64,000 nt of DNA from an uncultured virus (IMG/VR IMGVR_UViG_3300027798_000043) (taxonomy: Duplodnaviria; Heunggongvirae; Uroviricota; Caudoviricetes; Crassvirales), in the IMG/VR virus record IMGVR_UViG_3300027798_000043; one strand, 5' to 3'. A program made the translations under genes and the position numbers. Under the pieces are notes generated by a model. That model was not told the DNA's origin and made no database searches. It saw only the letters and a program-made list of their open reading frames with translations. Below, piece by piece: positions 1-64,000 of this stretch (the first letter of the stretch is position 1; each line of letters starts with the position of its first letter).

Positions 1-1073
1 TTATTGGGGACGCTTTTAGAGCGGTTAAGGAAACGGGGATTGTTATGATGGAGACATCGGCATTAGCGGAAACTGAAATTGAAATATTAGACGGCGTACA
101 ATATGATAAAGGATTAGTTAATTCGCACTTTATTACAAATCATACAAAAAAAACAGCTGAACTAGATAACCCGCAAGTATTAATTATAGAATCGCCTGTT
201 GAAAATATTAGACAAATACAATCAGTATTAGAATATATTATAAAAGCAAATAAGTCCTTACTTATTATTGCGGACATCGAACCAACAGTCATAGCTGCAT
301 TAGCGATGAATAAGGTTAAAGGGAATATTAAGGTCAATGTTATTAATGCCCCCACGTACGGAATAAGCAAAAAAGATATGTTATCGGATTTAGCCCTGCT
401 GACAGGAGCAACTGTTATTAATGAGGATCTTGGTGATGATATGGATTTAATCCAACCGGAATATCTTGGGACTTGTTTAAAAAGTATAACTAGTAATGGA
501 GACACTATATTACAAGTAGGTGAGCCTAATGAGGAAGTTACTGCCCTAATAAATGAAATAAAAGCAAAACTATTAGATAACAATCCACCTGGTGAAGTTA
601 TTAGATTAGAAATAAGATTAGCTAGATTGTGCGCTAAAGTAGCTATCGTAAAGGTTGGAGCTAATTCCGATATTGAGTTAAAAGAAAAAGCGGATAGAGT
701 TGAGGATGCAATTTGCGCGACTAAAGCAGCAATCAAAGAGGGTATCATTCCCGGAGGTGGTATTGCATTGTTGGATGCTTCGGAAATTATTACTTCAGAA
801 TCAGCTGGTGAAACAGCTTTACTAAACGCAATTACCGCTCCATTTTATACTATTTTAAAAAATGCTGGAATTGATGCAATACCAACAAATAGAGGCGTAG
901 GATTTGGATTAAATGTCATAACCAATAAAACGGTTAATATGATTGAGGCGGGAATTATTGATCCATTATTAGTTACCAAGTCAGCATTGAGAAACGCAGC
1001 GTCAGTTGCCGTTACAATATTATCAACCGATTGTATAATCAATAACTTAAGAGTAAATGAGGGCAATAGGTAA
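1..1073 (+). CDS. groL: Chaperonin GroEL (5'-truncated by window edge)
   Basis: Frame open from nt 3 (IGDAFRAVKETGIVMME); GroEL motifs G.QYDKG, KVAIVKVGA.S.IELKEK.DRVEDAI.ATKAA, EGIIPGGG, GIIDP..V..SAL.NAASVA. Confidence 0.95.
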   Translation, partial: IGDAFRAVKETGIVMMETSALAETEIEILDGVQYDKGLVNSHFITNHTKKTAELDNPQVLIIESPVENIRQIQSVLEYIIKANKSLLIIADIEPTVIAALAMNKVKGNIKVNVINAPTYGISKKDMLSDLALLTGATVINEDLGDDMDLIQPEYLGTCLKSITSNGDTILQVGEPNEEVTALINEIKAKLLDNNPPGEVIRLEIRLARLCAKVAIVKVGANSDIELKEKADRVEDAICATKAAIKEGIIPGGGIALLDASEIITSESAGETALLNAITAPFYTILKNAGIDAIPTNRGVGFGLNVITNKTVNMIEAGIIDPLLVTKSALRNAASVAVTILSTDCIINNLRVNEGNR

Positions 1074-1317
1074 CAATATAATCATACTGCCAAAAAAAGT
1101 AGTTACAGATAAAACAAAGGGAGGTCTTATTTTGATTGAGAAAGACAAAGAAGACATTAGATATAAAGAAGCTGTTGTAGTATCAGTTAGTGATGATATA
1201 AAAGTAGTTGTTGAAGGAGATGAGATCTATTATGATAAGCACTCAGGCCATGGGATAGAATTTGAAGGCGATAAATATACTATTATAAAATTACAGGATA
1301 TAGTTGTTGTATTATGA
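1057..1317 (+). CDS. groS: Co-chaperonin GroES
   Basis: 86 aa, MRAIGNNIII, mobile-loop KTKGGLIL, VVSV...VVEGDEI, IIKLQDIVVV; adjacent to groL. Confidence 0.88.
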   Translation: MRAIGNNIIILPKKVVTDKTKGGLILIEKDKEDIRYKEAVVVSVSDDIKVVVEGDEIYYDKHSGHGIEFEGDKYTIIKLQDIVVVL

Positions 1318-1754
1318 AACGGTTTGAGGCTAAGGACATAAAAGAACTTAACTTATTAAAAAATTATAGAATAATACGTAAATGGGCATGCAAAACAAAC
1401 GGGTTGTCTGATGCTGATTTAGAATTGCTTGTGCATTTTGATTGTATGGACTTCTTCACAAAACAAGATTTTAAGATAGGCACATACTCATATAGCTGGG
1501 ACAACAGACGATGGAATTCTTTATTAAAAGAAGGCTGGATAGTTGTTTGGAGACCTAGGAATCACACAACACAGAAATATCATATATATAAAGTTTCTTT
1601 TAAGTGCAAACAATTAATAAGTAGAATGTACCGTATAATGCTCGGTATCGAAGAAATACCTACTAGCACACAAAGAAACCCTATAATGAAAGGTAAAACG
1701 TATAGTGATATAGTGTTGAAAAAAGCAATAGAAAACGTTAATAAAAATAATTAA
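1314..1754 (+). CDS. Hypothetical protein, possible winged-helix DNA-binding protein
   Basis: GLSDADLELLVHF ... LLKEGWIVVW ... YKVSFKCKQL resembles a MarR-like wHTH pattern; coupled to groS. Confidence 0.5.
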   Translation: MKRFEAKDIKELNLLKNYRIIRKWACKTNGLSDADLELLVHFDCMDFFTKQDFKIGTYSYSWDNRRWNSLLKEGWIVVWRPRNHTTQKYHIYKVSFKCKQLISRMYRIMLGIEEIPTSTQRNPIMKGKTYSDIVLKKAIENVNKNN

Positions 1755-1755
1755 T

Positions 1756-1980
1756 ATGATAGACAATTATAACCAAAACCCAAATCAATTGCAGTCAAAT
1801 GTAATTAATCCGAATGCAATGGGTAATATGCAAACCCTGCAAGGGGTAAACGGCACACAAATGCCAAATACATTTAACAGAACGGTTGGTACACCTATTA
1901 TGGCCCCCACTGCACCTGTAGTAGTTCCTCAAAATGTACAAACACAAATTATGCCTGATAATAACCTACAAACTTATTAA
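1756..1980 (+). CDS. Hypothetical N/Q/P-rich small protein
   Basis: 74-aa ORF tightly packed in the operon. Confidence 0.6.
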   Translation: MIDNYNQNPNQLQSNVINPNAMGNMQTLQGVNGTQMPNTFNRTVGTPIMAPTAPVVVPQNVQTQIMPDNNLQTY

Positions 1981-1982
1981 TT

Positions 1983-2213
1983 ATGATTTTAAATATTAAA
2001 AAACATCCAATGGACTCTCATGACAAGCTTGCCTCTACTTCAGGGGTTGGAGCGAATGCTTTATGGAACGGTCCTTTTAATACTGATTCTTTGCCGAAAG
2101 GTAAAGGTTCTAGTTCTGGGATAAATGGCACTATTTTTAACAACGATAAACCAACAGCGTGCGGTTGCGCTATTACTCAAAGAGCAAAAGGTCGTTCTGA
2201 TGGGGCATACTGA
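1983..2213 (+). CDS. Hypothetical protein
   Basis: 76-aa ORF tightly packed in the operon. Confidence 0.6.
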   Translation: MILNIKKHPMDSHDKLASTSGVGANALWNGPFNTDSLPKGKGSSSGINGTIFNNDKPTACGCAITQRAKGRSDGAY

Positions 2214-2318
2214 TTTAAAAATATATTTAGTTAACGGAGCAACTATGTCTAAGCGCGAAAAAAGCGAAGGCAAAAAAACAAATGAAAGAAAAAACAAAAG
2301 CTAAAAAGAAAAAATAAC

Positions 2319-2672
2319 ATGGCATATACTCAAAACGCAGGAAGAGGTAACAGTCCTAAAACAGGAGGTGGATTACCATCAAGTTTAAATAGTGGTGCTG
2401 TAGGCAATAAAGACGGCTATAATCCAGCTACATCACCATTAGCAAATACAGTATCCAAAGGAGGCTACGAAAAAACTTTAGACAAAGTTGGCAATACTCT
2501 AATACTAAGAGGCAGTGATAAGAAAGAAATTTCTAGAGCTCAAATTGGCACTAAGCAAGAGGAAGCAATGCGCAAAGAATACGAAGCTAAAAAATCATAT
2601 ACTGAAGGCGCTAGAGCAAGAAATTTTGAATTCTTAGATTCTAAAGAAAAAACAGGTAAAGCAGTTAAATAA
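2319..2672 (+). CDS. Hypothetical protein
   Basis: 117-aa ORF with A-rich start context. Confidence 0.7.
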   Translation: MAYTQNAGRGNSPKTGGGLPSSLNSGAVGNKDGYNPATSPLANTVSKGGYEKTLDKVGNTLILRGSDKKEISRAQIGTKQEEAMRKEYEAKKSYTEGARARNFEFLDSKEKTGKAVK

Positions 2673-2705
2673 ATATAACAACAATAAACAATTAAATTAA
2701 ATCAA

Positions 2706-2987
2706 ATGAGTACAGAAATTAAAAAGATTACAGAGGAGCAATTAGAAAAAATTGTAAAAGGTCAAAAAGATTTGCAAGCGCTATTGACAAATATAGGTGT
2801 AGCTGAATCGCAGAAACATAGTTATCTTCACCAATTAGCAGACGTAAACAAATCTGTTGAGGAATTCAAATCAGAAATTGAATTGCAGTATGGTGCAATA
2901 AACATTAACTTGCAAGATGGTTCTTATGCCGAAATTGTAAAAGAATATGAGCCAAGTCTAAGCATTGCTAAAGATACTGAAGAATAA
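2706..2987 (+). CDS. Hypothetical coiled-coil protein
   Basis: 93 aa with heptad-like helix; A-rich start context. Confidence 0.75.
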   Translation: MSTEIKKITEEQLEKIVKGQKDLQALLTNIGVAESQKHSYLHQLADVNKSVEEFKSEIELQYGAININLQDGSYAEIVKEYEPSLSIAKDTEE

Positions 2988-2990
2988 ATA

Positions 2991-3218
2991 ATGAGTTCTG
3001 TTATAAGAAAAATAAGTATAGGTTCAGATTATAAGAATGATGCAATGCACTATTCTATAGGGCAAACGGTATATGGGGGTCATGAGATTTCCCATATATT
3101 GCTTAATGAGTCTGAGAATTCTTATAATATTCACATAAAAAAAGGAGATGAGATAATGCCGTGGAAGAAGTTCAATTCTAACATGGCAATTTCCGTCGAA
3201 TATGATTTAGAGTATTGA
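2991..3218 (+). CDS. Hypothetical protein
   Basis: 75-aa ORF coupled to its neighbours. Confidence 0.75.
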   Translation: MSSVIRKISIGSDYKNDAMHYSIGQTVYGGHEISHILLNESENSYNIHIKKGDEIMPWKKFNSNMAISVEYDLEY

Positions 3219-3835
3219 TGAGAAGCGTATTTAACTTTATAGTTAAGCCTTTAGGCGAAAGATATGAAAATAGCATTACGGTAGATAATAAAGAATTATT
3301 ACTAAATACGAGAATAGAAAGTTTTAAATCTGTTAATAATGTAGCGGTTGTGGTTTCAACTCCTTTAGCATTCAAAACAGAAATTAAAGAAGGAGATTTA
3401 GTAGTAATTCACCATAATGTATTTAGGAGGTTTTATGACATGAAAGGTAAAAGCAAAAATAGTTCATCATATTTTAGAGATGATCAATACTTTTGCAGTG
3501 TAGATCAAATTTACTTGTACAAGAATGATAAAAAATGGATTGCATTTAATGATAGATGTTTTGTAAAACCCATAAAGAATAATAATCATTTTAAGGTAGA
3601 TAAAGAGAGAGAGTTTATTGGTATATTAAAATACGGAAATGATTCCTTAAACAAGCTTAAAATCAATCCTGGAGATCTAGTAGGCTATACCCCTAATGGT
3701 GAGTATGAGTTTATTGTAGAAGGCCAGCGATTATATTGTATGAAATCTAATGATATTGTAATTAAATATGGATACAAAGGAAACGAAGTTGAATATAATC
3801 CAAGCTGGGCACAAAGCGGTATTGGAGCTAATTAA
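3215..3835 (+). CDS. Tandem GroES-like two-domain protein
   Basis: Two GroES-like repeats: FIVKP...AVVVSTP...IKEGDLVVI and DRCFVKP...GILKYG...INPGDLVGY...EFIVEGQRLYCMKSNDIV. Confidence 0.65.
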   Translation: MMRSVFNFIVKPLGERYENSITVDNKELLLNTRIESFKSVNNVAVVVSTPLAFKTEIKEGDLVVIHHNVFRRFYDMKGKSKNSSSYFRDDQYFCSVDQIYLYKNDKKWIAFNDRCFVKPIKNNNHFKVDKEREFIGILKYGNDSLNKLKINPGDLVGYTPNGEYEFIVEGQRLYCMKSNDIVIKYGYKGNEVEYNPSWAQSGIGAN

Positions 3836-4043
3836 AGTTGCGGAAGAAGCTATATTAAATAATGGGGACGATGATTTATCAGCAGACAAATTAAAGAATG
3901 CGGCAGCTACAAAAAAATTAGCAATATTCGATGCGTTTGAAATTCTTGCCAGAATAGAAGACGAAACAAAGATGATTGAGGATGCTTCTAAAGAAACTAC
4001 AGCAAAACCATTTAAAGGATTTGCAGAAGGGAGGTCTAGATAA
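3768..4043 (+). CDS. Putative terminase small subunit
   Basis: 91-aa helical protein directly upstream of and coupled to terL; positional inference. Confidence 0.45.
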   Translation: MDTKETKLNIIQAGHKAVLELIKVAEEAILNNGDDDLSADKLKNAAATKKLAIFDAFEILARIEDETKMIEDASKETTAKPFKGFAEGRSR

Positions 4044-6262
4044 TGTACGAACAAAGTTTATATAAAGTATTAACAGACTATATAAAACCTACAGTTATTA
4101 AAAAAAACAATAGGTTTAATAAATGGAAATACGGATATGATAAAGACTATGATGTAGTTGTTATCAGCAAGACAGGTAAGATTGGTGAGATATATGAGAT
4201 ACAAAATCTTAGAATTGCATTGCCATTAGACGAGGATCCTTATAAAAGATCTAATGTAAAAGAAGAGCAGTATTGGGAACAATCACAATATCCTAAAGAA
4301 TTAGATAAGATTAAGAATGTTACCGATTGGAATAAGCATCCTGATAACTTTAAAGAGTATTGGTATGATTATATAGATCAAGAATTTAAAAGAAGAGACG
4401 AAGGTTTTACATACTATAGTAATGGTAGGCCCACATATATAACCGGTACGCACTATATGTACTTGCAATGGAGCAAGATAGACGTAGGGGCTGCAGATTT
4501 TAGAGAGTCAAATAGATTATTCTTTATATTTTGGGAAGCTTGTAAAGCCGATCCAAGATGTTACGGAATGTGTTATTTAAAGAATAGACGTTCTGGATTT
4601 TCATTTATGTCCTCAGCTGAGCTTGTAAATCAAGCAACAATATCCAGCGATTCACGATTTGGTATATTGTCAAAATCAGGAGCGGATGCAAAGAAAATGT
4701 TTACGGATAAGGTGGTGCCTATCTCGGTTAATTACCCATTCTTTTTTAAACCTATCCAAGATGGTATGGATAGACCAAAAACAGAATTAGCATATAGAAT
4801 ACCAGCGTCTAAACTTACAAGAAGAAAATTAGACTCTAATGAGAAGCTAGAAGATCTTGAAGGATTAGACACTACGATTGACTGGAAGAATACAGGTGAC
4901 AATAGTTATGATGGTGAAAAATTAAAACTATTAGTACACGATGAAAGTGGTAAATGGGAAAGACCCGATAACATATTAAATAACTGGCGTGTAACTAAAA
5001 CGACACTCAGATTAGGTAGTAGAGTTATTGGAAAATGTATGATGGGTTCAACATCAAATGCTTTAGACAAAGGGGGTGAAAACTTCAAAAGATTATATAA
5101 TGATTCAGATGTTACGAAAAGAAACCGCAATGGACAGACTAGTTCAGGACTATATAGTTTGTTCATACCTATGGAATGGTCGTACGAGGGATTCATTGAC
5201 GCTTATGGGATACCTGTATTCGATACTCCAGCAAAACCAATTAAAGGTATAGATGGGAATTATATAGAATATGGGGTTATTGAACATTGGCAAAATGAAG
5301 TTGATGGTTTAAAACAAGATCAAGATGGTTTAAACGAATACTACCGCCAGTTTCCGAGAACAGAACAACACGCATTTAGAGACGAGACAAAACAATCTTT
5401 GTTTAATCTTACAAAAATATATGAACAAATAGATTACAATGACGATCTACGAAACTCACAAGTTATAACACAAGGTAGTTTTCAATGGGAGAATGGAATA
5501 CAAGATTCAAAGGTTGTATTTTACCCAAGCAAGGAAGGCAGATTTTTAATATCATGGGTTCCACCGAAACATCTTCAAAACCGCGTGATGATAAAGGATG
5601 GGCTTAAATATCCAGGCAATGAACACTTAGGTGCATTCGGATGTGATAGTTATGATATATCTGGAACAGTTGATGTAAGAGGATCTAATGGTTCACTTCA
5701 CGGGTTAACTAAGTTTTCAATGGAAGACGTTCCACCAAATCATTTCTTTTTAGAATATATAGCTAGGCCGCAAACTTCTGAAATATTTTTTGAAGAGGTT
5801 TTAATGGCGCTAGTGTTTTATGGTATGCCAATATTAGCAGAGAATAACAAAGCTAGATTATTATACTATTTAAAGAGAAGAGGTTACAGACACTTCTCAA
5901 TGAATAGGCCTGACAAAGTTTGGAACAATTTATCCCCAACAGAAAAAGAGATTGGTGGTATACCTTCAGCTGGACAAGATATAATACAAGCTCACGCATC
6001 TGCTATTGAAACGTATATAGAAGATTATGTTGGTTACAAAGAAAACGGATATGGCGATATGTATTTTCAAAAAACATTGAATGATTGGTCTAGATTTAAT
6101 ATAAATAATAGAACAAAGCATGATGCAACCATAAGTTCTGGGTTTGCTATAATGGCATGTAACAGACATTTATATTCTCCGTCAACGCCGTATAAAAAAG
6201 AAAAAGTAGAATTAAATTTCAAAAAATATAATAACCGAGGTTATAGTTCACAAATAATATAA
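4043..6262 (+). CDS. terL: Terminase large subunit
   Basis: Walker A-like KNRRSGFS, Walker B LLVHDESGK, motif III GSTSN, RNase H-type nuclease GCDSYD ... HDA; precedes portal. Confidence 0.92.
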   Translation: MYEQSLYKVLTDYIKPTVIKKNNRFNKWKYGYDKDYDVVVISKTGKIGEIYEIQNLRIALPLDEDPYKRSNVKEEQYWEQSQYPKELDKIKNVTDWNKHPDNFKEYWYDYIDQEFKRRDEGFTYYSNGRPTYITGTHYMYLQWSKIDVGAADFRESNRLFFIFWEACKADPRCYGMCYLKNRRSGFSFMSSAELVNQATISSDSRFGILSKSGADAKKMFTDKVVPISVNYPFFFKPIQDGMDRPKTELAYRIPASKLTRRKLDSNEKLEDLEGLDTTIDWKNTGDNSYDGEKLKLLVHDESGKWERPDNILNNWRVTKTTLRLGSRVIGKCMMGSTSNALDKGGENFKRLYNDSDVTKRNRNGQTSSGLYSLFIPMEWSYEGFIDAYGIPVFDTPAKPIKGIDGNYIEYGVIEHWQNEVDGLKQDQDGLNEYYRQFPRTEQHAFRDETKQSLFNLTKIYEQIDYNDDLRNSQVITQGSFQWENGIQDSKVVFYPSKEGRFLISWVPPKHLQNRVMIKDGLKYPGNEHLGAFGCDSYDISGTVDVRGSNGSLHGLTKFSMEDVPPNHFFLEYIARPQTSEIFFEEVLMALVFYGMPILAENNKARLLYYLKRRGYRHFSMNRPDKVWNNLSPTEKEIGGIPSAGQDIIQAHASAIETYIEDYVGYKENGYGDMYFQKTLNDWSRFNINNRTKHDATISSGFAIMACNRHLYSPSTPYKKEKVELNFKKYNNRGYSSQII

Positions 6263-6265
6263 TAG

Positions 6266-8683
6266 ATGATTTATACTAACACGAATAGCTCTTTCCCAAG
6301 TCAGGTGGTACCGGACGAAGAAAAACAAACATTAGACTATGGCTATGCAGTAGGTATGGCGATAGAAGGTGAGTGGTTCAGAGGTAATAGAACTAGTCTT
6401 GGAAATGGCAGATGGAGTACCAACTGGCAAACATTCCATAACCTTAAATTATACGCTAGAGGTGAACAAAGCATACAAAAATATAAAGATGAATTATCTA
6501 TTAATGGCGACTTATCTTATTTGAATTTAGACTGGAAACCAATACCAATTATACCAAAGTTTGTTGATATAGTTGTTAACGGTATGTCTAATAAATTATT
6601 TAAAATAAAAACATTTGCACAAGATCCACAATCAGTGGCACAGAAGACTAACTACACTGCTGCATTATTAAGGGATATGAATGCAAAAGATTTGTTGAAT
6701 GATATTCAAGAAAAGTTAGGAGCAAACTTATATAGTACGCCAAACCCAGATTCATTACCAGAAGATAATGAAGAATTAGAAATACATTTACAATTAAATT
6801 ACAAACAAGCTGTTGAAATTGCAGAAGAAGAAGTCATTAATTATGTTTTGAATAAAAACAAATATGACAACATTGCAAAGAGGCTTAATTATGATTTAAC
6901 AGTATTAGGTATTGCGTGCGCAAAAACAAACTGGAATGGTTCAAATGGTATCGTTATAGATTATGTAGATCCGGCTAATTTAGTTTATTCATACACTGAA
7001 GACCCTAACTTTGATGACGTGTACTACGTCGGCGAGGTTAAGTCTATTAGTTTAGAAGAATTAAAGAAAGAGTTCCCTAATTTAACTGATGAAGAATTAA
7101 AGGAAATAGAAAAGTTTCCCGGGACAAATGATTATAGTCGTACATATACAAATCAAAATTACGACACAACTACAATACAAGTTTTATACTTTGAATACAA
7201 AACATATTCAAATCAAGTGTTTAAAATAAAACAAACAGAACAGGGATTAGAAAAAGCGTTGGTTAAGTCAGATGCATTTAATCCGCCAGCTAATGATAAC
7301 TTTAATGTAGTATCAAGAAGTATTGAAGTTCTTTATTCGGGGGCAAAAATACTTGGACATAAAAGAATGCTTAGCTGGGAATTGTCTCAGAATATGACAA
7401 GGCCATTAGCGGATACTACTAAAGTAGACATGAACTACGCTATTTGTGCACCGCGTCTTTATAAAGGAAGAATTGAGTCTATAGTAAGTAGAATTACTTC
7501 TTTTGCTGATATGATCCAAATAACACATCTAAAATTGCAACAGGTGCTTGCTAGAATGGTCCCCGATGGAGTATTCGTTGATGTTGATGGTTTAGCAGAA
7601 GTTGATTTAGGTAATGGTACAAATTACAATCCAGCAGAAGCATTAAATATGTATTTTCAAACTGGTAGTATTGTTGGTAGATCTATGACGCAAGATGGGT
7701 CTGGCAATCCTGGCAAAGTGCCAATTCAGGAGTTACAAACATCGTCAGGTAATGCTAAGATTTCATCGTTAATAAATACATATCAGTATTACTTACAAAT
7801 GATTCGTGATGTAACCGGACTTAATGAAGCAAGAGATGGTTCTATGCCGGATTCCAATTCATTAGTGGGCTTACAAAAAATGGCCGCAGCGAATTCTAAT
7901 GTAGCGACCAGACACGTATTAGACGCAAGTTTATATATAACATTAAGAATATGTGAAAATATATCTAAAAGGGTTGGTGATTCATTAAAATTCCCATTAA
8001 CTGCAAATGCTTTGGTGCAAAGTATATCAATATCAAATGTTAAAACGCTAGAAGAATTACAGAACTTAGATATTCACGACTTTGGCATATTCTTAGAATT
8101 AGAGCCAGATGAAGAGGAGAAAGCGCAATTAGAACAAAACATACAAGTTGCTTTGCAATCAGGCGGAATTGACCTTGAAGATGCCATTGATCTAAGAGAA
8201 ATTAATAATCTTAAACTTGCTAACCAATCTTTGAAATATAAGAGAAGAAAAAAACAAGAAAGAGACCAAGCAAACCAGCAAGCAAATATACAAGCACAGG
8301 CCCAGGCAAATTCTCAGACAACAGAAGCAGCCGCATTAGCTGAAGTGCAAAAACAACAGGCTTTAGCTCAGACTGAAATTCAAAAGATGCAAGCAAAGAA
8401 TCAATTTGAAATTCAAAGAATGGAGCATGAAGCGCAACTTAAAAAGTTGTTAATGGCGGAAGAGTTTAAATATCAAATGCAATTAGCTCAGGTTAATGCT
8501 CAAGTGCAACAATCAAAACTTAATACTATTGAGGATCGTAAAGACAATAGATTAAAAACAACAGCAACACAACAATCAGAGCTAATAGACCAAAGACAAA
8601 ATAAAACAATGCCTAAAGACTTTGAGTCTGCTGGTTTCGACAATATGGGTGGATTTGATTTAGCTCAGTTTGAACCAAAATAA
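6266..8683 (+). CDS. Portal protein
   Basis: 805 aa after terL; P.PIIPKFVDIVVNGM, IRDVTGLNEARDG and Q-rich coiled-coil C-terminus typical of podovirus portals. Confidence 0.85.
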   Translation: MIYTNTNSSFPSQVVPDEEKQTLDYGYAVGMAIEGEWFRGNRTSLGNGRWSTNWQTFHNLKLYARGEQSIQKYKDELSINGDLSYLNLDWKPIPIIPKFVDIVVNGMSNKLFKIKTFAQDPQSVAQKTNYTAALLRDMNAKDLLNDIQEKLGANLYSTPNPDSLPEDNEELEIHLQLNYKQAVEIAEEEVINYVLNKNKYDNIAKRLNYDLTVLGIACAKTNWNGSNGIVIDYVDPANLVYSYTEDPNFDDVYYVGEVKSISLEELKKEFPNLTDEELKEIEKFPGTNDYSRTYTNQNYDTTTIQVLYFEYKTYSNQVFKIKQTEQGLEKALVKSDAFNPPANDNFNVVSRSIEVLYSGAKILGHKRMLSWELSQNMTRPLADTTKVDMNYAICAPRLYKGRIESIVSRITSFADMIQITHLKLQQVLARMVPDGVFVDVDGLAEVDLGNGTNYNPAEALNMYFQTGSIVGRSMTQDGSGNPGKVPIQELQTSSGNAKISSLINTYQYYLQMIRDVTGLNEARDGSMPDSNSLVGLQKMAAANSNVATRHVLDASLYITLRICENISKRVGDSLKFPLTANALVQSISISNVKTLEELQNLDIHDFGIFLELEPDEEEKAQLEQNIQVALQSGGIDLEDAIDLREINNLKLANQSLKYKRRKKQERDQANQQANIQAQAQANSQTTEAAALAEVQKQQALAQTEIQKMQAKNQFEIQRMEHEAQLKKLLMAEEFKYQMQLAQVNAQVQQSKLNTIEDRKDNRLKTTATQQSELIDQRQNKTMPKDFESAGFDNMGGFDLAQFEPK

Positions 8684-8714
8684 ATTTTATCAATCAATCT
8701 TATAATATTATATC

Positions 8715-9929
8715 ATGTCAGAACAAATTAAAACAGAAGGCGAATTCAAAGTAAAAAAACAAACGCCAAGGAAATTAAATAAAGTGGATCAGATTACGAA
8801 GGTTATAATCAAAGAAGATGAACCTATCGTAGCGAAAGAACCTGAAGTAACAAAAGTATTTATTCCTAGCGGAACAGAAACAACAGATACCATTCAAGAG
8901 CAAAACGCAAACGGAAGCCTGTTAGGTAGCGAAGGATCCAAAGCGGGACCGCGAGAAGTAGCCCAAGGAAACGAAGAATCTAAAATCGTTACCAGTCAAG
9001 AAGAAGTAACTGTAATAAACGAAATTACAGAAGAAGAAATTCAGCAAGAGACCACGAGTTTAGCGCAGGAAGTAAAGGATGCAATAAGAGCGTCTGAATA
9101 TTCTGGCAAACCGCTACCTGAGAACATAGAGAAACTTATTTCTTTTATGGAAGAAACCGGGGGTGATATTAACGACTATGTTAGGCTAAATGCCGACTAC
9201 TCAAATGTAAATAACGAAACCTTATTAAAGGAATATTATAAAAAAACACGTCCACATTTAGACAATGAAGAGATTGAATTCCTTATGGAAGACAACTTTG
9301 AATATGACGAAGAGTTGGATGAAGAGCGAGATATTCGTAAAAAGAAACTCGCTTTCAAAGAAGAGGTTGCAAAAGCAAGAATCTTTTTAGACGGGCTTAA
9401 AAGTAAATATTACGAGGAAATCAAGTTGAGACCTGGTATTACACAAGACCAACAAAAAGCAAACGACTTTTTTAACCGCTATAATGAAGAGCAACAAATA
9501 GTGGAGTTGCAGCATTCAAAATTTAAAGACGACACTAAAAACTTATTCAACCAAGATTTCAAAGGTTTTGATTTTAATTTGGGAGATAAAAATTTTAGAT
9601 ATGGCGTTGCTAATAAAGATGTTGTAGCAGACAAACAATCAAACATAACTAATCTAGTTAAGAAGTTCTTAAATGATAAAGGAGATGTTGTAGATTTGAA
9701 AGGGTATCATAAAGCCATGTATGCCGCTGATAATGTGGACACGATTGCAAAACACTTTTACGAGCAGGGTAAAGCCGACGCAATAAAAGAAGTTGTTGCA
9801 AAATCCAATAATATATCAACTGAGCCTAGGCAAACTAGTTCAGGGGAAATATTTGTTGGAGGAATACGTGTTAAAGCAATTAACGGTGTTGATTCTTCAA
9901 AATTGAAAATACAAACAAGAAAATTTTAA
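8715..9929 (+). CDS. Putative capsid scaffolding protein
   Basis: Acidic low-complexity N-terminus, helical C-terminus, located between portal and capsid genes. Confidence 0.65.
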   Translation: MSEQIKTEGEFKVKKQTPRKLNKVDQITKVIIKEDEPIVAKEPEVTKVFIPSGTETTDTIQEQNANGSLLGSEGSKAGPREVAQGNEESKIVTSQEEVTVINEITEEEIQQETTSLAQEVKDAIRASEYSGKPLPENIEKLISFMEETGGDINDYVRLNADYSNVNNETLLKEYYKKTRPHLDNEEIEFLMEDNFEYDEELDEERDIRKKKLAFKEEVAKARIFLDGLKSKYYEEIKLRPGITQDQQKANDFFNRYNEEQQIVELQHSKFKDDTKNLFNQDFKGFDFNLGDKNFRYGVANKDVVADKQSNITNLVKKFLNDKGDVVDLKGYHKAMYAADNVDTIAKHFYEQGKADAIKEVVAKSNNISTEPRQTSSGEIFVGGIRVKAINGVDSSKLKIQTRKF

Positions 9930-9946
9930 CATTAAATTAAAAAATT

Positions 9947-11437
9947 ATGGCAGTAATAACGCCTTCTCCAGCATTTGGTGCACTTATACCAAGTCAGACT
10001 CAAACTCCTAATCCAGGAAGTTATTTAACATTTGATTCCGCCTCAGGTGGGGGGACATTTGCAAAACAGTATTTACCAGAAATCTACGAACAAGAAGTAG
10101 AGAGATATGGTAATAGAACATTATCAGGATTCCTTCGTATGGTTGGAGCTGAAATGCCTATGCAATCTGATCAAGTTATTTGGTCTGAGCAAAATAGATT
10201 ACATGTTGCTTACAAAAACGTAACAATCGTTTCAGCAACAACTTTTAAATTTACAGTAGGTAGTGTTACTGATGGTAACGTTACGGCTACAGTTACAAAC
10301 GTTTTATCAAAAAATCAAACAGTAGTTATTATTAATCCAGCAACTGGGCGTGAAGTAAAAGCTATTATTACAGCGGTTGGCGCAGTAGTTTCAAATGAAG
10401 TTACAATTACAGTTGCTCCTTATTTATCAGCTTCTATTGTAACTGGTTCAGACGGGACTAATGGTATTCCGCTAACGACAGCTAGTTGTAGAGTATTCGT
10501 TTATGGTTCTGAATATGCTAAAGGATCTACTTTAACAAACGATTCTTACCTTAGTATTGACCCGTCTTTTACTCAATTTAACAATTCCCCTATTATAATC
10601 CGTAATAAATATACTATTAACGGATCTGATATGGCTCAAATTGGATGGGTAGAAGTTGCTACAGAAGCAGGCGCAAGCGGTTTCTTATGGTATCTAAAAG
10701 CAGAATCTGAAACTAGATTACGTTTTGAAGATTACTTGGAAATGGCGGTAATTGAAGGTGAAATTGCTTCTACAACACCTGGGGCTGCTGGAGATACAAC
10801 CAATAAGAAAAAAGGTACTGAAGGTCTTTTTGCGTCTGTTAAGAAACGAGGAAATACAGTTGCTGCTTTTGGCGGTACTGCAGCAGAAAATTTAACTAGT
10901 TTTGATAATATCTTAAAAAATCTAGATACCCAAGGAGCTATTGAAGAGAATATGCTTTTCCTTAATAGAGCTACCTCTTTAGAAATTGACACAATGTTAG
11001 CTGGGCAGAATTCTTATGGGTCAGGAGGCACTTCTTTTGGCGTATTTGAAAACTCTGAGCAAATGTCACTTAACTTAGGATTTACAGGCTTCCGTAGAGG
11101 GTCTTATGATTTCTATAAAACTGACTGGAAATACCTAAATGACGCTTCTACAAGAGGTGGTCTTGCTAGTGTAGGAGGCAATATTGATGGAGTTTTAGTT
11201 CCTGCGGGCACATCTACTGTATACGACCAACAATTAGGAACTAACATCCGTCGCCCATTCTTGCACGTTCGTTATAGAGCTTCACAAGCTGATGACCGTA
11301 AAATGAAGACTTGGGTATTAGGTTCTGCTGGTGGGGCTTATACTTCAGATACAGACGCAATGGAAGTACACTTCTTGTCTGAAAGATGTTTATGCGTACA
11401 AGGAGCAAACAATTTTGTATTGTTTACCGCAGTATAG
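9947..11437 (+). CDS. Major capsid protein
   Basis: 496 aa after scaffold, followed by a strong hairpin; QYLPEIYEQEVERYGNR, IWSEQNRLH, SERCLCVQGANNF as in Bacteroidota podophage MCPs. Confidence 0.85.
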   Translation: MAVITPSPAFGALIPSQTQTPNPGSYLTFDSASGGGTFAKQYLPEIYEQEVERYGNRTLSGFLRMVGAEMPMQSDQVIWSEQNRLHVAYKNVTIVSATTFKFTVGSVTDGNVTATVTNVLSKNQTVVIINPATGREVKAIITAVGAVVSNEVTITVAPYLSASIVTGSDGTNGIPLTTASCRVFVYGSEYAKGSTLTNDSYLSIDPSFTQFNNSPIIIRNKYTINGSDMAQIGWVEVATEAGASGFLWYLKAESETRLRFEDYLEMAVIEGEIASTTPGAAGDTTNKKKGTEGLFASVKKRGNTVAAFGGTAAENLTSFDNILKNLDTQGAIEENMLFLNRATSLEIDTMLAGQNSYGSGGTSFGVFENSEQMSLNLGFTGFRRGSYDFYKTDWKYLNDASTRGGLASVGGNIDGVLVPAGTSTVYDQQLGTNIRRPFLHVRYRASQADDRKMKTWVLGSAGGAYTSDTDAMEVHFLSERCLCVQGANNFVLFTAV

Positions 11438-11449
11438 TAATAAATAAAT

Positions 11450-11489
11450 GTAAATTTACCCTCACGGCAATAGTGAGGGTAATATTTAC
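11450..11489 (+). terminator. Hairpin after capsid gene
   Basis: TTACCCTCAC-GGCAATA-GTGAGGGTAA perfect 10-bp stem, extendable by GTAAAT/ATTTAC. Confidence 0.7.
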
Positions 11490-11523
11490 TAAATAAAAAT
11501 AATAATAAAAATTATATTATATC

Positions 11524-12291
11524 ATGTCAACAAAAGAAAAAGAACCGTTAAAAGTAAATTGGGAAATAAAAGATAGAACTTATATATTAAGTACAGGCTA
11601 TAATCCATTAACCCACACAATTCAATCAAAGCACTCATCCAGATATCCGTTTTTATGGTTTGATCCAGAAACAAAAGAGCAAAGAGAGTTAAGGTATGCC
11701 ACAAACCAGAATTCGCCATTTAAAGATGAGCAAAAAGGAGAATCTACAATGGGGCATATTGTATTTGAAGATGGCGCATTATTTGTTCCTAAAGAAAAAC
11801 AAAATTTACAAAAACTATTATCAATATATCATCCAGCAAAAAGCAATTCATACTATGAATTAGATGCAGTAGCAGATGCAGCGGATGAACTAGAAGATCT
11901 AGAATTAGAAATCAATGCCCTCAATATGGCAATGAATATTGAAATTGACCAGGCGGAAGCAATATTAAGAGTAGAGCTAGGTTCTAGGGTTACATCGATG
12001 ACTTCTAAGGAACTAAAAAGAGATTTACTATTATTTGCCCGTAACAATCCAGGTTTGTTCTTAGAACTAGCCAGTGACGATAATGTTCAACTGCGTAATG
12101 TAGCAATTAGAGCAGCTGAAGCGGGTATTATAAAACTTTCACAAGACCAGCGTACATTTACGTGGGGAACTAATGATAAAAAATTAATGACAGTGCCTTT
12201 TGATGAAAATCCATACTCAGCAATGGCAGCATTCTTTAAGACAGACGAAGGAGTAGAAATCTTTAAGTCTATAGAGAAAAAACTTAAATAA
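11524..12291 (+). CDS. Conserved phage protein (virion/morphogenesis)
   Basis: 255-aa ORF between capsid and tail ring genes. Confidence 0.7.
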   Translation: MSTKEKEPLKVNWEIKDRTYILSTGYNPLTHTIQSKHSSRYPFLWFDPETKEQRELRYATNQNSPFKDEQKGESTMGHIVFEDGALFVPKEKQNLQKLLSIYHPAKSNSYYELDAVADAADELEDLELEINALNMAMNIEIDQAEAILRVELGSRVTSMTSKELKRDLLLFARNNPGLFLELASDDNVQLRNVAIRAAEAGIIKLSQDQRTFTWGTNDKKLMTVPFDENPYSAMAAFFKTDEGVEIFKSIEKKLK

Positions 12292-12311
12292 TACGTAATA
12301 CTAATATATAG

Positions 12312-12352
12312 GCGGATATTGTAAATAAAACTGCAGTATCCGCTTATTTATT
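12312..12352 (+). terminator. Hairpin, terminator-like
   Basis: GCGGATATTGTA...TGCAGTATCCGC 12-bp stem (2 G-U) followed by TTATTTATT. Confidence 0.5.
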
Positions 12353-12367
12353 ATAAAAATATAGCAA

Positions 12368-13060
12368 ATGGCAGTAAGTGTAGATACAGTTTATAGAACA
12401 GTTTTATTAATACTTAATAAAGAACAAAGAGGGTATATGACACCTGATGAGTTTAATAAAATTGGCACCCAAGTACAACTTGAAATATATTCAAAATATT
12501 TTGAGGACCTAAATCAATTACTTAGAGTTCCCCAAACTGATTTAGATTATGCTGATCGCGTAGATTTGCTTGATGAAAAAATGGCTATATTTAAAAGAAG
12601 CCAATCTTTATCATCACCAACTTCAGACGGATATACTTTACCTACCGATTTACAAGAGTTGGGCAGCGTTGTATACAATAGCACAGAAATGCAAAGAGTT
12701 CAGAGAAATGAGTTCTATAATCTTTACAGATCAAAACTTACAAAGCCTTCAAGTTCTTATCCAATATACTTATACGAGAATAGTCTTGTAAAAGTATATC
12801 CGGAAACTATAACTTCGGGAGTTAGCGTTAACTATTTAAAATTTCCAACCCCAATTGTTTGGGGATTTACTGTTAATAATAATTTGGGTAATTATGTATA
12901 TAGCTCCTCGTTGTCTACAAACTTTGAATTACACCAATCCGAGCAAACAGAATTAGTAATAAGAATATTAGAGTATGCAGGTATTGTTATTAGAGATCCT
13001 CAAGTTATTCAAATAGCAGCACAAAAAGTACAACAGGATAATATGAATGAAAAACAATAA
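12368..13060 (+). CDS. Tail ring/adaptor (tubular A-like) protein
   Basis: 230 aa, LILNKEQRGYMTPDEFN, VNYLKFP..IVWG, FELHQSEQTELV; position after capsid. Confidence 0.6.
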   Translation: MAVSVDTVYRTVLLILNKEQRGYMTPDEFNKIGTQVQLEIYSKYFEDLNQLLRVPQTDLDYADRVDLLDEKMAIFKRSQSLSSPTSDGYTLPTDLQELGSVVYNSTEMQRVQRNEFYNLYRSKLTKPSSSYPIYLYENSLVKVYPETITSGVSVNYLKFPTPIVWGFTVNNNLGNYVYSSSLSTNFELHQSEQTELVIRILEYAGIVIRDPQVIQIAAQKVQQDNMNEKQ

Positions 13061-13066
13061 TAAGAT

Positions 13067-14281
13067 ATGGCACTTCTAAATAATGGCATAATAACTGAAA
13101 GTAATAGACAATATTATGAAGGCGCACAAAGCATAACATTAACAGGCACGACTTATGGCCTTGTTTTTGAAGGCTTTGATACTCCATTCGTTTTATATAC
13201 TATGGATGTTAATGATGATAATTATGCACTTAACAACTTTAAATTATATAAGAGTACTGACAACGGTCTAACTTTTAATGAGGATTTTACAGCACAACAA
13301 ATATATAATGGTAATACCATATATATAAATTCAAGCGGATCTGCGGGTGATATATATACCGTACAATTAAAAAGATTAGAAGGAGGTAAATATGGCGACA
13401 ATGACGCATTCGGTACTGTTGTTGAAGAAAACTATGGTAGCTACGCTTATATTACATTAGACGATATTATAAATAACTTTCTTATCGCCTACGTTGGAGC
13501 GGGGAAATTAATATCTGACGTTAAACGTACAGATGTAATATTCCATGCCAAACGTGGCATGCAGGAGTTTAGTTACGACACTTTAAGAAGTATAAAATCT
13601 CAAGAGTTAACTATACCTCCAAGTCTAAACGTAATAATACCACAAGACTACGTGAACTACGTTAAGATCTCCCGTATTGATGGAAATGGGGTTAAGCATA
13701 TTATATATCCTGGTATGTTAAATGGTTCGCCATATACAATGCCAATCCAAGACACGGAAGGAATACCGGTACAAGATACTTTCGACACTAATATAACAGG
13801 CACTTCTATAATGGAGGAGCGCTGGAAAGCCGACAAGCCCACATCAAACCAAGTTAGAGATAGATTATCTAGTTTGAACTTTAATGATCAAGGAGCAAAT
13901 ACCTATAATTACCTAGGACAGCGATACGGTATGGATACTGCAAATGCTAATTTTAACGGAACTTTCATTATGAATGATAGAGAAGGTAAAATATCATTTA
14001 GTAGTGATCTAGTTGGATCATTAATACTATTAGAATATATTTCAGATGGGTTAGCTTATGATTTAGATACAAGAGTGCCTAAAATGGCAGAAGAAGCTTT
14101 ATATGCTCATATTATACACGCTATATTATCCACAAGGTCTAATCAACCTGAATATGTGGTGCAAAGATTAAAACAAGAAAAATTTGCTAAACTAAGAAAT
14201 GCTAAACTAAGATTATCTAATATTAAATTAGAAGAATTTACAAAAGCATTACGAGGTCAATATAAATGGATTAAACATTAA
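13067..14281 (+). CDS. Tail ring/connector protein
   Basis: IPQDYVNYVKIS, LILLEYISDG, AEEALYAHI patterns of podovirus ring proteins; position. Confidence 0.6.
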   Translation: MALLNNGIITESNRQYYEGAQSITLTGTTYGLVFEGFDTPFVLYTMDVNDDNYALNNFKLYKSTDNGLTFNEDFTAQQIYNGNTIYINSSGSAGDIYTVQLKRLEGGKYGDNDAFGTVVEENYGSYAYITLDDIINNFLIAYVGAGKLISDVKRTDVIFHAKRGMQEFSYDTLRSIKSQELTIPPSLNVIIPQDYVNYVKISRIDGNGVKHIIYPGMLNGSPYTMPIQDTEGIPVQDTFDTNITGTSIMEERWKADKPTSNQVRDRLSSLNFNDQGANTYNYLGQRYGMDTANANFNGTFIMNDREGKISFSSDLVGSLILLEYISDGLAYDLDTRVPKMAEEALYAHIIHAILSTRSNQPEYVVQRLKQEKFAKLRNAKLRLSNIKLEEFTKALRGQYKWIKH

Positions 14282-14285
14282 ATAG

Positions 14286-17200
14286 ATGGCAGAAATCAAG
14301 AATAGTTTTACATCGTCTAAAATGAATCAAGATTTAGATGATAGATTAGTGCCGTCTAATGAATATAGGGAAGGGCGTAATATATCTATAATAAGTTCAA
14401 ATAATAGTAATACAGGTTCTATTGAAAATATATTAGGAAATGATTTAGTTGCAGATCTTATTATTAATTTTGATAATTTAAACTTTGAAATTATTGGGTA
14501 TACATATAATCAAACTGCCGGTATATTATATGCGATGGCAACTAATTATACAGATACATCCCTTAATCAATTAGACAATCCACAATCGTATATGTGGGCC
14601 ACTGATTATGCTAATTATGAAGATACATTATCTAGAATAATACAAATAAACTTAAATAATAAAGAAGTTAAAACATTAGTTAGTGGAAAGTTTCTTAACT
14701 TTTCAAAAACACATCCAATTACCGGTATTAATCTTATTGAAAATTTATTATTTTGGACTGATAATAGAAATCAACCTAGAAAAATAAACGTTAATACCGC
14801 CTATAATGACGGAAACTACTATATAAATGAAGATCAAATATCAGTTGCAAAATACGCTCCTATTTCGTCTATTGAATTTATAAATGGAGGGGTTTGCACA
14901 ATGCGGGATGTTGTAAGTAAATTCCTCCCCGATGGAAGCGATAATCCTTATTGGGCCAACACAGGTGGATTGAATCCGGTTGGAAATTACGCCGGTGACC
15001 CCTCGTATTTACAAGACAAATTTGTTAGGTTTAGTTATAGGTTTAGATTTGATGATGGAGAGTATTCTATACTTGCTCCATTTTCACAAATAGCTTTTAT
15101 ACCCCAGCAAGATGGTTCATTTATAACTGACGGCGCATTATCTGATGAGAATGAAGCTTATAGAAGTTCTATTGTTAGTTTTATGAAAAATAAGGTTAGC
15201 GAAATAGGATTAATTATACCATTGCCAACAATTGGGTCCTCGTTAGAAGCCTTGTATAAGGCAACAGAAATTGACATAATATACAAGGAATCAGATAGTT
15301 TGGCAATACAAATATTGGATACAATATTAGCTAGCGAATTATCTAGTGTAAATGAAAATTATTATAACTACGATTACCAATCTCGTAAACCAAAAACAAC
15401 CTTGTCAGGTGATCAATTACTTAGAGTGTATGATAAAGTGCCTGTTAGAGCGCTTGCCCAAGAGACATCGGGAGGAAGGGTTATTTATGGTAATTATATA
15501 GATAAGCATACGCCTCCTACAGCAATTGATTATAAAGTTGGAATAAACGCAAAACTAGTAGACGGTGATATATCAATTGAATATCCGTTACATACAGTAA
15601 AGCAAAATAGGAACTATCAAGTTGGCATTATATTGTCCGATAAATTTGGTAGACAATCGGATGTGATATTGTCTTCTATTGCTAACAGTCAAACGGTTGA
15701 TGGAACATTTTTTGGAGGGTCAAGCTTTTATTCGCCGTACTTAAGCCCTAATCCTAATGTATTAACCTTCTTTGGTAATTCAATAAAAGTATTATTTGAT
15801 AATTTTATAACTAGTAATAGAGAACCTCTCAACGACAGAGGCGTTCCTGCAACTGGAGAACCTGGTTTATATGCAAAAGGGAGTTTTCTTGAATCTTTTT
15901 CTGTAATAAATACAACGTATGCTCTTGTTCCTGGGACATACATTCACACGCTAGCTCTAGTATTAACGGGGCCTTTAAGCGGCGTAACGCCAGCTTATTT
16001 CGATGTTGTTGTTGGACTTGACGGTACCGTTTCAAGTATTATACTAAACGAATCTGTAAATGAGGTTACAATAGGAACGGAAGCTTTATTATACGATGTT
16101 CCACGTTCAACTCCTGTTGTTGATGGTAGGCCAATTATTAGAGTAAATAGTGTTACAAAAGAAAATCCTACAGGTTGGTATTCATATAAGATAGTTGTTA
16201 AACAAACGCAACAAGAGTACTATAATGTATACGTTCCTGGGGCGTTAAGTGGTTATCCAGCCACAGCTACTACAACTTTCCCAACAGGCGAAGATACAAA
16301 GACTAGTCATGTTGTATTATTTAGTGATAATATAAACAAAGTACCTAGAGATTTATCTGAAGTGGGCCCGGATCAAAAACAATATAGAAGTTCTATAAGA
16401 TTATTTGGTAGAGTTAAAAATGATTCAGCAACAAGTAATACGCAATTTATACCTACAAAAGAGGGCTTCAGTGTACCCACATTGGCTAACGCTTCAGATT
16501 TAACAATGAGTGCCGGGGATATAACTTCTGATGGTAATTTTTATCAATTAAATACTAATCCTATAATAGGTAGAATATCTACAAACGGCGCGCAATTTGG
16601 GGTTACTAATACAACTATGGTTCCTTACCTTTCCGTGTTAGAAACAAACCCTGTAATATCTAATATAGATATTTATTGGGAAACATCTTCTACCGGCTTA
16701 ATATCAGAATTAAACGATTTAATAGCGCAAAATTTTGAAGGTGCATATTCATTCATAGATGTTAATTATTCTCAATTTGAATGGCAAGATCCTGACCCGG
16801 CAATAGATTCTGGCAATACAGGAGAGGCAGACTGCAAATATGTTACTGATTGGTTTTACCCTGTAACTTATACAAATATTACATTAGCAAGTACAATCAA
16901 CGGAACGATTGTTAGTGTAAAAAATGCTAATGGAAGCGATGTAACCGGCTTTGCTTTAGAGTCAAGTACTATTGGAGGCATTAATAAATATAGAATAAAA
17001 ATAACTAATAATTTCTATTATAATATAGCTACAAACTTAAACCAATTTAAGTTTATATTAGCGGTAACAGACCCGCTTTCTTCTACAACAAATAATATTA
17101 CTATAAAAGGAGACTTAGACAATATTGCTCCGACTATAAATGCTTTTACAATACCTCTACTATATACTGGTACAACTAGTATTTACACATTTACAGGGGT

Positions 17201-17513
17201 AAATGGTTCTTTTGGGAATGTTCCAGCCTCGCCTCCATATACGTCTACAACAACTAGCGATTTAAAATGGACGTTTGAAGACGGAGCCGAGACGTTTACC
17301 GGGGGAATTGGAGTTAGTGAATTTACCTTAACAATAAACGCAAATTCAATTCCTGGATACTTAGCAGTAACGGCGGGTAATCCAAGAACATTAGAAACAC
17401 CAACAATAGTATTAATAGACTCTGGAAACGCAATAGACACAGCCACTTTATCATTAGATTTTAGACCTGGCGAGTTTAATCCAATACAATTTAACTTAGA
17501 TTTTAACTTATAA
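14286..17513 (+). CDS. Tail nozzle/stabilisation protein, N-terminal part
   Basis: KMNQDLDDRL..NEYR..RN start, LLFWTDNRNQPRKIN, FSYRFRFDDGEYS..APFS, YGNY: beta-propeller nozzle (P22 gp10/crAss muzzle-like). Confidence 0.7.
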   Translation: MAEIKNSFTSSKMNQDLDDRLVPSNEYREGRNISIISSNNSNTGSIENILGNDLVADLIINFDNLNFEIIGYTYNQTAGILYAMATNYTDTSLNQLDNPQSYMWATDYANYEDTLSRIIQINLNNKEVKTLVSGKFLNFSKTHPITGINLIENLLFWTDNRNQPRKINVNTAYNDGNYYINEDQISVAKYAPISSIEFINGGVCTMRDVVSKFLPDGSDNPYWANTGGLNPVGNYAGDPSYLQDKFVRFSYRFRFDDGEYSILAPFSQIAFIPQQDGSFITDGALSDENEAYRSSIVSFMKNKVSEIGLIIPLPTIGSSLEALYKATEIDIIYKESDSLAIQILDTILASELSSVNENYYNYDYQSRKPKTTLSGDQLLRVYDKVPVRALAQETSGGRVIYGNYIDKHTPPTAIDYKVGINAKLVDGDISIEYPLHTVKQNRNYQVGIILSDKFGRQSDVILSSIANSQTVDGTFFGGSSFYSPYLSPNPNVLTFFGNSIKVLFDNFITSNREPLNDRGVPATGEPGLYAKGSFLESFSVINTTYALVPGTYIHTLALVLTGPLSGVTPAYFDVVVGLDGTVSSIILNESVNEVTIGTEALLYDVPRSTPVVDGRPIIRVNSVTKENPTGWYSYKIVVKQTQQEYYNVYVPGALSGYPATATTTFPTGEDTKTSHVVLFSDNINKVPRDLSEVGPDQKQYRSSIRLFGRVKNDSATSNTQFIPTKEGFSVPTLANASDLTMSAGDITSDGNFYQLNTNPIIGRISTNGAQFGVTNTTMVPYLSVLETNPVISNIDIYWETSSTGLISELNDLIAQNFEGAYSFIDVNYSQFEWQDPDPAIDSGNTGEADCKYVTDWFYPVTYTNITLASTINGTIVSVKNANGSDVTGFALESSTIGGINKYRIKITNNFYYNIATNLNQFKFILAVTDPLSSTTNNITIKGDLDNIAPTINAFTIPLLYTGTTSIYTFTGVNGSFGNVPASPPYTSTTTSDLKWTFEDGAETFTGGIGVSEFTLTINANSIPGYLAVTAGNPRTLETPTIVLIDSGNAIDTATLSLDFRPGEFNPIQFNLDFNL

Positions 17514-17523
17514 TAATAGCAAT

Positions 17524-18462
17524 ATGGCAATACCGGTAAATAAACAAACATTAGACACAAAAATAAATACTGATTTAGCAAATAATTCAACTCAAGCAAT
17601 CACAGCAGCGGTATTACGTGATACATTAACGCCAATAGTAAATAGCACATTTGGCTTAAAAACTATATGGGCAGGATATATAGCCAGTCAACGTAGATGG
17701 GTTAATAGCTCTGGACAAGATTATGTTGCAATATTTGTATGTGAAAGATATTATGACCCTAATTATTTCCCCGCTTTAGATCCCAATAGTCTAGATACTA
17801 CAATATATAATCAAGCGGCCTACTCAGCACCGGGTTGTAGATATAAGATAACTAATTCTGGTGTTAATTTAGTTAATGGTGAATTTTCTAATGTTGAGAC
17901 TGTTATAAAAAATTCCACTGAAAACACCGGAAATATTGGGAATGGATTAACTTTTGATGTAAAGGTAGAAGGCGGAGTACTTAGAGCTATTAAGGTTAAG
18001 AATACTGGCTCTGGTTATTGTTGGGGGCGATATGGTTCTCAAGTGTCCGGCCTGTACCAACCATCATATAAGTCAACTATTGTGGAACTAGTATTAAACT
18101 ATACTGGAATTGGGAATAGGCCAGAAATTACAATAGATTTATCAAGTGTAATCGATTCTGATAGGCGTGTTGCAACATCAGGATCAAATTTTGGCGGTCA
18201 GGCTTTAAATTTATTTATTCCGCAAGCCGGACCAAGTATTGGACTTGGATCATCAATATGGCTAGGCTCAGATGGAGCAAATGGCAGAACAGGAAATATA
18301 TGTACCCCGGATAGTTCATATAATACATATTATCCAAATGTAAATAATAATCCGCTTGTGCCGGGTTATTATAAATCTGGATTTTTTACAGTTGGAACAG
18401 ACTGGGCTCTCCAAGGTAATAACTTAGAAATTAAAGTTCCTATAATTAATACAACTATATAA
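17524..18462 (+). CDS. Putative tail accessory/spike protein
   Basis: 312 aa beta-rich, KVEGGVLRAIKVKNTGSGY motif typical of virion appendages. Confidence 0.5.
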   Translation: MAIPVNKQTLDTKINTDLANNSTQAITAAVLRDTLTPIVNSTFGLKTIWAGYIASQRRWVNSSGQDYVAIFVCERYYDPNYFPALDPNSLDTTIYNQAAYSAPGCRYKITNSGVNLVNGEFSNVETVIKNSTENTGNIGNGLTFDVKVEGGVLRAIKVKNTGSGYCWGRYGSQVSGLYQPSYKSTIVELVLNYTGIGNRPEITIDLSSVIDSDRRVATSGSNFGGQALNLFIPQAGPSIGLGSSIWLGSDGANGRTGNICTPDSSYNTYYPNVNNNPLVPGYYKSGFFTVGTDWALQGNNLEIKVPIINTTI

Positions 18463-18471
18463 AAATAATAT

Positions 18472-19836
18472 ATGCCAGCAATTATAGAAGTAAAATATTT
18501 TAATTCGTTTATATTAGCTAAAACAGTTAATGGAAGTGGTGATCCGGTCTGGAGAGGTACTTCACCATTAACAGATGTTCCAGCTAAAAACTGGTTTATT
18601 GAAGAATCTAGAATCACGGGTGGTTATAATAATACATCCGTAGATTTTGGAGCAAAAGCATATTTAGTTAGTAAGCGAAATAATGCTTCTATTAGAAGTA
18701 ACTCTATGATATATTCTGGTGTATATAACTCTAGAACTGGTGTTAATAATACAAATCAATTTTCTGTTGCTTTAGACATATCAAGAAGCGCTGATCCAAA
18801 TTATGGTTCAATACAAAAGTTATACTCGGAAGATACAAACTTAACTATATTCCAAGAAAATAAAGTAAGTAGAGCATTAATTGATAAAGATGCAATATAT
18901 TCTGCTGAAGGTTCTGCTATTACTACTTCTGGAGTCCAAGTAATAGGTCAGATTCAAGCTTACACCGGGGAATGGGGCATAAGTAAGGATCCTAGAAGTT
19001 TTGCGGTTTATGGCTATCAGAAATACTTCACAGACAGGAACAATAACGCTGTTTTGCGTTTATCTAGTGACGGTATAACGGAGATATCCAATTACGGTAT
19101 GAAATACTTCTTTACAAAAGCGTTGTCAACATTAGGTGAAGGAAAAATAATAGCTGGGTATGATGTTGTAAATAAAAGTTATATATTATCTTTGCAATCT
19201 ACTGTTGGTACATACAATACTTTAGCTTTTGATGAAACGATTAATGGGTGGACTAGTTTCTATGATTATAAACCATCTAATATATTTAGCGTTAATTCTA
19301 ACTACTATACTACAAAGAATAGTAGTTTATACAAACATAATCAGGAGGGATTAACGTCTGATAATAGAGGAGTATTCTACGGCGTCCGTTACCCAGCAAA
19401 AGTAACTTTGATACTAAACTCAGATCCGTCTGTGTCTAAGGTGTTCAAGACTATAAACTATGAAGGTAGTAATGGGTGGGAAGTTACTTCAGTATATTCA
19501 CAATCTAATGTTGGTAATGGATCACCTGACTATGGTAAAAATATATTAAGTTACAACGAAGGTGCTTACGATTCTGCTGATCCACAGAATGAGGGTATTA
19601 ATGCCGTAGTACATCCTATCTATCATGCTGGCTTTAATCGTAAAGAAGGCAAATTTTTCGCGAATATTATTAATAACAGCTTTGCTACAGATGGAGAAGT
19701 GGTTTTTGGTAATTCAATGTCTGGTATTAAAGGATTCTTTAGCACTGTGGCCATGCAAACAGACAACTCAACTGGTCTTGGCAGATTCAAAGAACTATAC
19801 GCAGTATCCTCAGAATATATAGAATCATCATACTAA
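18472..19836 (+). CDS. Tail nozzle/stabilisation protein, C-terminal part
   Basis: YGSIQKL, FQENKVS, GISKDPRSFA..G..KYFTD, GWTSFYDY, KVFKTINYEG, GIKGFF, ELYAVSSE motifs. Confidence 0.7.
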   Translation: MPAIIEVKYFNSFILAKTVNGSGDPVWRGTSPLTDVPAKNWFIEESRITGGYNNTSVDFGAKAYLVSKRNNASIRSNSMIYSGVYNSRTGVNNTNQFSVALDISRSADPNYGSIQKLYSEDTNLTIFQENKVSRALIDKDAIYSAEGSAITTSGVQVIGQIQAYTGEWGISKDPRSFAVYGYQKYFTDRNNNAVLRLSSDGITEISNYGMKYFFTKALSTLGEGKIIAGYDVVNKSYILSLQSTVGTYNTLAFDETINGWTSFYDYKPSNIFSVNSNYYTTKNSSLYKHNQEGLTSDNRGVFYGVRYPAKVTLILNSDPSVSKVFKTINYEGSNGWEVTSVYSQSNVGNGSPDYGKNILSYNEGAYDSADPQNEGINAVVHPIYHAGFNRKEGKFFANIINNSFATDGEVVFGNSMSGIKGFFSTVAMQTDNSTGLGRFKELYAVSSEYIESSY

Positions 19837-19846
19837 ATCAAATTAA

Positions 19847-20296
19847 ATGACCGACGCTTTAATCACGAAAGAATTCATAGACAAAGTAGAAAATCTACAA
19901 GAAGCAATGTTAAATTTTGACTCTGATCTAATAGCAAAAGGTAATTCAGATATGTTTCCATTAAAGCATACTTTTGCAGAAGGAATTTATGTAAGAGAGA
20001 TGTTTATACAAGAAGGCGGGTTGATAATAGGTAGAGTGCATAAGAATGATCACATTTGGTTTTTGTTAACAGGAGAACTAGAAATTGCCACTGATAATGG
20101 CCCTGAATTATATATTGGACCTTGTTACATAAAAGCACCGGCTGGAACTAAAAGGGTACTTCACGCAATTACAGATTCAATCTTTGTTAATGTATATCCT
20201 AATCCAACCAACAATACAAATATAGAAGAACTTGAAGGTAACCTAACGTGTATCTACTATAGTACTTATGAAAAATATAAACTTTTAAATAAATAA
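19847..20296 (+). CDS. Cupin-fold protein
   Basis: HTFAEGIYVREMFI..G.LIIG.VHK..H...LL.G ... APAGTKRV cupin pattern. Confidence 0.65.
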   Translation: MTDALITKEFIDKVENLQEAMLNFDSDLIAKGNSDMFPLKHTFAEGIYVREMFIQEGGLIIGRVHKNDHIWFLLTGELEIATDNGPELYIGPCYIKAPAGTKRVLHAITDSIFVNVYPNPTNNTNIEELEGNLTCIYYSTYEKYKLLNK

Positions 20297-21375
20297 TGAT
20301 GGTGTTTTTAATACAAAATTTAATTTATAATTCTATTGCTGAACCCGTAATGCAACATGCTACTATGGTTGTTGCCGGGATTGTTGGTGGTGCTGCGTCT
20401 GTTGTTACTGGCCTTATAGGAATGGGTTCTGCTAAAAAAGCAAGACGATCAGCTGAAAGAGACGCTAGGGCAAGACAAGCAGAGTTAACCGCATTAGAGA
20501 ATAATAGGCAAGCAATTATCAATCCTTACGCCGGGGTTAAAGACTTAAGCGGTTTAGCTAAAGATTTGTCTGGTATGATAAGTAATCCTTATGCTAATTT
20601 AGGTGTTGCAACACAGGCATCTAAATTCCAGGCAGAGCAAACTGACATGGCTTTAGCATCGTCATTAGATACATTAAGAGAAACCGGAGCAAGTGCTGGA
20701 GGAGCAACTGCATTAGCACAGGCGGCTTTGCAATCTAAACAAGGTATATCCGCTAGTCTTGAACAACAAGAAGCAGCAAATGAAAAACTAAGAGCGCAAG
20801 GTCAACAGCAACTTGAACAGATACAAATGTCTGAAGCAGGTAGAATTCAAGGTGTTCAAATGTCAGAAGCAGGTAGAATGCAAGAAGCAGAAGTTGCTGG
20901 TAAACAATTTGTATTTGGACAACAAGAAGCAAGAGAAATGCAGAAAATGGATAGAGTTGCTGGGCAATTAAGTGGAGCACAGGGAAGAGCAGCTCAAGCA
21001 AGAGCGGATCAAACAGGTGCATTAACTGGAATGATTGGAGGTATAACATCTACGATAGGATCAATGGCTAGTTCTGGAGCGTTTAAAGGCGGCGGCGGTG
21101 GTACAAACACCGGTCAATTTAAAGCCTCAAACTATGATGTGCCTATGACAAGACCTGGTTCGGATAGAAGGTTAAAAAATAACATTAGTAAAATAGGAAA
21201 ATCACCGAGTGGATTGAGTATTTATTCTTTTGAATATAATGACAAAAAATTTGGAGAAGGAATTTGGCAAGGAGTAATGTCAGATGAAATACCGGCGATA
21301 GCGGTAATAAATCATGAGGATGGTTTTGATAGAGTTGATTACTCTCTATTGGATGTAGAATTTAAACAAATATAA
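20296..21375 (+). CDS. Internal virion/ejection protein with C-terminal S74-like chaperone domain
   Basis: G/A-rich hydrophobic N-terminus, Q/A coiled coil, then SDRRLKNNI...IYSFEY...GVMSDE...VDYSLL. Confidence 0.65.
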   Translation: MMVFLIQNLIYNSIAEPVMQHATMVVAGIVGGAASVVTGLIGMGSAKKARRSAERDARARQAELTALENNRQAIINPYAGVKDLSGLAKDLSGMISNPYANLGVATQASKFQAEQTDMALASSLDTLRETGASAGGATALAQAALQSKQGISASLEQQEAANEKLRAQGQQQLEQIQMSEAGRIQGVQMSEAGRMQEAEVAGKQFVFGQQEAREMQKMDRVAGQLSGAQGRAAQARADQTGALTGMIGGITSTIGSMASSGAFKGGGGGTNTGQFKASNYDVPMTRPGSDRRLKNNISKIGKSPSGLSIYSFEYNDKKFGEGIWQGVMSDEIPAIAVINHEDGFDRVDYSLLDVEFKQI

Positions 21376-21378
21376 TAA

Positions 21379-22791
21379 ATGGGAGCATATTCAAATCCAC
21401 AAGAAGTATTAGATACTCAAACAGGGCAATATTTTCAAAATCTTCAAAGTACAATAACACAAACTGTTGCCGGTATTGCACAATCTTATTCTGCTAGACA
21501 AGCACAATTAAAGAAAGAACTAGAAGCAAATAAAAAAGAATTACTAGCAAATCAATTAAGCGTTGACGAGGGTAATCTAAAACTATATTCTGAAATAGAT
21601 AAAGCATCAGCTGGTAAGCAAGGTGTAGATTTCCATGTTCCATTGGATCCGCTTGTTAAAGAGTACGGAGAATTAAATATGTCTTTACAAACTGGAGCAG
21701 CGCCTAACAGGAGCCAAACTTTACAAAGAATGGCAAAAATAAGGTCTTCTATTTCTTCAGCACAAAATGATATTGCAACCATAGGTTCTTTTGGAGAGTC
21801 GTTTGATAAAAATAGTGCTAATATTGGGAATATGGGAGGCTTATCAGCTAGCAATGACCCAACTATGGTTATGGCTATGAAAGTGTTAACCGGCAAAGCA
21901 AAAGGTACAACTTCATTTGAGGTTAATAAGGAAGATCCAAATATACGTACTTGGGTAATAAAAGGAGAAGTTGGGGGTAAACCGTTTACACAAAAAATTG
22001 ATGGAAATCAATTAAACAGTATGAACGAACAAGGTGGCGGTCCATTCGTTTACATACCAAACAAGATGGACGATATTGATCAAAGCAAGCTTAATAGTGG
22101 AGCTTATGTTGTAGATACGAAGCAAGATGCCAAAGGGAATGCAATTAGATCATTAGGTTTAATTGATGAAAAATTTTTAGGTAAAGAAATATTAATTGAT
22201 AGCCCAGATAGAATAACAGGTAAAACTGTTAAGCAAGTTTATAGAGAAGTGGATAAAGTAAATATAAAACCTTTGCTGGCAATAGAAGCAAATAAACAAT
22301 CAGCCGGTATGTTAGCAGATACTAGATCAGCTTCTGCTTGGTATAATGAAGTATATGCAAAAGGTAAAAATGATTTTTGCACACCGTTAGACTTAGCCGC
22401 TCCTGATGGCAAGCAAAGGTTTCAAGATGCTTATTTGCAGTACATCGTTGATACAATACCAGATAAGCAAGCAGTAATGACGCCTGATAATAATATTGCT
22501 ACAGTTACAGATGTGGAAGCAAAGCCAACTAAGACAAGAAGTGCAGGCGGCGCTGCAAAAACAGGTAGACCTACAAAAGCATTATTTACGGAACAAGAAA
22601 TAAGTGATTATAAAAATGATTATAGCGATTTAGTATCCGGCAAAATAGAAGCAATTGATTTACCAGTTAGAGGTAAAGGCACAATGCGTTTTGAATTTAA
22701 TGATGGTAAAGTGCAAATGGTTAGAGCAGACGGTACTGTATTGAAAGATCGTGTAACAGGAGCTCAGTTCAGATCATACTTAGGTAAATAA
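21379..22791 (+). CDS. Putative internal virion (ejection) protein
   Basis: 470 aa, MG.Y.NP start, lies between the small ejection protein and the giant protein. Confidence 0.55.
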   Translation: MGAYSNPQEVLDTQTGQYFQNLQSTITQTVAGIAQSYSARQAQLKKELEANKKELLANQLSVDEGNLKLYSEIDKASAGKQGVDFHVPLDPLVKEYGELNMSLQTGAAPNRSQTLQRMAKIRSSISSAQNDIATIGSFGESFDKNSANIGNMGGLSASNDPTMVMAMKVLTGKAKGTTSFEVNKEDPNIRTWVIKGEVGGKPFTQKIDGNQLNSMNEQGGGPFVYIPNKMDDIDQSKLNSGAYVVDTKQDAKGNAIRSLGLIDEKFLGKEILIDSPDRITGKTVKQVYREVDKVNIKPLLAIEANKQSAGMLADTRSASAWYNEVYAKGKNDFCTPLDLAAPDGKQRFQDAYLQYIVDTIPDKQAVMTPDNNIATVTDVEAKPTKTRSAGGAAKTGRPTKALFTEQEISDYKNDYSDLVSGKIEAIDLPVRGKGTMRFEFNDGKVQMVRADGTVLKDRVTGAQFRSYLGK

Positions 22792-22822
22792 AACAATAAA
22801 TAACTAGTTTAAACAAAACAAT

Positions 22823-25800
22823 ATGTTTGAATATCTACTCCCTGATGGGACCGCGTTGCCAGAGAACGAAGTAATAAAACTGGCTAAAGATTCTTTTACT
22901 GATATTAATACTTATATTAAGAAAAATAAACTTACTTTAAGACCTAAGCAAAAGAAAGTCGAGGCTAAAAAAGAAGTTGTAAAACCAGTAGTTGTTGAAA
23001 AGCCAGTTGCCGCTGAAAAGCCAATAGTTGAAAAAGTTAAACCTGCTCCTATTGAAAAATTTAATGCAAAGCAATTTGCAAAAGATTTAGGGGCTTCTAA
23101 AGGTGAAGGATTTTATACTAAAGGAGAAAGGAATATTGAAAAAAGCGGTATAAAAATAAAACAATTAGAAGATAAAACAGTACAAGATGTATTTGATAAT
23201 TTTAGCGATTTATCATATACTAATTTATCTCCAGAAGAAAAAAATACTATAGACGACAGGTCTGTTGAATTATTATCTAAAAAATATAAAGTAGGCGAAG
23301 ATTATAGTTTATCTAGTAATGACATAGAATTAAAATCAAAGGAATTATTAGCTTTAGCATCGAAAAAAAAGAAAGCAATTGAAGGGGAAACTTATGGCGA
23401 AAGGATATTAGATGCTACGGCGGCTGGGCTTAATTATGCCGGCGAAATGTTTGCTTCAATGCCTGAAACTATATATCGCGTTTTTGCATTGCCCCAAAAT
23501 GCTATAAGCATGATGACCGGAAATAAAGAGCTAGAAGCAAGTCCTGAAAAACTAAAAGCCGATACAGGTATTACTAATCCAATAATGGATTATTTTATTG
23601 ATGAAAGAAATAGACTCGGTAAAAAGAATGAAATATATGACAATGCCAATTACGATTCTACTAGCATTGCCACAAATCTACAAGATGGAAATTATACTGA
23701 CGCTTTTAAGTTACTAGGCTCAGGCTTAGCTGAGAGCGCTCCTATTAGCGTTGGGCTTATGATGGGTGGGGCGGAAATGGGTATTGCCAAAGCAGCAGCA
23801 TCTAGCACAGCGTTATTCGCAGGTCCTAATGTAAGAGAACAAAAAGAAAAAAAATTAGACGACTCCGAATTAAGTACAGTATTAAAAGGATTTGGTATTG
23901 CTGGAGCAGAAGGCGTTTTTAGTGCCATAGGCGAAGGAAGTCTTGGTAAAGTATATAAAGATATAATTAAAAGAGAAGGAGCCGACGTAGGATCAAAAAT
24001 ATTCAAGGACGGTCTTGTTGTTGCTTATCAAACAGCTTTAAAAAAATACGGCGCTCCTGCCGCAATGCTTGGAGAAGGATTAGAGGAAGTGGCTACTACT
24101 GTAACCCAAAACTTAATTAATGAAAAGCCAGCTTTTGAAGGGGCAATGGATTCCTTTATTGCAGGCGTTGGAGGCGGCGCTGTTTGGGGTGCTCCTGTTA
24201 ATATAGCCAAAGCTACACAAGGTTTTAAAGACGGTGTTACTGTTCATCAAATAAATAAAACTTTAAAAGATCAACCAGTTAAAACAATAAAAGATGTATT
24301 TAATCCGAATACGCCTATTACAAATGCTCAAGTAAATATATCATTAATACCTAATTCATATAAAATACTAAATAGTCAATTAGATATTGCCCAAAATACT
24401 GATGAGATTACCGGAGAAGAAGCCGATGCCATAAGAAAAGAGTTTGCCGGAACGTATTACGCTGCAAATAAATTAAAAGAATTAAAACTAAACGAAGATA
24501 ATAATACTAAAATTGCTAATTTATTAAAAGAAAGAGGAGCACTTAAAGCAAAAGTAGACGCTGTTAATGATCCAACCCTAACTACAATACAATCTAATAG
24601 AATAAAAGAACTAAACGTAGAAATAGAAGGTGTTATTAAGGATAATGCAAAGACTGAAATTGAGAAAGGTATTGCTCTATCTGAAAAAAGTATATTAGAA
24701 ACTGGTGAAAAAGTTTATGAAAAACCATTAGGAACAGGTAAAAGTTTTGAAGTATTTGACACGGCAGAAGAAGCTCAAGGCGCTTATGATAAATGGGCAG
24801 AAGAAAACGGTAAAAAATCTGAAGATATAAGAGAATCTGATGGATTCAAATTGCCAAATGGGCAAATGTTAATAAATAAAGAAAGAGCTATTGAAGTAAC
24901 TGCTTTAAATGTTGCCCCTCACGAATTGCTGCATAATATCATTGATAACGAATTTACTGAACCGTCTAAAGCTGAGGAGTTAAAAAACAAATTCTTAGGC
25001 ACATTAAGTAAAGCGGAAAGAGAAAAATTAGATATAAGGATATTAGCAGAAGACAGCAAAGGAAATAGACTTTATGATGATGAGTATTTAAAAAATTCAC
25101 CAGGTGAATATGCCACTCAATTTTTTGAGTTAGTAAGAAATGGCGATATTAAATGGAGTGATAATGTAAAAGAATCTTTAATAAGAATGTGGAAAGGCAT
25201 ATTTAAACCTATATTTGAAAAGTACGGTTATAAAAATATTGAATTTACAGATGGTAGAGATATTTATAATTTTATTAAAGATTATTCAAAATCAATAGAA
25301 AAAGGAACTTTATCCACAAGAGCAAAGAAACTTTTAAAACAAGGAGAAGGAGTTTCTGGTGTAACATCTTTTTCAAAATCAGCAGATTTAAAAGTTGAAT
25401 TAGAAAAGTTATTAGGAAAAGAAGATGACTTTGATGATCCGCAAGAATTCGATGATTTAGTTGCCAACTTAGAATTTAAAATAAAGTCAGCAATTAGAGC
25501 GGAAGAAAAAGCTCCCGTTACAGAAGCAAAAACTGAAAAACCTAAAACAATAGTCACTGAAGAAGAGATTGTTAAAGAAATTATTAAAAACGAAAAGGGA
25601 ACTATATCTTCTGACAAAGTTCAACAAATATACAGCGCTAAAGGAAAAGAAGGAGCAGATGAAATAATAAAATTGTTTAAGCCTATAACCGCAAAAATAG
25701 TAGATAAACGTAGAGATGCGCCTGGATTTGACAAAGAATTACTCACCGATGAAATAGAAAGCGGGAAAGGTGGCATATTAGATTTAATAATGAAATATGA

Positions 25801-28800
25801 TCCTAATAGTGGAGTTCCATTAGCGGCTTATATTAATAAATATTTGCCAGTTAGAGCAATTACATCGTCTAGAAGGGTATTAGAATCCAATTTTACTAGT
25901 GATGTTGAAGCAGAAGTTAATGTAAGAGCTACAGAAACTGCTGATCAAGGAATGACAGTTAATGCTCCTGAAAAACCTAAATATAAAAATGCTTTAGAGT
26001 CAAATATTCTTGAACCTAAAGTTTTAGAAAATGTTACTAATAAAATTATAAGCACTGTTCGATTATTAAAAAGCCGCATAGATGCTCCTGTTACATTAAA
26101 TAGAACTGTAACTCCGCTTATTGCAGAGATACGTGACGAAATTGGAAAACAGTTGGACATTGATATAAAAACAATGTTAGGTGGCAAGAAAGACGGTGCG
26201 CTTAGAAAAGAACTTTTAAAAGCTAAGCGTTATATTCTAGAGAATATGACTACTACTTGGTTAATGGGTAAAGATGGACAAGGTGGTATACCGCAAGCAA
26301 TACAAAAACGTATTGACGGACAGTGGGTTAGTTTTCCTAATTGGGCAGGACAAAAAATAGATCGTGAAGCAATGTCTACTGATTTAGCAGGAAGAACTTC
26401 TGGTGCCGAATTAGTTAGAAGATTGCCTAATGTATTCAATAACGTTTCTAATGAAGAATTTTTAGCGCAAATAATTGGACCAGATGGTAATCCTATTAGG
26501 GGTAGAAAAGAATCTATTTCTAAGGCTATGGCTGAAGAAGTAGCCTTTGACATTACGAAACGTGACTTGGAAGAAGAAGGTCCAATATATGACGCTTTAA
26601 AAGCTAATCAAGAGCGTTTAGGTGTTGAGATTCTAGAAAATTTACCAGTTGTATTTGCTAAACAAGCGGATAGAGGTAATATAAAGCTCTCTAAAAGCGT
26701 AGTAAAAGGTATTAATATTTCAACAACTAAACTAGCTGAAGATATATTTAATGCTCCAGATTTGCAGTCAGAAATAAAAGTTATTAATAATTGGATAGCT
26801 AGCGACGGAAGGTCAATAAGAACATTGGCTTATACTTTATTTGGAAAAGACGATGGGCGAGCTACTAATTTAGGGTTATTTAAACAAATCATTGCTCCAA
26901 TAATAAAAGTTAATTCTAAATTTGAAGGTCTATTAACAAAAGATGCTTACAATATTAAACAAGGAGCAAGAGGTTATTCGATATATTTAGGGGAAGATAA
27001 AATACCATTATGGAAAGATACTGAATCTATAAAAAAGGATTGGAAAAATAATATTGGTGTAATAAATTCAGAAGCGATAGAGGCTACAAATAGATTAGTT
27101 GATATAGTAGACTCTTTTAAAAAGGGTAAAAAGACAGAGGACGATTTAAGGTCTTATTTTGCTGTATTGAAATTTGATCAAAGAGGATTGGCTCGTAAAG
27201 TATCAAAAGCCGGATTAGGTGTATTAGGGCTAAAAGCAAACCAAAAACCATATTTGGAACATAATGCTCCAAACTATGATATTATGGAGAAATTTGTTGA
27301 TTACTTTAATAAAAAAATTACTGAAAAACAATTAAGAAAATTTGTTGAAAATTCAAAAGTAAATTTAGTACCTGTTGAACTAAATAATTTTTTACCTGCG
27401 TATAAAGAAGGCATGAATAGAATGCATGCTCCAAAGGTTGTTTTATATCTTCAGGGATTAATAGATAAAGGCCATACTATATTAAACTTAGAAAACGAGT
27501 ATGGATCAAAAAGAAAATTTAATGCTTTAGTAAATTTAGCAAAATCAAATGTAAACTCAGACGCTAATATAAATAATGCTAATAATATAAATGCAGTTGC
27601 TAATTCTCCAACTTTTTCAAAAACACCTAAAGGAATATCTGTTTTTGATTTTGATGATACTGTAGGATTAACAAAGGGTAGTGTGCTATACACAATGCCT
27701 GGTGATCTAATGGTTTACCATGGTGCACCAAAAGGTAAAGACGTAACTAAGATTAGCGATAAAGGGGTTAAGTTCTTTGCTACTGATAAGCGTGAAGCTG
27801 ATGAGTATGCTCGTATGAACTCAGGTGTTACTCAAGAGTTTTTAATAAATGAGTCTGACTTAGTAAATGAAGATGCTATTATTGAAAAAATTAATGAACT
27901 AGGATTAAAGCCAAAGAATAAAGAATTTGAGGCAGAAGATGCTTCTTTCTATGAATTAATAGATACTAGATTTGAAGAGTCGCTAAGTAAAGCGGATATA
28001 ACAAAACTATTTAACGCTCTCAAGAAAGACGGAATAAAAGCAATAAGTTATAGTGATGGAGCACAGGTAAGTGGCAGATCTACAACCAGTATTGCTGTAA
28101 TTGATCCGTCTATAATAGCTACTCCTAAAAAACTTAATGCAGAAGAGTTTGCTAAAAATGGATCAAAATTATTAGAGGATGGAGCTGTCTTTGATTTCTC
28201 TGAATTTAGTAAAGTTGTTGATGGCAAGCCAGGACCAATGGTTCAGAAAATGAAAAAGATGATTGACAAGTTTGGACCTAAAAACTTCTTTATTCTTACG
28301 GCTAGACCGGCAGATGCAGCGGGACCAATACATGAGTTCTTGAAGTCAATAGATATCAATATACCATTAGAAAATATAACAGGATTAGGCAACAGTACAG
28401 CTCAAGCAAAGGCTGATTGGATGGTGGGTAAAGCTGCAGAAGGATATAATGATTTTTATTTTGCAGATGATGCGCCGCAAAATGTTGAAGCTGTTAAGAA
28501 AGCATTAGAAGTTCCCGGTATAACTTCAAAAGTACAACAAGCTAAACTTAAATTTTCATTAACAACTAAACAAGTTCTTAAATGGGAACTTGATGAAGAC
28601 GGCCACAATGCTTTATTTACTGTTGGAGGAAGAAGATATTATATATCGCTTATAGACACAGGGGCGGTGTCTTACGACGATAAAACCTTAAGTACTCTAT
28701 ATGAAATAGCAGAAAAAAACGATTTAGATACAGACGAAATATTGGTCGCTAAAGACGGATCAAGCTTAAATTTAGAATTCTTAGATAGGAATAAAGGCCA

Positions 28801-31306
28801 AGGCATAACCGATAAAGGTAACGCGTTCAAAGTAATTAGTATAGTCGCGAACGGCATGATGGATCGTATTAAAGACAAAGGCATAGAAACCTTAGTTTTT
28901 ACAGCAAAAGAGCCAAGCCGCATAAAACTTTACAACGCTTTGTCTACCTCGTTTTCTGCTAAATTAGGATGGGACGCTTACTTTAAAGACGGGGTTTATG
29001 TAATTACAAAAAATAAAGATGGCATAGGCGCCGATACCGGTATTGGTAGTTTGAAAGAAGTAAGAGGTGTTTTGAATGTTGTAGATATTAAATCACCAAT
29101 AAACCAAGCAAAAATTAAATTTAGTAAAACTTTAAATTCTAGATTTAATGATATACTACAAGAGAATGTAGGATTAGATCCTAATGAAAATTTCTCTGAT
29201 ATATTAGCTAAAAGAAAAGGTACTGCTATTGGTAAATATAGATTTTTTGTTCCTCCATCCGCAGCCGACTTTGAATTACTTTTGTATGACTTCTTAGGAA
29301 GAGGAAAGGTTGGCGAAAGACAGTACAAGTTTTTTACTAAAGCATTATTAGAACCGTACTCAAATGGTATTGCGCTAATAGATGCAGCTAAGCAGTCAAT
29401 TAAGAATGATTATACGGCTTTAAAAAAAGCTTTTCCAGATGTAAATAAAAATTTAGGCAAACTAACGCCTGATGGTAACTTTACTTATGACCAAGCTATA
29501 AGGGTTTCTATGTGGAACTCTATGGGAGCCGAAATACCTGGACTAGATCAAACTGACATTACCGCAATGGTTAATTTTGTAAATAACGATGCATCCTTAT
29601 CCGCTTACAAAGCCGGGTTAATAGCTACCGGCCGTCAAGGCACTGGATGGATAGAACCTACAGAATACTGGGATGCTGAAACTATAATTTCTGATTTACA
29701 TAACATAACAGAAAAATTAGGTAGAAAAAAATACTTAGCTGAATTTATAGATAATTCAAAAGAAATATTTACGCCTGAGAATCTAAATAGAATTGAAGTA
29801 GTATATGGATCTAACTTTAGAGAAGCTTTGGAAGATTCTATTTATAGCATGTCTAATGGAACAAATAGGGAAGGTGGTCCCGGTAGAATAAACGCCGCAT
29901 GGTTAAATTGGATTAATAATTCTACAGGAGCTATAATGTTTTGGAATACTAGATCAGCTGTACTGCAAACCGTTGGGGCTATTAACTATTTAAACTGGAG
30001 GGATAATAATCCTTTAAATGCAGCTAAAGCATTTGCAAACCAACCACAATACTGGAAAGACTTTTCTTATATCTGGAATTCAGATAAAATGAAGGAAAGA
30101 AGATCTGGCTTGAAAGAAGACGTTAGTTCCGCCGAAATAGCTAACGCCGCCGCAGGTAGTAAAAATAAAGCTAATGCTGTAATATCTTATTTATTGAAAA
30201 AAGGATTTTTACCAACACAAATTGGTGACAGTTTTGCTATTGCCTCAGGCGGAGCTGCATTTTATAGAAACCGTATTGATTATAATTTAAAGCAAGGAAT
30301 GTCTGAAGCAGAAGCTGAGTCTAATGCTTGGAAAGAATTTTTAAAAGTAACAGATCAAACGCAACAATCTGGAGACCCAAGAGACGTGTCGCAACAACAA
30401 AGAAGCGCAGCAGGTAGATTAGTATTAGCATTTCAGAATACATCAATGCAGCAAGCTAGACTTGTTAAGAAAGCAGGGTTAGATCTTATAAATAATAGAG
30501 GCGATGCAAAAACGAATATATCTAAGATCGTATATTATACAGCGGTTCAAAACATTATTTTTGGAAGTTTGCAAAGTGCTTTATTTGCTACAATTTTTAG
30601 CAGTGACAGTGACGAAGAGAAAGAAAAAAAGAAACAAACCGTCGAAGATAAATGGCTTGACATTGGTAATAACATTGTTGATACTATACTGCGTGGTTCT
30701 GGCATGGCTGGTGCTATTGTAGCGACTCTTAAGAATACTTATTTAAAATATAATGAGGAACATGAAAAAGGTTTTAAAGGCGACTATGCTAAAGTAATAA
30801 CTGAAGCCGCTAATATTGCGCCGCCATTAGGATCTAAGTTTACTAAAATGATGGGAGCAATGAAAACTGGAGATATTGAAAAAGATGTTATTGCTAAAAG
30901 GGGTTGGGGCATTACACAAGGAGGTAGGTTGGATTTAAGTCCGTCTTATTCTGTATTAGGACAGGGGGTTGAGGCCGTTACTAACTTGCCTATGAACAGG
31001 TTTGTTACAAAGGTTGGCAACCTGAGTGAAGCAATGGATAGTAGAAACAAATCCTGGCAACGTATTGCATTAGCAATCGGATACAGCCCCTATATTGTTG
31101 GAGCAAAGAATGAAGAAAGCGATATTATAAAAGCAGAGGCAAAAATTCAAAGGAAGATTGAAGGTAAAGAAAAAGCAATAGAAACTAGAAGGAAAAACAA
31201 AGAAGAGCTAAGGAATATGCCTGCTAGCGAAAGACGCGCTTTAAGAGAAAAGAAACGTGAAGAAAAAAGAAAACTTAGAGAAAGAAAAAGGAACATGTAT
31301 AAATAG
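22823..31306 (+). CDS. Giant multidomain (polyvalent-type) internal virion protein
   Basis: 2827 aa; HELLH zincin motif, sigma-r2-like segment, HAD motifs DFDDT/LTAR/K/FADD, YHG ART-like insert, helical C-terminal domain; last gene of the virion operon. Confidence 0.8.
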   Translation: MFEYLLPDGTALPENEVIKLAKDSFTDINTYIKKNKLTLRPKQKKVEAKKEVVKPVVVEKPVAAEKPIVEKVKPAPIEKFNAKQFAKDLGASKGEGFYTKGERNIEKSGIKIKQLEDKTVQDVFDNFSDLSYTNLSPEEKNTIDDRSVELLSKKYKVGEDYSLSSNDIELKSKELLALASKKKKAIEGETYGERILDATAAGLNYAGEMFASMPETIYRVFALPQNAISMMTGNKELEASPEKLKADTGITNPIMDYFIDERNRLGKKNEIYDNANYDSTSIATNLQDGNYTDAFKLLGSGLAESAPISVGLMMGGAEMGIAKAAASSTALFAGPNVREQKEKKLDDSELSTVLKGFGIAGAEGVFSAIGEGSLGKVYKDIIKREGADVGSKIFKDGLVVAYQTALKKYGAPAAMLGEGLEEVATTVTQNLINEKPAFEGAMDSFIAGVGGGAVWGAPVNIAKATQGFKDGVTVHQINKTLKDQPVKTIKDVFNPNTPITNAQVNISLIPNSYKILNSQLDIAQNTDEITGEEADAIRKEFAGTYYAANKLKELKLNEDNNTKIANLLKERGALKAKVDAVNDPTLTTIQSNRIKELNVEIEGVIKDNAKTEIEKGIALSEKSILETGEKVYEKPLGTGKSFEVFDTAEEAQGAYDKWAEENGKKSEDIRESDGFKLPNGQMLINKERAIEVTALNVAPHELLHNIIDNEFTEPSKAEELKNKFLGTLSKAEREKLDIRILAEDSKGNRLYDDEYLKNSPGEYATQFFELVRNGDIKWSDNVKESLIRMWKGIFKPIFEKYGYKNIEFTDGRDIYNFIKDYSKSIEKGTLSTRAKKLLKQGEGVSGVTSFSKSADLKVELEKLLGKEDDFDDPQEFDDLVANLEFKIKSAIRAEEKAPVTEAKTEKPKTIVTEEEIVKEIIKNEKGTISSDKVQQIYSAKGKEGADEIIKLFKPITAKIVDKRRDAPGFDKELLTDEIESGKGGILDLIMKYDPNSGVPLAAYINKYLPVRAITSSRRVLESNFTSDVEAEVNVRATETADQGMTVNAPEKPKYKNALESNILEPKVLENVTNKIISTVRLLKSRIDAPVTLNRTVTPLIAEIRDEIGKQLDIDIKTMLGGKKDGALRKELLKAKRYILENMTTTWLMGKDGQGGIPQAIQKRIDGQWVSFPNWAGQKIDREAMSTDLAGRTSGAELVRRLPNVFNNVSNEEFLAQIIGPDGNPIRGRKESISKAMAEEVAFDITKRDLEEEGPIYDALKANQERLGVEILENLPVVFAKQADRGNIKLSKSVVKGINISTTKLAEDIFNAPDLQSEIKVINNWIASDGRSIRTLAYTLFGKDDGRATNLGLFKQIIAPIIKVNSKFEGLLTKDAYNIKQGARGYSIYLGEDKIPLWKDTESIKKDWKNNIGVINSEAIEATNRLVDIVDSFKKGKKTEDDLRSYFAVLKFDQRGLARKVSKAGLGVLGLKANQKPYLEHNAPNYDIMEKFVDYFNKKITEKQLRKFVENSKVNLVPVELNNFLPAYKEGMNRMHAPKVVLYLQGLIDKGHTILNLENEYGSKRKFNALVNLAKSNVNSDANINNANNINAVANSPTFSKTPKGISVFDFDDTVGLTKGSVLYTMPGDLMVYHGAPKGKDVTKISDKGVKFFATDKREADEYARMNSGVTQEFLINESDLVNEDAIIEKINELGLKPKNKEFEAEDASFYELIDTRFEESLSKADITKLFNALKKDGIKAISYSDGAQVSGRSTTSIAVIDPSIIATPKKLNAEEFAKNGSKLLEDGAVFDFSEFSKVVDGKPGPMVQKMKKMIDKFGPKNFFILTARPADAAGPIHEFLKSIDINIPLENITGLGNSTAQAKADWMVGKAAEGYNDFYFADDAPQNVEAVKKALEVPGITSKVQQAKLKFSLTTKQVLKWELDEDGHNALFTVGGRRYYISLIDTGAVSYDDKTLSTLYEIAEKNDLDTDEILVAKDGSSLNLEFLDRNKGQGITDKGNAFKVISIVANGMMDRIKDKGIETLVFTAKEPSRIKLYNALSTSFSAKLGWDAYFKDGVYVITKNKDGIGADTGIGSLKEVRGVLNVVDIKSPINQAKIKFSKTLNSRFNDILQENVGLDPNENFSDILAKRKGTAIGKYRFFVPPSAADFELLLYDFLGRGKVGERQYKFFTKALLEPYSNGIALIDAAKQSIKNDYTALKKAFPDVNKNLGKLTPDGNFTYDQAIRVSMWNSMGAEIPGLDQTDITAMVNFVNNDASLSAYKAGLIATGRQGTGWIEPTEYWDAETIISDLHNITEKLGRKKYLAEFIDNSKEIFTPENLNRIEVVYGSNFREALEDSIYSMSNGTNREGGPGRINAAWLNWINNSTGAIMFWNTRSAVLQTVGAINYLNWRDNNPLNAAKAFANQPQYWKDFSYIWNSDKMKERRSGLKEDVSSAEIANAAAGSKNKANAVISYLLKKGFLPTQIGDSFAIASGGAAFYRNRIDYNLKQGMSEAEAESNAWKEFLKVTDQTQQSGDPRDVSQQQRSAAGRLVLAFQNTSMQQARLVKKAGLDLINNRGDAKTNISKIVYYTAVQNIIFGSLQSALFATIFSSDSDEEKEKKKQTVEDKWLDIGNNIVDTILRGSGMAGAIVATLKNTYLKYNEEHEKGFKGDYAKVITEAANIAPPLGSKFTKMMGAMKTGDIEKDVIAKRGWGITQGGRLDLSPSYSVLGQGVEAVTNLPMNRFVTKVGNLSEAMDSRNKSWQRIALAIGYSPYIVGAKNEESDIIKAEAKIQRKIEGKEKAIETRRKNKEELRNMPASERRALREKKREEKRKLRERKRNMYK

Positions 31307-31333
31307 GCACCATACCTAACGTTCCAAAATAAG

Positions 31334-31367
31334 AAAGGGGACCTCGTAATGAGAATCCCCTTTTTTT
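31334..31367. terminator. Probable bidirectional rho-independent terminator between convergent modules
   Basis: AAAGGGGA-cCTC-GTAAT-GAGaa-TCCCCTTTTTTT at the convergence point. Confidence 0.8.
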
Positions 31368-31408
31368 ATTTATGTTCATTATTTATAAGTGTTCATTGTC
31401 AATGAACG

Positions 31409-33130
31409 TTAACCATCACAAGATAAACAACCCTCATCCATAGCTTTAGCCGCTATATCTCCACGTAGGACAGATTCAGTCCTCATATAATATAAAGTCT
31501 TAACTCCTTTTTTCCACGCATCCATGTGCACTTTATTGAGCCACTTAGGGGTTGCTTCACTTGGAAAAGCTAAATTCAAACTAACTGCTTGGTCAATATA
31601 CTGCTGTCTCAAGCCTGCCTGATTAACTAATTCTAATTGATTGATTTCTTTAAACGTTCTAAAAACATCTTTAGCCGGAACTTCGTGAGCACAGAATATA
31701 TTCTCAAGTTCATCAATACCCTGTACCGATCCTCCGTCTGCCAAAATCTTATTCCAAATTTCATCTGTATTTAATTTATGTTTCTTTAATAACTTAACTA
31801 ACGTAGGGTTTTTTCTAATGAATGTTCCTTTTGCGCTTTGTTCAGTGAAAACGTTTGCAGCCCACGGTTCAATCCCCGCTGACACGTTTCCAGAAAGCTT
31901 GCTATTACTAACAGTAGGAGCAAGGGCACGCAAGTGAGTGTTGCGCATACCAGTACCAACACACCATAAAGGCTCACCATAAACCTCAGCAAGAACACGA
32001 CTGGCACGTTCGCTTTCAATTTTGATTTGACTAAATATTTTTCTAGTTTCGTATTGCGCGAGCAAGCCTTCGAACGGCAGTCCTTTTTCTTGCAGGTATG
32101 TATGCCAGCCAAGCACTCCGAGGCCAAGTGCTCTTCCCTTAGTTGCTGACCTAATTGAATTTTCAAATCCACGTAATCCTTTTGCTCTTTGTATAAACTC
32201 CTCCATGACTCCATCAAGAAACCATACTGAGTCATAAATGAGGTTAGTGTCTTTCCACTCTTCATATTTTGCTAAATTTAATGACGATAGACAACACACA
32301 AAACTGTGCGTCTCGTCTGTATGTAATGTTATTTCACTACATATATTAGTCATGTGAACTTTTAAACCGTTGGTTTTATATGCTTGCGGATTTGCCTTAT
32401 TAACATTCCCTTTAAACATGATGTACGGCTCTCCAGTCGCTTTTCGCTTTCTAAGAAGTTTACTCCATCTATCTCTAGCTTTAGCATCTCCTTGTTCAAG
32501 CTTTCGCATAAATTTGTCACCAACAACTGCACATTGATGTAGATTAAGTGATTGTCTATTGACATCTCCTTTGGGTTCGCGGATTTCAAGCCATTCCTCA
32601 AAATCAGGGTGTTCAATGTTGATGTTAACTGATGCTGCTCCTCTTCTAACAGAACCTTGATTTGTCGCAAGGATTGTTGAATCATAGATTTTACAAAATG
32701 GCACGACTCCGTCTGATGTTCCATTACCTGTTATTTTAGCGCCAGCGGGTCTAATTTGATTAATACCGACACCAACTCCACCGCCGTGCTTAGCGAGTAG
32801 CATCATCTCTAAATTTTTAGTACCAATATCTTGAATACTATCTGCAACATCAATTCCAAAACAACTAATAGGCAATCCTCGATCTGTGCCTGTATTAGAC
32901 AACACTGGAGAGGCTAAACATAGCCAACCATTCCAAATGTATTCAAAAAACTTTTCAGCTAGTTCTGGTTTGTATAAACGCCTCGCTACTGTTTTAGCAA
33001 CCCGCAAATAAGCATCTGCGGGCGATTCATCAAATATTAAGTAACCTCCTGTTATTGTTTTCTTGTATACATCTGTATCACCCCATGCGGGATAATCTAT
33101 ACCTTTAACCCACTCATTATTCCACATCAA
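31409..33130 (-). CDS. nrdA: Class I ribonucleotide reductase alpha subunit (short, no ATP cone)
   Basis: ASPVLSN, PISCF, GGGVG, QGSVRRGA, TNICSEI catalytic motif, APTVSNS, KTLYY, C-terminal CLSC. Confidence 0.95.
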   Translation of the reverse strand: MMWNNEWVKGIDYPAWGDTDVYKKTITGGYLIFDESPADAYLRVAKTVARRLYKPELAEKFFEYIWNGWLCLASPVLSNTGTDRGLPISCFGIDVADSIQDIGTKNLEMMLLAKHGGGVGVGINQIRPAGAKITGNGTSDGVVPFCKIYDSTILATNQGSVRRGAASVNINIEHPDFEEWLEIREPKGDVNRQSLNLHQCAVVGDKFMRKLEQGDAKARDRWSKLLRKRKATGEPYIMFKGNVNKANPQAYKTNGLKVHMTNICSEITLHTDETHSFVCCLSSLNLAKYEEWKDTNLIYDSVWFLDGVMEEFIQRAKGLRGFENSIRSATKGRALGLGVLGWHTYLQEKGLPFEGLLAQYETRKIFSQIKIESERASRVLAEVYGEPLWCVGTGMRNTHLRALAPTVSNSKLSGNVSAGIEPWAANVFTEQSAKGTFIRKNPTLVKLLKKHKLNTDEIWNKILADGGSVQGIDELENIFCAHEVPAKDVFRTFKEINQLELVNQAGLRQQYIDQAVSLNLAFPSEATPKWLNKVHMDAWKKGVKTLYYMRTESVLRGDIAAKAMDEGCLSCDG

Positions 33131-33335
33131 GTTCTAGTTTTTTTTCGTCTGATTTAGCAATCACATCTGCTTTTAGTTTTTCTATTGCTTCGTTATATCC
33201 AGGCATGGTTTTTAAAGCTTCTAACGTGCCAATTGATAAGTCTCTTAAGTTTGTTAATTCATTTATAACTTGCCGCATTACTCTTGACAAAGCTTCAACT
33301 TTGTTTTTCATTTCTACTAATGACTGTTCTTTCAT
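33117..33335 (-). CDS. Hypothetical protein
   Basis: 72-aa ORF between nrdB and nrdA. Confidence 0.65.
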   Translation of the reverse strand: MKEQSLVEMKNKVEALSRVMRQVINELTNLRDLSIGTLEALKTMPGYNEAIEKLKADVIAKSDEKKLELDVE

Positions 33336-33350
33336 TTTATTATTTTTTAA

Positions 33351-34319
33351 TTACCAAATATTTTCATAATCTTCTCCTTCGCCAGCTTTACTGTAATCTG
33401 TAGATCTTATTGCAAAGAAATCCGTATGCGTATGTCCGCCAGTTAAATGGTAAAACCAATCTAAATTTGCTGCAGCATCTTTGTCATAAGCAAAATGATC
33501 TTTTAATTCAACGTAACCAAGCTCCATCAACTTCTCATTTGTACGTTTCTTAATGAAATGTTTTAAGTCTATTGCTTTAATACCCTCAATATCACCCATC
33601 TCAAACATCTTGTCGATATAAGCAACTTCTAGTTCTATCATCGTATTAGCGGCTACTATTATATCTTTTTTGCATAAGTGTAATAATTGTGTGTTTTCTC
33701 TGCACATATCGCGAAATAACTTACAACCCATTTTACTGTGTAATGATTCGTCACGCACGCTCCACTTCATTTGTTGTCCGATGCCTTTTAATAAATTCCG
33801 CATTTGAAAAGAATATAATACAGCAAAAGCAGAATAAAGACTAACCCCTTCAGCAAAGGCACTAAACACAGCAAGAGACTTAGCAATCCCAGCGTGAGAG
33901 TTACCTTCATATCCAACCAAGTTGTTAAACCTTTCAGCCGTAGCAGGTTCATGTAAAAAAGCTTTGTAATCTTCAAGTCCAAGTGTTTCATTTAAGTAGC
34001 TATAAGCAACAGCGTGAATAGTTTCTTGTGATCCAAACATCATAGCCATTTGTTGTATTTCGTGTTTAGGAAACCAACTAACAACTTTTTGTGTCCAATA
34101 ATCTGAAACTGCGCATTCTGTTTGAGCAAAACCTAGTAGAATATTGCCTACCAGGTTCTTTTCTTTTTCATTTAATTTTTCATTCCAATCTTTTAAATCT
34201 CCTGACATACTTATTTCAGTATGCAACCAAAAAGCCTGCGCTTGTTTGAGCCACCCTTCCGTGTAATAGTCGGGATATTCAAATGGTTTGTATTCTAATC
34301 TCTTATCAAATAATCCCAT
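33351..34319 (-). CDS. nrdB: Class I ribonucleotide reductase beta subunit
   Basis: FWLHTEI, ETIHAVAYS, EGVSLYSAF, RDESLH, DFFAIRSTDY. Confidence 0.95.
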   Translation of the reverse strand: MGLFDKRLEYKPFEYPDYYTEGWLKQAQAFWLHTEISMSGDLKDWNEKLNEKEKNLVGNILLGFAQTECAVSDYWTQKVVSWFPKHEIQQMAMMFGSQETIHAVAYSYLNETLGLEDYKAFLHEPATAERFNNLVGYEGNSHAGIAKSLAVFSAFAEGVSLYSAFAVLYSFQMRNLLKGIGQQMKWSVRDESLHSKMGCKLFRDMCRENTQLLHLCKKDIIVAANTMIELEVAYIDKMFEMGDIEGIKAIDLKHFIKKRTNEKLMELGYVELKDHFAYDKDAAANLDWFYHLTGGHTHTDFFAIRSTDYSKAGEGEDYENIW

Positions 34320-34325
34320 ATATTT

Positions 34326-34472
34326 TTATTTTTCTATTTCAAAAGCAATATCTATGAATGGTAAGTATAAAACATGCGTTGAATACGTCTCTTCTTCATA
34401 AGTTCTTATTCCAAATAGGACTCCCGGATAAAATCCAATTGTTAAACTCCAATATTTATCTTTTTTTTCCAT
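34326..34472 (-). CDS. Small hypothetical protein (not in ORF track)
   Basis: 48 aa MEKKDKYWSLTIGFYPGVLFGIRTY...FEIEK, A-rich start context, fills the gap before nrdB. Confidence 0.6.
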   Translation of the reverse strand: MEKKDKYWSLTIGFYPGVLFGIRTYEEETYSTHVLYLPFIDIAFEIEK

Positions 34473-34604
34473 AATATTTTATTTAATTATCTATTTTATA
34501 TTTTTCTCGCATTTTTAATATATCCTTATACTTAACTTTACCATTAACATTGAAAGACCACTTAACCCATTTATCAAATTGCCTTTCAGCGTAATTTTTC
34601 CCTG

Positions 34605-35050
34605 CTAACCTTCTCGATTCTGCAGGATTAACTGAACTGTCTTGTCGCATTCTGGTTGATTTTGTGGTTTATATAATGTTCTTGTGTCATCGTTATCGTG
34701 CATCCATTTCTTGAATAACTTCCATCGTAATGGGAAAGATTCGTTGGCCCTGCCTTTTGTTTCAATTATAAAGTCTCTGCCAATGAAGTCTGGTGTATAT
34801 TTTAAGTTAAGTATTTTTTTGTCGCCACGGTCCTCAAAGCCTCCTTTACCATTGGATTGTCTCTCAAAGCTTTTGTTCGGAAATTGAAAACTAGGGACAA
34901 GTTCAAAAGTGTGTGATTCATATTGTGCTTTTATATCGTGTTCTTTTAATACTTTGTACATATACTTTTCAAGACCTGAAGCAAAGGTAATGCCGTCGTA
35001 CATTACCTTTTTTGCTACTACAGGGCCTTTCTTTCTGCTAACCCTTTTCA
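34605..35050 (-). CDS. T7 endonuclease I-like Holliday junction resolvase (PD-(D/E)xK)
   Basis: FASGLE, QYE, YTPDF...IIETKG; likely start MKRVSRKK at 35050. Confidence 0.8.
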
Positions 35051-35335
35051 TTAATTGCAATTGCAATTACGAGCGCTAACTAATTCATAATTAACTTCCA
35101 CACGTTTAATCATACATTCTTGTTCAAGATCAGTTAACTCTTCTTTTAAACGTTGCATGTATAGCACAGCATCCATTAACTCTTCTTGTAAATGATTAGC
35201 CCAAGCAAACAAATCTGACTTGTCATCACGCAATGTTTTACCATATTTTGCAAAGCCAACATCTGATCTACTTATAAATTTGTCTACAACTGATTCAACT
35301 ACTGGATCTCTAAATTCAATTTCTTTTTTTCTCAT
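35051..35335 (-). CDS. Small all-alpha NTP-pyrophosphatase-like protein
   Basis: RSDVGFAKYG.TL, HLQEELMDAVLY (EE..D metal motif). Confidence 0.5.
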   Translation of the reverse strand: MRKKEIEFRDPVVESVVDKFISRSDVGFAKYGKTLRDDKSDLFAWANHLQEELMDAVLYMQRLKEELTDLEQECMIKRVEVNYELVSARNCNCN

Positions 35336-36234
35336 TATAATGTTGTTGTGTTTAATTGTGTATTACCTGTAGTCCCAACTCTAATCGTATTACTTCCTGT
35401 AATTGGACAAGGAGTATTGCATTCTACAGTATAAGTAAGCGTATCTTTAACAAATGAGCCATTTTCCATTTTGCCCTTGCGGCTTGCAATTACTTTGTAA
35501 GCTGATGTAACACAGTCTTCAATCCTTAATCCCTCTAACTTAGCTAAATTTGTCAATACAACAACACAATCTCCAATAGCATCAATAATTTCAGGTTTGT
35601 CTTTCTTTAGAATTGCTCTAGCTAATTCTCCTGCTTCCTCTTGTAATTTTACATATTGTGTTTTAGAATCGCCGTCTTTGTATATTCCTCTTGATTCAGC
35701 CCACAATCTAATAAGATCATACACATTGCTAGGATCAAAATAATCCTCATCTTTACTTTTTGCTTTAGGCTTTAATAATGTTTTAGCAAATTCGTCTAAA
35801 GCTTTGTTGTATATATAAGATCTACCGGTTCTAAACATAGATACACTAGCGTTCTTTACAATCCATTCTGCAATTGCGGGAGTTAACGTATAACTACCAA
35901 AGTTTGTTTCAAATTGTATTCCTAAATTGTCAAACAAATTACCTTTTAATTTGTTTACCGGGCATGGGAATGTTGTTGTTTGTTCTGTTACGTTTAATAG
36001 CATTTTTTGTTTTTTGATTAAATTTTTATATGATTGTCTGTCTATCTTATAACCGTAGATAAGTTGAAGTTCTAATTCTCGCGCTGATATATAATCTATA
36101 TCTTCACTTGAATCTAGAACTTCGTATTCTCCAGTCTGATACCCTTGTTGTATCGTTAATCTATCTTTAAGATTACGTGTTATCCCAATCTTTTTACCAG
36201 GAATGTGATACAAATAATAAATTGTTTTTGTCAT
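35335..36234 (-). CDS. MazG-like NTP pyrophosphohydrolase with N-terminal GIY-YIG-like domain
   Basis: C-half KLQEEAGELARA...DAIGDCVVVLTNLA; N-terminus YYLYHI..KKIGIT..L..R...RELELQ. Confidence 0.7.
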   Translation of the reverse strand: MTKTIYYLYHIPGKKIGITRNLKDRLTIQQGYQTGEYEVLDSSEDIDYISARELELQLIYGYKIDRQSYKNLIKKQKMLLNVTEQTTTFPCPVNKLKGNLFDNLGIQFETNFGSYTLTPAIAEWIVKNASVSMFRTGRSYIYNKALDEFAKTLLKPKAKSKDEDYFDPSNVYDLIRLWAESRGIYKDGDSKTQYVKLQEEAGELARAILKKDKPEIIDAIGDCVVVLTNLAKLEGLRIEDCVTSAYKVIASRKGKMENGSFVKDTLTYTVECNTPCPITGSNTIRVGTTGNTQLNTTTL

Positions 36235-36243
36235 AATGTTTAC

Positions 36244-37011
36244 TTATACAGCTACTGTCGCTGTGATTACTGGTCCGTGTTTGTATGTAATTAATTCTAG
36301 TAGATTACCATCTAACTTATATTTAGGCAATTTAAAGTTATCTTGTTTAAGATATTCATGGACAGCTTCTAATTGATTATTGTATATATGAGCATCTACT
36401 ATCTGTATATCTAAAACATTAGCGTCTAAACCTGTATAATCAGCCACATATAATAGTATTCTAGTAAACAAAGCAACGTCATAAGGTATACCTAAAAATA
36501 AATCGCCAGATCTTTGCACAACAAACATATTAAGTTTACCTTTATCTACAAAAAATTGAAAGTACAAATAGCATGGTGGTAAAGCCATTTGATCTAATTG
36601 AACAGGATTCCATAAACTTATAATGTGTCTGCGGCTGTCTGGATCAATCATTAATGATTTTATTACATAATCCATTTGATCTATATTTTGGCTGTTAAAA
36701 TTGCGCATTTGATGCCCATACACAGGCCCAAGATCTCCATCCTCATCTGCCCAAGCATCCCATATCTTTATTCCAGCATCTTTAAAGATTTTAATATTTG
36801 TTTGACCAGACATAAACCATTCAAACTCTGTGTCAAATATCTTTTGTGACATTCTTCTACCAGTTATAATAGGAAAATACTTTGAAACATCTATACTTAA
36901 AGATGCATTGAAAATAGAACTACAACCTACTTTAGTACGATCTAATCTATGAGTTCCTTTTGTTAAACATTCCCATAATAATTCTTTATATTGTTCTTCA
37001 TAATTCTTCAT
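36244..37011 (-). CDS. thyA: Thymidylate synthase
   Basis: DRT.VG, IWDAWA, DLGPVYGHQ.R, PDSRR, MALPPC, QRSGD.FLGIPY, DAHIY. Confidence 0.95.
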   Translation of the reverse strand: MKNYEEQYKELLWECLTKGTHRLDRTKVGCSSIFNASLSIDVSKYFPIITGRRMSQKIFDTEFEWFMSGQTNIKIFKDAGIKIWDAWADEDGDLGPVYGHQMRNFNSQNIDQMDYVIKSLMIDPDSRRHIISLWNPVQLDQMALPPCYLYFQFFVDKGKLNMFVVQRSGDLFLGIPYDVALFTRILLYVADYTGLDANVLDIQIVDAHIYNNQLEAVHEYLKQDNFKLPKYKLDGNLLELITYKHGPVITATVAV

Positions 37012-37012
37012 A

Positions 37013-37351
37013 CTAGAATAGTTTTAAGTTATCGTTAATTACTTTTTCTTTTTTAATTTGTTTTTCTATTACTTTGGGTTCTTCTTTTATTTCATTCTTG
37101 GTATACTTATTATAGTAATAAAGATAGTATTTATATATTTGTTTCCATATCTCTACTTTGCCATAAGTTTCAGGACTTGTGCTTATCTTGCCATTAACAT
37201 TTATAGTTACATACCATTCAGTATTACTTTTTGCAAATGGTGCAATGTATATGCCATTTCTTATGCCCCACTCTCTAGCATCGCATTCACTGAGTTTGCA
37301 TGAATAAGTGCCCATGTCAACACCGCTTTTCTTTTTAGTTCCACTACCCAT
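37013..37351 (-). CDS. Hypothetical protein
   Basis: 112-aa ORF in operon. Confidence 0.7.
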   Translation of the reverse strand: MGSGTKKKSGVDMGTYSCKLSECDAREWGIRNGIYIAPFAKSNTEWYVTINVNGKISTSPETYGKVEIWKQIYKYYLYYYNKYTKNEIKEEPKVIEKQIKKEKVINDNLKLF

Positions 37352-37570
37352 TTATAATTTATATATTTCCGACTTAACATCAGAGTAAAAATCCCAATAA
37401 AATATCCTATTCTTTACATAAACACCAGTGGCTTTTTCATATTCATCAAACGCTCTTTCAACCCCTTTTATAATTTCGTCAATTGCTATTAACGCACTTT
37501 GTTTGGCTTGATAATCAGTAACTCCATACATTTTATCAATCAACTCTTTTGCTTTTTCTTTAGCTTTCAT
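37352..37570 (-). CDS. Hypothetical protein
   Basis: 72 aa, AKEKAKEL..K...AKQSALIAIDEII pattern common in flavobacterial phages. Confidence 0.7.
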   Translation of the reverse strand: MKAKEKAKELIDKMYGVTDYQAKQSALIAIDEIIKGVERAFDEYEKATGVYVKNRIFYWDFYSDVKSEIYKL

Positions 37571-37590
37571 AATTAATTTATTTTATATAT

Positions 37591-39297
37591 TTAGTCCCAA
37601 GGCATCTTATCGTCTGAGCTTACTGCTGGAACGTGTGGTAAGAAACAACCTGAAGCTGGTTCCCACTTGAAATGGCATTCGGCACCATTCTCACCTAGGT
37701 TTTGAAATTTACATTTAAGAACTTTTACTTTAACAGTTTTATCTTCATAGTTTCTATGAACTAATAATCCGTGATATGATGCATCGTACCATTCACCACC
37801 GCCTTTAATGTTGTACATGGTTGGCTCTTCAATCTTGCCACTACTGTCTTTATACATTTTAGTTGGATGCGCTACAACCATAACTAATACATCATACTTC
37901 TTAGCAAAGATTTCAATCTGACTTAAGTATTCTAACGTGTATACATTTACATCGCCAGAAGCATCCGCAGATCTTACCTTATTGAATGGATCAATAACTA
38001 AGCATTTAATTCCTTTACGCTTAACTAGCTCAGCGCCTTTACGCAGTACAGACTCTAAAGTATAACGTTCCATGTCAATAAAAAAGTAATTATCATTAAC
38101 ATGGTCCGCTACTTGATTCCACTTTTCTGATTTAATATCTTCAACGCTAGGCATACCTTGCCAAGTCTTTCTCATTAACTTATGAGCATGCAGATAAGTA
38201 GGGTGATTCTCGGGCGACGCATAAGCAGTCTTCCAGCTATAATTGGCATTATAACCAATAACCATTTGATCAACAAAATCAGACTTACCAGAACTAGGGA
38301 TGCCGGTAACAGTAATGAACTGGCCAGTATACGTAGAAAATATACTGTCGAAATTATCCAGTCCGACTTGGAATCCTGGTTTAAATCCGTTTCTGACAAA
38401 ATCTGTAACCTCGTCTTCAATGTCTCTAAAAGTTGTAACATTTTCAAGCGGAACCGGCTTGGCCCTTGAAATTCTTTGTGATAAAGCTTCTTTTCCATAT
38501 TTAATTAAGTATTCGTTTGCGTCTTTACAATCATCGAAAGTTGCAATATAACAAGTTTCTGATCCTAATCGTCTAACTAATTCAGCTTGCAATGCTTGTC
38601 CAGCAGCATCTGAATCAACTGCTATAATTATCTTTTGCTTGTCTTCAAAATAGTCGATGCAATTATCTAAGTATTCTAAATTGTTAGTATTCAACGTAGC
38701 TCCATTAGGAACTGATATTGCATTTGTTATCCCTGCCTCGTGCAGTGCGAGCACATCCATCTCTCCTTCAACGATAATACAATACTCAAAACCCACAATG
38801 CTATTAATATTGTAAAAAACTTTCTCAGCGCCTTTATACAACTTAAAGTTCTTTCTACCATCTCTGTATTTTATATTTATAAGTTGATCGCCAATGAAAT
38901 AATTAAAGTGTATAGCATTTTCGCTTTTACCAGTTTGAGGCATAAACTCAAGACCTTCAGTAACGCCTAAGTCTATTAATGTTTGTTTTGATATTCCACG
39001 ATCTGCAAACCAGTCAGCCACTTTTGAACTGGGTGGCAATGCTGCAATTTCAGGCGGTCTAACATAAACTTTTTCAGATGCTCCTTTACGTTTGTAGGTA
39101 TGCAATTGAAAAGTTTTATTACAATTCATACAAGTTCCAATACCTCTATCCCAATCATACATAGCGCACTTGGCTTTTTCATTCTTGGCTTTTCTGTCAC
39201 TGGAACATAGAGGGCATGTTCCTTGACTCTTACCCTCTTCAAGTTTGTATTGATTGAATTGGTCAATCAAGAAACCATTTATCTCTATTGTTTGCAT
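37591..39297 (-). CDS. Primase-helicase (T7 gp4/Twinkle-like)
   Basis: Zn finger CPLC...CMNC, TOPRIM VEGEMD/AVDSDAAG/KDANE, Walker A TGIPSSGKS, LVIDP, VAHP. Confidence 0.93.
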   Translation of the reverse strand: MQTIEINGFLIDQFNQYKLEEGKSQGTCPLCSSDRKAKNEKAKCAMYDWDRGIGTCMNCNKTFQLHTYKRKGASEKVYVRPPEIAALPPSSKVADWFADRGISKQTLIDLGVTEGLEFMPQTGKSENAIHFNYFIGDQLINIKYRDGRKNFKLYKGAEKVFYNINSIVGFEYCIIVEGEMDVLALHEAGITNAISVPNGATLNTNNLEYLDNCIDYFEDKQKIIIAVDSDAAGQALQAELVRRLGSETCYIATFDDCKDANEYLIKYGKEALSQRISRAKPVPLENVTTFRDIEDEVTDFVRNGFKPGFQVGLDNFDSIFSTYTGQFITVTGIPSSGKSDFVDQMVIGYNANYSWKTAYASPENHPTYLHAHKLMRKTWQGMPSVEDIKSEKWNQVADHVNDNYFFIDMERYTLESVLRKGAELVKRKGIKCLVIDPFNKVRSADASGDVNVYTLEYLSQIEIFAKKYDVLVMVVAHPTKMYKDSSGKIEEPTMYNIKGGGEWYDASYHGLLVHRNYEDKTVKVKVLKCKFQNLGENGAECHFKWEPASGCFLPHVPAVSSDDKMPWD

Positions 39298-39332
39298 TTA
39301 TTGTTTTATTTGTTGTTACTAATTATAGATAG

Positions 39333-39677
39333 AAAAACCCCAATAAATGGGGTTTAACTAACTAAAAAAGGTTATTAACCAGCTTTGAAATTTACCTACG
39401 CACCGTGAGGTATCTGGTCTTCATTATTCGCATTGCCTAGTTAGGACTAGTATAATTTCGGCTGCCGTGCGTGTCAATACAAATAACCTTAAAAAAAAGA
39501 CCTAAAGGCTGATCTTACGGGAAGCGCTATAGGTACATTATACCAACCTGGGTCTTTCTTGTAGCCTCCCGAGTTATCAGTTACGGGGCTTGTACAAGAG
39601 CAGGGTTTCTGGTTTGCCGACCTTAATATAAACCCTTTTTAAAAGATGTCGAGCCTAACAGCGAGCATTGGTATATT
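39333..39677 (-). ncRNA. Putative structured RNA array/leader ending in a terminator-like hairpin
   Basis: ORF-free, GC-richer interval with four consecutive closed stems and a final AAACCCC-ATTTATT-GGGGTTTTT hairpin. Confidence 0.5.
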
Positions 39678-39998
39678 CTAGAATGGTAAATCGTCTTCAA
39701 CCATTGCAGGTTGTTTTACTTGTTGTGGTTGTTGTCCGCCGCCGTCTTGTCTTGGTGCTGCAGGAACGTTAGCTCCATTAGTCCAAACAACTTTAACATT
39801 TCCAAGATAAACTTTAGCAGCTTTTGCTTCACGTTCTTCTTTTGATTGTTCAACCATTACTGGTCCTTGATTACCAAACTGATCAACCTCATCGTTGATT
39901 GTAATTGTGATTGGTAAATACTTTCCTTTTTTGCCGTCAATGATTTTGTGCTTAGGGATTTCGTTTAAATTGATTGAACATTTAATAATTGATGCCAT
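39678..39998 (-). CDS. Putative single-stranded DNA-binding protein
   Basis: 106 aa, Q/P/G linker and acidic tail EDDLPF; next to recombination genes. Confidence 0.75.
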   Translation of the reverse strand: MASIIKCSINLNEIPKHKIIDGKKGKYLPITITINDEVDQFGNQGPVMVEQSKEEREAKAAKVYLGNVKVVWTNGANVPAAPRQDGGGQQPQQVKQPAMVEDDLPF

Positions 39999-40062
39999 AA
40001 TTCTCGTTTTATTTGTTTATAAGGTTATTTGTTATACTATTATTATCAATAGCTATTCGTGT

Positions 40063-40242
40063 TTATGCTGTAAGCTGCTGATAAAATCTAGTCATCTGGT
40101 CTTTAGTCGCTCCTGTAGATCTTCTTAAGTTGTCTACTGATTTTAAATGCGATTGGTTTTTGTAGAAATCAGACTCTGGTCTTTCTAAACCTGTTACGTC
40201 ACATACTCTTGTTTTTACTGCTGCAATTGTTCTTCTTTTCAT
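40063..40242 (-). CDS. Small hypothetical protein (not in ORF track)
   Basis: 59 aa MKRRTIAAVKTRVCDVTG...QQLTA, fills the gap between exonuclease and SSB. Confidence 0.55.
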   Translation of the reverse strand: MKRRTIAAVKTRVCDVTGLERPESDFYKNQSHLKSVDNLRRSTGATKDQMTRFYQQLTA

Positions 40243-40252
40243 TTGATTTAAT

Positions 40253-40984
40253 TTAAAGTGTTTTAGTCAGCAAATGCTGTTGAGGATCAAAGTCCTCTGT
40301 TTTATAAAATAATGTATAAGCATCTATTGCTCTCATAACTTTATCTTCACCACTCCTTAAGAATGAATCAGAACAATCAAATATACCGATCTGATTGGTT
40401 TGTTTGTCTATAGCCATGAATATTAAGTTATACCCAAATAGCTTTCTGTAAATATACGCTTGACTATCGTAATTATATTTCTTTGCTGAATATGGGAATG
40501 AAGATATATCTGATGTTGTTTTCAAATCTATGATCAACCCTTCGTCATGATTTAATATATCAGCTTTACCCTTCCACATTACGCCATTAATATCTGCGAT
40601 ACCAGGAACTTCATAGTCTACATTGAAACCTTTTATTAATCCTTCGCAGATCTTGTTAGCCATCATTTTATCCCGCATTAATTCTATTTTGTCAACCTCA
40701 TGTTGTAACAAACATATTTCACCGCCGGATAATTCTTTATACTTATTTGTATTCCTAGTAGTAGCATCTATTACTTTGTACTTGTCTAATTTGTCGGGCT
40801 CTAATATCATTGTATGAAAGTAACCGCCAATTGCAAAGTTAACATTAGGCTCTTGCTTTTCTCTTAATAATAATGGGTTAGTTAGCAGAGTCGATATATT
40901 TGAATTACTAATAAACTGGGAACCAAATGGTCCGTAATAATGTGTATCATCTTTTAATTTTTCTAAGATTTCCTCTTTAGTCAT
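40253..40984 (-). CDS. PD-(D/E)xK exonuclease (RecE/DUF3799-like)
   Basis: ISNSNI, GGYFHTMILEP, EVP, KGKADIL, IIDLKTT, YDSQAYIY. Confidence 0.85.
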   Translation of the reverse strand: MTKEEILEKLKDDTHYYGPFGSQFISNSNISTLLTNPLLLREKQEPNVNFAIGGYFHTMILEPDKLDKYKVIDATTRNTNKYKELSGGEICLLQHEVDKIELMRDKMMANKICEGLIKGFNVDYEVPGIADINGVMWKGKADILNHDEGLIIDLKTTSDISSFPYSAKKYNYDSQAYIYRKLFGYNLIFMAIDKQTNQIGIFDCSDSFLRSGEDKVMRAIDAYTLFYKTEDFDPQQHLLTKTL

Positions 40985-40988
40985 ATAG

Positions 40989-41567
40989 TTATATTAATTT
41001 CTTAAGAGCGAGTATAGCATCCGGGTTGACATCATACTTATTTAGTATTGTATCTAACGTTGCTTGATCTTTTACATAAGCTTCAGCTTTTGCATAAGTG
41101 TCTGTACCTAATTCAATCTTAACTTTAGGCTTAGGATCCGCTTTGCCATGATCTGCATCTTGTGTATCATCGATTAAGAATAGATTGCCTAATGCATACT
41201 TTTTACCATAACTAGATGCTGATCCAAACTTCTGAGGCGTTTGCATTCCTTTTTGATCAAGATCAATACCAACAATAGCTGTCGCGCTTATTGAGGATAG
41301 ATTGTCTGATATAGTTGCGGTTGTTTCTAACATAGGAAATTGAATAAAGCTGTTATCTATTATTCTTTCTGTCACTACTACTGATACATTTAATTCCCAT
41401 AAAAAAGGCTTTATTGCTTCTAAAATATCTTCTGCTGACCTAAAATTATATTTGCCAAACGAATTGAATCTACTCTTTTTAGATTTGAATTTTGTTTGAA
41501 TAGTTGCTAATTTTTCATTAAGCGTAAAGACTCTCTCTAACGCTTCTTCTTCTTTTTTTGTTGCCAT
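40989..41567 (-). CDS. ERF-family ssDNA annealing protein
   Basis: FGKYNFRSAEDILEAIKP and GSASSYGKKYALGNLF.IDD..DAD ERF signature. Confidence 0.85.
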   Translation of the reverse strand: MATKKEEEALERVFTLNEKLATIQTKFKSKKSRFNSFGKYNFRSAEDILEAIKPFLWELNVSVVVTERIIDNSFIQFPMLETTATISDNLSSISATAIVGIDLDQKGMQTPQKFGSASSYGKKYALGNLFLIDDTQDADHGKADPKPKVKIELGTDTYAKAEAYVKDQATLDTILNKYDVNPDAILALKKLI

Positions 41568-41636
41568 ATATTTGATTTAATTGTTTAGTATTTATATTTA
41601 TATAGTTACGTATTTTGTAATCCATTTACGTTTAAA

Positions 41637-42401
41637 CTATAGGTAATCAAGGACTTGAGAGGGATCGACGTTGTCAACTAATTTCTTAATTGCTTGCTTT
41701 TTTAATTCTGAAACTCTAACATAAGCGCTGTTACCTTCAATATTTAACAGTTCAGCAATAGTAATCGCAGAATGTTTATCACAGTCTAATCCATAACTTA
41801 ATCTTAAAACTTCAAACTCACGATGGTCTAAATGTTTCTTAAGCAATCCGGTTAAGTAGATATTCATAAGATCTATATTATAACCTTCAGATTTGTCTGG
41901 AATTTGGTATAACATATTGTCGTCATTGTCATCTTCCATTTGCTCATCTAGACTTAAAAATATTGAATTAAAAAACATTGCAACCATGTCTTGGTTTTGG
42001 CTATTGTCTTTCCTCATTTCAATTAATTTATGCTCTGGAAGTTTTATGCTGCCGCGATATATATCCATATCTCTTCTAATTGAGCCTTTAATTCTTTTTG
42101 ATAGAAATGACTTAATAGTTTTTTCTGGATCATCTGAATCAGTTATTGTTGTCCATTCAATTTTGTCAATAGCCATTATTAAGCCTTTTGAACCTGCTTG
42201 AATAAGATCTGTAATATCTAATACACCAGACGCTTGGGTTGTAGTAGAAAACTTTTTAGCTATATTTTCCACTAAAGGAAGAAACTTAATGATCAATTCA
42301 TCTCTAGTATACTCGTCCCAGAATTTACCTTCAATACGACTCATTGCTTGTTTAATATCTTCCTTATAGCGGATATAGTTTTGTATATTATAACTCTTCA
42401 T
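41637..42401 (-). CDS. Phage sigma-70-family sigma factor
   Basis: LPLVENIAKKF, DLIQAG..GLIMAIDK (region 2), FLSLD, LD.REFEVLRLSYGL...IAELL...RVSELKKQAIKKL (region 4). Confidence 0.9.
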   Translation of the reverse strand: MKSYNIQNYIRYKEDIKQAMSRIEGKFWDEYTRDELIIKFLPLVENIAKKFSTTTQASGVLDITDLIQAGSKGLIMAIDKIEWTTITDSDDPEKTIKSFLSKRIKGSIRRDMDIYRGSIKLPEHKLIEMRKDNSQNQDMVAMFFNSIFLSLDEQMEDDNDDNMLYQIPDKSEGYNIDLMNIYLTGLLKKHLDHREFEVLRLSYGLDCDKHSAITIAELLNIEGNSAYVRVSELKKQAIKKLVDNVDPSQVLDYL

Positions 42402-42812
42402 CTAAGATAGAAATATTTTAAGGGTTTTACCACCATCTTGGTAATCCAATTCAATTTCATTAAAGTCATCCATCTCTTTATACAAAGTAAAAATTCTACC
42501 GAAAGGGTATTTATTTTTGCAGTGATTGATAACTTCGAGACGGGTAACGTGTATAGCACCGTTGCCATGTTGAATTAATGGCGCTGATGGAACAGCTTCG
42601 TATTTGAATTTACCAATAATGTATTGATTGATAAACTTACCTTTGGATTCTGAATCTGCAATACCATTGAATACATGCTTAGGCACTTCTTTATAGATAT
42701 ACTTACTTTTGTTAACGAACTCTACTTGTAAAGCCTCGTTTTCAACATCATACTTTACTTCATTTATAGCCGTGCTATTTACTTTTACTGTTTCTAAAAC
42801 GTTTGTTCTCAT
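42402..42812 (-). CDS. KTSC-domain protein fused to a second small domain
   Basis: STAINEVKYD....LQVEF...KYIYKEVP..VF.....SESKGKFINQYI is KTSC; C-terminal VTRLEVI...QDGGKTLKIFL. Confidence 0.75.
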   Translation of the reverse strand: MRTNVLETVKVNSTAINEVKYDVENEALQVEFVNKSKYIYKEVPKHVFNGIADSESKGKFINQYIIGKFKYEAVPSAPLIQHGNGAIHVTRLEVINHCKNKYPFGRIFTLYKEMDDFNEIELDYQDGGKTLKIFLS

Positions 42813-43432
42813 AAATTTTTGTTTAATAGTTCTTTTTCTTTTTTTAATTCATTACTCATATTTCGATGCACAGTTCTGGTTGTGCAGCCCAATTCTTTAG
42901 CTAACTTAACGATAGTGATTTTTATACCAGCATCGTTAAGATATAACATCATGTCATATATGTCATTCTCAGAGACCTTCTTAGTCTTACCAATCATTTG
43001 TCCAACAATAGAAAGTTTCTCACTTAAACTTAGTTTACATTTATCATTGAAGATAATCTTTCTAGTCTTATTAAATGGTGGATGTTCAAGATCCTGAAGA
43101 GATACATCGTATATCATGCTTTGTAGTAAAGTATCATTAACATTAAAGGTAACAAATCCGTTATTCTTATTAGCAATGAACTTAGCTAAATTAACAAACT
43201 GATCTTGATCCATAGAAGTATTAAGATACCATAAAACATATAGATGCCATTTCAAAGACTTATATGTAGGAATCTTAGCTTTACTTCTAAATAGATCATA
43301 ACATTCATCAGTTCCATTTTCGTAGTAATCACCCCATTCAAACTTCTCAGTTGGTTTATCATTTATAGGAGATTGTTTATATATCACTCTTGTTTTATTT
43401 AAGTATTCTAAGTTTCTTTGATACTGTGACAT
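42809..43432 (-). CDS. DNA-binding protein with C-terminal HTH (possible replication initiator/regulator)
   Basis: C-terminal KITIVKLAKELGCTTRTVHRNM HTH; start codon overlaps inverted-repeat site. Confidence 0.65.
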   Translation of the reverse strand: MSQYQRNLEYLNKTRVIYKQSPINDKPTEKFEWGDYYENGTDECYDLFRSKAKIPTYKSLKWHLYVLWYLNTSMDQDQFVNLAKFIANKNNGFVTFNVNDTLLQSMIYDVSLQDLEHPPFNKTRKIIFNDKCKLSLSEKLSIVGQMIGKTKKVSENDIYDMMLYLNDAGIKITIVKLAKELGCTTRTVHRNMSNELKKEKELLNKNL

Positions 43433-43469
43433 TAGCCTGTTACTTATTATATTAATTAGCTTACGTCAC
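43426..43469. promoter_or_regulatory. Inverted-repeat site copy 1 (GTGACATTAGC-N22-GCTTACGTCAC)
   Basis: Same arms and identical 22-nt spacer at 53762 and 55766. Confidence 0.7.
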
Positions 43470-43570
43470 TCTTTTCATATTCATAAGTTCCATATAACGT
43501 TTCATATATTATTTTTCCTTCGGATCTCTCTTCATCCATATCCATTATATATTCTTTTATTTTACTCATC

Positions 43571-43840
43571 CTAATTATTTTTTGCAAGTTCATCGCTTAG
43601 CGCTTTTATTTTACCTGTTATTTCTATTACTAGTTCGTATTTTTCATCCGCAATATACTGCGCTTTAATTATGTTCAGCGCAGTAATTTGATCTATAAGT
43701 GCCTGGCGATCAGACGCATAATGATAGTGTTTGTCCCATTCTTCTTGCTTCGCCAGTAGTTTTTGAAACACACTTGATGCAATTTTCTCAATATCTTCAT
43801 CTGACATACTATTCATCTGTTTTAAGATCGCCGTAGACAA
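43571..43840 (-). CDS. Hypothetical protein with UVR-like C-terminal motif
   Basis: YIADEKYELVIEI..KIK resembles a UVR coiled-coil motif; true start may be the second Met (43808). Confidence 0.5.
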   Translation of the reverse strand: MSTAILKQMNSMSDEDIEKIASSVFQKLLAKQEEWDKHYHYASDRQALIDQITALNIIKAQYIADEKYELVIEITGKIKALSDELAKNN

Positions 43841-44210
43841 GTTGCCACTGGGTTAATAATATATCGTCTAACTCTTCTGTGATGGCATCGTTGTTTAGAT
43901 CTATGCTCTCTATTTCAATTCTACGGTCGTAGTTGATATTAAACTCAGCAGAGTCGTAATCAATAACTTCATTGTTGCTTTGATCTAAGAAGTTTTCTAG
44001 CTGGTTTCTAACAGCAGAAGCAAACTCTTGAAACTTTTCTTCGTCAATAAGATAAGCGGCAGGCTGAGGTAACATTTCGTGTATAGCATGCAGCGATTCA
44101 GTTCTTAAGCTGGACAACAACGTTATTACGTCGTCTTTAGAAAAGATACTTGGATAAGCATCTATAGTTTTCGCTATTTGTACATCAAAAAGATCATTAA
44201 TTTTTTCCAT
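43809..44210 (-). CDS. Hypothetical acidic protein
   Basis: 133-aa ORF directly downstream of promoter motif 44241. Confidence 0.75.
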   Translation of the reverse strand: MEKINDLFDVQIAKTIDAYPSIFSKDDVITLLSSLRTESLHAIHEMLPQPAAYLIDEEKFQEFASAVRNQLENFLDQSNNEVIDYDSAEFNINYDRRIEIESIDLNNDAITEELDDILLTQWQLVYGDLKTDE

Positions 44211-44275
44211 TGTTTTTAGTTGTTTGTTTATTTATATTAATATTATCAATTGTTATTCGTGTTTGTTTTGTAAGA

Positions 44276-44488
44276 TTATTTATTTAGATCACTTCTATTG
44301 TAGTGAACTTCTTTGTCCATCTGTTCATAATATTCTTTTATATCCCAGTTTGCTTTAAGATTATATTTTCTATCGCAGATTTCATTGCAATATAATGCTT
44401 GAGTGAATCCGGTATTTATAATTTTACTACAGCAGTGACAAAGTGTTGCCCCGTTGCCATTGTTAAACTTGTGAATTGGCTTTATCAT
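44276..44488 (-). CDS. Small Cys-rich hypothetical protein
   Basis: KFNNGNGATLCHCC..II...LYC...C, possible Zn-binding. Confidence 0.65.
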   Translation of the reverse strand: MIKPIHKFNNGNGATLCHCCSKIINTGFTQALYCNEICDRKYNLKANWDIKEYYEQMDKEVHYNRSDLNK

Positions 44489-44736
44489 TCTATTAATTTA
44501 TCAATATTAATAGAATGCTCATCAAGTATATCTATTATTCCATTAGCTATAAAATTTATAGCCTCACTTACAGCGTCACTTACAGTATCACCTACGGCAT
44601 CATTTTCAAACTTTCTTTGTGCCGTCTTACGCAATTGTAATATATCAAATAAAGCACAAACCATATCTAACGACTGATTAACTCTATTAAACTCTATTTG
44701 GTCTTCGGGTAAATTAAATTCTAGCTTTGCTTTCAT
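44485..44736 (-). CDS. Hypothetical protein (paralogue of 47038-47286)
   Basis: MKAKLEFNLPEDQIEF vs MKATIKFKLPNDSYEF. Confidence 0.7.
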   Translation of the reverse strand: MKAKLEFNLPEDQIEFNRVNQSLDMVCALFDILQLRKTAQRKFENDAVGDTVSDAVSEAINFIANGIIDILDEHSINIDKLIE

Positions 44737-44880
44737 TTTATTTCTTTTTAAATTGTTTAAACCATTCTTTCATTCCATTATATATTTTTTCATCTAAAAA
44801 AGACAATAATTTGTCTCCGTTGCTTGATATTGTTGAGTTTTCCATTTGGTTCAATTTATTGAATTAACTTTAGCGAGTAG

Positions 44881-45114
44881 TTAGGTGTAATGCCATTCGG
44901 ACACTTCACTTCTTTCAAAATGTTTTTGATGTGAAAAATGTTTAGTCCACCAAGCAAATGCACGAAATGAACCACCCCATAAATGCTCATAATATCCTTT
45001 ATACCATTTTTCACCTACTTTAAATTTTAACTCGTAATATGATGAAGGCACTACACCTAACAGCACATTACCAAAAGTGGGGTTTATCGTTTTTAAATCA
45101 GCTTTTACACTCAT
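44881..45114 (-). CDS. Hypothetical protein inside attC-like inverted repeat
   Basis: 77-aa ORF; body bounded by a 15-bp IR. Confidence 0.6.
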   Translation of the reverse strand: MSVKADLKTINPTFGNVLLGVVPSSYYELKFKVGEKWYKGYYEHLWGGSFRAFAWWTKHFSHQKHFERSEVSEWHYT

Positions 45115-45134
45115 ATCAAATTTATTTTTTCATA

Positions 45135-45908
45135 TTATTTCTTTTTAAATTGTTCAACTTTATCTCTAAAACTTTGCAATACCTCATATTCAGTAGTTCC
45201 TTTTAACAGAGATATTAATACATCCACTTCTTCATCACTATAACTTTTTTCTTGTTGCCATTTCGCACCTTCAGTAAAATCTTTTCTTTTAATTAAAGAA
45301 GCATCATAGCTTGTGGTATTACCTAATTTAATTATATTTTCAGGATATAATCTTTCAGCAACTTCTTCAAGTGTTTCTTGTTTGAATAACTCCATTGCTT
45401 TATCAAACTCTTCTATATTATCATTGATAAGTTCTACGTGTTGTTTAGGTTCTTCTTTTAAAATGATGATTTTGTAACCTATTTTTTCAGAATAGATATA
45501 AGGTAAACCTTTAAGATGTCTTTCCCTTAATTCATCAACATTAAAGTACTTTAAATCAACATCAATCTCAACAACCTCACAACTTGGATTCTTAATAAAC
45601 CATTCAAGAAATTCATTATCAAGAGCTTGTACACCATCTTTGATTAGGTCTTGGTCTGTTGTTAGGATGATTTTTTTATAAAAATACTTGTTACTTGGTA
45701 ACTTAAATTGCAGTATACTTTTATATTGTTCTGAATAAACCCAATCTACTTCTTTAATTTCTTCATCATTAGTGATGTAAATGTTTACATTTCTACAAGG
45801 TGGATACCCATAATCAAGTTTTGTAATAACTAAATTTTTATTTGAATTGATATATACCCTACTTGGTTTATCTGTTGGTATTACCCATAAATTTCTTTTC
45901 TTTTCCAT
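45135..45908 (-). CDS. Hypothetical mosaic protein
   Basis: IPTDKPSR, NIYIT.DEEIKE.DW, KKIILTTDQDLIKDGVQA, KQETLEEVAE, GAKWQQE blocks typical of flavobacterial phages. Confidence 0.75.
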   Translation of the reverse strand: MEKKRNLWVIPTDKPSRVYINSNKNLVITKLDYGYPPCRNVNIYITNDEEIKEVDWVYSEQYKSILQFKLPSNKYFYKKIILTTDQDLIKDGVQALDNEFLEWFIKNPSCEVVEIDVDLKYFNVDELRERHLKGLPYIYSEKIGYKIIILKEEPKQHVELINDNIEEFDKAMELFKQETLEEVAERLYPENIIKLGNTTSYDASLIKRKDFTEGAKWQQEKSYSDEEVDVLISLLKGTTEYEVLQSFRDKVEQFKKK

Positions 45909-45996
45909 TATTCTGTTCCTTTTTTAATTAAATAATACCATAGCCAAATTATCTTTGATCTTGTAAATTCATAAGCCGCTAATACTAATATGTATT

Positions 45997-46674
45997 TCAT
46001 ATTACTAATACATTACCATTACTTGTTAATTTGCCAAATTTTCTATCGGTTACTACTGATCCATTACTAAACCATGTGTCGCATATACTTAATTTCTGAA
46101 GTCCAGCATTAATAATACCACCCATATTATGGATATGACCAAATAAATGATATGCAGGTTGAACTTCTAATAGTTTATTAAGTAAAGATTTATCGCCACA
46201 ACATTCTAGTAAACCATCACGATTTTCAGACTTGTCTAAAATATTTTTAGGGGGACCGTGGGTAATAACAATATTAGTTTCATTGTGTATAGCATCACAC
46301 CAGAATCGGTCAAGTTTATTTCGATCTCTCATAAAAGACCAATTACCAAAGTTAGGTGTATAAGGCGAACCAAATATTTTAATACCTTCAATGGTAACAT
46401 AATCATTTTCTAGGTATATAATACCGTTGTCTTCAAAATCTTTTTTAGTTACTAGTTTCTTTTCAATGCTAGAGTCGTGGTTACCAGCTACGTATATTTT
46501 ATACTTAGGCGATAACTCTTTATACCAGTCAATGAATTCTCTAACCTCAGGTTCGTTATTGTATGGATCTCTAGGATTGCTGCAATCACCAGAATGTATT
46601 ACCATATCAATAGCTCTAGGTACTTTTAATAAGTCGTGATACGTGTGAGTATCGGAAATGTGCCATATTTTCAT
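45997..46674 (-). CDS. Calcineurin-like metallophosphoesterase
   Basis: HISDTH, HSGD, AGNHD, THGPP, FGHIH. Confidence 0.9.
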   Translation of the reverse strand: MKIWHISDTHTYHDLLKVPRAIDMVIHSGDCSNPRDPYNNEPEVREFIDWYKELSPKYKIYVAGNHDSSIEKKLVTKKDFEDNGIIYLENDYVTIEGIKIFGSPYTPNFGNWSFMRDRNKLDRFWCDAIHNETNIVITHGPPKNILDKSENRDGLLECCGDKSLLNKLLEVQPAYHLFGHIHNMGGIINAGLQKLSICDTWFSNGSVVTDRKFGKLTSNGNVLVI

Positions 46675-46840
46675 TATTCTTTATCTTCTACGAATTCTTT
46701 GAATCCATTAATAATTGTGCTGTGATGAAATGTAACCGCTATTAGCAGAGCGTAAAATACATCTACATATTCGTCAATTCCCATATCGTCACCTTCAATT
46801 TCAGTTGAATGTTTTCTTCCTTCCGCTTCTATCGTAATTT

Positions 46841-47038
46841 TCATAATTTATTATCTTTTTCTATTAATTGAAATATATAACTCCATACTTTAACCTCAAA
46901 CCTGTCTCTTATATTTAATTCTATTTGATGGGCTTTATCTATTTTCCAATATAAGTTCGGATCATTAGCTTCAATTGTTGCAGTTAATAATGCGGATTCT
47001 ATTTTCATTCTAGCGGATTCTTTAATTTCTTGCATCAT
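46841..47038 (-). CDS. Hypothetical protein
   Basis: 65-aa ORF coupled to neighbours. Confidence 0.6.
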   Translation of the reverse strand: MMQEIKESARMKIESALLTATIEANDPNLYWKIDKAHQIELNIRDRFEVKVWSYIFQLIEKDNKL

Positions 47039-47286
47039 TATCCTAATTTATCAAGGTCTATATTCCATTCGGTTAACAATTCGTTTATTTTATCAAATAC
47101 TAAATCTACGCCGCCATAAGCGCCACAGTCTTTACCGTTTGCTAAATCTCGATCAAGATCCCACTCACATTTTCTTTTTATATTATGAGATAATTCCCAT
47201 AATAAACCGGCCATAGCGGGTGCCATATTGTGTATAGCAAATTCATAACTATCGTTTGGTAACTTAAATTTAATTGTTGCTTTCAT
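47038..47286 (-). CDS. Hypothetical protein (paralogue of 44485-44736)
   Basis: Shared MKA...F.LP.D..EF N-terminus and ...NIDL/IDKL C-terminus. Confidence 0.7.
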   Translation of the reverse strand: MKATIKFKLPNDSYEFAIHNMAPAMAGLLWELSHNIKRKCEWDLDRDLANGKDCGAYGGVDLVFDKINELLTEWNIDLDKLG

Positions 47287-47287
47287 A

Positions 47288-47761
47288 TTAGTTAGGTCTT
47301 GTTCTTATTTCTTCGTTACTATTTCGTATTTTTATTTTTTCAGCTTCGTAATAATTCCAGTAAGCAGTTACGCTGTCACCGGGAACTTTGTATTCATCAG
47401 GCATACATTGAGGCATTGGCGTGGCGCCGAGGTTTAACATACCTCCGGGTATATTACTTAATACATCTTCGCACTTTGTTATAGTTAAATGCTTTTTGCC
47501 GTAACGTTTGGTATACTCTTCGCCAAGCGCTAGCATGTGAAAGTACAGCCATGCGTAATTGTCAGCAGATTCTCGTGCCCATATAGCTGACGGATGATTT
47601 TTATGGGTCATCTTGTATGGTACATCTGCATCATCGCCATCTAACATAATATGGGCAGTACATAATAATTGTGCGGATTCTAAGATCATTTTTACAACGT
47701 GCTTATTGTACATCATTGTAGCCGCTTTGTCAGGATCTTTGTCTAAATAGAATATATTCAT
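47288..47761 (-). CDS. Pyrimidine-dimer DNA glycosylase (DenV)-like family protein
   Basis: MNIFYLD..P..AA....KHVVKMILESAQLL, YK.THKNHPS.IWAR, EY..RYGK.H, PQCMPDEY. Confidence 0.7.
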   Translation of the reverse strand: MNIFYLDKDPDKAATMMYNKHVVKMILESAQLLCTAHIMLDGDDADVPYKMTHKNHPSAIWARESADNYAWLYFHMLALGEEYTKRYGKKHLTITKCEDVLSNIPGGMLNLGATPMPQCMPDEYKVPGDSVTAYWNYYEAEKIKIRNSNEEIRTRPN

Positions 47762-47955
47762 AGTTTGTTTGTTTATTATATTATCAAAGTTGATTCGTGT
47801 TCAGTCTGTAAGTTGCTGATTGTAGCTTTTTATTATGTTTATACAGTCGATTACCCCTACAATATGAACAACTGCCATTATTTCTACAGGATCTATCAAA
47901 TACTCTTGATTTTCTGTACGCTTGTTTTACTGTTCTGCTCATAGTATTTAATTTA

Positions 47956-48267
47956 GGAACTAAAAGGGGAATCGAACCCCAAAACCCGTCGGTTGTGCCA
48001 GTAATCTTCTGTCCTTCACTTAGCTCTTGTTAACCCGGGAGGCGTCGTAAATTTTTGACCCCATATTTCAGGGGCAACCACAGCGCTACTGTTGGAATTA
48101 ATTCATGCGACCCTGAGCGATTAACATATCGTTGTATCTTTTAATTCTGCCACGACCAATGCAAGAATCGACCGGGGGCACCCCAATCCCATAATTCAGA
48201 ATTATGTGCTGTTTCCCACAAAACACAACCTCTACACTACCTTACCGATCGGATCAGCAGGACAATT
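47956..48267 (-). ncRNA. Putative ~310-nt structured RNA with tRNA-like 3' end
   Basis: ORF-free, GC-richer; GGGG-TTCGATT-CCCC T-arm; GAGCTAA/TTAGTTC acceptor-like pairing; TGTCCT/AGGACA long-range pairing. Confidence 0.55.
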
Positions 48268-48278
48268 GTGTATAGCAA

Positions 48279-48887
48279 TTAGTGGATAATTAGACCCACT
48301 TTGTTAGTTTTGTTGAACCATCTAGTAGCATATAAATCTATTTCGCTAGTGTCAATATAGCCAAACTTAAGTAGCTCAGCACTGTTACTAAAGATTCTTG
48401 CGTGACGATCAACTTCTAAGTCAACCATGTGTTTTTGTTTACCAGACATACTATAGATAACGTCATAGTTTTCAGGTAAAGTTACTTCTTTAAATAGTTC
48501 AACCATATTAGTGTAACTGTAAAACCTAACGTTGGGATTATTTTTAGCGATCTCAATCCACTTCTGTAGATATTCTCTGCTATAGTAATCGCCGGAGTCG
48601 TGAACCCTCACATACTGAGGCTTCTTCTTCTGAATTTCCGCATTCATCTCAACTATGAAATCTGATGTTTTGGTTAACTCGTATCTTCTCTCAAACGCAG
48701 GTTTTACATTACCCCATATATACGCGCCCTTTTTAGCGTAACAAAACTTTACGCACTCATCAGCCATAGGACATGTTAATTTACCAGATGCGGATTTATA
48801 TGCGGGTATACCGAAGTTAAATACTTTAAGACCTAATACTTTGCTAGTCTTTTTTAATTTGGAATTCTGAGTGAGTAAGCTTGCCAT
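48279..48887 (-). CDS. Gp88-like protein (Cys-triad, radical-SAM-related)
   Basis: LLTQNSKL.KT, TCPMADECVKFCYA, VRVHDSGDYY, RFYSYT. Confidence 0.7.
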   Translation of the reverse strand: MASLLTQNSKLKKTSKVLGLKVFNFGIPAYKSASGKLTCPMADECVKFCYAKKGAYIWGNVKPAFERRYELTKTSDFIVEMNAEIQKKKPQYVRVHDSGDYYSREYLQKWIEIAKNNPNVRFYSYTNMVELFKEVTLPENYDVIYSMSGKQKHMVDLEVDRHARIFSNSAELLKFGYIDTSEIDLYATRWFNKTNKVGLIIH

Positions 48888-48889
48888 TG

Positions 48890-49165
48890 TTAGTTAAATT
48901 TAATTGTTACGCCATTAGCTTTGATTCTTAAGATGCTTGCCAATGTTACCATTCTGTAGCTATCATCGTCCATTGAAAATACTTTCAATAAGTTGTAATT
49001 TTTAGGGTTATAAGCTAGCCCTTTACCTGTAAGATTTTTAGCCACGCCAAATCTAGCGTTGAAAGATCTTCTTGTACCATCTTTTTTAATAAAAGCGATG
49101 TTGAATATTCTACCTGTATCTCCTACAAGTTCATGAATAAATTGTGCTGTTTTTAAGTTTTTCAT
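48890..49165 (-). CDS. WYL-like SH3/Sm-fold protein
   Basis: FNIAFIKKDGTRR.FNAR...VFSMD...YRMV. Confidence 0.55.
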   Translation of the reverse strand: MKNLKTAQFIHELVGDTGRIFNIAFIKKDGTRRSFNARFGVAKNLTGKGLAYNPKNYNLLKVFSMDDDSYRMVTLASILRIKANGVTIKFN

Positions 49166-49224
49166 TTTTAATTTATTTTAGTTACATTTATATTATCAAT
49201 TGTTATTCGTATCCGTTTTGTAGA

Positions 49225-52200
49225 TTAATCCAATAATACCATATAAGCATCAGGATTTGCACGTCTAAACCAATCTAACGCTTTAACAAGGGTTTGATCT
49301 TGTTTGCCTACATATACACAACCCATAATGAAGTCATACATACTTAATTCTGCAGGTGTTAAATCTATGCTGTAGCCGCTGAATGGATTAGTAACTTCGC
49401 TGCCGTCAGTGTATAGCATACCGTTGAACCATTTTGGTAGTAGCTGCTCTTTAATTTCTTTGCTCATTGATTTCTTGTTTTGCTTGTTCACTAATTTGTT
49501 CACTAATCGCTCCAATATGGAATTCTACTGATTCATCTTCAGACAACTGTCTATATTCTTTCCAATCATATATGGTAAATACATCACCATCTTCAGTCTC
49601 GCAATCCCATTCGAAGTTAACTTTATCTTCACCATAGTTATCTTCAAAGCTTGGGTTACCAAATAATTCTTTTAACTTAGCTACCGTGGTAGTTATCGTA
49701 GTGCTATAAAAGCTTGTGCCATTTATACTTTTATTTGTTACTTTTGCCATTATTGTTTATGTTTTTTAAGTGTTAAGTCGTCTACTGTGTTTGTTATTTG
49801 TTTTACCATTTGTTCTAAATAAGCTACAGTAAATATACCGCGCCCGCCTGTAGCTTCGTGCTCATTAATATCATTACTCCATTCTTTAAGTAATATTTGT
49901 AGTCCTTCCTTTAAAAACCACGCTTCCTGACCATTTAATTTTTTCATAGTTGTTATGTTAAAACGATTCTTAATTTACTATCTTCAGTTTCGCCGGTTAG
50001 CATTTGTCTTTCATTGTCAAATACTAAATCAACTTTTAATTTTTTAGCAGCACTCAATGTATTGGGATTGATATGCCCTTGTAAACTGATTTCATCTTTA
50101 TGAACCCATACGTTTATAGAATAGAAATCTTCAAATTCTATAGATTTAGATAAAGTAGCAAATCTACCGACTAAATTAATTTTTTTAGTTAAATCACTCA
50201 TAGTTGTTATATTTTATTGGTTACATTATTATTATCAATTGTTATTCGTATCCAGTCTGTAGAACTGATCTAATACTAATTGCTCAAGCTTCTCTAATAG
50301 CTCATCATCAAGATCATCATCATCAAAGATAATAGTTATTTCTTCGTCACGTTCATATTTACGATCTCCTCTTATAATTAATACGCCTTCGTAAGTTTCA
50401 CCGCCAATTGTTACTTCACCGCCGGGTAATGTTATTTCTTCAGCATCCAAAGTTACATCAAAATAATAACGATCTACTGTCCTGCTAGAGGAATGGCTTA
50501 TGTCTACTATGTTTTTCATTACTGTATTACTTTTATAAATTGTCCGTTTTTATCGTATAATATGTTTAATTCTAATTCGTGATCTACTGTATCGATCATT
50601 GCGTTAATATCTTGGAACTGTAGACCAAGAGAAAATTCTTCAGCCGTTAATTGCATACCGCGGTAGTGTATAGCATAGTCATACAAGAGTTGTGGGTTAA
50701 CTACTCGGCCGTTGCGCATTGCAATCCATTTACTTTTTATTTCGTCTTTTACCATAGCTTAGTTCTAATCTTAAATAATTATTATATACTCTGTTATATC
50801 CTTCAACCATTTTCTCATTGCTGCAATACTCTACATTTTGTATTATATTCCGCATCCATGAGTTAAACTTGTCGGTTTCTTTAATTGCTAATTGTTCTAT
50901 AGTCATGTTAGTCTTCTTTAAGTAACCAGGTTATTAATTGTTTTTTATCGTCAAATACAAAGACCTCAGGGCTCTGTTTTAACGCTTGTCTTACAAACTC
51001 ACGTTTAGTTGGTTTTGTCCAAGAGTACGCTACAGATAAGTCGTTAAGGGACATTGCTGCAAACGAATCTTCATCTTTCTTAACAACGATATTCTTGGGA
51101 CCGTTATTCCATTTAATACCAACATTACAACTGTCAGTTACTTCTGTTATATCAATGTTTTCCGCATCAAAATGTACTACTCTTTTCATATTAATATTTT
51201 TCTTTAATTTCGGTTAATGTTAGGTTATAGTGATTCCATAATTTTGTTCTACTAAATGCACTCGCTTTCGCGCCATAAGAAGACTTCATCTTCGTTTTAA
51301 CTTGTTTATAGTCATCGCTATTAAACTGTTTGCACATGCCATCAGTATTTACGGCATTGATCCTGTTCGCTCGGTTATGTGCTTTCTTTTCTTCAAGATA
51401 TTGGCACGCTTCTTTCATATTGTTCGCTATTACTATCATTAGTCTTTGATTATATAGGTTAAACCGTTTAAATTGAACCACTCAGAGTAGCCGTCTTGAT
51501 CTTCGTCATTAGTTATAAATCCGAACTTTGAGGGTAGATCACCGACAAGATATGACGTGTATAGCACACCGTTTAGTTTAATAAAATTGTTCTTTAAAAA
51601 CTTGATTGATTTTTTTTCTTTGTTCATAGTTGTTTAGTATTGGTTACATTATTATTATCAAACTTAATTCGTATTCGTTCTGTAAAGGTTATTGATTTGC
51701 TAACGCTATTGCTAGTTCTTCGTGTATTTCGTCGATCATTCTTAGTATGTGGTATGATGCATGTACTTGATGGTTATCATTGCATCTTAAGGCATCAGCG
51801 AGTACATCTGTATGCTCGTCTTTTAAGTGGTCAATAGCCACTTGAATTACATTAGCTTCTTGTTTTGTTATTGTTATAACCATAGTGTTTAGTCGTTTAA
51901 GTATTCGGTTAAAGCATAGTTAAATGCAGATTCTAATAAATTTAATTCGCAGATCTCGCCAATTCGTTTGTTTACTAATATACATTCAGCATCAGTGAAT
52001 ATAGCTTTGTCTGTTTTGTCGATCACGTCAGCCGGATCGTCTTCAAAGTGAAATAATCTATCGTTTAATACTAGATTGTCGACGAAAGACTTCATGTCAG
52101 CTGAAGACTTAATTTGCTTGTTTAAGAATATCATAGTAGTTTGTTTTAGTTACATCAATATTATCAAATCTAATTCGTATTCGTTTTGTAAGGGTGTTAT

Positions 52201-55200
52201 ATTGCCATGATGTCAGTGCAATCAAAGTCTTCCCAGTCTAATACGATTTCAGCTTTACTGTATTGATCGGTGACAATGTCAACCGCTGTTTGTTCGTCAA
52301 CAGCATCGATGTATAGCACTCTAGATGCCGTTTCTACAATTCTAATTTTATATTCCATATTAATCTTTATATTTTACATCCGCCATAAAGCTAGCGCACG
52401 CTATGTTACTTAATCTTTTTAATTCCGCATAGTACTCGGCATTAACAGTCTTATCAACAATCCAATCAACTAATTTACCATAGTCATCGGTGTGATATGT
52501 TGAATTCTCAATATTACATTTGTACATTTGTCGATCCGGAAAATACGGATTAATATACTCTACAATTTGGTTATCTCCTATCATACTTTATTTTTTATAA
52601 ATTATCATTTCATATTTATTAGGTATATTTTCAAAATATAATCCACTTGCATTTAATATTGACTCATAGTATTTATAGTGTTCAGCTAAGGTTGTATAAC
52701 CTAAAGTATATTCACCACTATTAATAGGTTCGATATTTATAAATCCTAAGTAACCATCGTCACTTCGATCAAATTGGAAATCATTTCTTATAATTCCAAT
52801 ACACTCACACACTAATCTATCTATACTATTCATCTTCCTCATCATCGTAAAATTCGCAATGTTCCATACAATCTGGACATAATCCATACTCTTCCATGTC
52901 GGTGTATGCACCGCAACAATCACTTACTAAACTCATATTTTCTATTTTTTATTTATTATATTTGTTATATTCTATATCTTGTAGTGCATTCTGATTTATC
53001 TGCATTTATATGGTATTTATTTGCTCATTTGTTAGCGAATTTCGCCACATTTGTATGTATTCTTCTTCTTCAGGGTATTCCGCCAAAGAACCTTTGTTAT
53101 TAGAGTTCATAAATTCTTCGCCAAACATATAGGTAAAGTACTCTTTTTCAGTCATTCCATAGTAATCTTGCATAGTAGAATTAGTTATTGTTAGTTACAC
53201 TTATATTATCAAATCAATCTCGTATTCGTTTTGTAAGGGTGGATAGATGTTTAATCGATTTTAAAGAGATAATGGTATAATCCCTGACTTCACTAAGCCT
53301 TAGTCATTTCGGTACGATACATAAGCCCAGATTGCCTGGTTGATACGGTCGAGTTCGCATTTGCCTCCGAGGTAACGGTGTATAGCATTGTAGAACTTAG
53401 TTAGTTCGACGCAATTCTTGCAAAAGTACATTTTAAAGATGTCAATTTCTTCGCCTTGCATGAAATTTAGTCCAACAATATCGTCTCCTACTTTTTCGAT
53501 GTAGACATAGCGGTCATCTTGGTTGCACCATACGATCTCTTTACTCTCAATAATCTTGTATTCACTCATAGTAGTTGTTTTTAGTTACATCATTATTATC
53601 AAAAGTCATTCGTGTTCGTTTTGTAAGCGGTGCTATACACGTTTTACTTCGAAAACGGTGAGAAATGATCGTTTTACCTCAAATTTGGGTATGTTGTAGG
53701 ACGGAGTCTACTCTTCCGGCGCTATCTCAAAGCCAGGCTAACATAGTGTATAGCAAAAAGAGTGACATTAGCTGCTTATAACTACTAATAGCAGGCTAAC
53801 GTCGCTGTTTTTTATGTGTTATTCGTTATCTTTATCGATCATTTGCTTCAATTTACCTTCGAGCATTACGGTGCCGACTGTTCGATCGTAGTCACGTACT
53901 TCGATGCAATTATCGATTACTGTGAATTGATATTCCGTAGCGTCTTTTGGCGTGTATAGCACAACCGTAGTTACAATAGTTCCGATTAGCATTCCAATTA
54001 TTAGTTTCATAGTTGTTTATTTCATAGTTGTTTATTTTAGATTCATTATTATTATCAATTGTACTTCGTATTCGTTCTGTAAGTGTATAGCATCCCCGTA
54101 GGGAGCCAAAGCAGTCTAACTTAGACTTGCTTCAGCATCTTGAAATTCTTTTGAATTTTCATTGATTTCAACTTCAACTTCAATTGTTGCATTCTTGATT
54201 GATAATTCAACAACTTCTAGATTTTCAATGTTAGCTAGATGTCTGACATTACTTGGCATATCAGTAGATTGTGACCAGTATTGTCTTTTAATCCAACATG
54301 GCATTATTGATAGCTTTGGTAGCATGACTTTTAATACTTCATCATGATTGTAAGTTACTTTCTGATTTTTGTTGTTGATGAAAGTTATTACTTGATTTCG
54401 GCCAAGCCAATTCTTTCTGACTACGAAGTTAGCTCGTTCGATCGGCGGATAGATTAAAGCCAAGTCAGCAGTTGATAATTTAGCGATCGCTTGTTGTAAT
54501 AATTCTTGATTGTTCATAGTTGTTTAATTTAAAGTTTATATTATTATTTGTTAGTTACATTATTATTATCAAAGTCTGTTCGTATCTAGACTGTAAGAAG
54601 TTGTATAGCATTTTTATTCTATTATAGTTAAGTCAACTATTATTTGTTCAGTTTCTGGATCAAAAATATATTTGATTTTATTATTGTTTAAATAGTTCAG
54701 TAAGTCAGTTCTAGTTTCTTCGTTCATATTGTTTGTTTTTATATTCATTATTATTATCAAATTCAATTCGTATTGGTTTTGTAAGTTACTTTATTTTTAT
54801 TTAGATTAGTTTGTTACTTTGTTACTTACATATATATTATCAAATACCATTCGTATTCAGACTGTAAATGCTATACACGAGCTCCGCTCGCAAGCTCGCA
54901 CGGTCCCGGCTGCCAATTCCATCGAGTGGAGTAAAAAGGTCCCGATTAAAGGACCGAATTCCGTTATGTTAGTTCAGTGCTGGATCGAACTCTTCGGAGT
55001 CAACCCATGCCCAGTACGAAGCTCCTTGTCGGGTCTCATCCCACTTGCACATGCCTGAGATCGCGAAGTTGTGCGTGATGCACGTTTGGACCCAGTCCTG
55101 GCCGAATTGCCATCTTGTTTCCTCGATCATGTCGAGTCTCGTTTGTGGATGTAGATCATTTAATCTTTTCATGCGATGTATTCGTTTAGTTGGTTTAATT

Positions 55201-55226
55201 GTTCTTGAGTTAGGCTTGATCTCCAC
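49225..55226 (-). other. Cluster of short hypothetical early ORFs
   Basis: 49225-49467, 49451-49750, 49750-49947, 49953-50201, 50235-50519, 50519-50755, 50908-51189, 51191-51420, 51439-51627, 51689-51883, 51889-52134, 52360-52584, 52588-52832, 53300-53569, 53819-54010, 54116-54517, 54969-55283; co-oriented, many with AAACAACTATG-type starts and preceded by the promoter motif; some starts uncertain. Confidence 0.75.
53762..53805. promoter_or_regulatory. Inverted-repeat site copy 2 (GTGACATTAGC-N22-GCTAACGTCGC)
   Basis: Intergenic; 6 nt after a GTGTATAGCA copy. Confidence 0.7.
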
Positions 55227-55340
55227 GCTTGTACGTAGACTTCATCTTCTTGATATAGTAATTCTAATTCTTCTTCTGACATTTTGTAGTATTTATTTGT
55301 TACATATATATTATCAAATGTACTTCGTATTCGTCTTGTA

Positions 55341-55873
55341 GGAAATGCTATACGCGTTGCTATACACGCTCAGCGTCGCTCCGCTCCGTGTCGTAACATA
55401 ATGCCACATAGCGCACATAGCCCCGTCATACGGGAATGTATTGTATTACGTACATATAATACCATATCGTACATAATAACGTACACACGGCACGTAGCAG
55501 CAGCTAGCAGCCAGCCCTGGAAAGCCGGAACCGTTCACGGAATCCCACGGGAAAGTCGAAACGATACGCCGAAAGCCGGAATATATTCGGGGACCCGGCA
55601 AAATGAAATGCAATTCCGTTTCCGTTTGGAAAAATGAAAATACGTATATAGCCCCTTAATTATATATATCTGACAATACGCTTTTACCTCCACGCGAGAC
55701 TACGCCGGGCTACTAAAAAATTTTTTATTATATTTTTTTTAGGAACTACTTGTTGTGCTATAATAGCGACATTAGCTAGTTATATTATATAGTAGTAGGC
55801 TAACGTCACTGTTTTACGATGCTGTAAGATTTTGGTTTCTTGCGTGAGTATATAACTATATTAAATTTAAGAT
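55341..55873. other. Non-coding strand-switch region (candidate genome terminus/origin)
   Basis: Divergence point of early and late transcription; GC-richer, short repeats GAAAGCCGGAA (55520, 55571) and CGTACA x3. Confidence 0.5.
55766..55809. promoter_or_regulatory. Inverted-repeat site copy 3 (GCGACATTAGC-N22-GCTAACGTCAC)
   Basis: Upstream of the first + strand late ORF. Confidence 0.7.
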
Positions 55874-56125
55874 ATGGCACAGAAATTATCACCTGCTGCG
55901 GCTAAAGCAAAAGCTGTGCGGGATAAAGCGTTTGCAATGACCGCTGAAAGAAAAGAGAAGAAAGCACATTCCCAAAGGATGCATCGTAAGAACCCTTCTG
56001 CTAAAGGAAAGGACTATGACCATGAGGACGGTAGGTTTGAATCTGTAAAGCAGAATAGGGGTAATGAAGGTGAGGGAACTAAGAAGGAGAGTGGTAAGAA
56101 ATATAAAATAAATAAGAACAAATAG
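55874..56125 (+). CDS. Small basic protein (degenerate HNH-like DYDH...NRG)
   Basis: K/R-rich 83 aa; KGKDYDH...SVKQNRG. Confidence 0.65.
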   Translation: MAQKLSPAAAKAKAVRDKAFAMTAERKEKKAHSQRMHRKNPSAKGKDYDHEDGRFESVKQNRGNEGEGTKKESGKKYKINKNK

Positions 56126-56127
56126 AC

Positions 56128-56349
56128 ATGGCTAAAGTAGTGAAAGGTAGATTAATTCAAGTAGAAAATAAAGAAAGAAAATTTGGTTCGGCTTATTCTT
56201 ACATTGCGGTGCAGGTGGAAGATGAGGACGGGTCTAACGAAAGATGTATTTTATTTACTCAGGATGAAATAGATAATGCTCAAAGTAGAGCAAGCAAGAA
56301 CCCTGAAGACCTTACGAAAAAGGGGTTTTTTACGGACTTATTAGATTAA
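56128..56349 (+). CDS. Hypothetical protein
   Basis: 73-aa ORF coupled to upstream gene. Confidence 0.7.
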   Translation: MAKVVKGRLIQVENKERKFGSAYSYIAVQVEDEDGSNERCILFTQDEIDNAQSRASKNPEDLTKKGFFTDLLD

Positions 56350-56366
56350 CTTTAATATTTAAAATA

Positions 56367-56600
56367 ATGATTACGAAAGGCATTGGTCTCCAAGGACTAG
56401 GTATTAAAGGGCATAAAGGTCTTTGGATTGGTGATGCTGGTAATAATAAAAACGCTATGAAAGAAATGATTAAAAGAAAAGATGGTTCTAAATCTGAAAG
56501 AGGATTATGGGACAACGTAAGAGCCAATAAAGGTTCTGGTAAAAAACCAACAAAAGCAATGTTGGCACAAGCAAAGAAAATAGAAAGTAAAAAGAAATAG
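56367..56600 (+). CDS. Small basic protein
   Basis: KRKDGSKSERGLWDNVRANKGSGKKPTKAML. Confidence 0.7.
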   Translation: MITKGIGLQGLGIKGHKGLWIGDAGNNKNAMKEMIKRKDGSKSERGLWDNVRANKGSGKKPTKAMLAQAKKIESKKK

Positions 56601-56723
56601 CATGGCATTTAAACTAAGAAGTCAAAATGGACCTAGGGACCTTACAGTAGGCGTATCTTTGTCTGCCAATAAATATGCCGGCCAAAAGGCAGGTGTAGGC
56701 GCAAGAGTAACTTATAGGTTTTA

Positions 56724-56984
56724 ATGGCTACTCAAAAAGCTATGGGTAAAGGACAGTTGATTGATAGACTATCGGCGCAAGTTGGTAGTCGGGCAATGGC
56801 CATTGGTATACTCAAGAAACGCGGCGACTTAAAAGCAGATGGCAGAACATTAACCACGCATGGTAAAAAACGAAACGCAATGACGGCTGAAGAGCGCGCT
56901 AAAGATAGGGCTTCTAAAGTAACAGGTAAACCGGCAAGTAGTTTCACGTACAACGCATCGACAAATAGAACTAAAAAGAAATAG
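56724..56984 (+). CDS. Small basic protein
   Basis: K/R-rich 86 aa. Confidence 0.7.
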   Translation: MATQKAMGKGQLIDRLSAQVGSRAMAIGILKKRGDLKADGRTLTTHGKKRNAMTAEERAKDRASKVTGKPASSFTYNASTNRTKKK

Positions 56985-56985
56985 C

Positions 56986-57258
56986 ATGGCAAAAACAGCA
57001 GCATGGACTAGAAAAGAAGGCAAGGATCCTAAAGGAGGATTAAACGCAAAAGGGGTTGCTTCATATAGAAGAGAAAACCCAGGATCTAAATTACAAACTG
57101 CGGTTACTAAAAAACCATCGGAATTAAAAGCAGGTAGCAAAGACGCGAAGAGACGTAAATCTTTTTGTGCAAGAATGTCTGGTATGCCTGGACCAATGAA
57201 AAAACCAAACGGAGAATCAACAAGAAAAAAACTCGCATTAGACAAATGGAATTGTTAG
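56986..57258 (+). CDS. Small basic conserved phage protein (DUF6321-like)
   Basis: AWTRKEGK.PKGGLNAKG..SY...NPGS.L...RRKSFCARM.G. Confidence 0.7.
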   Translation: MAKTAAWTRKEGKDPKGGLNAKGVASYRRENPGSKLQTAVTKKPSELKAGSKDAKRRKSFCARMSGMPGPMKKPNGESTRKKLALDKWNC

Positions 57259-57268
57259 TAAAAAAAAT

Positions 57269-58630
57269 ATGGCTATAATATATTCATACCCGGTAAGAAT
57301 ACCTGACCCACAAGATCTTTTAATAGGAACAGAAATGGCCGAGCCAGGAATCGAGGGCGTTCCTAGAACCAGAACATTTACAATCGCATCGGTAACAGCA
57401 TTAAGCGTGGCAACCGCGGTAATACAAGCGGCGGAAGCGGCAACGTTACTATATGCCACAATAGGATCCGTTGATTTAAAAGCTAATATTGCCTCTCCTG
57501 CATTTGTGGGAACAGTAACAACTAATTCAGATGCTGTAATAAATGGAGTAAAAATAGGCAAAGGCGGAGGAAATATTGCTCAAAATACTGCTATTGGTAC
57601 AAATGCTTTAAATTCTAACGCAACAGGAAATTATAATACAGCGGTTGGAAACAATACTTTAACTTTAAGTACGGCAAATGGTAGCGTAGCAGTTGGTTAT
57701 GAATCTTTAAGAGTTAATACAACTGGTGCTGACAACGTTGCTTTAGGAACTTTCGTATTAACCTCTAACTCAACAGGAAATTATAATACAGCAACTGGGA
57801 ATGGGGCTTTAAGAGATAATACAACAGGAAGTTATAATACGGCAAATGGATTAAATTCTTTAAGATTAAATACAACAGGTGAAGATAATACAGCATTTGG
57901 AGTTCAAACTTTATATAGTAATACGACAGGGGGTAGCAATGTAGCTATTGGAGAAAATTCTTTATATTATAATACAACAGGAATTCATAATACTGGTATT
58001 GGGACTGGGGCTTTAAATGCAAATACAACAGGAAGCCTTAACACTGGCATTGGGACTGGTGCTTTAAATGGAAATACAACATTTTCTAACGTATCTGGAT
58101 TAGGTAATGACAGTCAAATAACAAATAATCATCAAGTTCAATTAGGAAATTCAATAACTACGACATACGTTTATGGAACAGTTCAAAATCGTTCTGATTT
58201 ACGTGATAAAGCCGATGTAAGAGATACAGTTTTAGGATTAGATTTTATATCTAAATTAAGACCTGTTGATTATAAATGGGATATGCGTGAAGATTACAAA
58301 GCAGAAGCCCCAACTCAATTAAATAAAGACGCAACTGAAGAAGAAAAAGAAGCGTATAAAATAGTTATGGATGCTTGGTTGGAATCTGTTAAATTGGATA
58401 ATCTAACCCACGATGGCACTAATAAAAGAAGTAGATACCATCACGGTTTAATTGCGCAAGAAGTTAAAGAAATAATAGAAGAAACTGGAGTTGATTTTGG
58501 CGGATTCCAAGACCATAAAATTTCACAAGGACAAGATGTTTTATCAATTGGTTATGATGAACTTATCGCGCCTATGATTAAAGCTATACAAGAATTAAAA
58601 GCTGAAATTGAATTATTAAAATCAACATAA
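57269..58630 (+). CDS. Tail fibre with 14-aa repeats and C-terminal S74 intramolecular chaperone
   Basis: Repeats NT(T)G..NTA.G..(A/S)L..; RSDLRDKADV, KLRPVDYKW, HGLIAQEV, YDELIAPMIKAIQEL. Confidence 0.85.
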   Translation: MAIIYSYPVRIPDPQDLLIGTEMAEPGIEGVPRTRTFTIASVTALSVATAVIQAAEAATLLYATIGSVDLKANIASPAFVGTVTTNSDAVINGVKIGKGGGNIAQNTAIGTNALNSNATGNYNTAVGNNTLTLSTANGSVAVGYESLRVNTTGADNVALGTFVLTSNSTGNYNTATGNGALRDNTTGSYNTANGLNSLRLNTTGEDNTAFGVQTLYSNTTGGSNVAIGENSLYYNTTGIHNTGIGTGALNANTTGSLNTGIGTGALNGNTTFSNVSGLGNDSQITNNHQVQLGNSITTTYVYGTVQNRSDLRDKADVRDTVLGLDFISKLRPVDYKWDMREDYKAEAPTQLNKDATEEEKEAYKIVMDAWLESVKLDNLTHDGTNKRSRYHHGLIAQEVKEIIEETGVDFGGFQDHKISQGQDVLSIGYDELIAPMIKAIQELKAEIELLKST

Positions 58631-58634
58631 AAAA

Positions 58635-61600
58635 ATGGCTATAATATATTCATACCCAATAAACGATGACATACAGCCATCTGACGAGCTAGTAGGTACT
58701 ACGAAGATAATCTCTAATGGTAAACTAAAAACTGTTACTAGAAATTTTCTATTACAAGATTTGGCGGAATTTTTTACACTTAATGGTGACTTTCAGAAAA
58801 AAATAACATTAACTACACTCGAGACAAGCGGCCCTGCTACACTAGATGAGGAAAATGGTGTACTTAATATACCCCAATATTCAGGAGGTGGTGCTACTAA
58901 TTTAGGGTATACACCAAGTCCAACAAATGGAATAGTAACAAGTGACACAGGTGAAGATGCAACTTTACCTTTAGCTGATGGCACAAACGCAGGTTTATTA
59001 ACTCCTGCTGAAAAGACTAAAATATCAAATTCAGTCCCATATACAGGAGCAGTATCTGATGTAAATTTAGGAGAGTTTGGTATTCAATTAGGGAATTTAG
59101 AATTCGATAATTCACCTACTAGTGTACCAACTACTGCTGGTTCTATGTGTTACAATGATACAGATGGAACATTAGATTTAAAATTAAAAGGCGGTAATGT
59201 TACTTTACAAATAGGGCAAGAACAAGTTATAAGGGTTGTTAATAAAACGGCTACAAATATAGACTTACTAGAATCTAATTACCAAGCAGTAAGAGTGACA
59301 GGTGCTCAAGGTCAAAGAATGAAAGTTGATCTAGCACAAGCTACTAGTGATGTTTTAAGTGCCGAAACAATAGGATTAGTTACTGAAACAATAGTTAATA
59401 ATCAAGAAGGATTTATAACTACAAGTGGATTAGTTAGAAATATTAATACAACAGGTTCTTTGCAGTCAGAAATGTGGTTAGATGGGGACATTTTATATTT
59501 ATCTCCAACAGTTGCAGGTCAAATTACAAAAGTAAAACCAACTGCTCCAAATCATTTAATCATAATTGGTTATGTAGTTCACGCTCATATAACACAAGGA
59601 ACTATATTTGTCAAAGTAGATAATGGTTATGAGTTAGATGAATTACACAATGTAAAGATAACAACTGCTGCAAATAATAATGTTCTAGCTTATACTTCTG
59701 CAACTGATATTTGGGAGAACAAAACAGTTGCAACTGTATTAGGATTTACTCCAGCAAATGATTCAAATAAACAAAACTCACTAACAATAGACGGCACAGG
59801 AACTAAGTTTCCTACAGTCGATGCTGTTAATGCAGGACTAATTAGTTCTCAATACTGGACAAAAACAGGAGACGATATAAGGAATAATAACATAGGTCAT
59901 ACTCAAGTAAAAATGGTGTCTGGCAAGCAATTACAATTTCTTAACTCAGCAAATACATTAGTTGGCTTTATAAATGAATTTGGCGTAGCTAATTTTGGAA
60001 GTATTGCAGCAGTAAACAGTTTAGTTACTATAGGGCCTATTGGCTCTAATATTCAGCTGAAACTAGAAAGGTCACAAGCGAGCTTTACCATGATTATAGG
60101 CAACCCAAATGTTGGTGTTGTACAACCATTTACACAGACATCCACTAATTTCTTTGGTACTTCTTACGTGGCTGGTAGTGCTGAAGCTTCAGCAACAGCA
60201 GCTGCAGAACACTCATTTAATATTGGAAATTCTATTGGAAATGGAATTACTTCAGGTATATTTAGAATAGGTAGGACTAGACTGCAATCAACCGTACCAA
60301 TTAAATATGCTTCTGATTTATCTTTAAGCTATGACGATAGAACATTAATAGACAAAGGTTATTTAACCACTAGTTTAAGTACAAAAGAAAATTCATTAGG
60401 TAACCCGCTAGTTGATGGCTATGTATTGTCTTCAACAACTTTAGGCGTTAGAAGTTGGATAGCGATGACAGGAGGTGGTGTAACTCCTACTTTACAACAA
60501 GTTACAACGGCAGGTAGGACTACTAGTATCCCGGTGATTATAAGCGTAGCTTCTACAAATATTGGATTAGATGTAACATCAGTAAGCAATTCAGCTATTT
60601 ATGCAAGTTCTTCTTCAGCTCAAGGAATAATTGGGTACTCTAATACCGGCATTGGGATAGTAGCTGAAACAGGAACAGGCATAGGATTGCAAGTAAACGG
60701 CGATGGTTCAATTGCAATAGAAACCAATTTACAAAATTCTAATAAAGGATTAGTTATAAATAGTTTAACAGCATCAACAGGTAACTTTATAGATTTAAAC
60801 AAGAACGGGGTCAATAAACTAACAGTAAACCAAGCAGGGGAACTAACTGCTACTAAATTAATTAAATCAGGAGGATTGGCAACACAATACCTTATGGCTG
60901 ACGGCTCAACCTCAACAGGGAGTGGAGGTTCTGTATCACTATCAGCGATAGGAACAACACCTAATGCAAATGCAGCAACGTTAACTGGAAGTGTTTTAAA
61001 CTTAGAACCAGCATCAGCTTCTTTTGGTGGTGTTGTTACAACTGGAGTACAGACATTCGCAGGAGCAAAAACATTTACCACCTCAATGAATGCTACAGTT
61101 TCAACTGGCGATGCTATAACAGGAACTAATACAACTACAGGAACTGGTGTAACTGGAAATTCAGAAGATGGAGCTGGTGTTTATGCGACATCTGTAGGAG
61201 GCGATGGTATTCAAACGTTTTCAGAAGACAGTGCAGGTATTTATTCTTCTTCGGTAAACAGTGTTTCCGCTATATTTAATACCAATAGCGCGGCAAGTAA
61301 TATAGTTGAATTTAAAAAGAATAGTGTTAATCAAGCGTTTGTAGCTAATGATGGTAAGATAACTGCAAATTCATTTATAAAATCAGGTGGATCTCCCTCT
61401 CAGTATTTAATGGCTGATGGTTCTACTACTACAGGGAGTGGAGGTTCTGTCTCACTCTCAGCGATAGGAACAACACCTAACGCTAACGCCGCTACAATAA
61501 CCGGCTCTGTTTTAAATCTACAACCAGCGTCAGCTTCTTTTGGTGGAGTTGTCACAACGGGTACACAGACATTTGCTGGAAACAAAAATTTTATAGGAAC

Positions 61601-62603
61601 AGTAGATATTAACTTGTCGGCAAACGCTTTAAAAATTACCTCTGACCAAGGTATTGCGCTAGATGTTGTAGGAGGTAATAACACTGCTTCAATAGCTAAA
61701 TTTACAAGAGTAATAGGAAGTGTAGAAGTAGCTAGGATTGACAATAATGGTTTAAAATTGCAATTAGAAACAGCATCTACAATAGCTTCATTTGATGCTA
61801 ATAAAAATGTAGTTAGCTTACCACTTGCAACATATCCAAGTTTGTCAGAACTAATTAATGTAAAAAACGTTACAAGCCCGATTCAAGATCAATTTAGTGG
61901 AAAACAAAACACATTAGTTTCAGCTACAAATATTAAAACAATAAATGGAAATAGTTTATTAGGTAGCGGTGATTTAGTTGTGTCGGGTGGTGGAGTTGCA
62001 CCACAAACAGGAACAATAATTGTAACAAGCGGGACAACATTTACTGTACCGACAGGTGTCGGAATAACTACATCTACCATATTTAATATTGAACTTGTTG
62101 GTGGTGGTGGTGGAGCTGGTTCAGTGTTAGCAACTGCTGGAGCATCAGGTTCAGGTGGAGGAGGAGGTGGATATTGTTTTAAAACAGTCACAGGGCTTTC
62201 ACCTGGTAACTATACTTGTGCTATTGGAGTAGGAGGGGCGCAAATTACGGCTGGTACAGATACAACATTTACTATATTGGGGTTTGATTTGTTAGCAAAT
62301 GGTGGTGGTGGTGGTGTTAATGCTATAAGTAGCAATGGTGGAGCGGGTGGTGGCGCTTCAGATGGAGATATAAATATTGCAGGTCAATCAGGGGATGATA
62401 GCACAACAGCATCCGCAGCAGTTCCATCTGCAAGAGGTGGTTCAAGTCCTAAAGGTTGGGGTGTTGGTGGTGCTGGAGTTAGAAACACACTTGCAGGAAA
62501 GCCTGGGAATGGTTATGGCGCAGGTGGCGGCGCGGGTAAACAAAATGCCACCGCTGGTACTGGAAGTAACGGAATTATATTTGCTCAATGGTTTAATCAA
62601 TAA
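58635..62603 (+). CDS. Long tail fibre/spike protein with glycine-rich C-terminus
   Basis: Shared MAIIYSYP anchor, TLQQVT, IKSGG..QYLMADGS duplicated block, NIKTING.SLLGSGD, GGGGG-rich tip. Confidence 0.8.
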   Translation: MAIIYSYPINDDIQPSDELVGTTKIISNGKLKTVTRNFLLQDLAEFFTLNGDFQKKITLTTLETSGPATLDEENGVLNIPQYSGGGATNLGYTPSPTNGIVTSDTGEDATLPLADGTNAGLLTPAEKTKISNSVPYTGAVSDVNLGEFGIQLGNLEFDNSPTSVPTTAGSMCYNDTDGTLDLKLKGGNVTLQIGQEQVIRVVNKTATNIDLLESNYQAVRVTGAQGQRMKVDLAQATSDVLSAETIGLVTETIVNNQEGFITTSGLVRNINTTGSLQSEMWLDGDILYLSPTVAGQITKVKPTAPNHLIIIGYVVHAHITQGTIFVKVDNGYELDELHNVKITTAANNNVLAYTSATDIWENKTVATVLGFTPANDSNKQNSLTIDGTGTKFPTVDAVNAGLISSQYWTKTGDDIRNNNIGHTQVKMVSGKQLQFLNSANTLVGFINEFGVANFGSIAAVNSLVTIGPIGSNIQLKLERSQASFTMIIGNPNVGVVQPFTQTSTNFFGTSYVAGSAEASATAAAEHSFNIGNSIGNGITSGIFRIGRTRLQSTVPIKYASDLSLSYDDRTLIDKGYLTTSLSTKENSLGNPLVDGYVLSSTTLGVRSWIAMTGGGVTPTLQQVTTAGRTTSIPVIISVASTNIGLDVTSVSNSAIYASSSSAQGIIGYSNTGIGIVAETGTGIGLQVNGDGSIAIETNLQNSNKGLVINSLTASTGNFIDLNKNGVNKLTVNQAGELTATKLIKSGGLATQYLMADGSTSTGSGGSVSLSAIGTTPNANAATLTGSVLNLEPASASFGGVVTTGVQTFAGAKTFTTSMNATVSTGDAITGTNTTTGTGVTGNSEDGAGVYATSVGGDGIQTFSEDSAGIYSSSVNSVSAIFNTNSAASNIVEFKKNSVNQAFVANDGKITANSFIKSGGSPSQYLMADGSTTTGSGGSVSLSAIGTTPNANAATITGSVLNLQPASASFGGVVTTGTQTFAGNKNFIGTVDINLSANALKITSDQGIALDVVGGNNTASIAKFTRVIGSVEVARIDNNGLKLQLETASTIASFDANKNVVSLPLATYPSLSELINVKNVTSPIQDQFSGKQNTLVSATNIKTINGNSLLGSGDLVVSGGGVAPQTGTIIVTSGTTFTVPTGVGITTSTIFNIELVGGGGGAGSVLATAGASGSGGGGGGYCFKTVTGLSPGNYTCAIGVGGAQITAGTDTTFTILGFDLLANGGGGGVNAISSNGGAGGGASDGDINIAGQSGDDSTTASAAVPSARGGSSPKGWGVGGAGVRNTLAGKPGNGYGAGGGAGKQNATAGTGSNGIIFAQWFNQ
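60861..61592 (+). repeat. Internal ~72-aa duplication in tail fibre
   Basis: 60861-61076 vs 61377-61592 (offset 516 nt), near-identical protein with diverged codons. Confidence 0.85.
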
Positions 62604-62615
62604 ATAAAAATAAAA

Positions 62616-63047
62616 ATGGTACAAACAAAACAACCAATATTTTACGAAAAAAGGGGCGACAGACAGTCGATAGTTATATTAGAAATAGATTCTTACGTAG
62701 TTGACAAAAAAGGGTATTTATTAACGGTCAAAGACTATGTTTTTATTGACGGATTTAAAGTATGCCACGACACTAAAATAGTAAGATATTTAAACAGTCA
62801 AATAGACCAATTGTCTGATTATATTGACGTTAATTTTGATTTATCGGGATTATCAAAAACGGTTAAAGATTTAAAGAAAATTCAAATTGGGTTGCTAATA
62901 GATACAACAACAAATCTACTGCCAACAGGGAAAACTATTTACAGATTAGAGCCGATTGATTGGGAGATAACTCCTGACCCTATTGTAGAAGAACCTGTAG
63001 TTGAAGAACCCGTTATTGAAGAACCCGTTATTGAAGAACCAATATAA
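62616..63047 (+). CDS. Hypothetical protein, possible fibre assembly factor
   Basis: Follows fibre gene; C-terminal (V/I)EEP(V/I) repeats from a 15-bp tandem repeat. Confidence 0.6.
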   Translation: MVQTKQPIFYEKRGDRQSIVILEIDSYVVDKKGYLLTVKDYVFIDGFKVCHDTKIVRYLNSQIDQLSDYIDVNFDLSGLSKTVKDLKKIQIGLLIDTTTNLLPTGKTIYRLEPIDWEITPDPIVEEPVVEEPVIEEPVIEEPI

Positions 63048-63049
63048 TA

Positions 63050-63376
63050 ATGATAAACTTTCTATTATTCATAACGGCTTATGTTTTATACCTGCCATTA
63101 TCTTTTATTAATTGGTTTGTTGTAGATAATAAATGTGGGTATTTTTTAAGCAGTGCAATCAACTTAGATAAATTTGCAAATAGGGAGTTTAGGACATTAT
63201 GGAATAAAACGCTAAGAACCGACAAAGGATATAAGTTTGGAAACATTGAAGAGACTATTTCAAGTGCTTTAGGTAAAAATGAAAGAGATGGAACGCTCAC
63301 AAAAGCAGGTAAAACATTAGTTTGGATTTTGGATAAATTTGATAATAACCACGTAAAAAAATCAATAAATGAGTAG
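63050..63376 (+). CDS. Hypothetical membrane-anchored protein
   Basis: N-terminal hydrophobic segment; A.NLDKFAN, FGN.EETISSALGK, IL..FD.NH. Confidence 0.65.
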   Translation: MINFLLFITAYVLYLPLSFINWFVVDNKCGYFLSSAINLDKFANREFRTLWNKTLRTDKGYKFGNIEETISSALGKNERDGTLTKAGKTLVWILDKFDNNHVKKSINE

Positions 63377-63551
63377 ACAAGAATTAGATATAATATTAAA
63401 TAAATTCATATCAAGAAAATTAATGGTTTTTGTAGTGGCGTGTACTGGTTTGTTTACTGGTAATATAACGTCAACTGACTGGGTTATAATAGCGACAGCT
63501 TATATTAGTATTCAAGGATTCACAGATACAATATTAAAGATTAAAAACTAA
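63369..63551 (+). CDS. Putative holin-like membrane protein
   Basis: 60 aa, SRKL followed by two hydrophobic helices. Confidence 0.55.
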   Translation: MSRQELDIILNKFISRKLMVFVVACTGLFTGNITSTDWVIIATAYISIQGFTDTILKIKN

Positions 63552-63742
63552 TGGATCAATGTTCTATTCGCTTATATGCATTAAATGCACTAACCTTGAT
63601 AATAAGTTTCACAAACTTGGAAATAGTATTGAAAATTATATTATTGATTATGTCAATAACATATACATGTATGAAAATATATGACTGGATAAATATTAAA
63701 TTAAAAAATAAACATGAAAATAACAATAAAGAGACTTTATAA
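63551..63742 (+). CDS. Putative holin-like membrane protein
   Basis: 63 aa, hydrophobic helices, basic tail, overlaps next gene. Confidence 0.55.
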   Translation: MDQCSIRLYALNALTLIISFTNLEIVLKIILLIMSITYTCMKIYDWINIKLKNKHENNNKETL

Positions 63743-64000
63743 AACAGAAAAGTCCACCATAGGCGAAATGACTATAGATGGTAAATGGGAATGTTATACA
63801 CTAGAAGATATAGAAAGAGATGTTAAGATCAAATCTGAAACAGCTATTCCTAAAGGAACATATAAAGTCATAATAAATCAATCTAATAGATTTAAAAAGT
63901 TGTTACCTTTGTTATTAAATGTACCTAATTTCGAAGGAATACGGATACATCCAGGTAACACAAATCACGATACTGAAGGTTGTATATTGGTAGGTAAAAC
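63714..64000 (+). CDS. DUF5675-like putative endolysin (3'-truncated by window)
   Basis: MKITIKR....STIG...DG...CYTLED...ETAIPKGTY...VPNFEGIRIHPGNT..DTEGCILVG (His/Cys motif). Confidence 0.75.
   Translation, partial: MKITIKRLYKTEKSTIGEMTIDGKWECYTLEDIERDVKIKSETAIPKGTYKVIINQSNRFKKLLPLLLNVPNFEGIRIHPGNTNHDTEGCILVGK

Follow-up and report, generated by a model that had tools for sequence, protein, structure and literature searches.

Localised nicks in phage DNA were recognised in T5 in the 1960s, and later in phiKMV-like phages and in tf/LUZ24-like Pseudomonas phages. In T4, nicks of the non-transcribed strand act as clamp-loading 'enhancers' of late transcription, and the late promoter, TATAAATA, is a short self-contained word, co-oriented with transcription, read by gp55, and placed just upstream of late genes. 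For phage tf, the accessible part of the report describes 14 nicks at 5'-TACT/RTGMC-3'; they share a single strand, and 11 of the 14 are in the left half (PMC3517423). For Rembedalsseter and LUZ24-like phages, the accessible text describes nicks detected by nanopore sequencing at WACTRTGAC, a word conserved in 61 phages, with 88% of its copies in coding sequence and 'mostly' on the coding strand (PMC11780129). These same portions of the two reports name neither the nick enzyme nor its purpose, and present the T5 nicks as dispensable and without an established function (PMC3517423, PMC11780129). LUZ24 has nine copies of the word on the plus strand and none on the other, and successive copies are spaced by 1423, 1995, 1115, 1965, 4860, 7497, 4576, and 4512.

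The DNA analysed here (the window, a stretch of 64,000 nucleotides from an uncultured virus, IMG/VR record IMGVR_UViG_3300027798_000043) comes from a podophage of about 65 kb that is related to crAss-like viruses and has Flavobacteria-like hosts. It carries a repeated ten-nucleotide word, TGCTATACRY, which is probably a site- and strand-specific nick motif. This interpretation was absent from the proposals of an earlier sequence-only reading of the window, and it is now directly supported by contig ends: the DNA molecules of relatives end at one fixed phosphodiester in the word, on one side only.

Occurrence and arrangement of the word

An exact scan of the window finds 17 perfect copies of TGCTATACAC, as the sequence-only reading had listed them; the minus strand carries 13 of them, and the plus strand the remaining 4 (27684, 53631, 54869, and 55358). 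The chance count is 0.17, with a maximum of 1 in 100 dinucleotide shuffles of the window. A codon-aware shuffle (300 rounds, preserving every protein and the codon usage of each gene) yields 1.15 copies on average and 5 at most, and fails to explain the count. Allowing up to one mismatch gives 23 sites, i.e., six one-mismatch copies (about 4.2 being expected for these alone), four of which deviate solely at positions 9–10; such copies had been announced, but as four. The scan agrees with the spacings and with the lack of perfect copies in 1–27.6 kb and 55.4–64 kb given earlier, and 11 copies do lie in credible sense-strand ORFs, where they are read in two frames, as A-I-H or L-Y-T.

Across relatives, the consensus is TGCTATACRY. 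Among 328 non-redundant sites, the only information outside positions 1–10 is a weak avoidance of C at -1/0 and a preference for a purine at 11. Substitutions are tolerated at position 9 (A to G, n = 76) and position 10 (C to T, n = 48), each other position counting six at most, and GC is the second commonest ending (76, with 200 for AC). As in nick motifs, the consensus is short, asymmetric, and strongly over-represented, with few substitutions allowed. G+C is slightly higher downstream of the word (0.41 vs 0.35), and no consistent hairpin was found around it, the 40-nt windows averaging -3.9 to -5.0 kcal/mol and following G+C. A full-text literature search with the word and its complement gave only primers and shRNAs among the matches listed. 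The likeness to a DnaA box (TTWTNCACA) was dismissed because this box does not account for the invariant 5' TGC.

The late arm holds one perfect copy (27684..27693, plus strand), on the sense strand of a 2827-aa ORF, where it reads V-L-Y-T; this ORF was considered as a crAss-type virion RNA polymerase and rejected on the DFDxD motif. All copies of the early arm are on the minus strand. They comprise a variant, TGCTATACAT, which matches the consensus (35157..35166), and perfect copies within the primase-helicase gene, in the peptide ENAIH (38908..38917), and on the sense strand of a KTSC-domain ORF (42549..42558), a metallophosphoesterase ORF (46285..46294), and further ORFs (44079..44088, 47230..47239, 49409..49418, 50666..50675, 51557..51566, and 53378..53387). 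A second TGCTATACAT variant is also on the sense strand of an ORF (52309..52318), and one perfect copy is intergenic, immediately past the stop codon of a GP88-family ORF (48268..48277).

The control region combines both orientations, and its early promoters, named PX, constitute a context that is separate from the ten-nucleotide motif. These host-type promoters of about 45 nt (cTTACAaAACGAATACGAAt..TTGATAATAaTAATGTAAC, 20–35 nt ahead of ATG) occur in 14 copies on the minus strand between 40049 and 55330, anchored at 55317, 54843, 54760, 54572, 54058, 53602, 53212, 52167, 51661, 50238, 49199, 47787, 44249, and 40049. On the plus strand, a perfect copy lies 4 nt from the -35-like TTACA of PX-53602, reversed relative to the early arm (53631..53640), and another is 1 nt from PX-54843, also in reverse orientation (54869..54878). 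On the minus strand, perfect copies are found directly past a terminator-like hairpin (53765–53811) in an intergenic position (53746..53755), on the sense strand of a small ORF (53952..53961), and adjoining (0 nt) the -35-like TTACA of PX-54058 (54083..54092), while a variant, TGCTATACAA, is located 4 nt upstream of PX-54572 (54601..54610); this variant is rarer, and its function is therefore less sure. At the head of the late-direction arm, a variant, TGCTATACGC (55346..55355, plus strand), stands in tandem with a perfect copy (55358..55367, plus strand), 507 nt upstream of the gene for an 83-aa, very basic, highly conserved protein (phrog_6437; 55874..56125, plus strand). The noncoding stretch of about 500 nt in between (55368..55873, plus strand) is partly G+C-rich, and may harbour a physical genome end or terminal repeat, or specify an RNA. 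Rfam gave no match, either with the whole window at the gathering score or with 53.4–56.0 kb at E up to 1, and a tRNA scan found none. Parts of the stretch are present in six metatranscriptome runs, stored as contigs.

The polar array of recognition sites that had been proposed is borne out. Density peaks near the divergent, early-gene end, with spacings clustering around 1 kb, and drops away from it, as is typical of the uneven placement of nick motifs toward the early end; the distribution is not uniform genome-wide. Spacing increases with rank from the control region (Spearman rho of 0.89 in the window, 0.81 in relative G002, and 0.84 in relative G036), and 56 of 125 pooled spacings are within 750–1500 nt. 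In relatives, 168 of 274 copies are inside ORFs on the sense strand and 28 on the antisense strand, while intergenic copies are evenly oriented (41 forward vs 37 reverse), and the orientation switch near the control region recurs. The described nick motifs occupy one physical strand; here (13 minus and 4 plus in the window), the rule is the sense strand within genes.

Conservation across relatives

Of 45 near-complete relatives, 37 have retained the word, in 3–20 copies, vs 0–1 for the reversed-word control, and 381 forward and 96 reverse copies are found in 2.37 Mb (144 loci of relatives). It is selected as nucleic acid and not as peptide, with synonymous sites being held and amino-acid changes being forced, which agrees with the earlier claim and with the codon-aware shuffle. 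For example, in the primase gene of 79 relatives, carriers of ENAIH mostly retain AAT GCT ATA CA[C/T], while the neighbouring codons vary, and the motif-less lineages have ENVIK, ENTIK, or ENVIN. Similarly, the site orthologous to the late-arm copy 27684 is retained in G002 and G004, the motif-less relatives having I-V or V-V. Conservation at synonymous positions in relatives, on which the sequence-only reading had staked its claim, is therefore observed.

In the primase tree, motif-less lineages are nested at two or three separate places at least. No substitute word was found in motif-free relatives, an over-represented GC-rich word of G040 arising from a repeat (GNVGIG...) in the coding sequence of a fibre-like protein. 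The nearest GenBank phage, MW202828 (terminase 62% identical), is devoid of the word in its first 50 kb.

Contig ends at a single phosphodiester

From 224 IMG/VR loci of relatives, 188 true contig ends were drawn. Fourteen of them (13 non-redundant) read inward ATAC[AG][CT], i.e., begin right after TGCT, for 0.26 expected (binomial p = 4e-20), compared with 1 of 258 arbitrary locus cuts. The opposite side of the cut is not enriched (two AGCA ends vs 0.9 expected). Copies of the 55358 type are the most frequent contig end among relatives, and four ends start with ATACGC, at copies of the 55346 (TGCTATACGC) kind. Five other ends (L013, L067, L082, L109, and L112) are due to internal early-arm copies, in the opposite orientation: the L109 contig begins exactly at ATACACTTTAAT of the primase ENAIH site, orthologous to 38908, and that of L067 at the ATACAC orthologous to copy 48268.

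This was replicated with metagenome contigs, where ATACAC starts make up 5 of 48 upstream-side ends, 0 of 33 downstream-side ends, and 0 of 79 arbitrary cuts; four of these five ends are not duplicates of IMG/VR loci, and one contig, L307, begins at the ATACAC orthologous to copy 54869. Contigs ending inside the word span 16–48 kb. Near-complete contigs have none of their 40 ends (20 contigs) at the word, and the breaks must therefore be partial, or bridged in deep assemblies. A test for complete 9-mers no more than 30 nt from contig ends gave 0 of 117, but could not have detected such breaks, since a cut inside the word removes it from the contig. The contig ends of assemblies are enough to reveal such motifs, down to the position of the cut.

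Other readings of the word

The word might act as a promoter made of a single element, like the T4 late promoter or short phage-RNAP promoters, or as a loading site for RNA polymerase, re-initiating sense transcription about every kb and driving small noncoding RNAs in the control region, but this is unlikely. It resembles an extended -10 element (consensus TGnTATAAT), has a favoured purine right after it and slightly higher G+C downstream, and is oriented in the sense direction in genes (168 vs 28). The plus-strand copies 53631 and 55358 precede ORF-free stretches that close in related terminator-like hairpins, and a sigma-like ORF is present (41640–42401; phrog_351, E = 5.7e-19). Nevertheless, the word has neither a partner element nor graded flanks, nor a fixed upstream position: copies in the window are 25–382 nt from the next gene start, and their position within ORFs is broad. 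No polymerase or sigma factor co-varies with it, since no DFDxD RNAP motif occurs in any frame of the window, and the sigma-like gene is found in motif-free relatives at 62–68% identity, above that of motif-bearing G004 (54%). These motif-free relatives have no substitute word, and a promoter leaves unexplained the DNA contigs that end inside the word. In favour of a promoter, the early promoters of the virion RNAP have not been found in the crAss-like phage phi14:2, according to the accessible part of that report (bioRxiv 10.1101/2020.03.07.982082).

An array of binding sites for a small phage regulator, e.g., the 83-aa protein, that would silence or activate PX, with intragenic copies being auxiliary or acting as roadblocks, is improbable too. 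The earlier observation of copies at the edge of early promoters is confirmed: in five of the seven PX promoters of 53.2–55.3 kb, the -35-like element is preceded at 0–5 nt by a copy of one or the other orientation, and this adjacency recurs in diverged relatives in 14 non-redundant cases, seven per orientation. Intergenic copies have no orientation bias (41 vs 37), and the protein that co-occurs with the word is basic and modelled with confidence as two helices at its N-terminus. However, adjacency may just mirror scarce intergenic space, most copies are intragenic and distant from promoters (168 + 28 of 274), and the site is asymmetric and single, with neither dyad nor direct repeat. A regulator that binds duplex DNA should not produce the six-to-one sense bias in ORFs: with one frame of the reverse word free of stops and Cys, about one copy in three should be antisense. 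Binding alone does not explain breaks at a fixed phosphodiester either. From the repressor array, antitermination sites, and internalisation handles of the sequence-only reading, what stands is the adjacency of copies to promoters, and not the roles themselves.

In a third scenario, which is very unlikely, the word would direct cleavage by the terminase or at genome ends, with the true terminus at the copy that precedes the 83-aa gene and the internal ones being occasional secondary cut or packaging-start sites. Most word ends do fall at the copy or copies 0.3–1.1 kb upstream of this gene (9 of 14 from IMG/VR and 3–4 of 5 from metagenomes), the ends are one-sided, as expected of directional packaging, and the copy is in the divergent noncoding region, where the terminal repeats of convergent-arm relatives such as LUZ24 are located. 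Nevertheless, internal copies of opposite orientation also yield the five ends mentioned above, from which packaging would therefore start in the opposite direction, and 15–20 dispersed copies, with spacings clustering around 1 kb and selected at the DNA level, are superfluous for one terminus. In addition, the ends of near-complete contigs are arbitrary in position (none of 40 at the word), and the IMG/VR 'direct terminal repeats' are at differing map positions between genomes.

Finally, it is extremely improbable that the word is Chi-like, as first suggested, or that a host enzyme uses it as some other signal for recombination or protection. The array is polar, with orientation diverging from one region as for Chi and KOPS around an origin, and ERF and a RecE-like exonuclease are encoded by the phage. 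However, the word does not exceed background in the genomes searched, namely five sampled candidate-host Flavobacteriales MAGs (0–7 copies) and 401 Bacteroidota genomes (at most 22 copies in 6 Mb, like the reversed-word control), its ten invariant bases are long for a Chi, and homology breakpoints within 20 nt of it number 4 vs 6.0 expected. Breakpoints between relatives cluster at PX promoters (25 vs 8.1 expected).

Candidate enzyme and possible function

For a nick motif, the enzyme would be phage-encoded, and the 83-aa basic protein (55874–56125) is tentatively proposed as the nickase, by co-occurrence only. Its gene is found in 33 of 45 genomes, all 33 motif-bearing, and is absent from all eight motif-free genomes and from G041 (one copy), a pattern partly confounded by shared ancestry. 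The motif occurs without a detected gene in G006 (3 copies), G017 (3), and G026 (11), and the gene is present in L284 with one variant copy alone in 19 kb. The G017 and G026 contigs appear to begin in the control region, the expected seat of this gene.

The protein has no Pfam match, no PDB sequence match, and no fold match (model pLDDT 64.6). It was negative by hhalign against two phage HNH proteins, gave no match by tblastn against 50,697 phage records (low-complexity filter on), and has no homolog in LUZ24 by hmmsearch. Its ESM neighbourhood to HNH_3/HNH clusters (0.92) is weak, at a level that is often chance. The model comprises two confident N-terminal helices, and is of low confidence at the invariant block D-x-D-H-x-D-G-R...Q-N-R-G-N. 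This block and the ESM neighbourhood speak for a possible HNH / His-Me finger (beta-beta-alpha-metal) nuclease, while the negative Pfam, PDB, hhalign, and fold comparisons speak against one.

Other ORFs were rejected as readers of the word. The KTSC-domain ORF, in 27 of 45 genomes, is missing from nine motif-bearing ones, and the 133-aa early ORF (54119–54517) from motif-bearing G027–G029 and G031–G034. The sigma-like, resolvase-like, RecE-like, Pyr_excise, and metallophosphoesterase ORFs have presence/absence patterns that do not fit.

In the proposed mechanism, a cutting activity would break the motif-bearing strand between T4 and A5 of the word (TGCT/ATACAC), and the phage DNA would thereby gain localised single-strand interruptions, as in T5, phiKMV-like, and tf/LUZ24-like phages. 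A nick would fit the data, which as contig ends of assemblies are indirect and do not prove it, and is preferred over a double-strand cut because every copy is spanned in near-complete contigs and the ends are found on one side only. A polymerase would extend the 3'-OH at T4, displacing or running off the 5'-ATACAC strand, in the cell or during amplification. Sites kept off the template strand would not block RNA polymerase.

Regarding function, the preferred guess, itself tentative, is that the nicks serve the first-expressed arm as swivels or as 3'-OH entry points. The phage encodes a primase-helicase, ERF, and a RecE-like exonuclease, and no DNA polymerase gene was found in it. The full proposal, in which the 83-aa protein would be a minimal sequence-specific nickase of an undescribed family, whose non-template nicks, with spacings clustering around 1 kb, would act as swivels and/or 3'-OH starts for strand-displacement synthesis on the first-expressed arm, is more doubtful. 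If true, the 50-year phage-nick puzzle would gain an enzyme and a function, and the one-sided 5'-ATACAC ends would be tails of nick-primed replication intermediates. Copies on both physical strands, unlike those of tf, LUZ24, and T5, speak against the nick reading, and the promoter-adjoining copies could serve regulation, either as an alternative to nicking or alongside it.

The nick phenomenon would thereby extend to abundant, uncultivated, crAss-related phages of freshwater and marine Flavobacteria-type hosts. Compared with the classical systems, these offer hundreds of natural genomes with repeated motif loss and one small accompanying gene. Functional models must explain the sense strand in genes, the ~1-kb spacing, and the gradient from the early end.

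Comparison with described systems

Like the T4 late promoter, the word is short, self-contained, found within and between genes, and co-oriented with transcription, but it is not set at a constant distance from gene starts, and its presence is not tracked by that of the sigma-like gene. T5/BF23 and phiKMV-like phages share site-specific, one-strand breaks at a consensus, unevenly placed, according to the accessible parts of the reports (PMC3517423, PMC11780129). Nevertheless, T5 has few major nicks, with a short consensus that is also present un-nicked on the other strand, phiKMV has a consensus of about 19 nt, with 3–4 sites on the non-coding strand, and neither has the ~1-kb array seen here.

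The closest systems are those of tf and LUZ24-like phages. They differ by the word and the host phylum (Pseudomonas, vs Bacteroidota-type here), and by their use of one physical strand, whereas copies here track the sense strand of each arm, with both orientations between genes and some copies adjoining early promoters. The nicks were shown experimentally there, and are deduced from contig ends here. In both cases, a sharply bounded, asymmetric word of 9–10 nt, degenerate at two positions only, is present in 9–20 copies per podophage genome of 45–65 kb with two opposed transcription arms. In both, copies are concentrated in the early arm, with a spacing of 1–2 kb that widens with distance (from the positions in LUZ24 and in the window), lie mainly in coding sequence and on the coding strand, and are conserved across relatives of little nucleotide similarity. 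The break itself is alike in tf, as it follows T-R-C-T in both (TACT/R in tf and TGCT/A here).

The word and its genomic setting

The polarised 10-mer TGCTATACAC occurs in 17 perfect copies in the window, of which 13 are minus-strand copies spread over 38.9-54.1 kb and the others lie on the plus strand at 27684, 53631, 54869 and 55358. An exact scan bore out the number and coordinates given by an earlier sequence-only reading; its count of four one-mismatch copies was too low, as 23 sites at up to one mismatch leave six variants beside the perfect copies, with differences confined to positions 9-10 in four of the six. Each occurrence of the 8-mer CTATACAC is directly preceded by TG. The chance expectation is 0.17 copies, with a maximum of 1 in 100 dinucleotide shuffles. 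A codon-aware shuffle, preserving all proteins and the codon usage gene by gene, gave a mean of 1.15 and at most 5 copies in 300 trials, leaving the observed 17 unexplained. Credible ORFs hold 11 copies, all 11 on the sense strand and read as A-I-H or L-Y-T, the two frames already described.

The window is a podophage genome of about 65 kb. Its late-type arm (1-31.3 kb, plus strand) carries the terminase, a P22-like portal, crAss-type muzzle proteins, other virion proteins and a 2827-aa ORF. The early arm (31.4-55.3 kb, minus strand) carries ribonucleotide reductase, thymidylate synthase, primase-helicase, ERF, a RecE-like nuclease, a sigma-like ORF and many small ORFs, and small ORFs and fibre genes follow on the plus strand from 55.4 kb. 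Cultured relatives, namely Flavobacterium 'elemo' phages and Cellulophaga phi38:1/phi19:3, are distant (terminase identity 37-43%), and mis-binned copies were found chiefly in Flavobacteriales MAGs; freshwater Flavobacteriales are the probable hosts. No DNA polymerase family was matched among 24 ORFs of at least 150 aa (Pfam) or 92 ORFs (PHROGs), despite the presence of replication and nucleotide genes (primase-helicase, ERF, RecE-like nuclease, RNR, ThyA, MazG), and the phage may rely on the host DNA polymerase.

The 2827-aa ORF (22823-31306, plus) adjoins the crAss-type muzzle genes. Because a DFDxD motif is absent from it, as from every frame of the window, and its sole match, to ART-PolyVal, is weak, it is probably an ejected polyvalent cargo protein and not a demonstrated crAss-type virion RNA polymerase. 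The sigma-factor-like ORF (41640-42401, minus; phrog_351, E = 5.7e-19; weak Sigma70_r2 match) is common to motif-bearing and motif-free relatives, and its own promoters are presumably late, on the plus arm. GroEL-like and GroES-like proteins are encoded at 45-1314 and 3215-3835 (plus; phrog_5725, 3188, 13932); groEL and a chaperonin 10 kD subunit are also annotated in MW202828, the nearest GenBank relative.

Conservation in relatives

IMG/VR contains hundreds of related genomes of 61-68 kb. Across 144 loci (2.37 Mb), the exact word appears 381 times along the early-gene direction and 96 times in reverse. It is present at 3-20 copies in 37 of 45 near-complete genomes (0-1 for the reversed-word control) and absent from eight, in which no substitute word was found. 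At 328 non-redundant sites, information is confined to the ten positions, save for avoidance of C immediately before the word and a purine immediately after it. Variants are nearly all A to G at position 9 or C to T at position 10, hence the consensus TGCTATACRY.

At the primase-helicase site, compared in 79 relatives, ENAIH lineages mostly keep AAT GCT ATA CA[C/T] between variable codons, and word-less lineages read ENVIK, ENTIK or ENVIN; a late-arm copy reads V-L-Y-T where the word is kept and V-I-V-T otherwise. Since both sites keep the word or change residues, selection, judged from these alignments, acts on the DNA word, which dictates the amino acids. The earlier claim of selection on the nucleic acid and not the peptide is supported by the codon-aware shuffle and by conservation at synonymous positions in the primase-helicase gene.

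Other repeats were met in these genomes. In the motif-free MW202828 (1-50000), a 16-nt palindrome, GTGTCGTTAACGACAC, is present 11 times and may represent operator or terminator stems. The GC-rich word GGCAACGTCGGGAT of genome G040 (11 repeats, 976-4087 and 64653-64974) was rejected as a regulatory array; it is a coding repeat (..MRI.S.GNVGIGT..) within a fibre-like protein.

Placement rules

Among 274 non-redundant sites, 168 lie inside ORFs in sense and 28 in antisense orientation, and intergenic sites number 41 forward and 37 reverse. Copies fall at widely varying positions within ORFs and at no set distance from the next start. Copy-to-copy spacing is concentrated at 750-1500 nt (56 of 125 spacings), with a regularity exceeding random placement even with the gradient left in (Fisher p = 0.003). 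Spacing widens away from the divergent control region in the window (rho 0.89, in agreement with the polar density gradient first described there) and in two near-complete relatives (0.81 in G002, 0.84 in G036), and more weakly in G035 and G004. Orientation switches near the late-direction arm's head: typically, the 1.7 kb or so upstream of an 83-aa gene hold 2-3 copies that aim at that gene, and copies farther up aim along the early arm.

Contig ends at one phosphodiester

Starts at ATACAC or ATACGC were first spotted in several contigs among loci fetched with the 83-aa protein. In 224 IMG/VR loci, 14 (13 non-redundant) of 188 true contig ends read inward ATAC[AG][CT], starting directly after the TGCT of a word copy, against 0.26 expected (binomial p = 4e-20); the control gave 1 of 258 arbitrary locus cuts. 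Five of the 14 are internal early-arm copies and the remainder are copies upstream of the 83-aa gene; one contig (L109) begins at the primase ENAIH site and another (L067) at the ortholog of window copy 48268. An independent metagenome contig fetch gave ATACAC at 5 of 48 upstream-side ends, four of them new, and at none of 33 downstream-side ends or 79 arbitrary cuts. The opposite side of the cut (AGCA ends) is not enriched, with 2 observed vs 0.9 expected, and none of 40 ends of near-complete contigs lies at the word, all copies being read through. Molecules are thus broken at TGCT/ATACAC on the strand bearing the motif, and the breaks are either partial or restricted to a single strand.

A physical end may well coincide with, or adjoin, the copy upstream of the 83-aa gene. 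A terminus by itself does not explain the array, however, since identical ends arise at internal copies that point the other way. Two further contigs (L211 and L253) begin at ATA(A/T)AACCCCTTA, matching the ATAGCCCCTTAATTATATAT repeat of the window (about 55643-55676), which lies some 170-230 nt upstream of the 83-aa gene; this start may be a second end hotspot or a terminal-repeat boundary.

A candidate reader of the word

Just three of the 92 window ORFs were found in every one of the four fully fetched genomes with the motif and in none of the six motif-free ones, namely a KTSC-domain ORF, a fibre protein and the 83-aa ORF (55874-56125, plus). The 83-aa gene occurs in 33 of 45 genomes, all 33 with the motif; the eight motif-free genomes all lack it, as does G041 with its single motif copy. 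It was not detected in three motif-bearing genomes, G006 (3 copies), G017 (3) and G026 (11), the last two being contigs that appear to begin within the control region, its expected place; locus L284 has the gene and nearly lacks the motif. The KTSC ORF and a 133-aa early ORF, tried as reader genes, fitted motif presence and absence worse. In a primase-helicase tree, a quick version rather than a careful search, motif-bearing lineages are basal and widespread, and motif-less lineages sit nested among them at two or three points at least (a 15-row clade with G030, G040, G041 and G042; G045; L131/L143).

Across 30 sequences of this very basic, highly conserved protein, 38 positions are invariant, among them D47, D49, H50, D52, R54, Q60, N61, R62, G63 and N64. 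It belongs to phrog_6437, a family without assigned function, and had no match by Pfam, PDB sequence, hhalign or fold; in the AlphaFold model (mean pLDDT 64.6), two N-terminal helices are confident and a hairpin is of low confidence. The sole nuclease hint is its language-model neighbourhood to HNH_3/HNH clusters (0.92). As the co-occurrence has exceptions and the nuclease hint comes from that neighbourhood, the protein is put forward as a tentative, rather doubtful, candidate for the nickase.

Early promoters and neighbouring elements

PX, a host-type early promoter repeat of about 45 nt, occurs in 14 copies in the early arm only (40049-55330, minus). It combines a -35-like TTACA, a conserved ACGAATACGAA spacer and TTGATAATAaTAATGTAAC; each copy lies 20-35 nt ahead of a start codon, and its density, like that of the word, is highest near 55 kb. 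In five of seven PX within 53.2-55.3 kb, a word copy sits 0-5 nt from the -35-like element, in either orientation, an arrangement seen again in relatives (14 non-redundant cases). With such promoter-adjacent copies in both orientations, the word may have a second role as a regulator site, although most copies are intragenic and sense-biased. A promoter function of the word itself would demand a fixed relation to genes, flanking information and a co-varying polymerase or sigma factor, all of which are missing, and would not explain the DNA contig ends. The Chi-like protection suggested by the sequence-only reading is not supported, as the word is at background frequency in the five Flavobacteriales MAGs and 401 Bacteroidota genomes searched and homology breakpoints between relatives gather at PX (25 vs 8.1 expected) rather than at the word (4 vs 6.0). 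Contigs from RNA runs are joined across PX repeats (39302 to 55295, 50205 to 55292, 51652 to 52159), and the recombination behind the early-gene mosaicism appears to act at these repeats.

Upstream of the primase-helicase gene, an ORF-free gap (39170-39840) has the top contig depth in three of four RNA runs (47.9, 7.98, 10.3). On its minus strand lie an 11/12 sigma-70-like promoter (39477-39449) and a strong terminator-like hairpin (39355-39335); the gap has no match in Rfam and may encode an abundant small RNA. A related pair of long terminator-like hairpins (GACATTAGCTGCT...AGCAGGCTAACGTC, then a T run) at 53753-53811 and 55757-55815 each end an ORF-free stretch opened by a plus-strand word copy; one hairpin arm is repeated downstream (53730s), and this repeat could allow a different hairpin whose loop would contain the word.

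Proposed mechanism and known nicking systems

With DNA-level selection, placement rules and one-phosphodiester breaks seen from one side, the word is probably a site- and strand-specific nick motif. The nick would leave a 3'-OH at T4, the fourth base, from which a polymerase would extend, displacing or running off the 5'-ATACAC strand to yield one-sided ends. The nickase would be phage-encoded, and intragenic sites would be kept to the non-template strand to avoid blocking transcription. Swivel and/or priming roles are favoured, with low confidence, because spacings cluster around 1 kb in the arm expressed first and no window ORF matched a DNA polymerase. The word may also resemble T4 late promoters and nicks, DnaA boxes and extended -10 elements.

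The closest comparison is offered by phage tf, reported to have 14 nicks at 5'-TACT/RTGMC-3' on one strand, 11 of the 14 in the left half, and a word common to LUZ24, PaP3 and phiMR299-2 at similar positions (PMC3517423). For Rembedalsseter, a nanopore study gives 13 strand-specific coverage drops at WACTRTGAC (PMC11780129). Scanning LUZ24 here gave nine copies at 1918-29861, every one on the plus strand; their spacings (1423, 1995, 1115, 1965, 4860, 7497, 4576 and 4512) follow the same gradient from the early end as in the window. What chiefly sets the present array apart from tf and the LUZ24-like phages is that its copies lie on whichever strand is sense in each arm and take both orientations between genes. 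The two systems nonetheless share word length, sharpness, copy number, gradient, frame indifference and deep conservation, and the cut, placed here from contig ends, would fall after T-R-C-T, as in tf.
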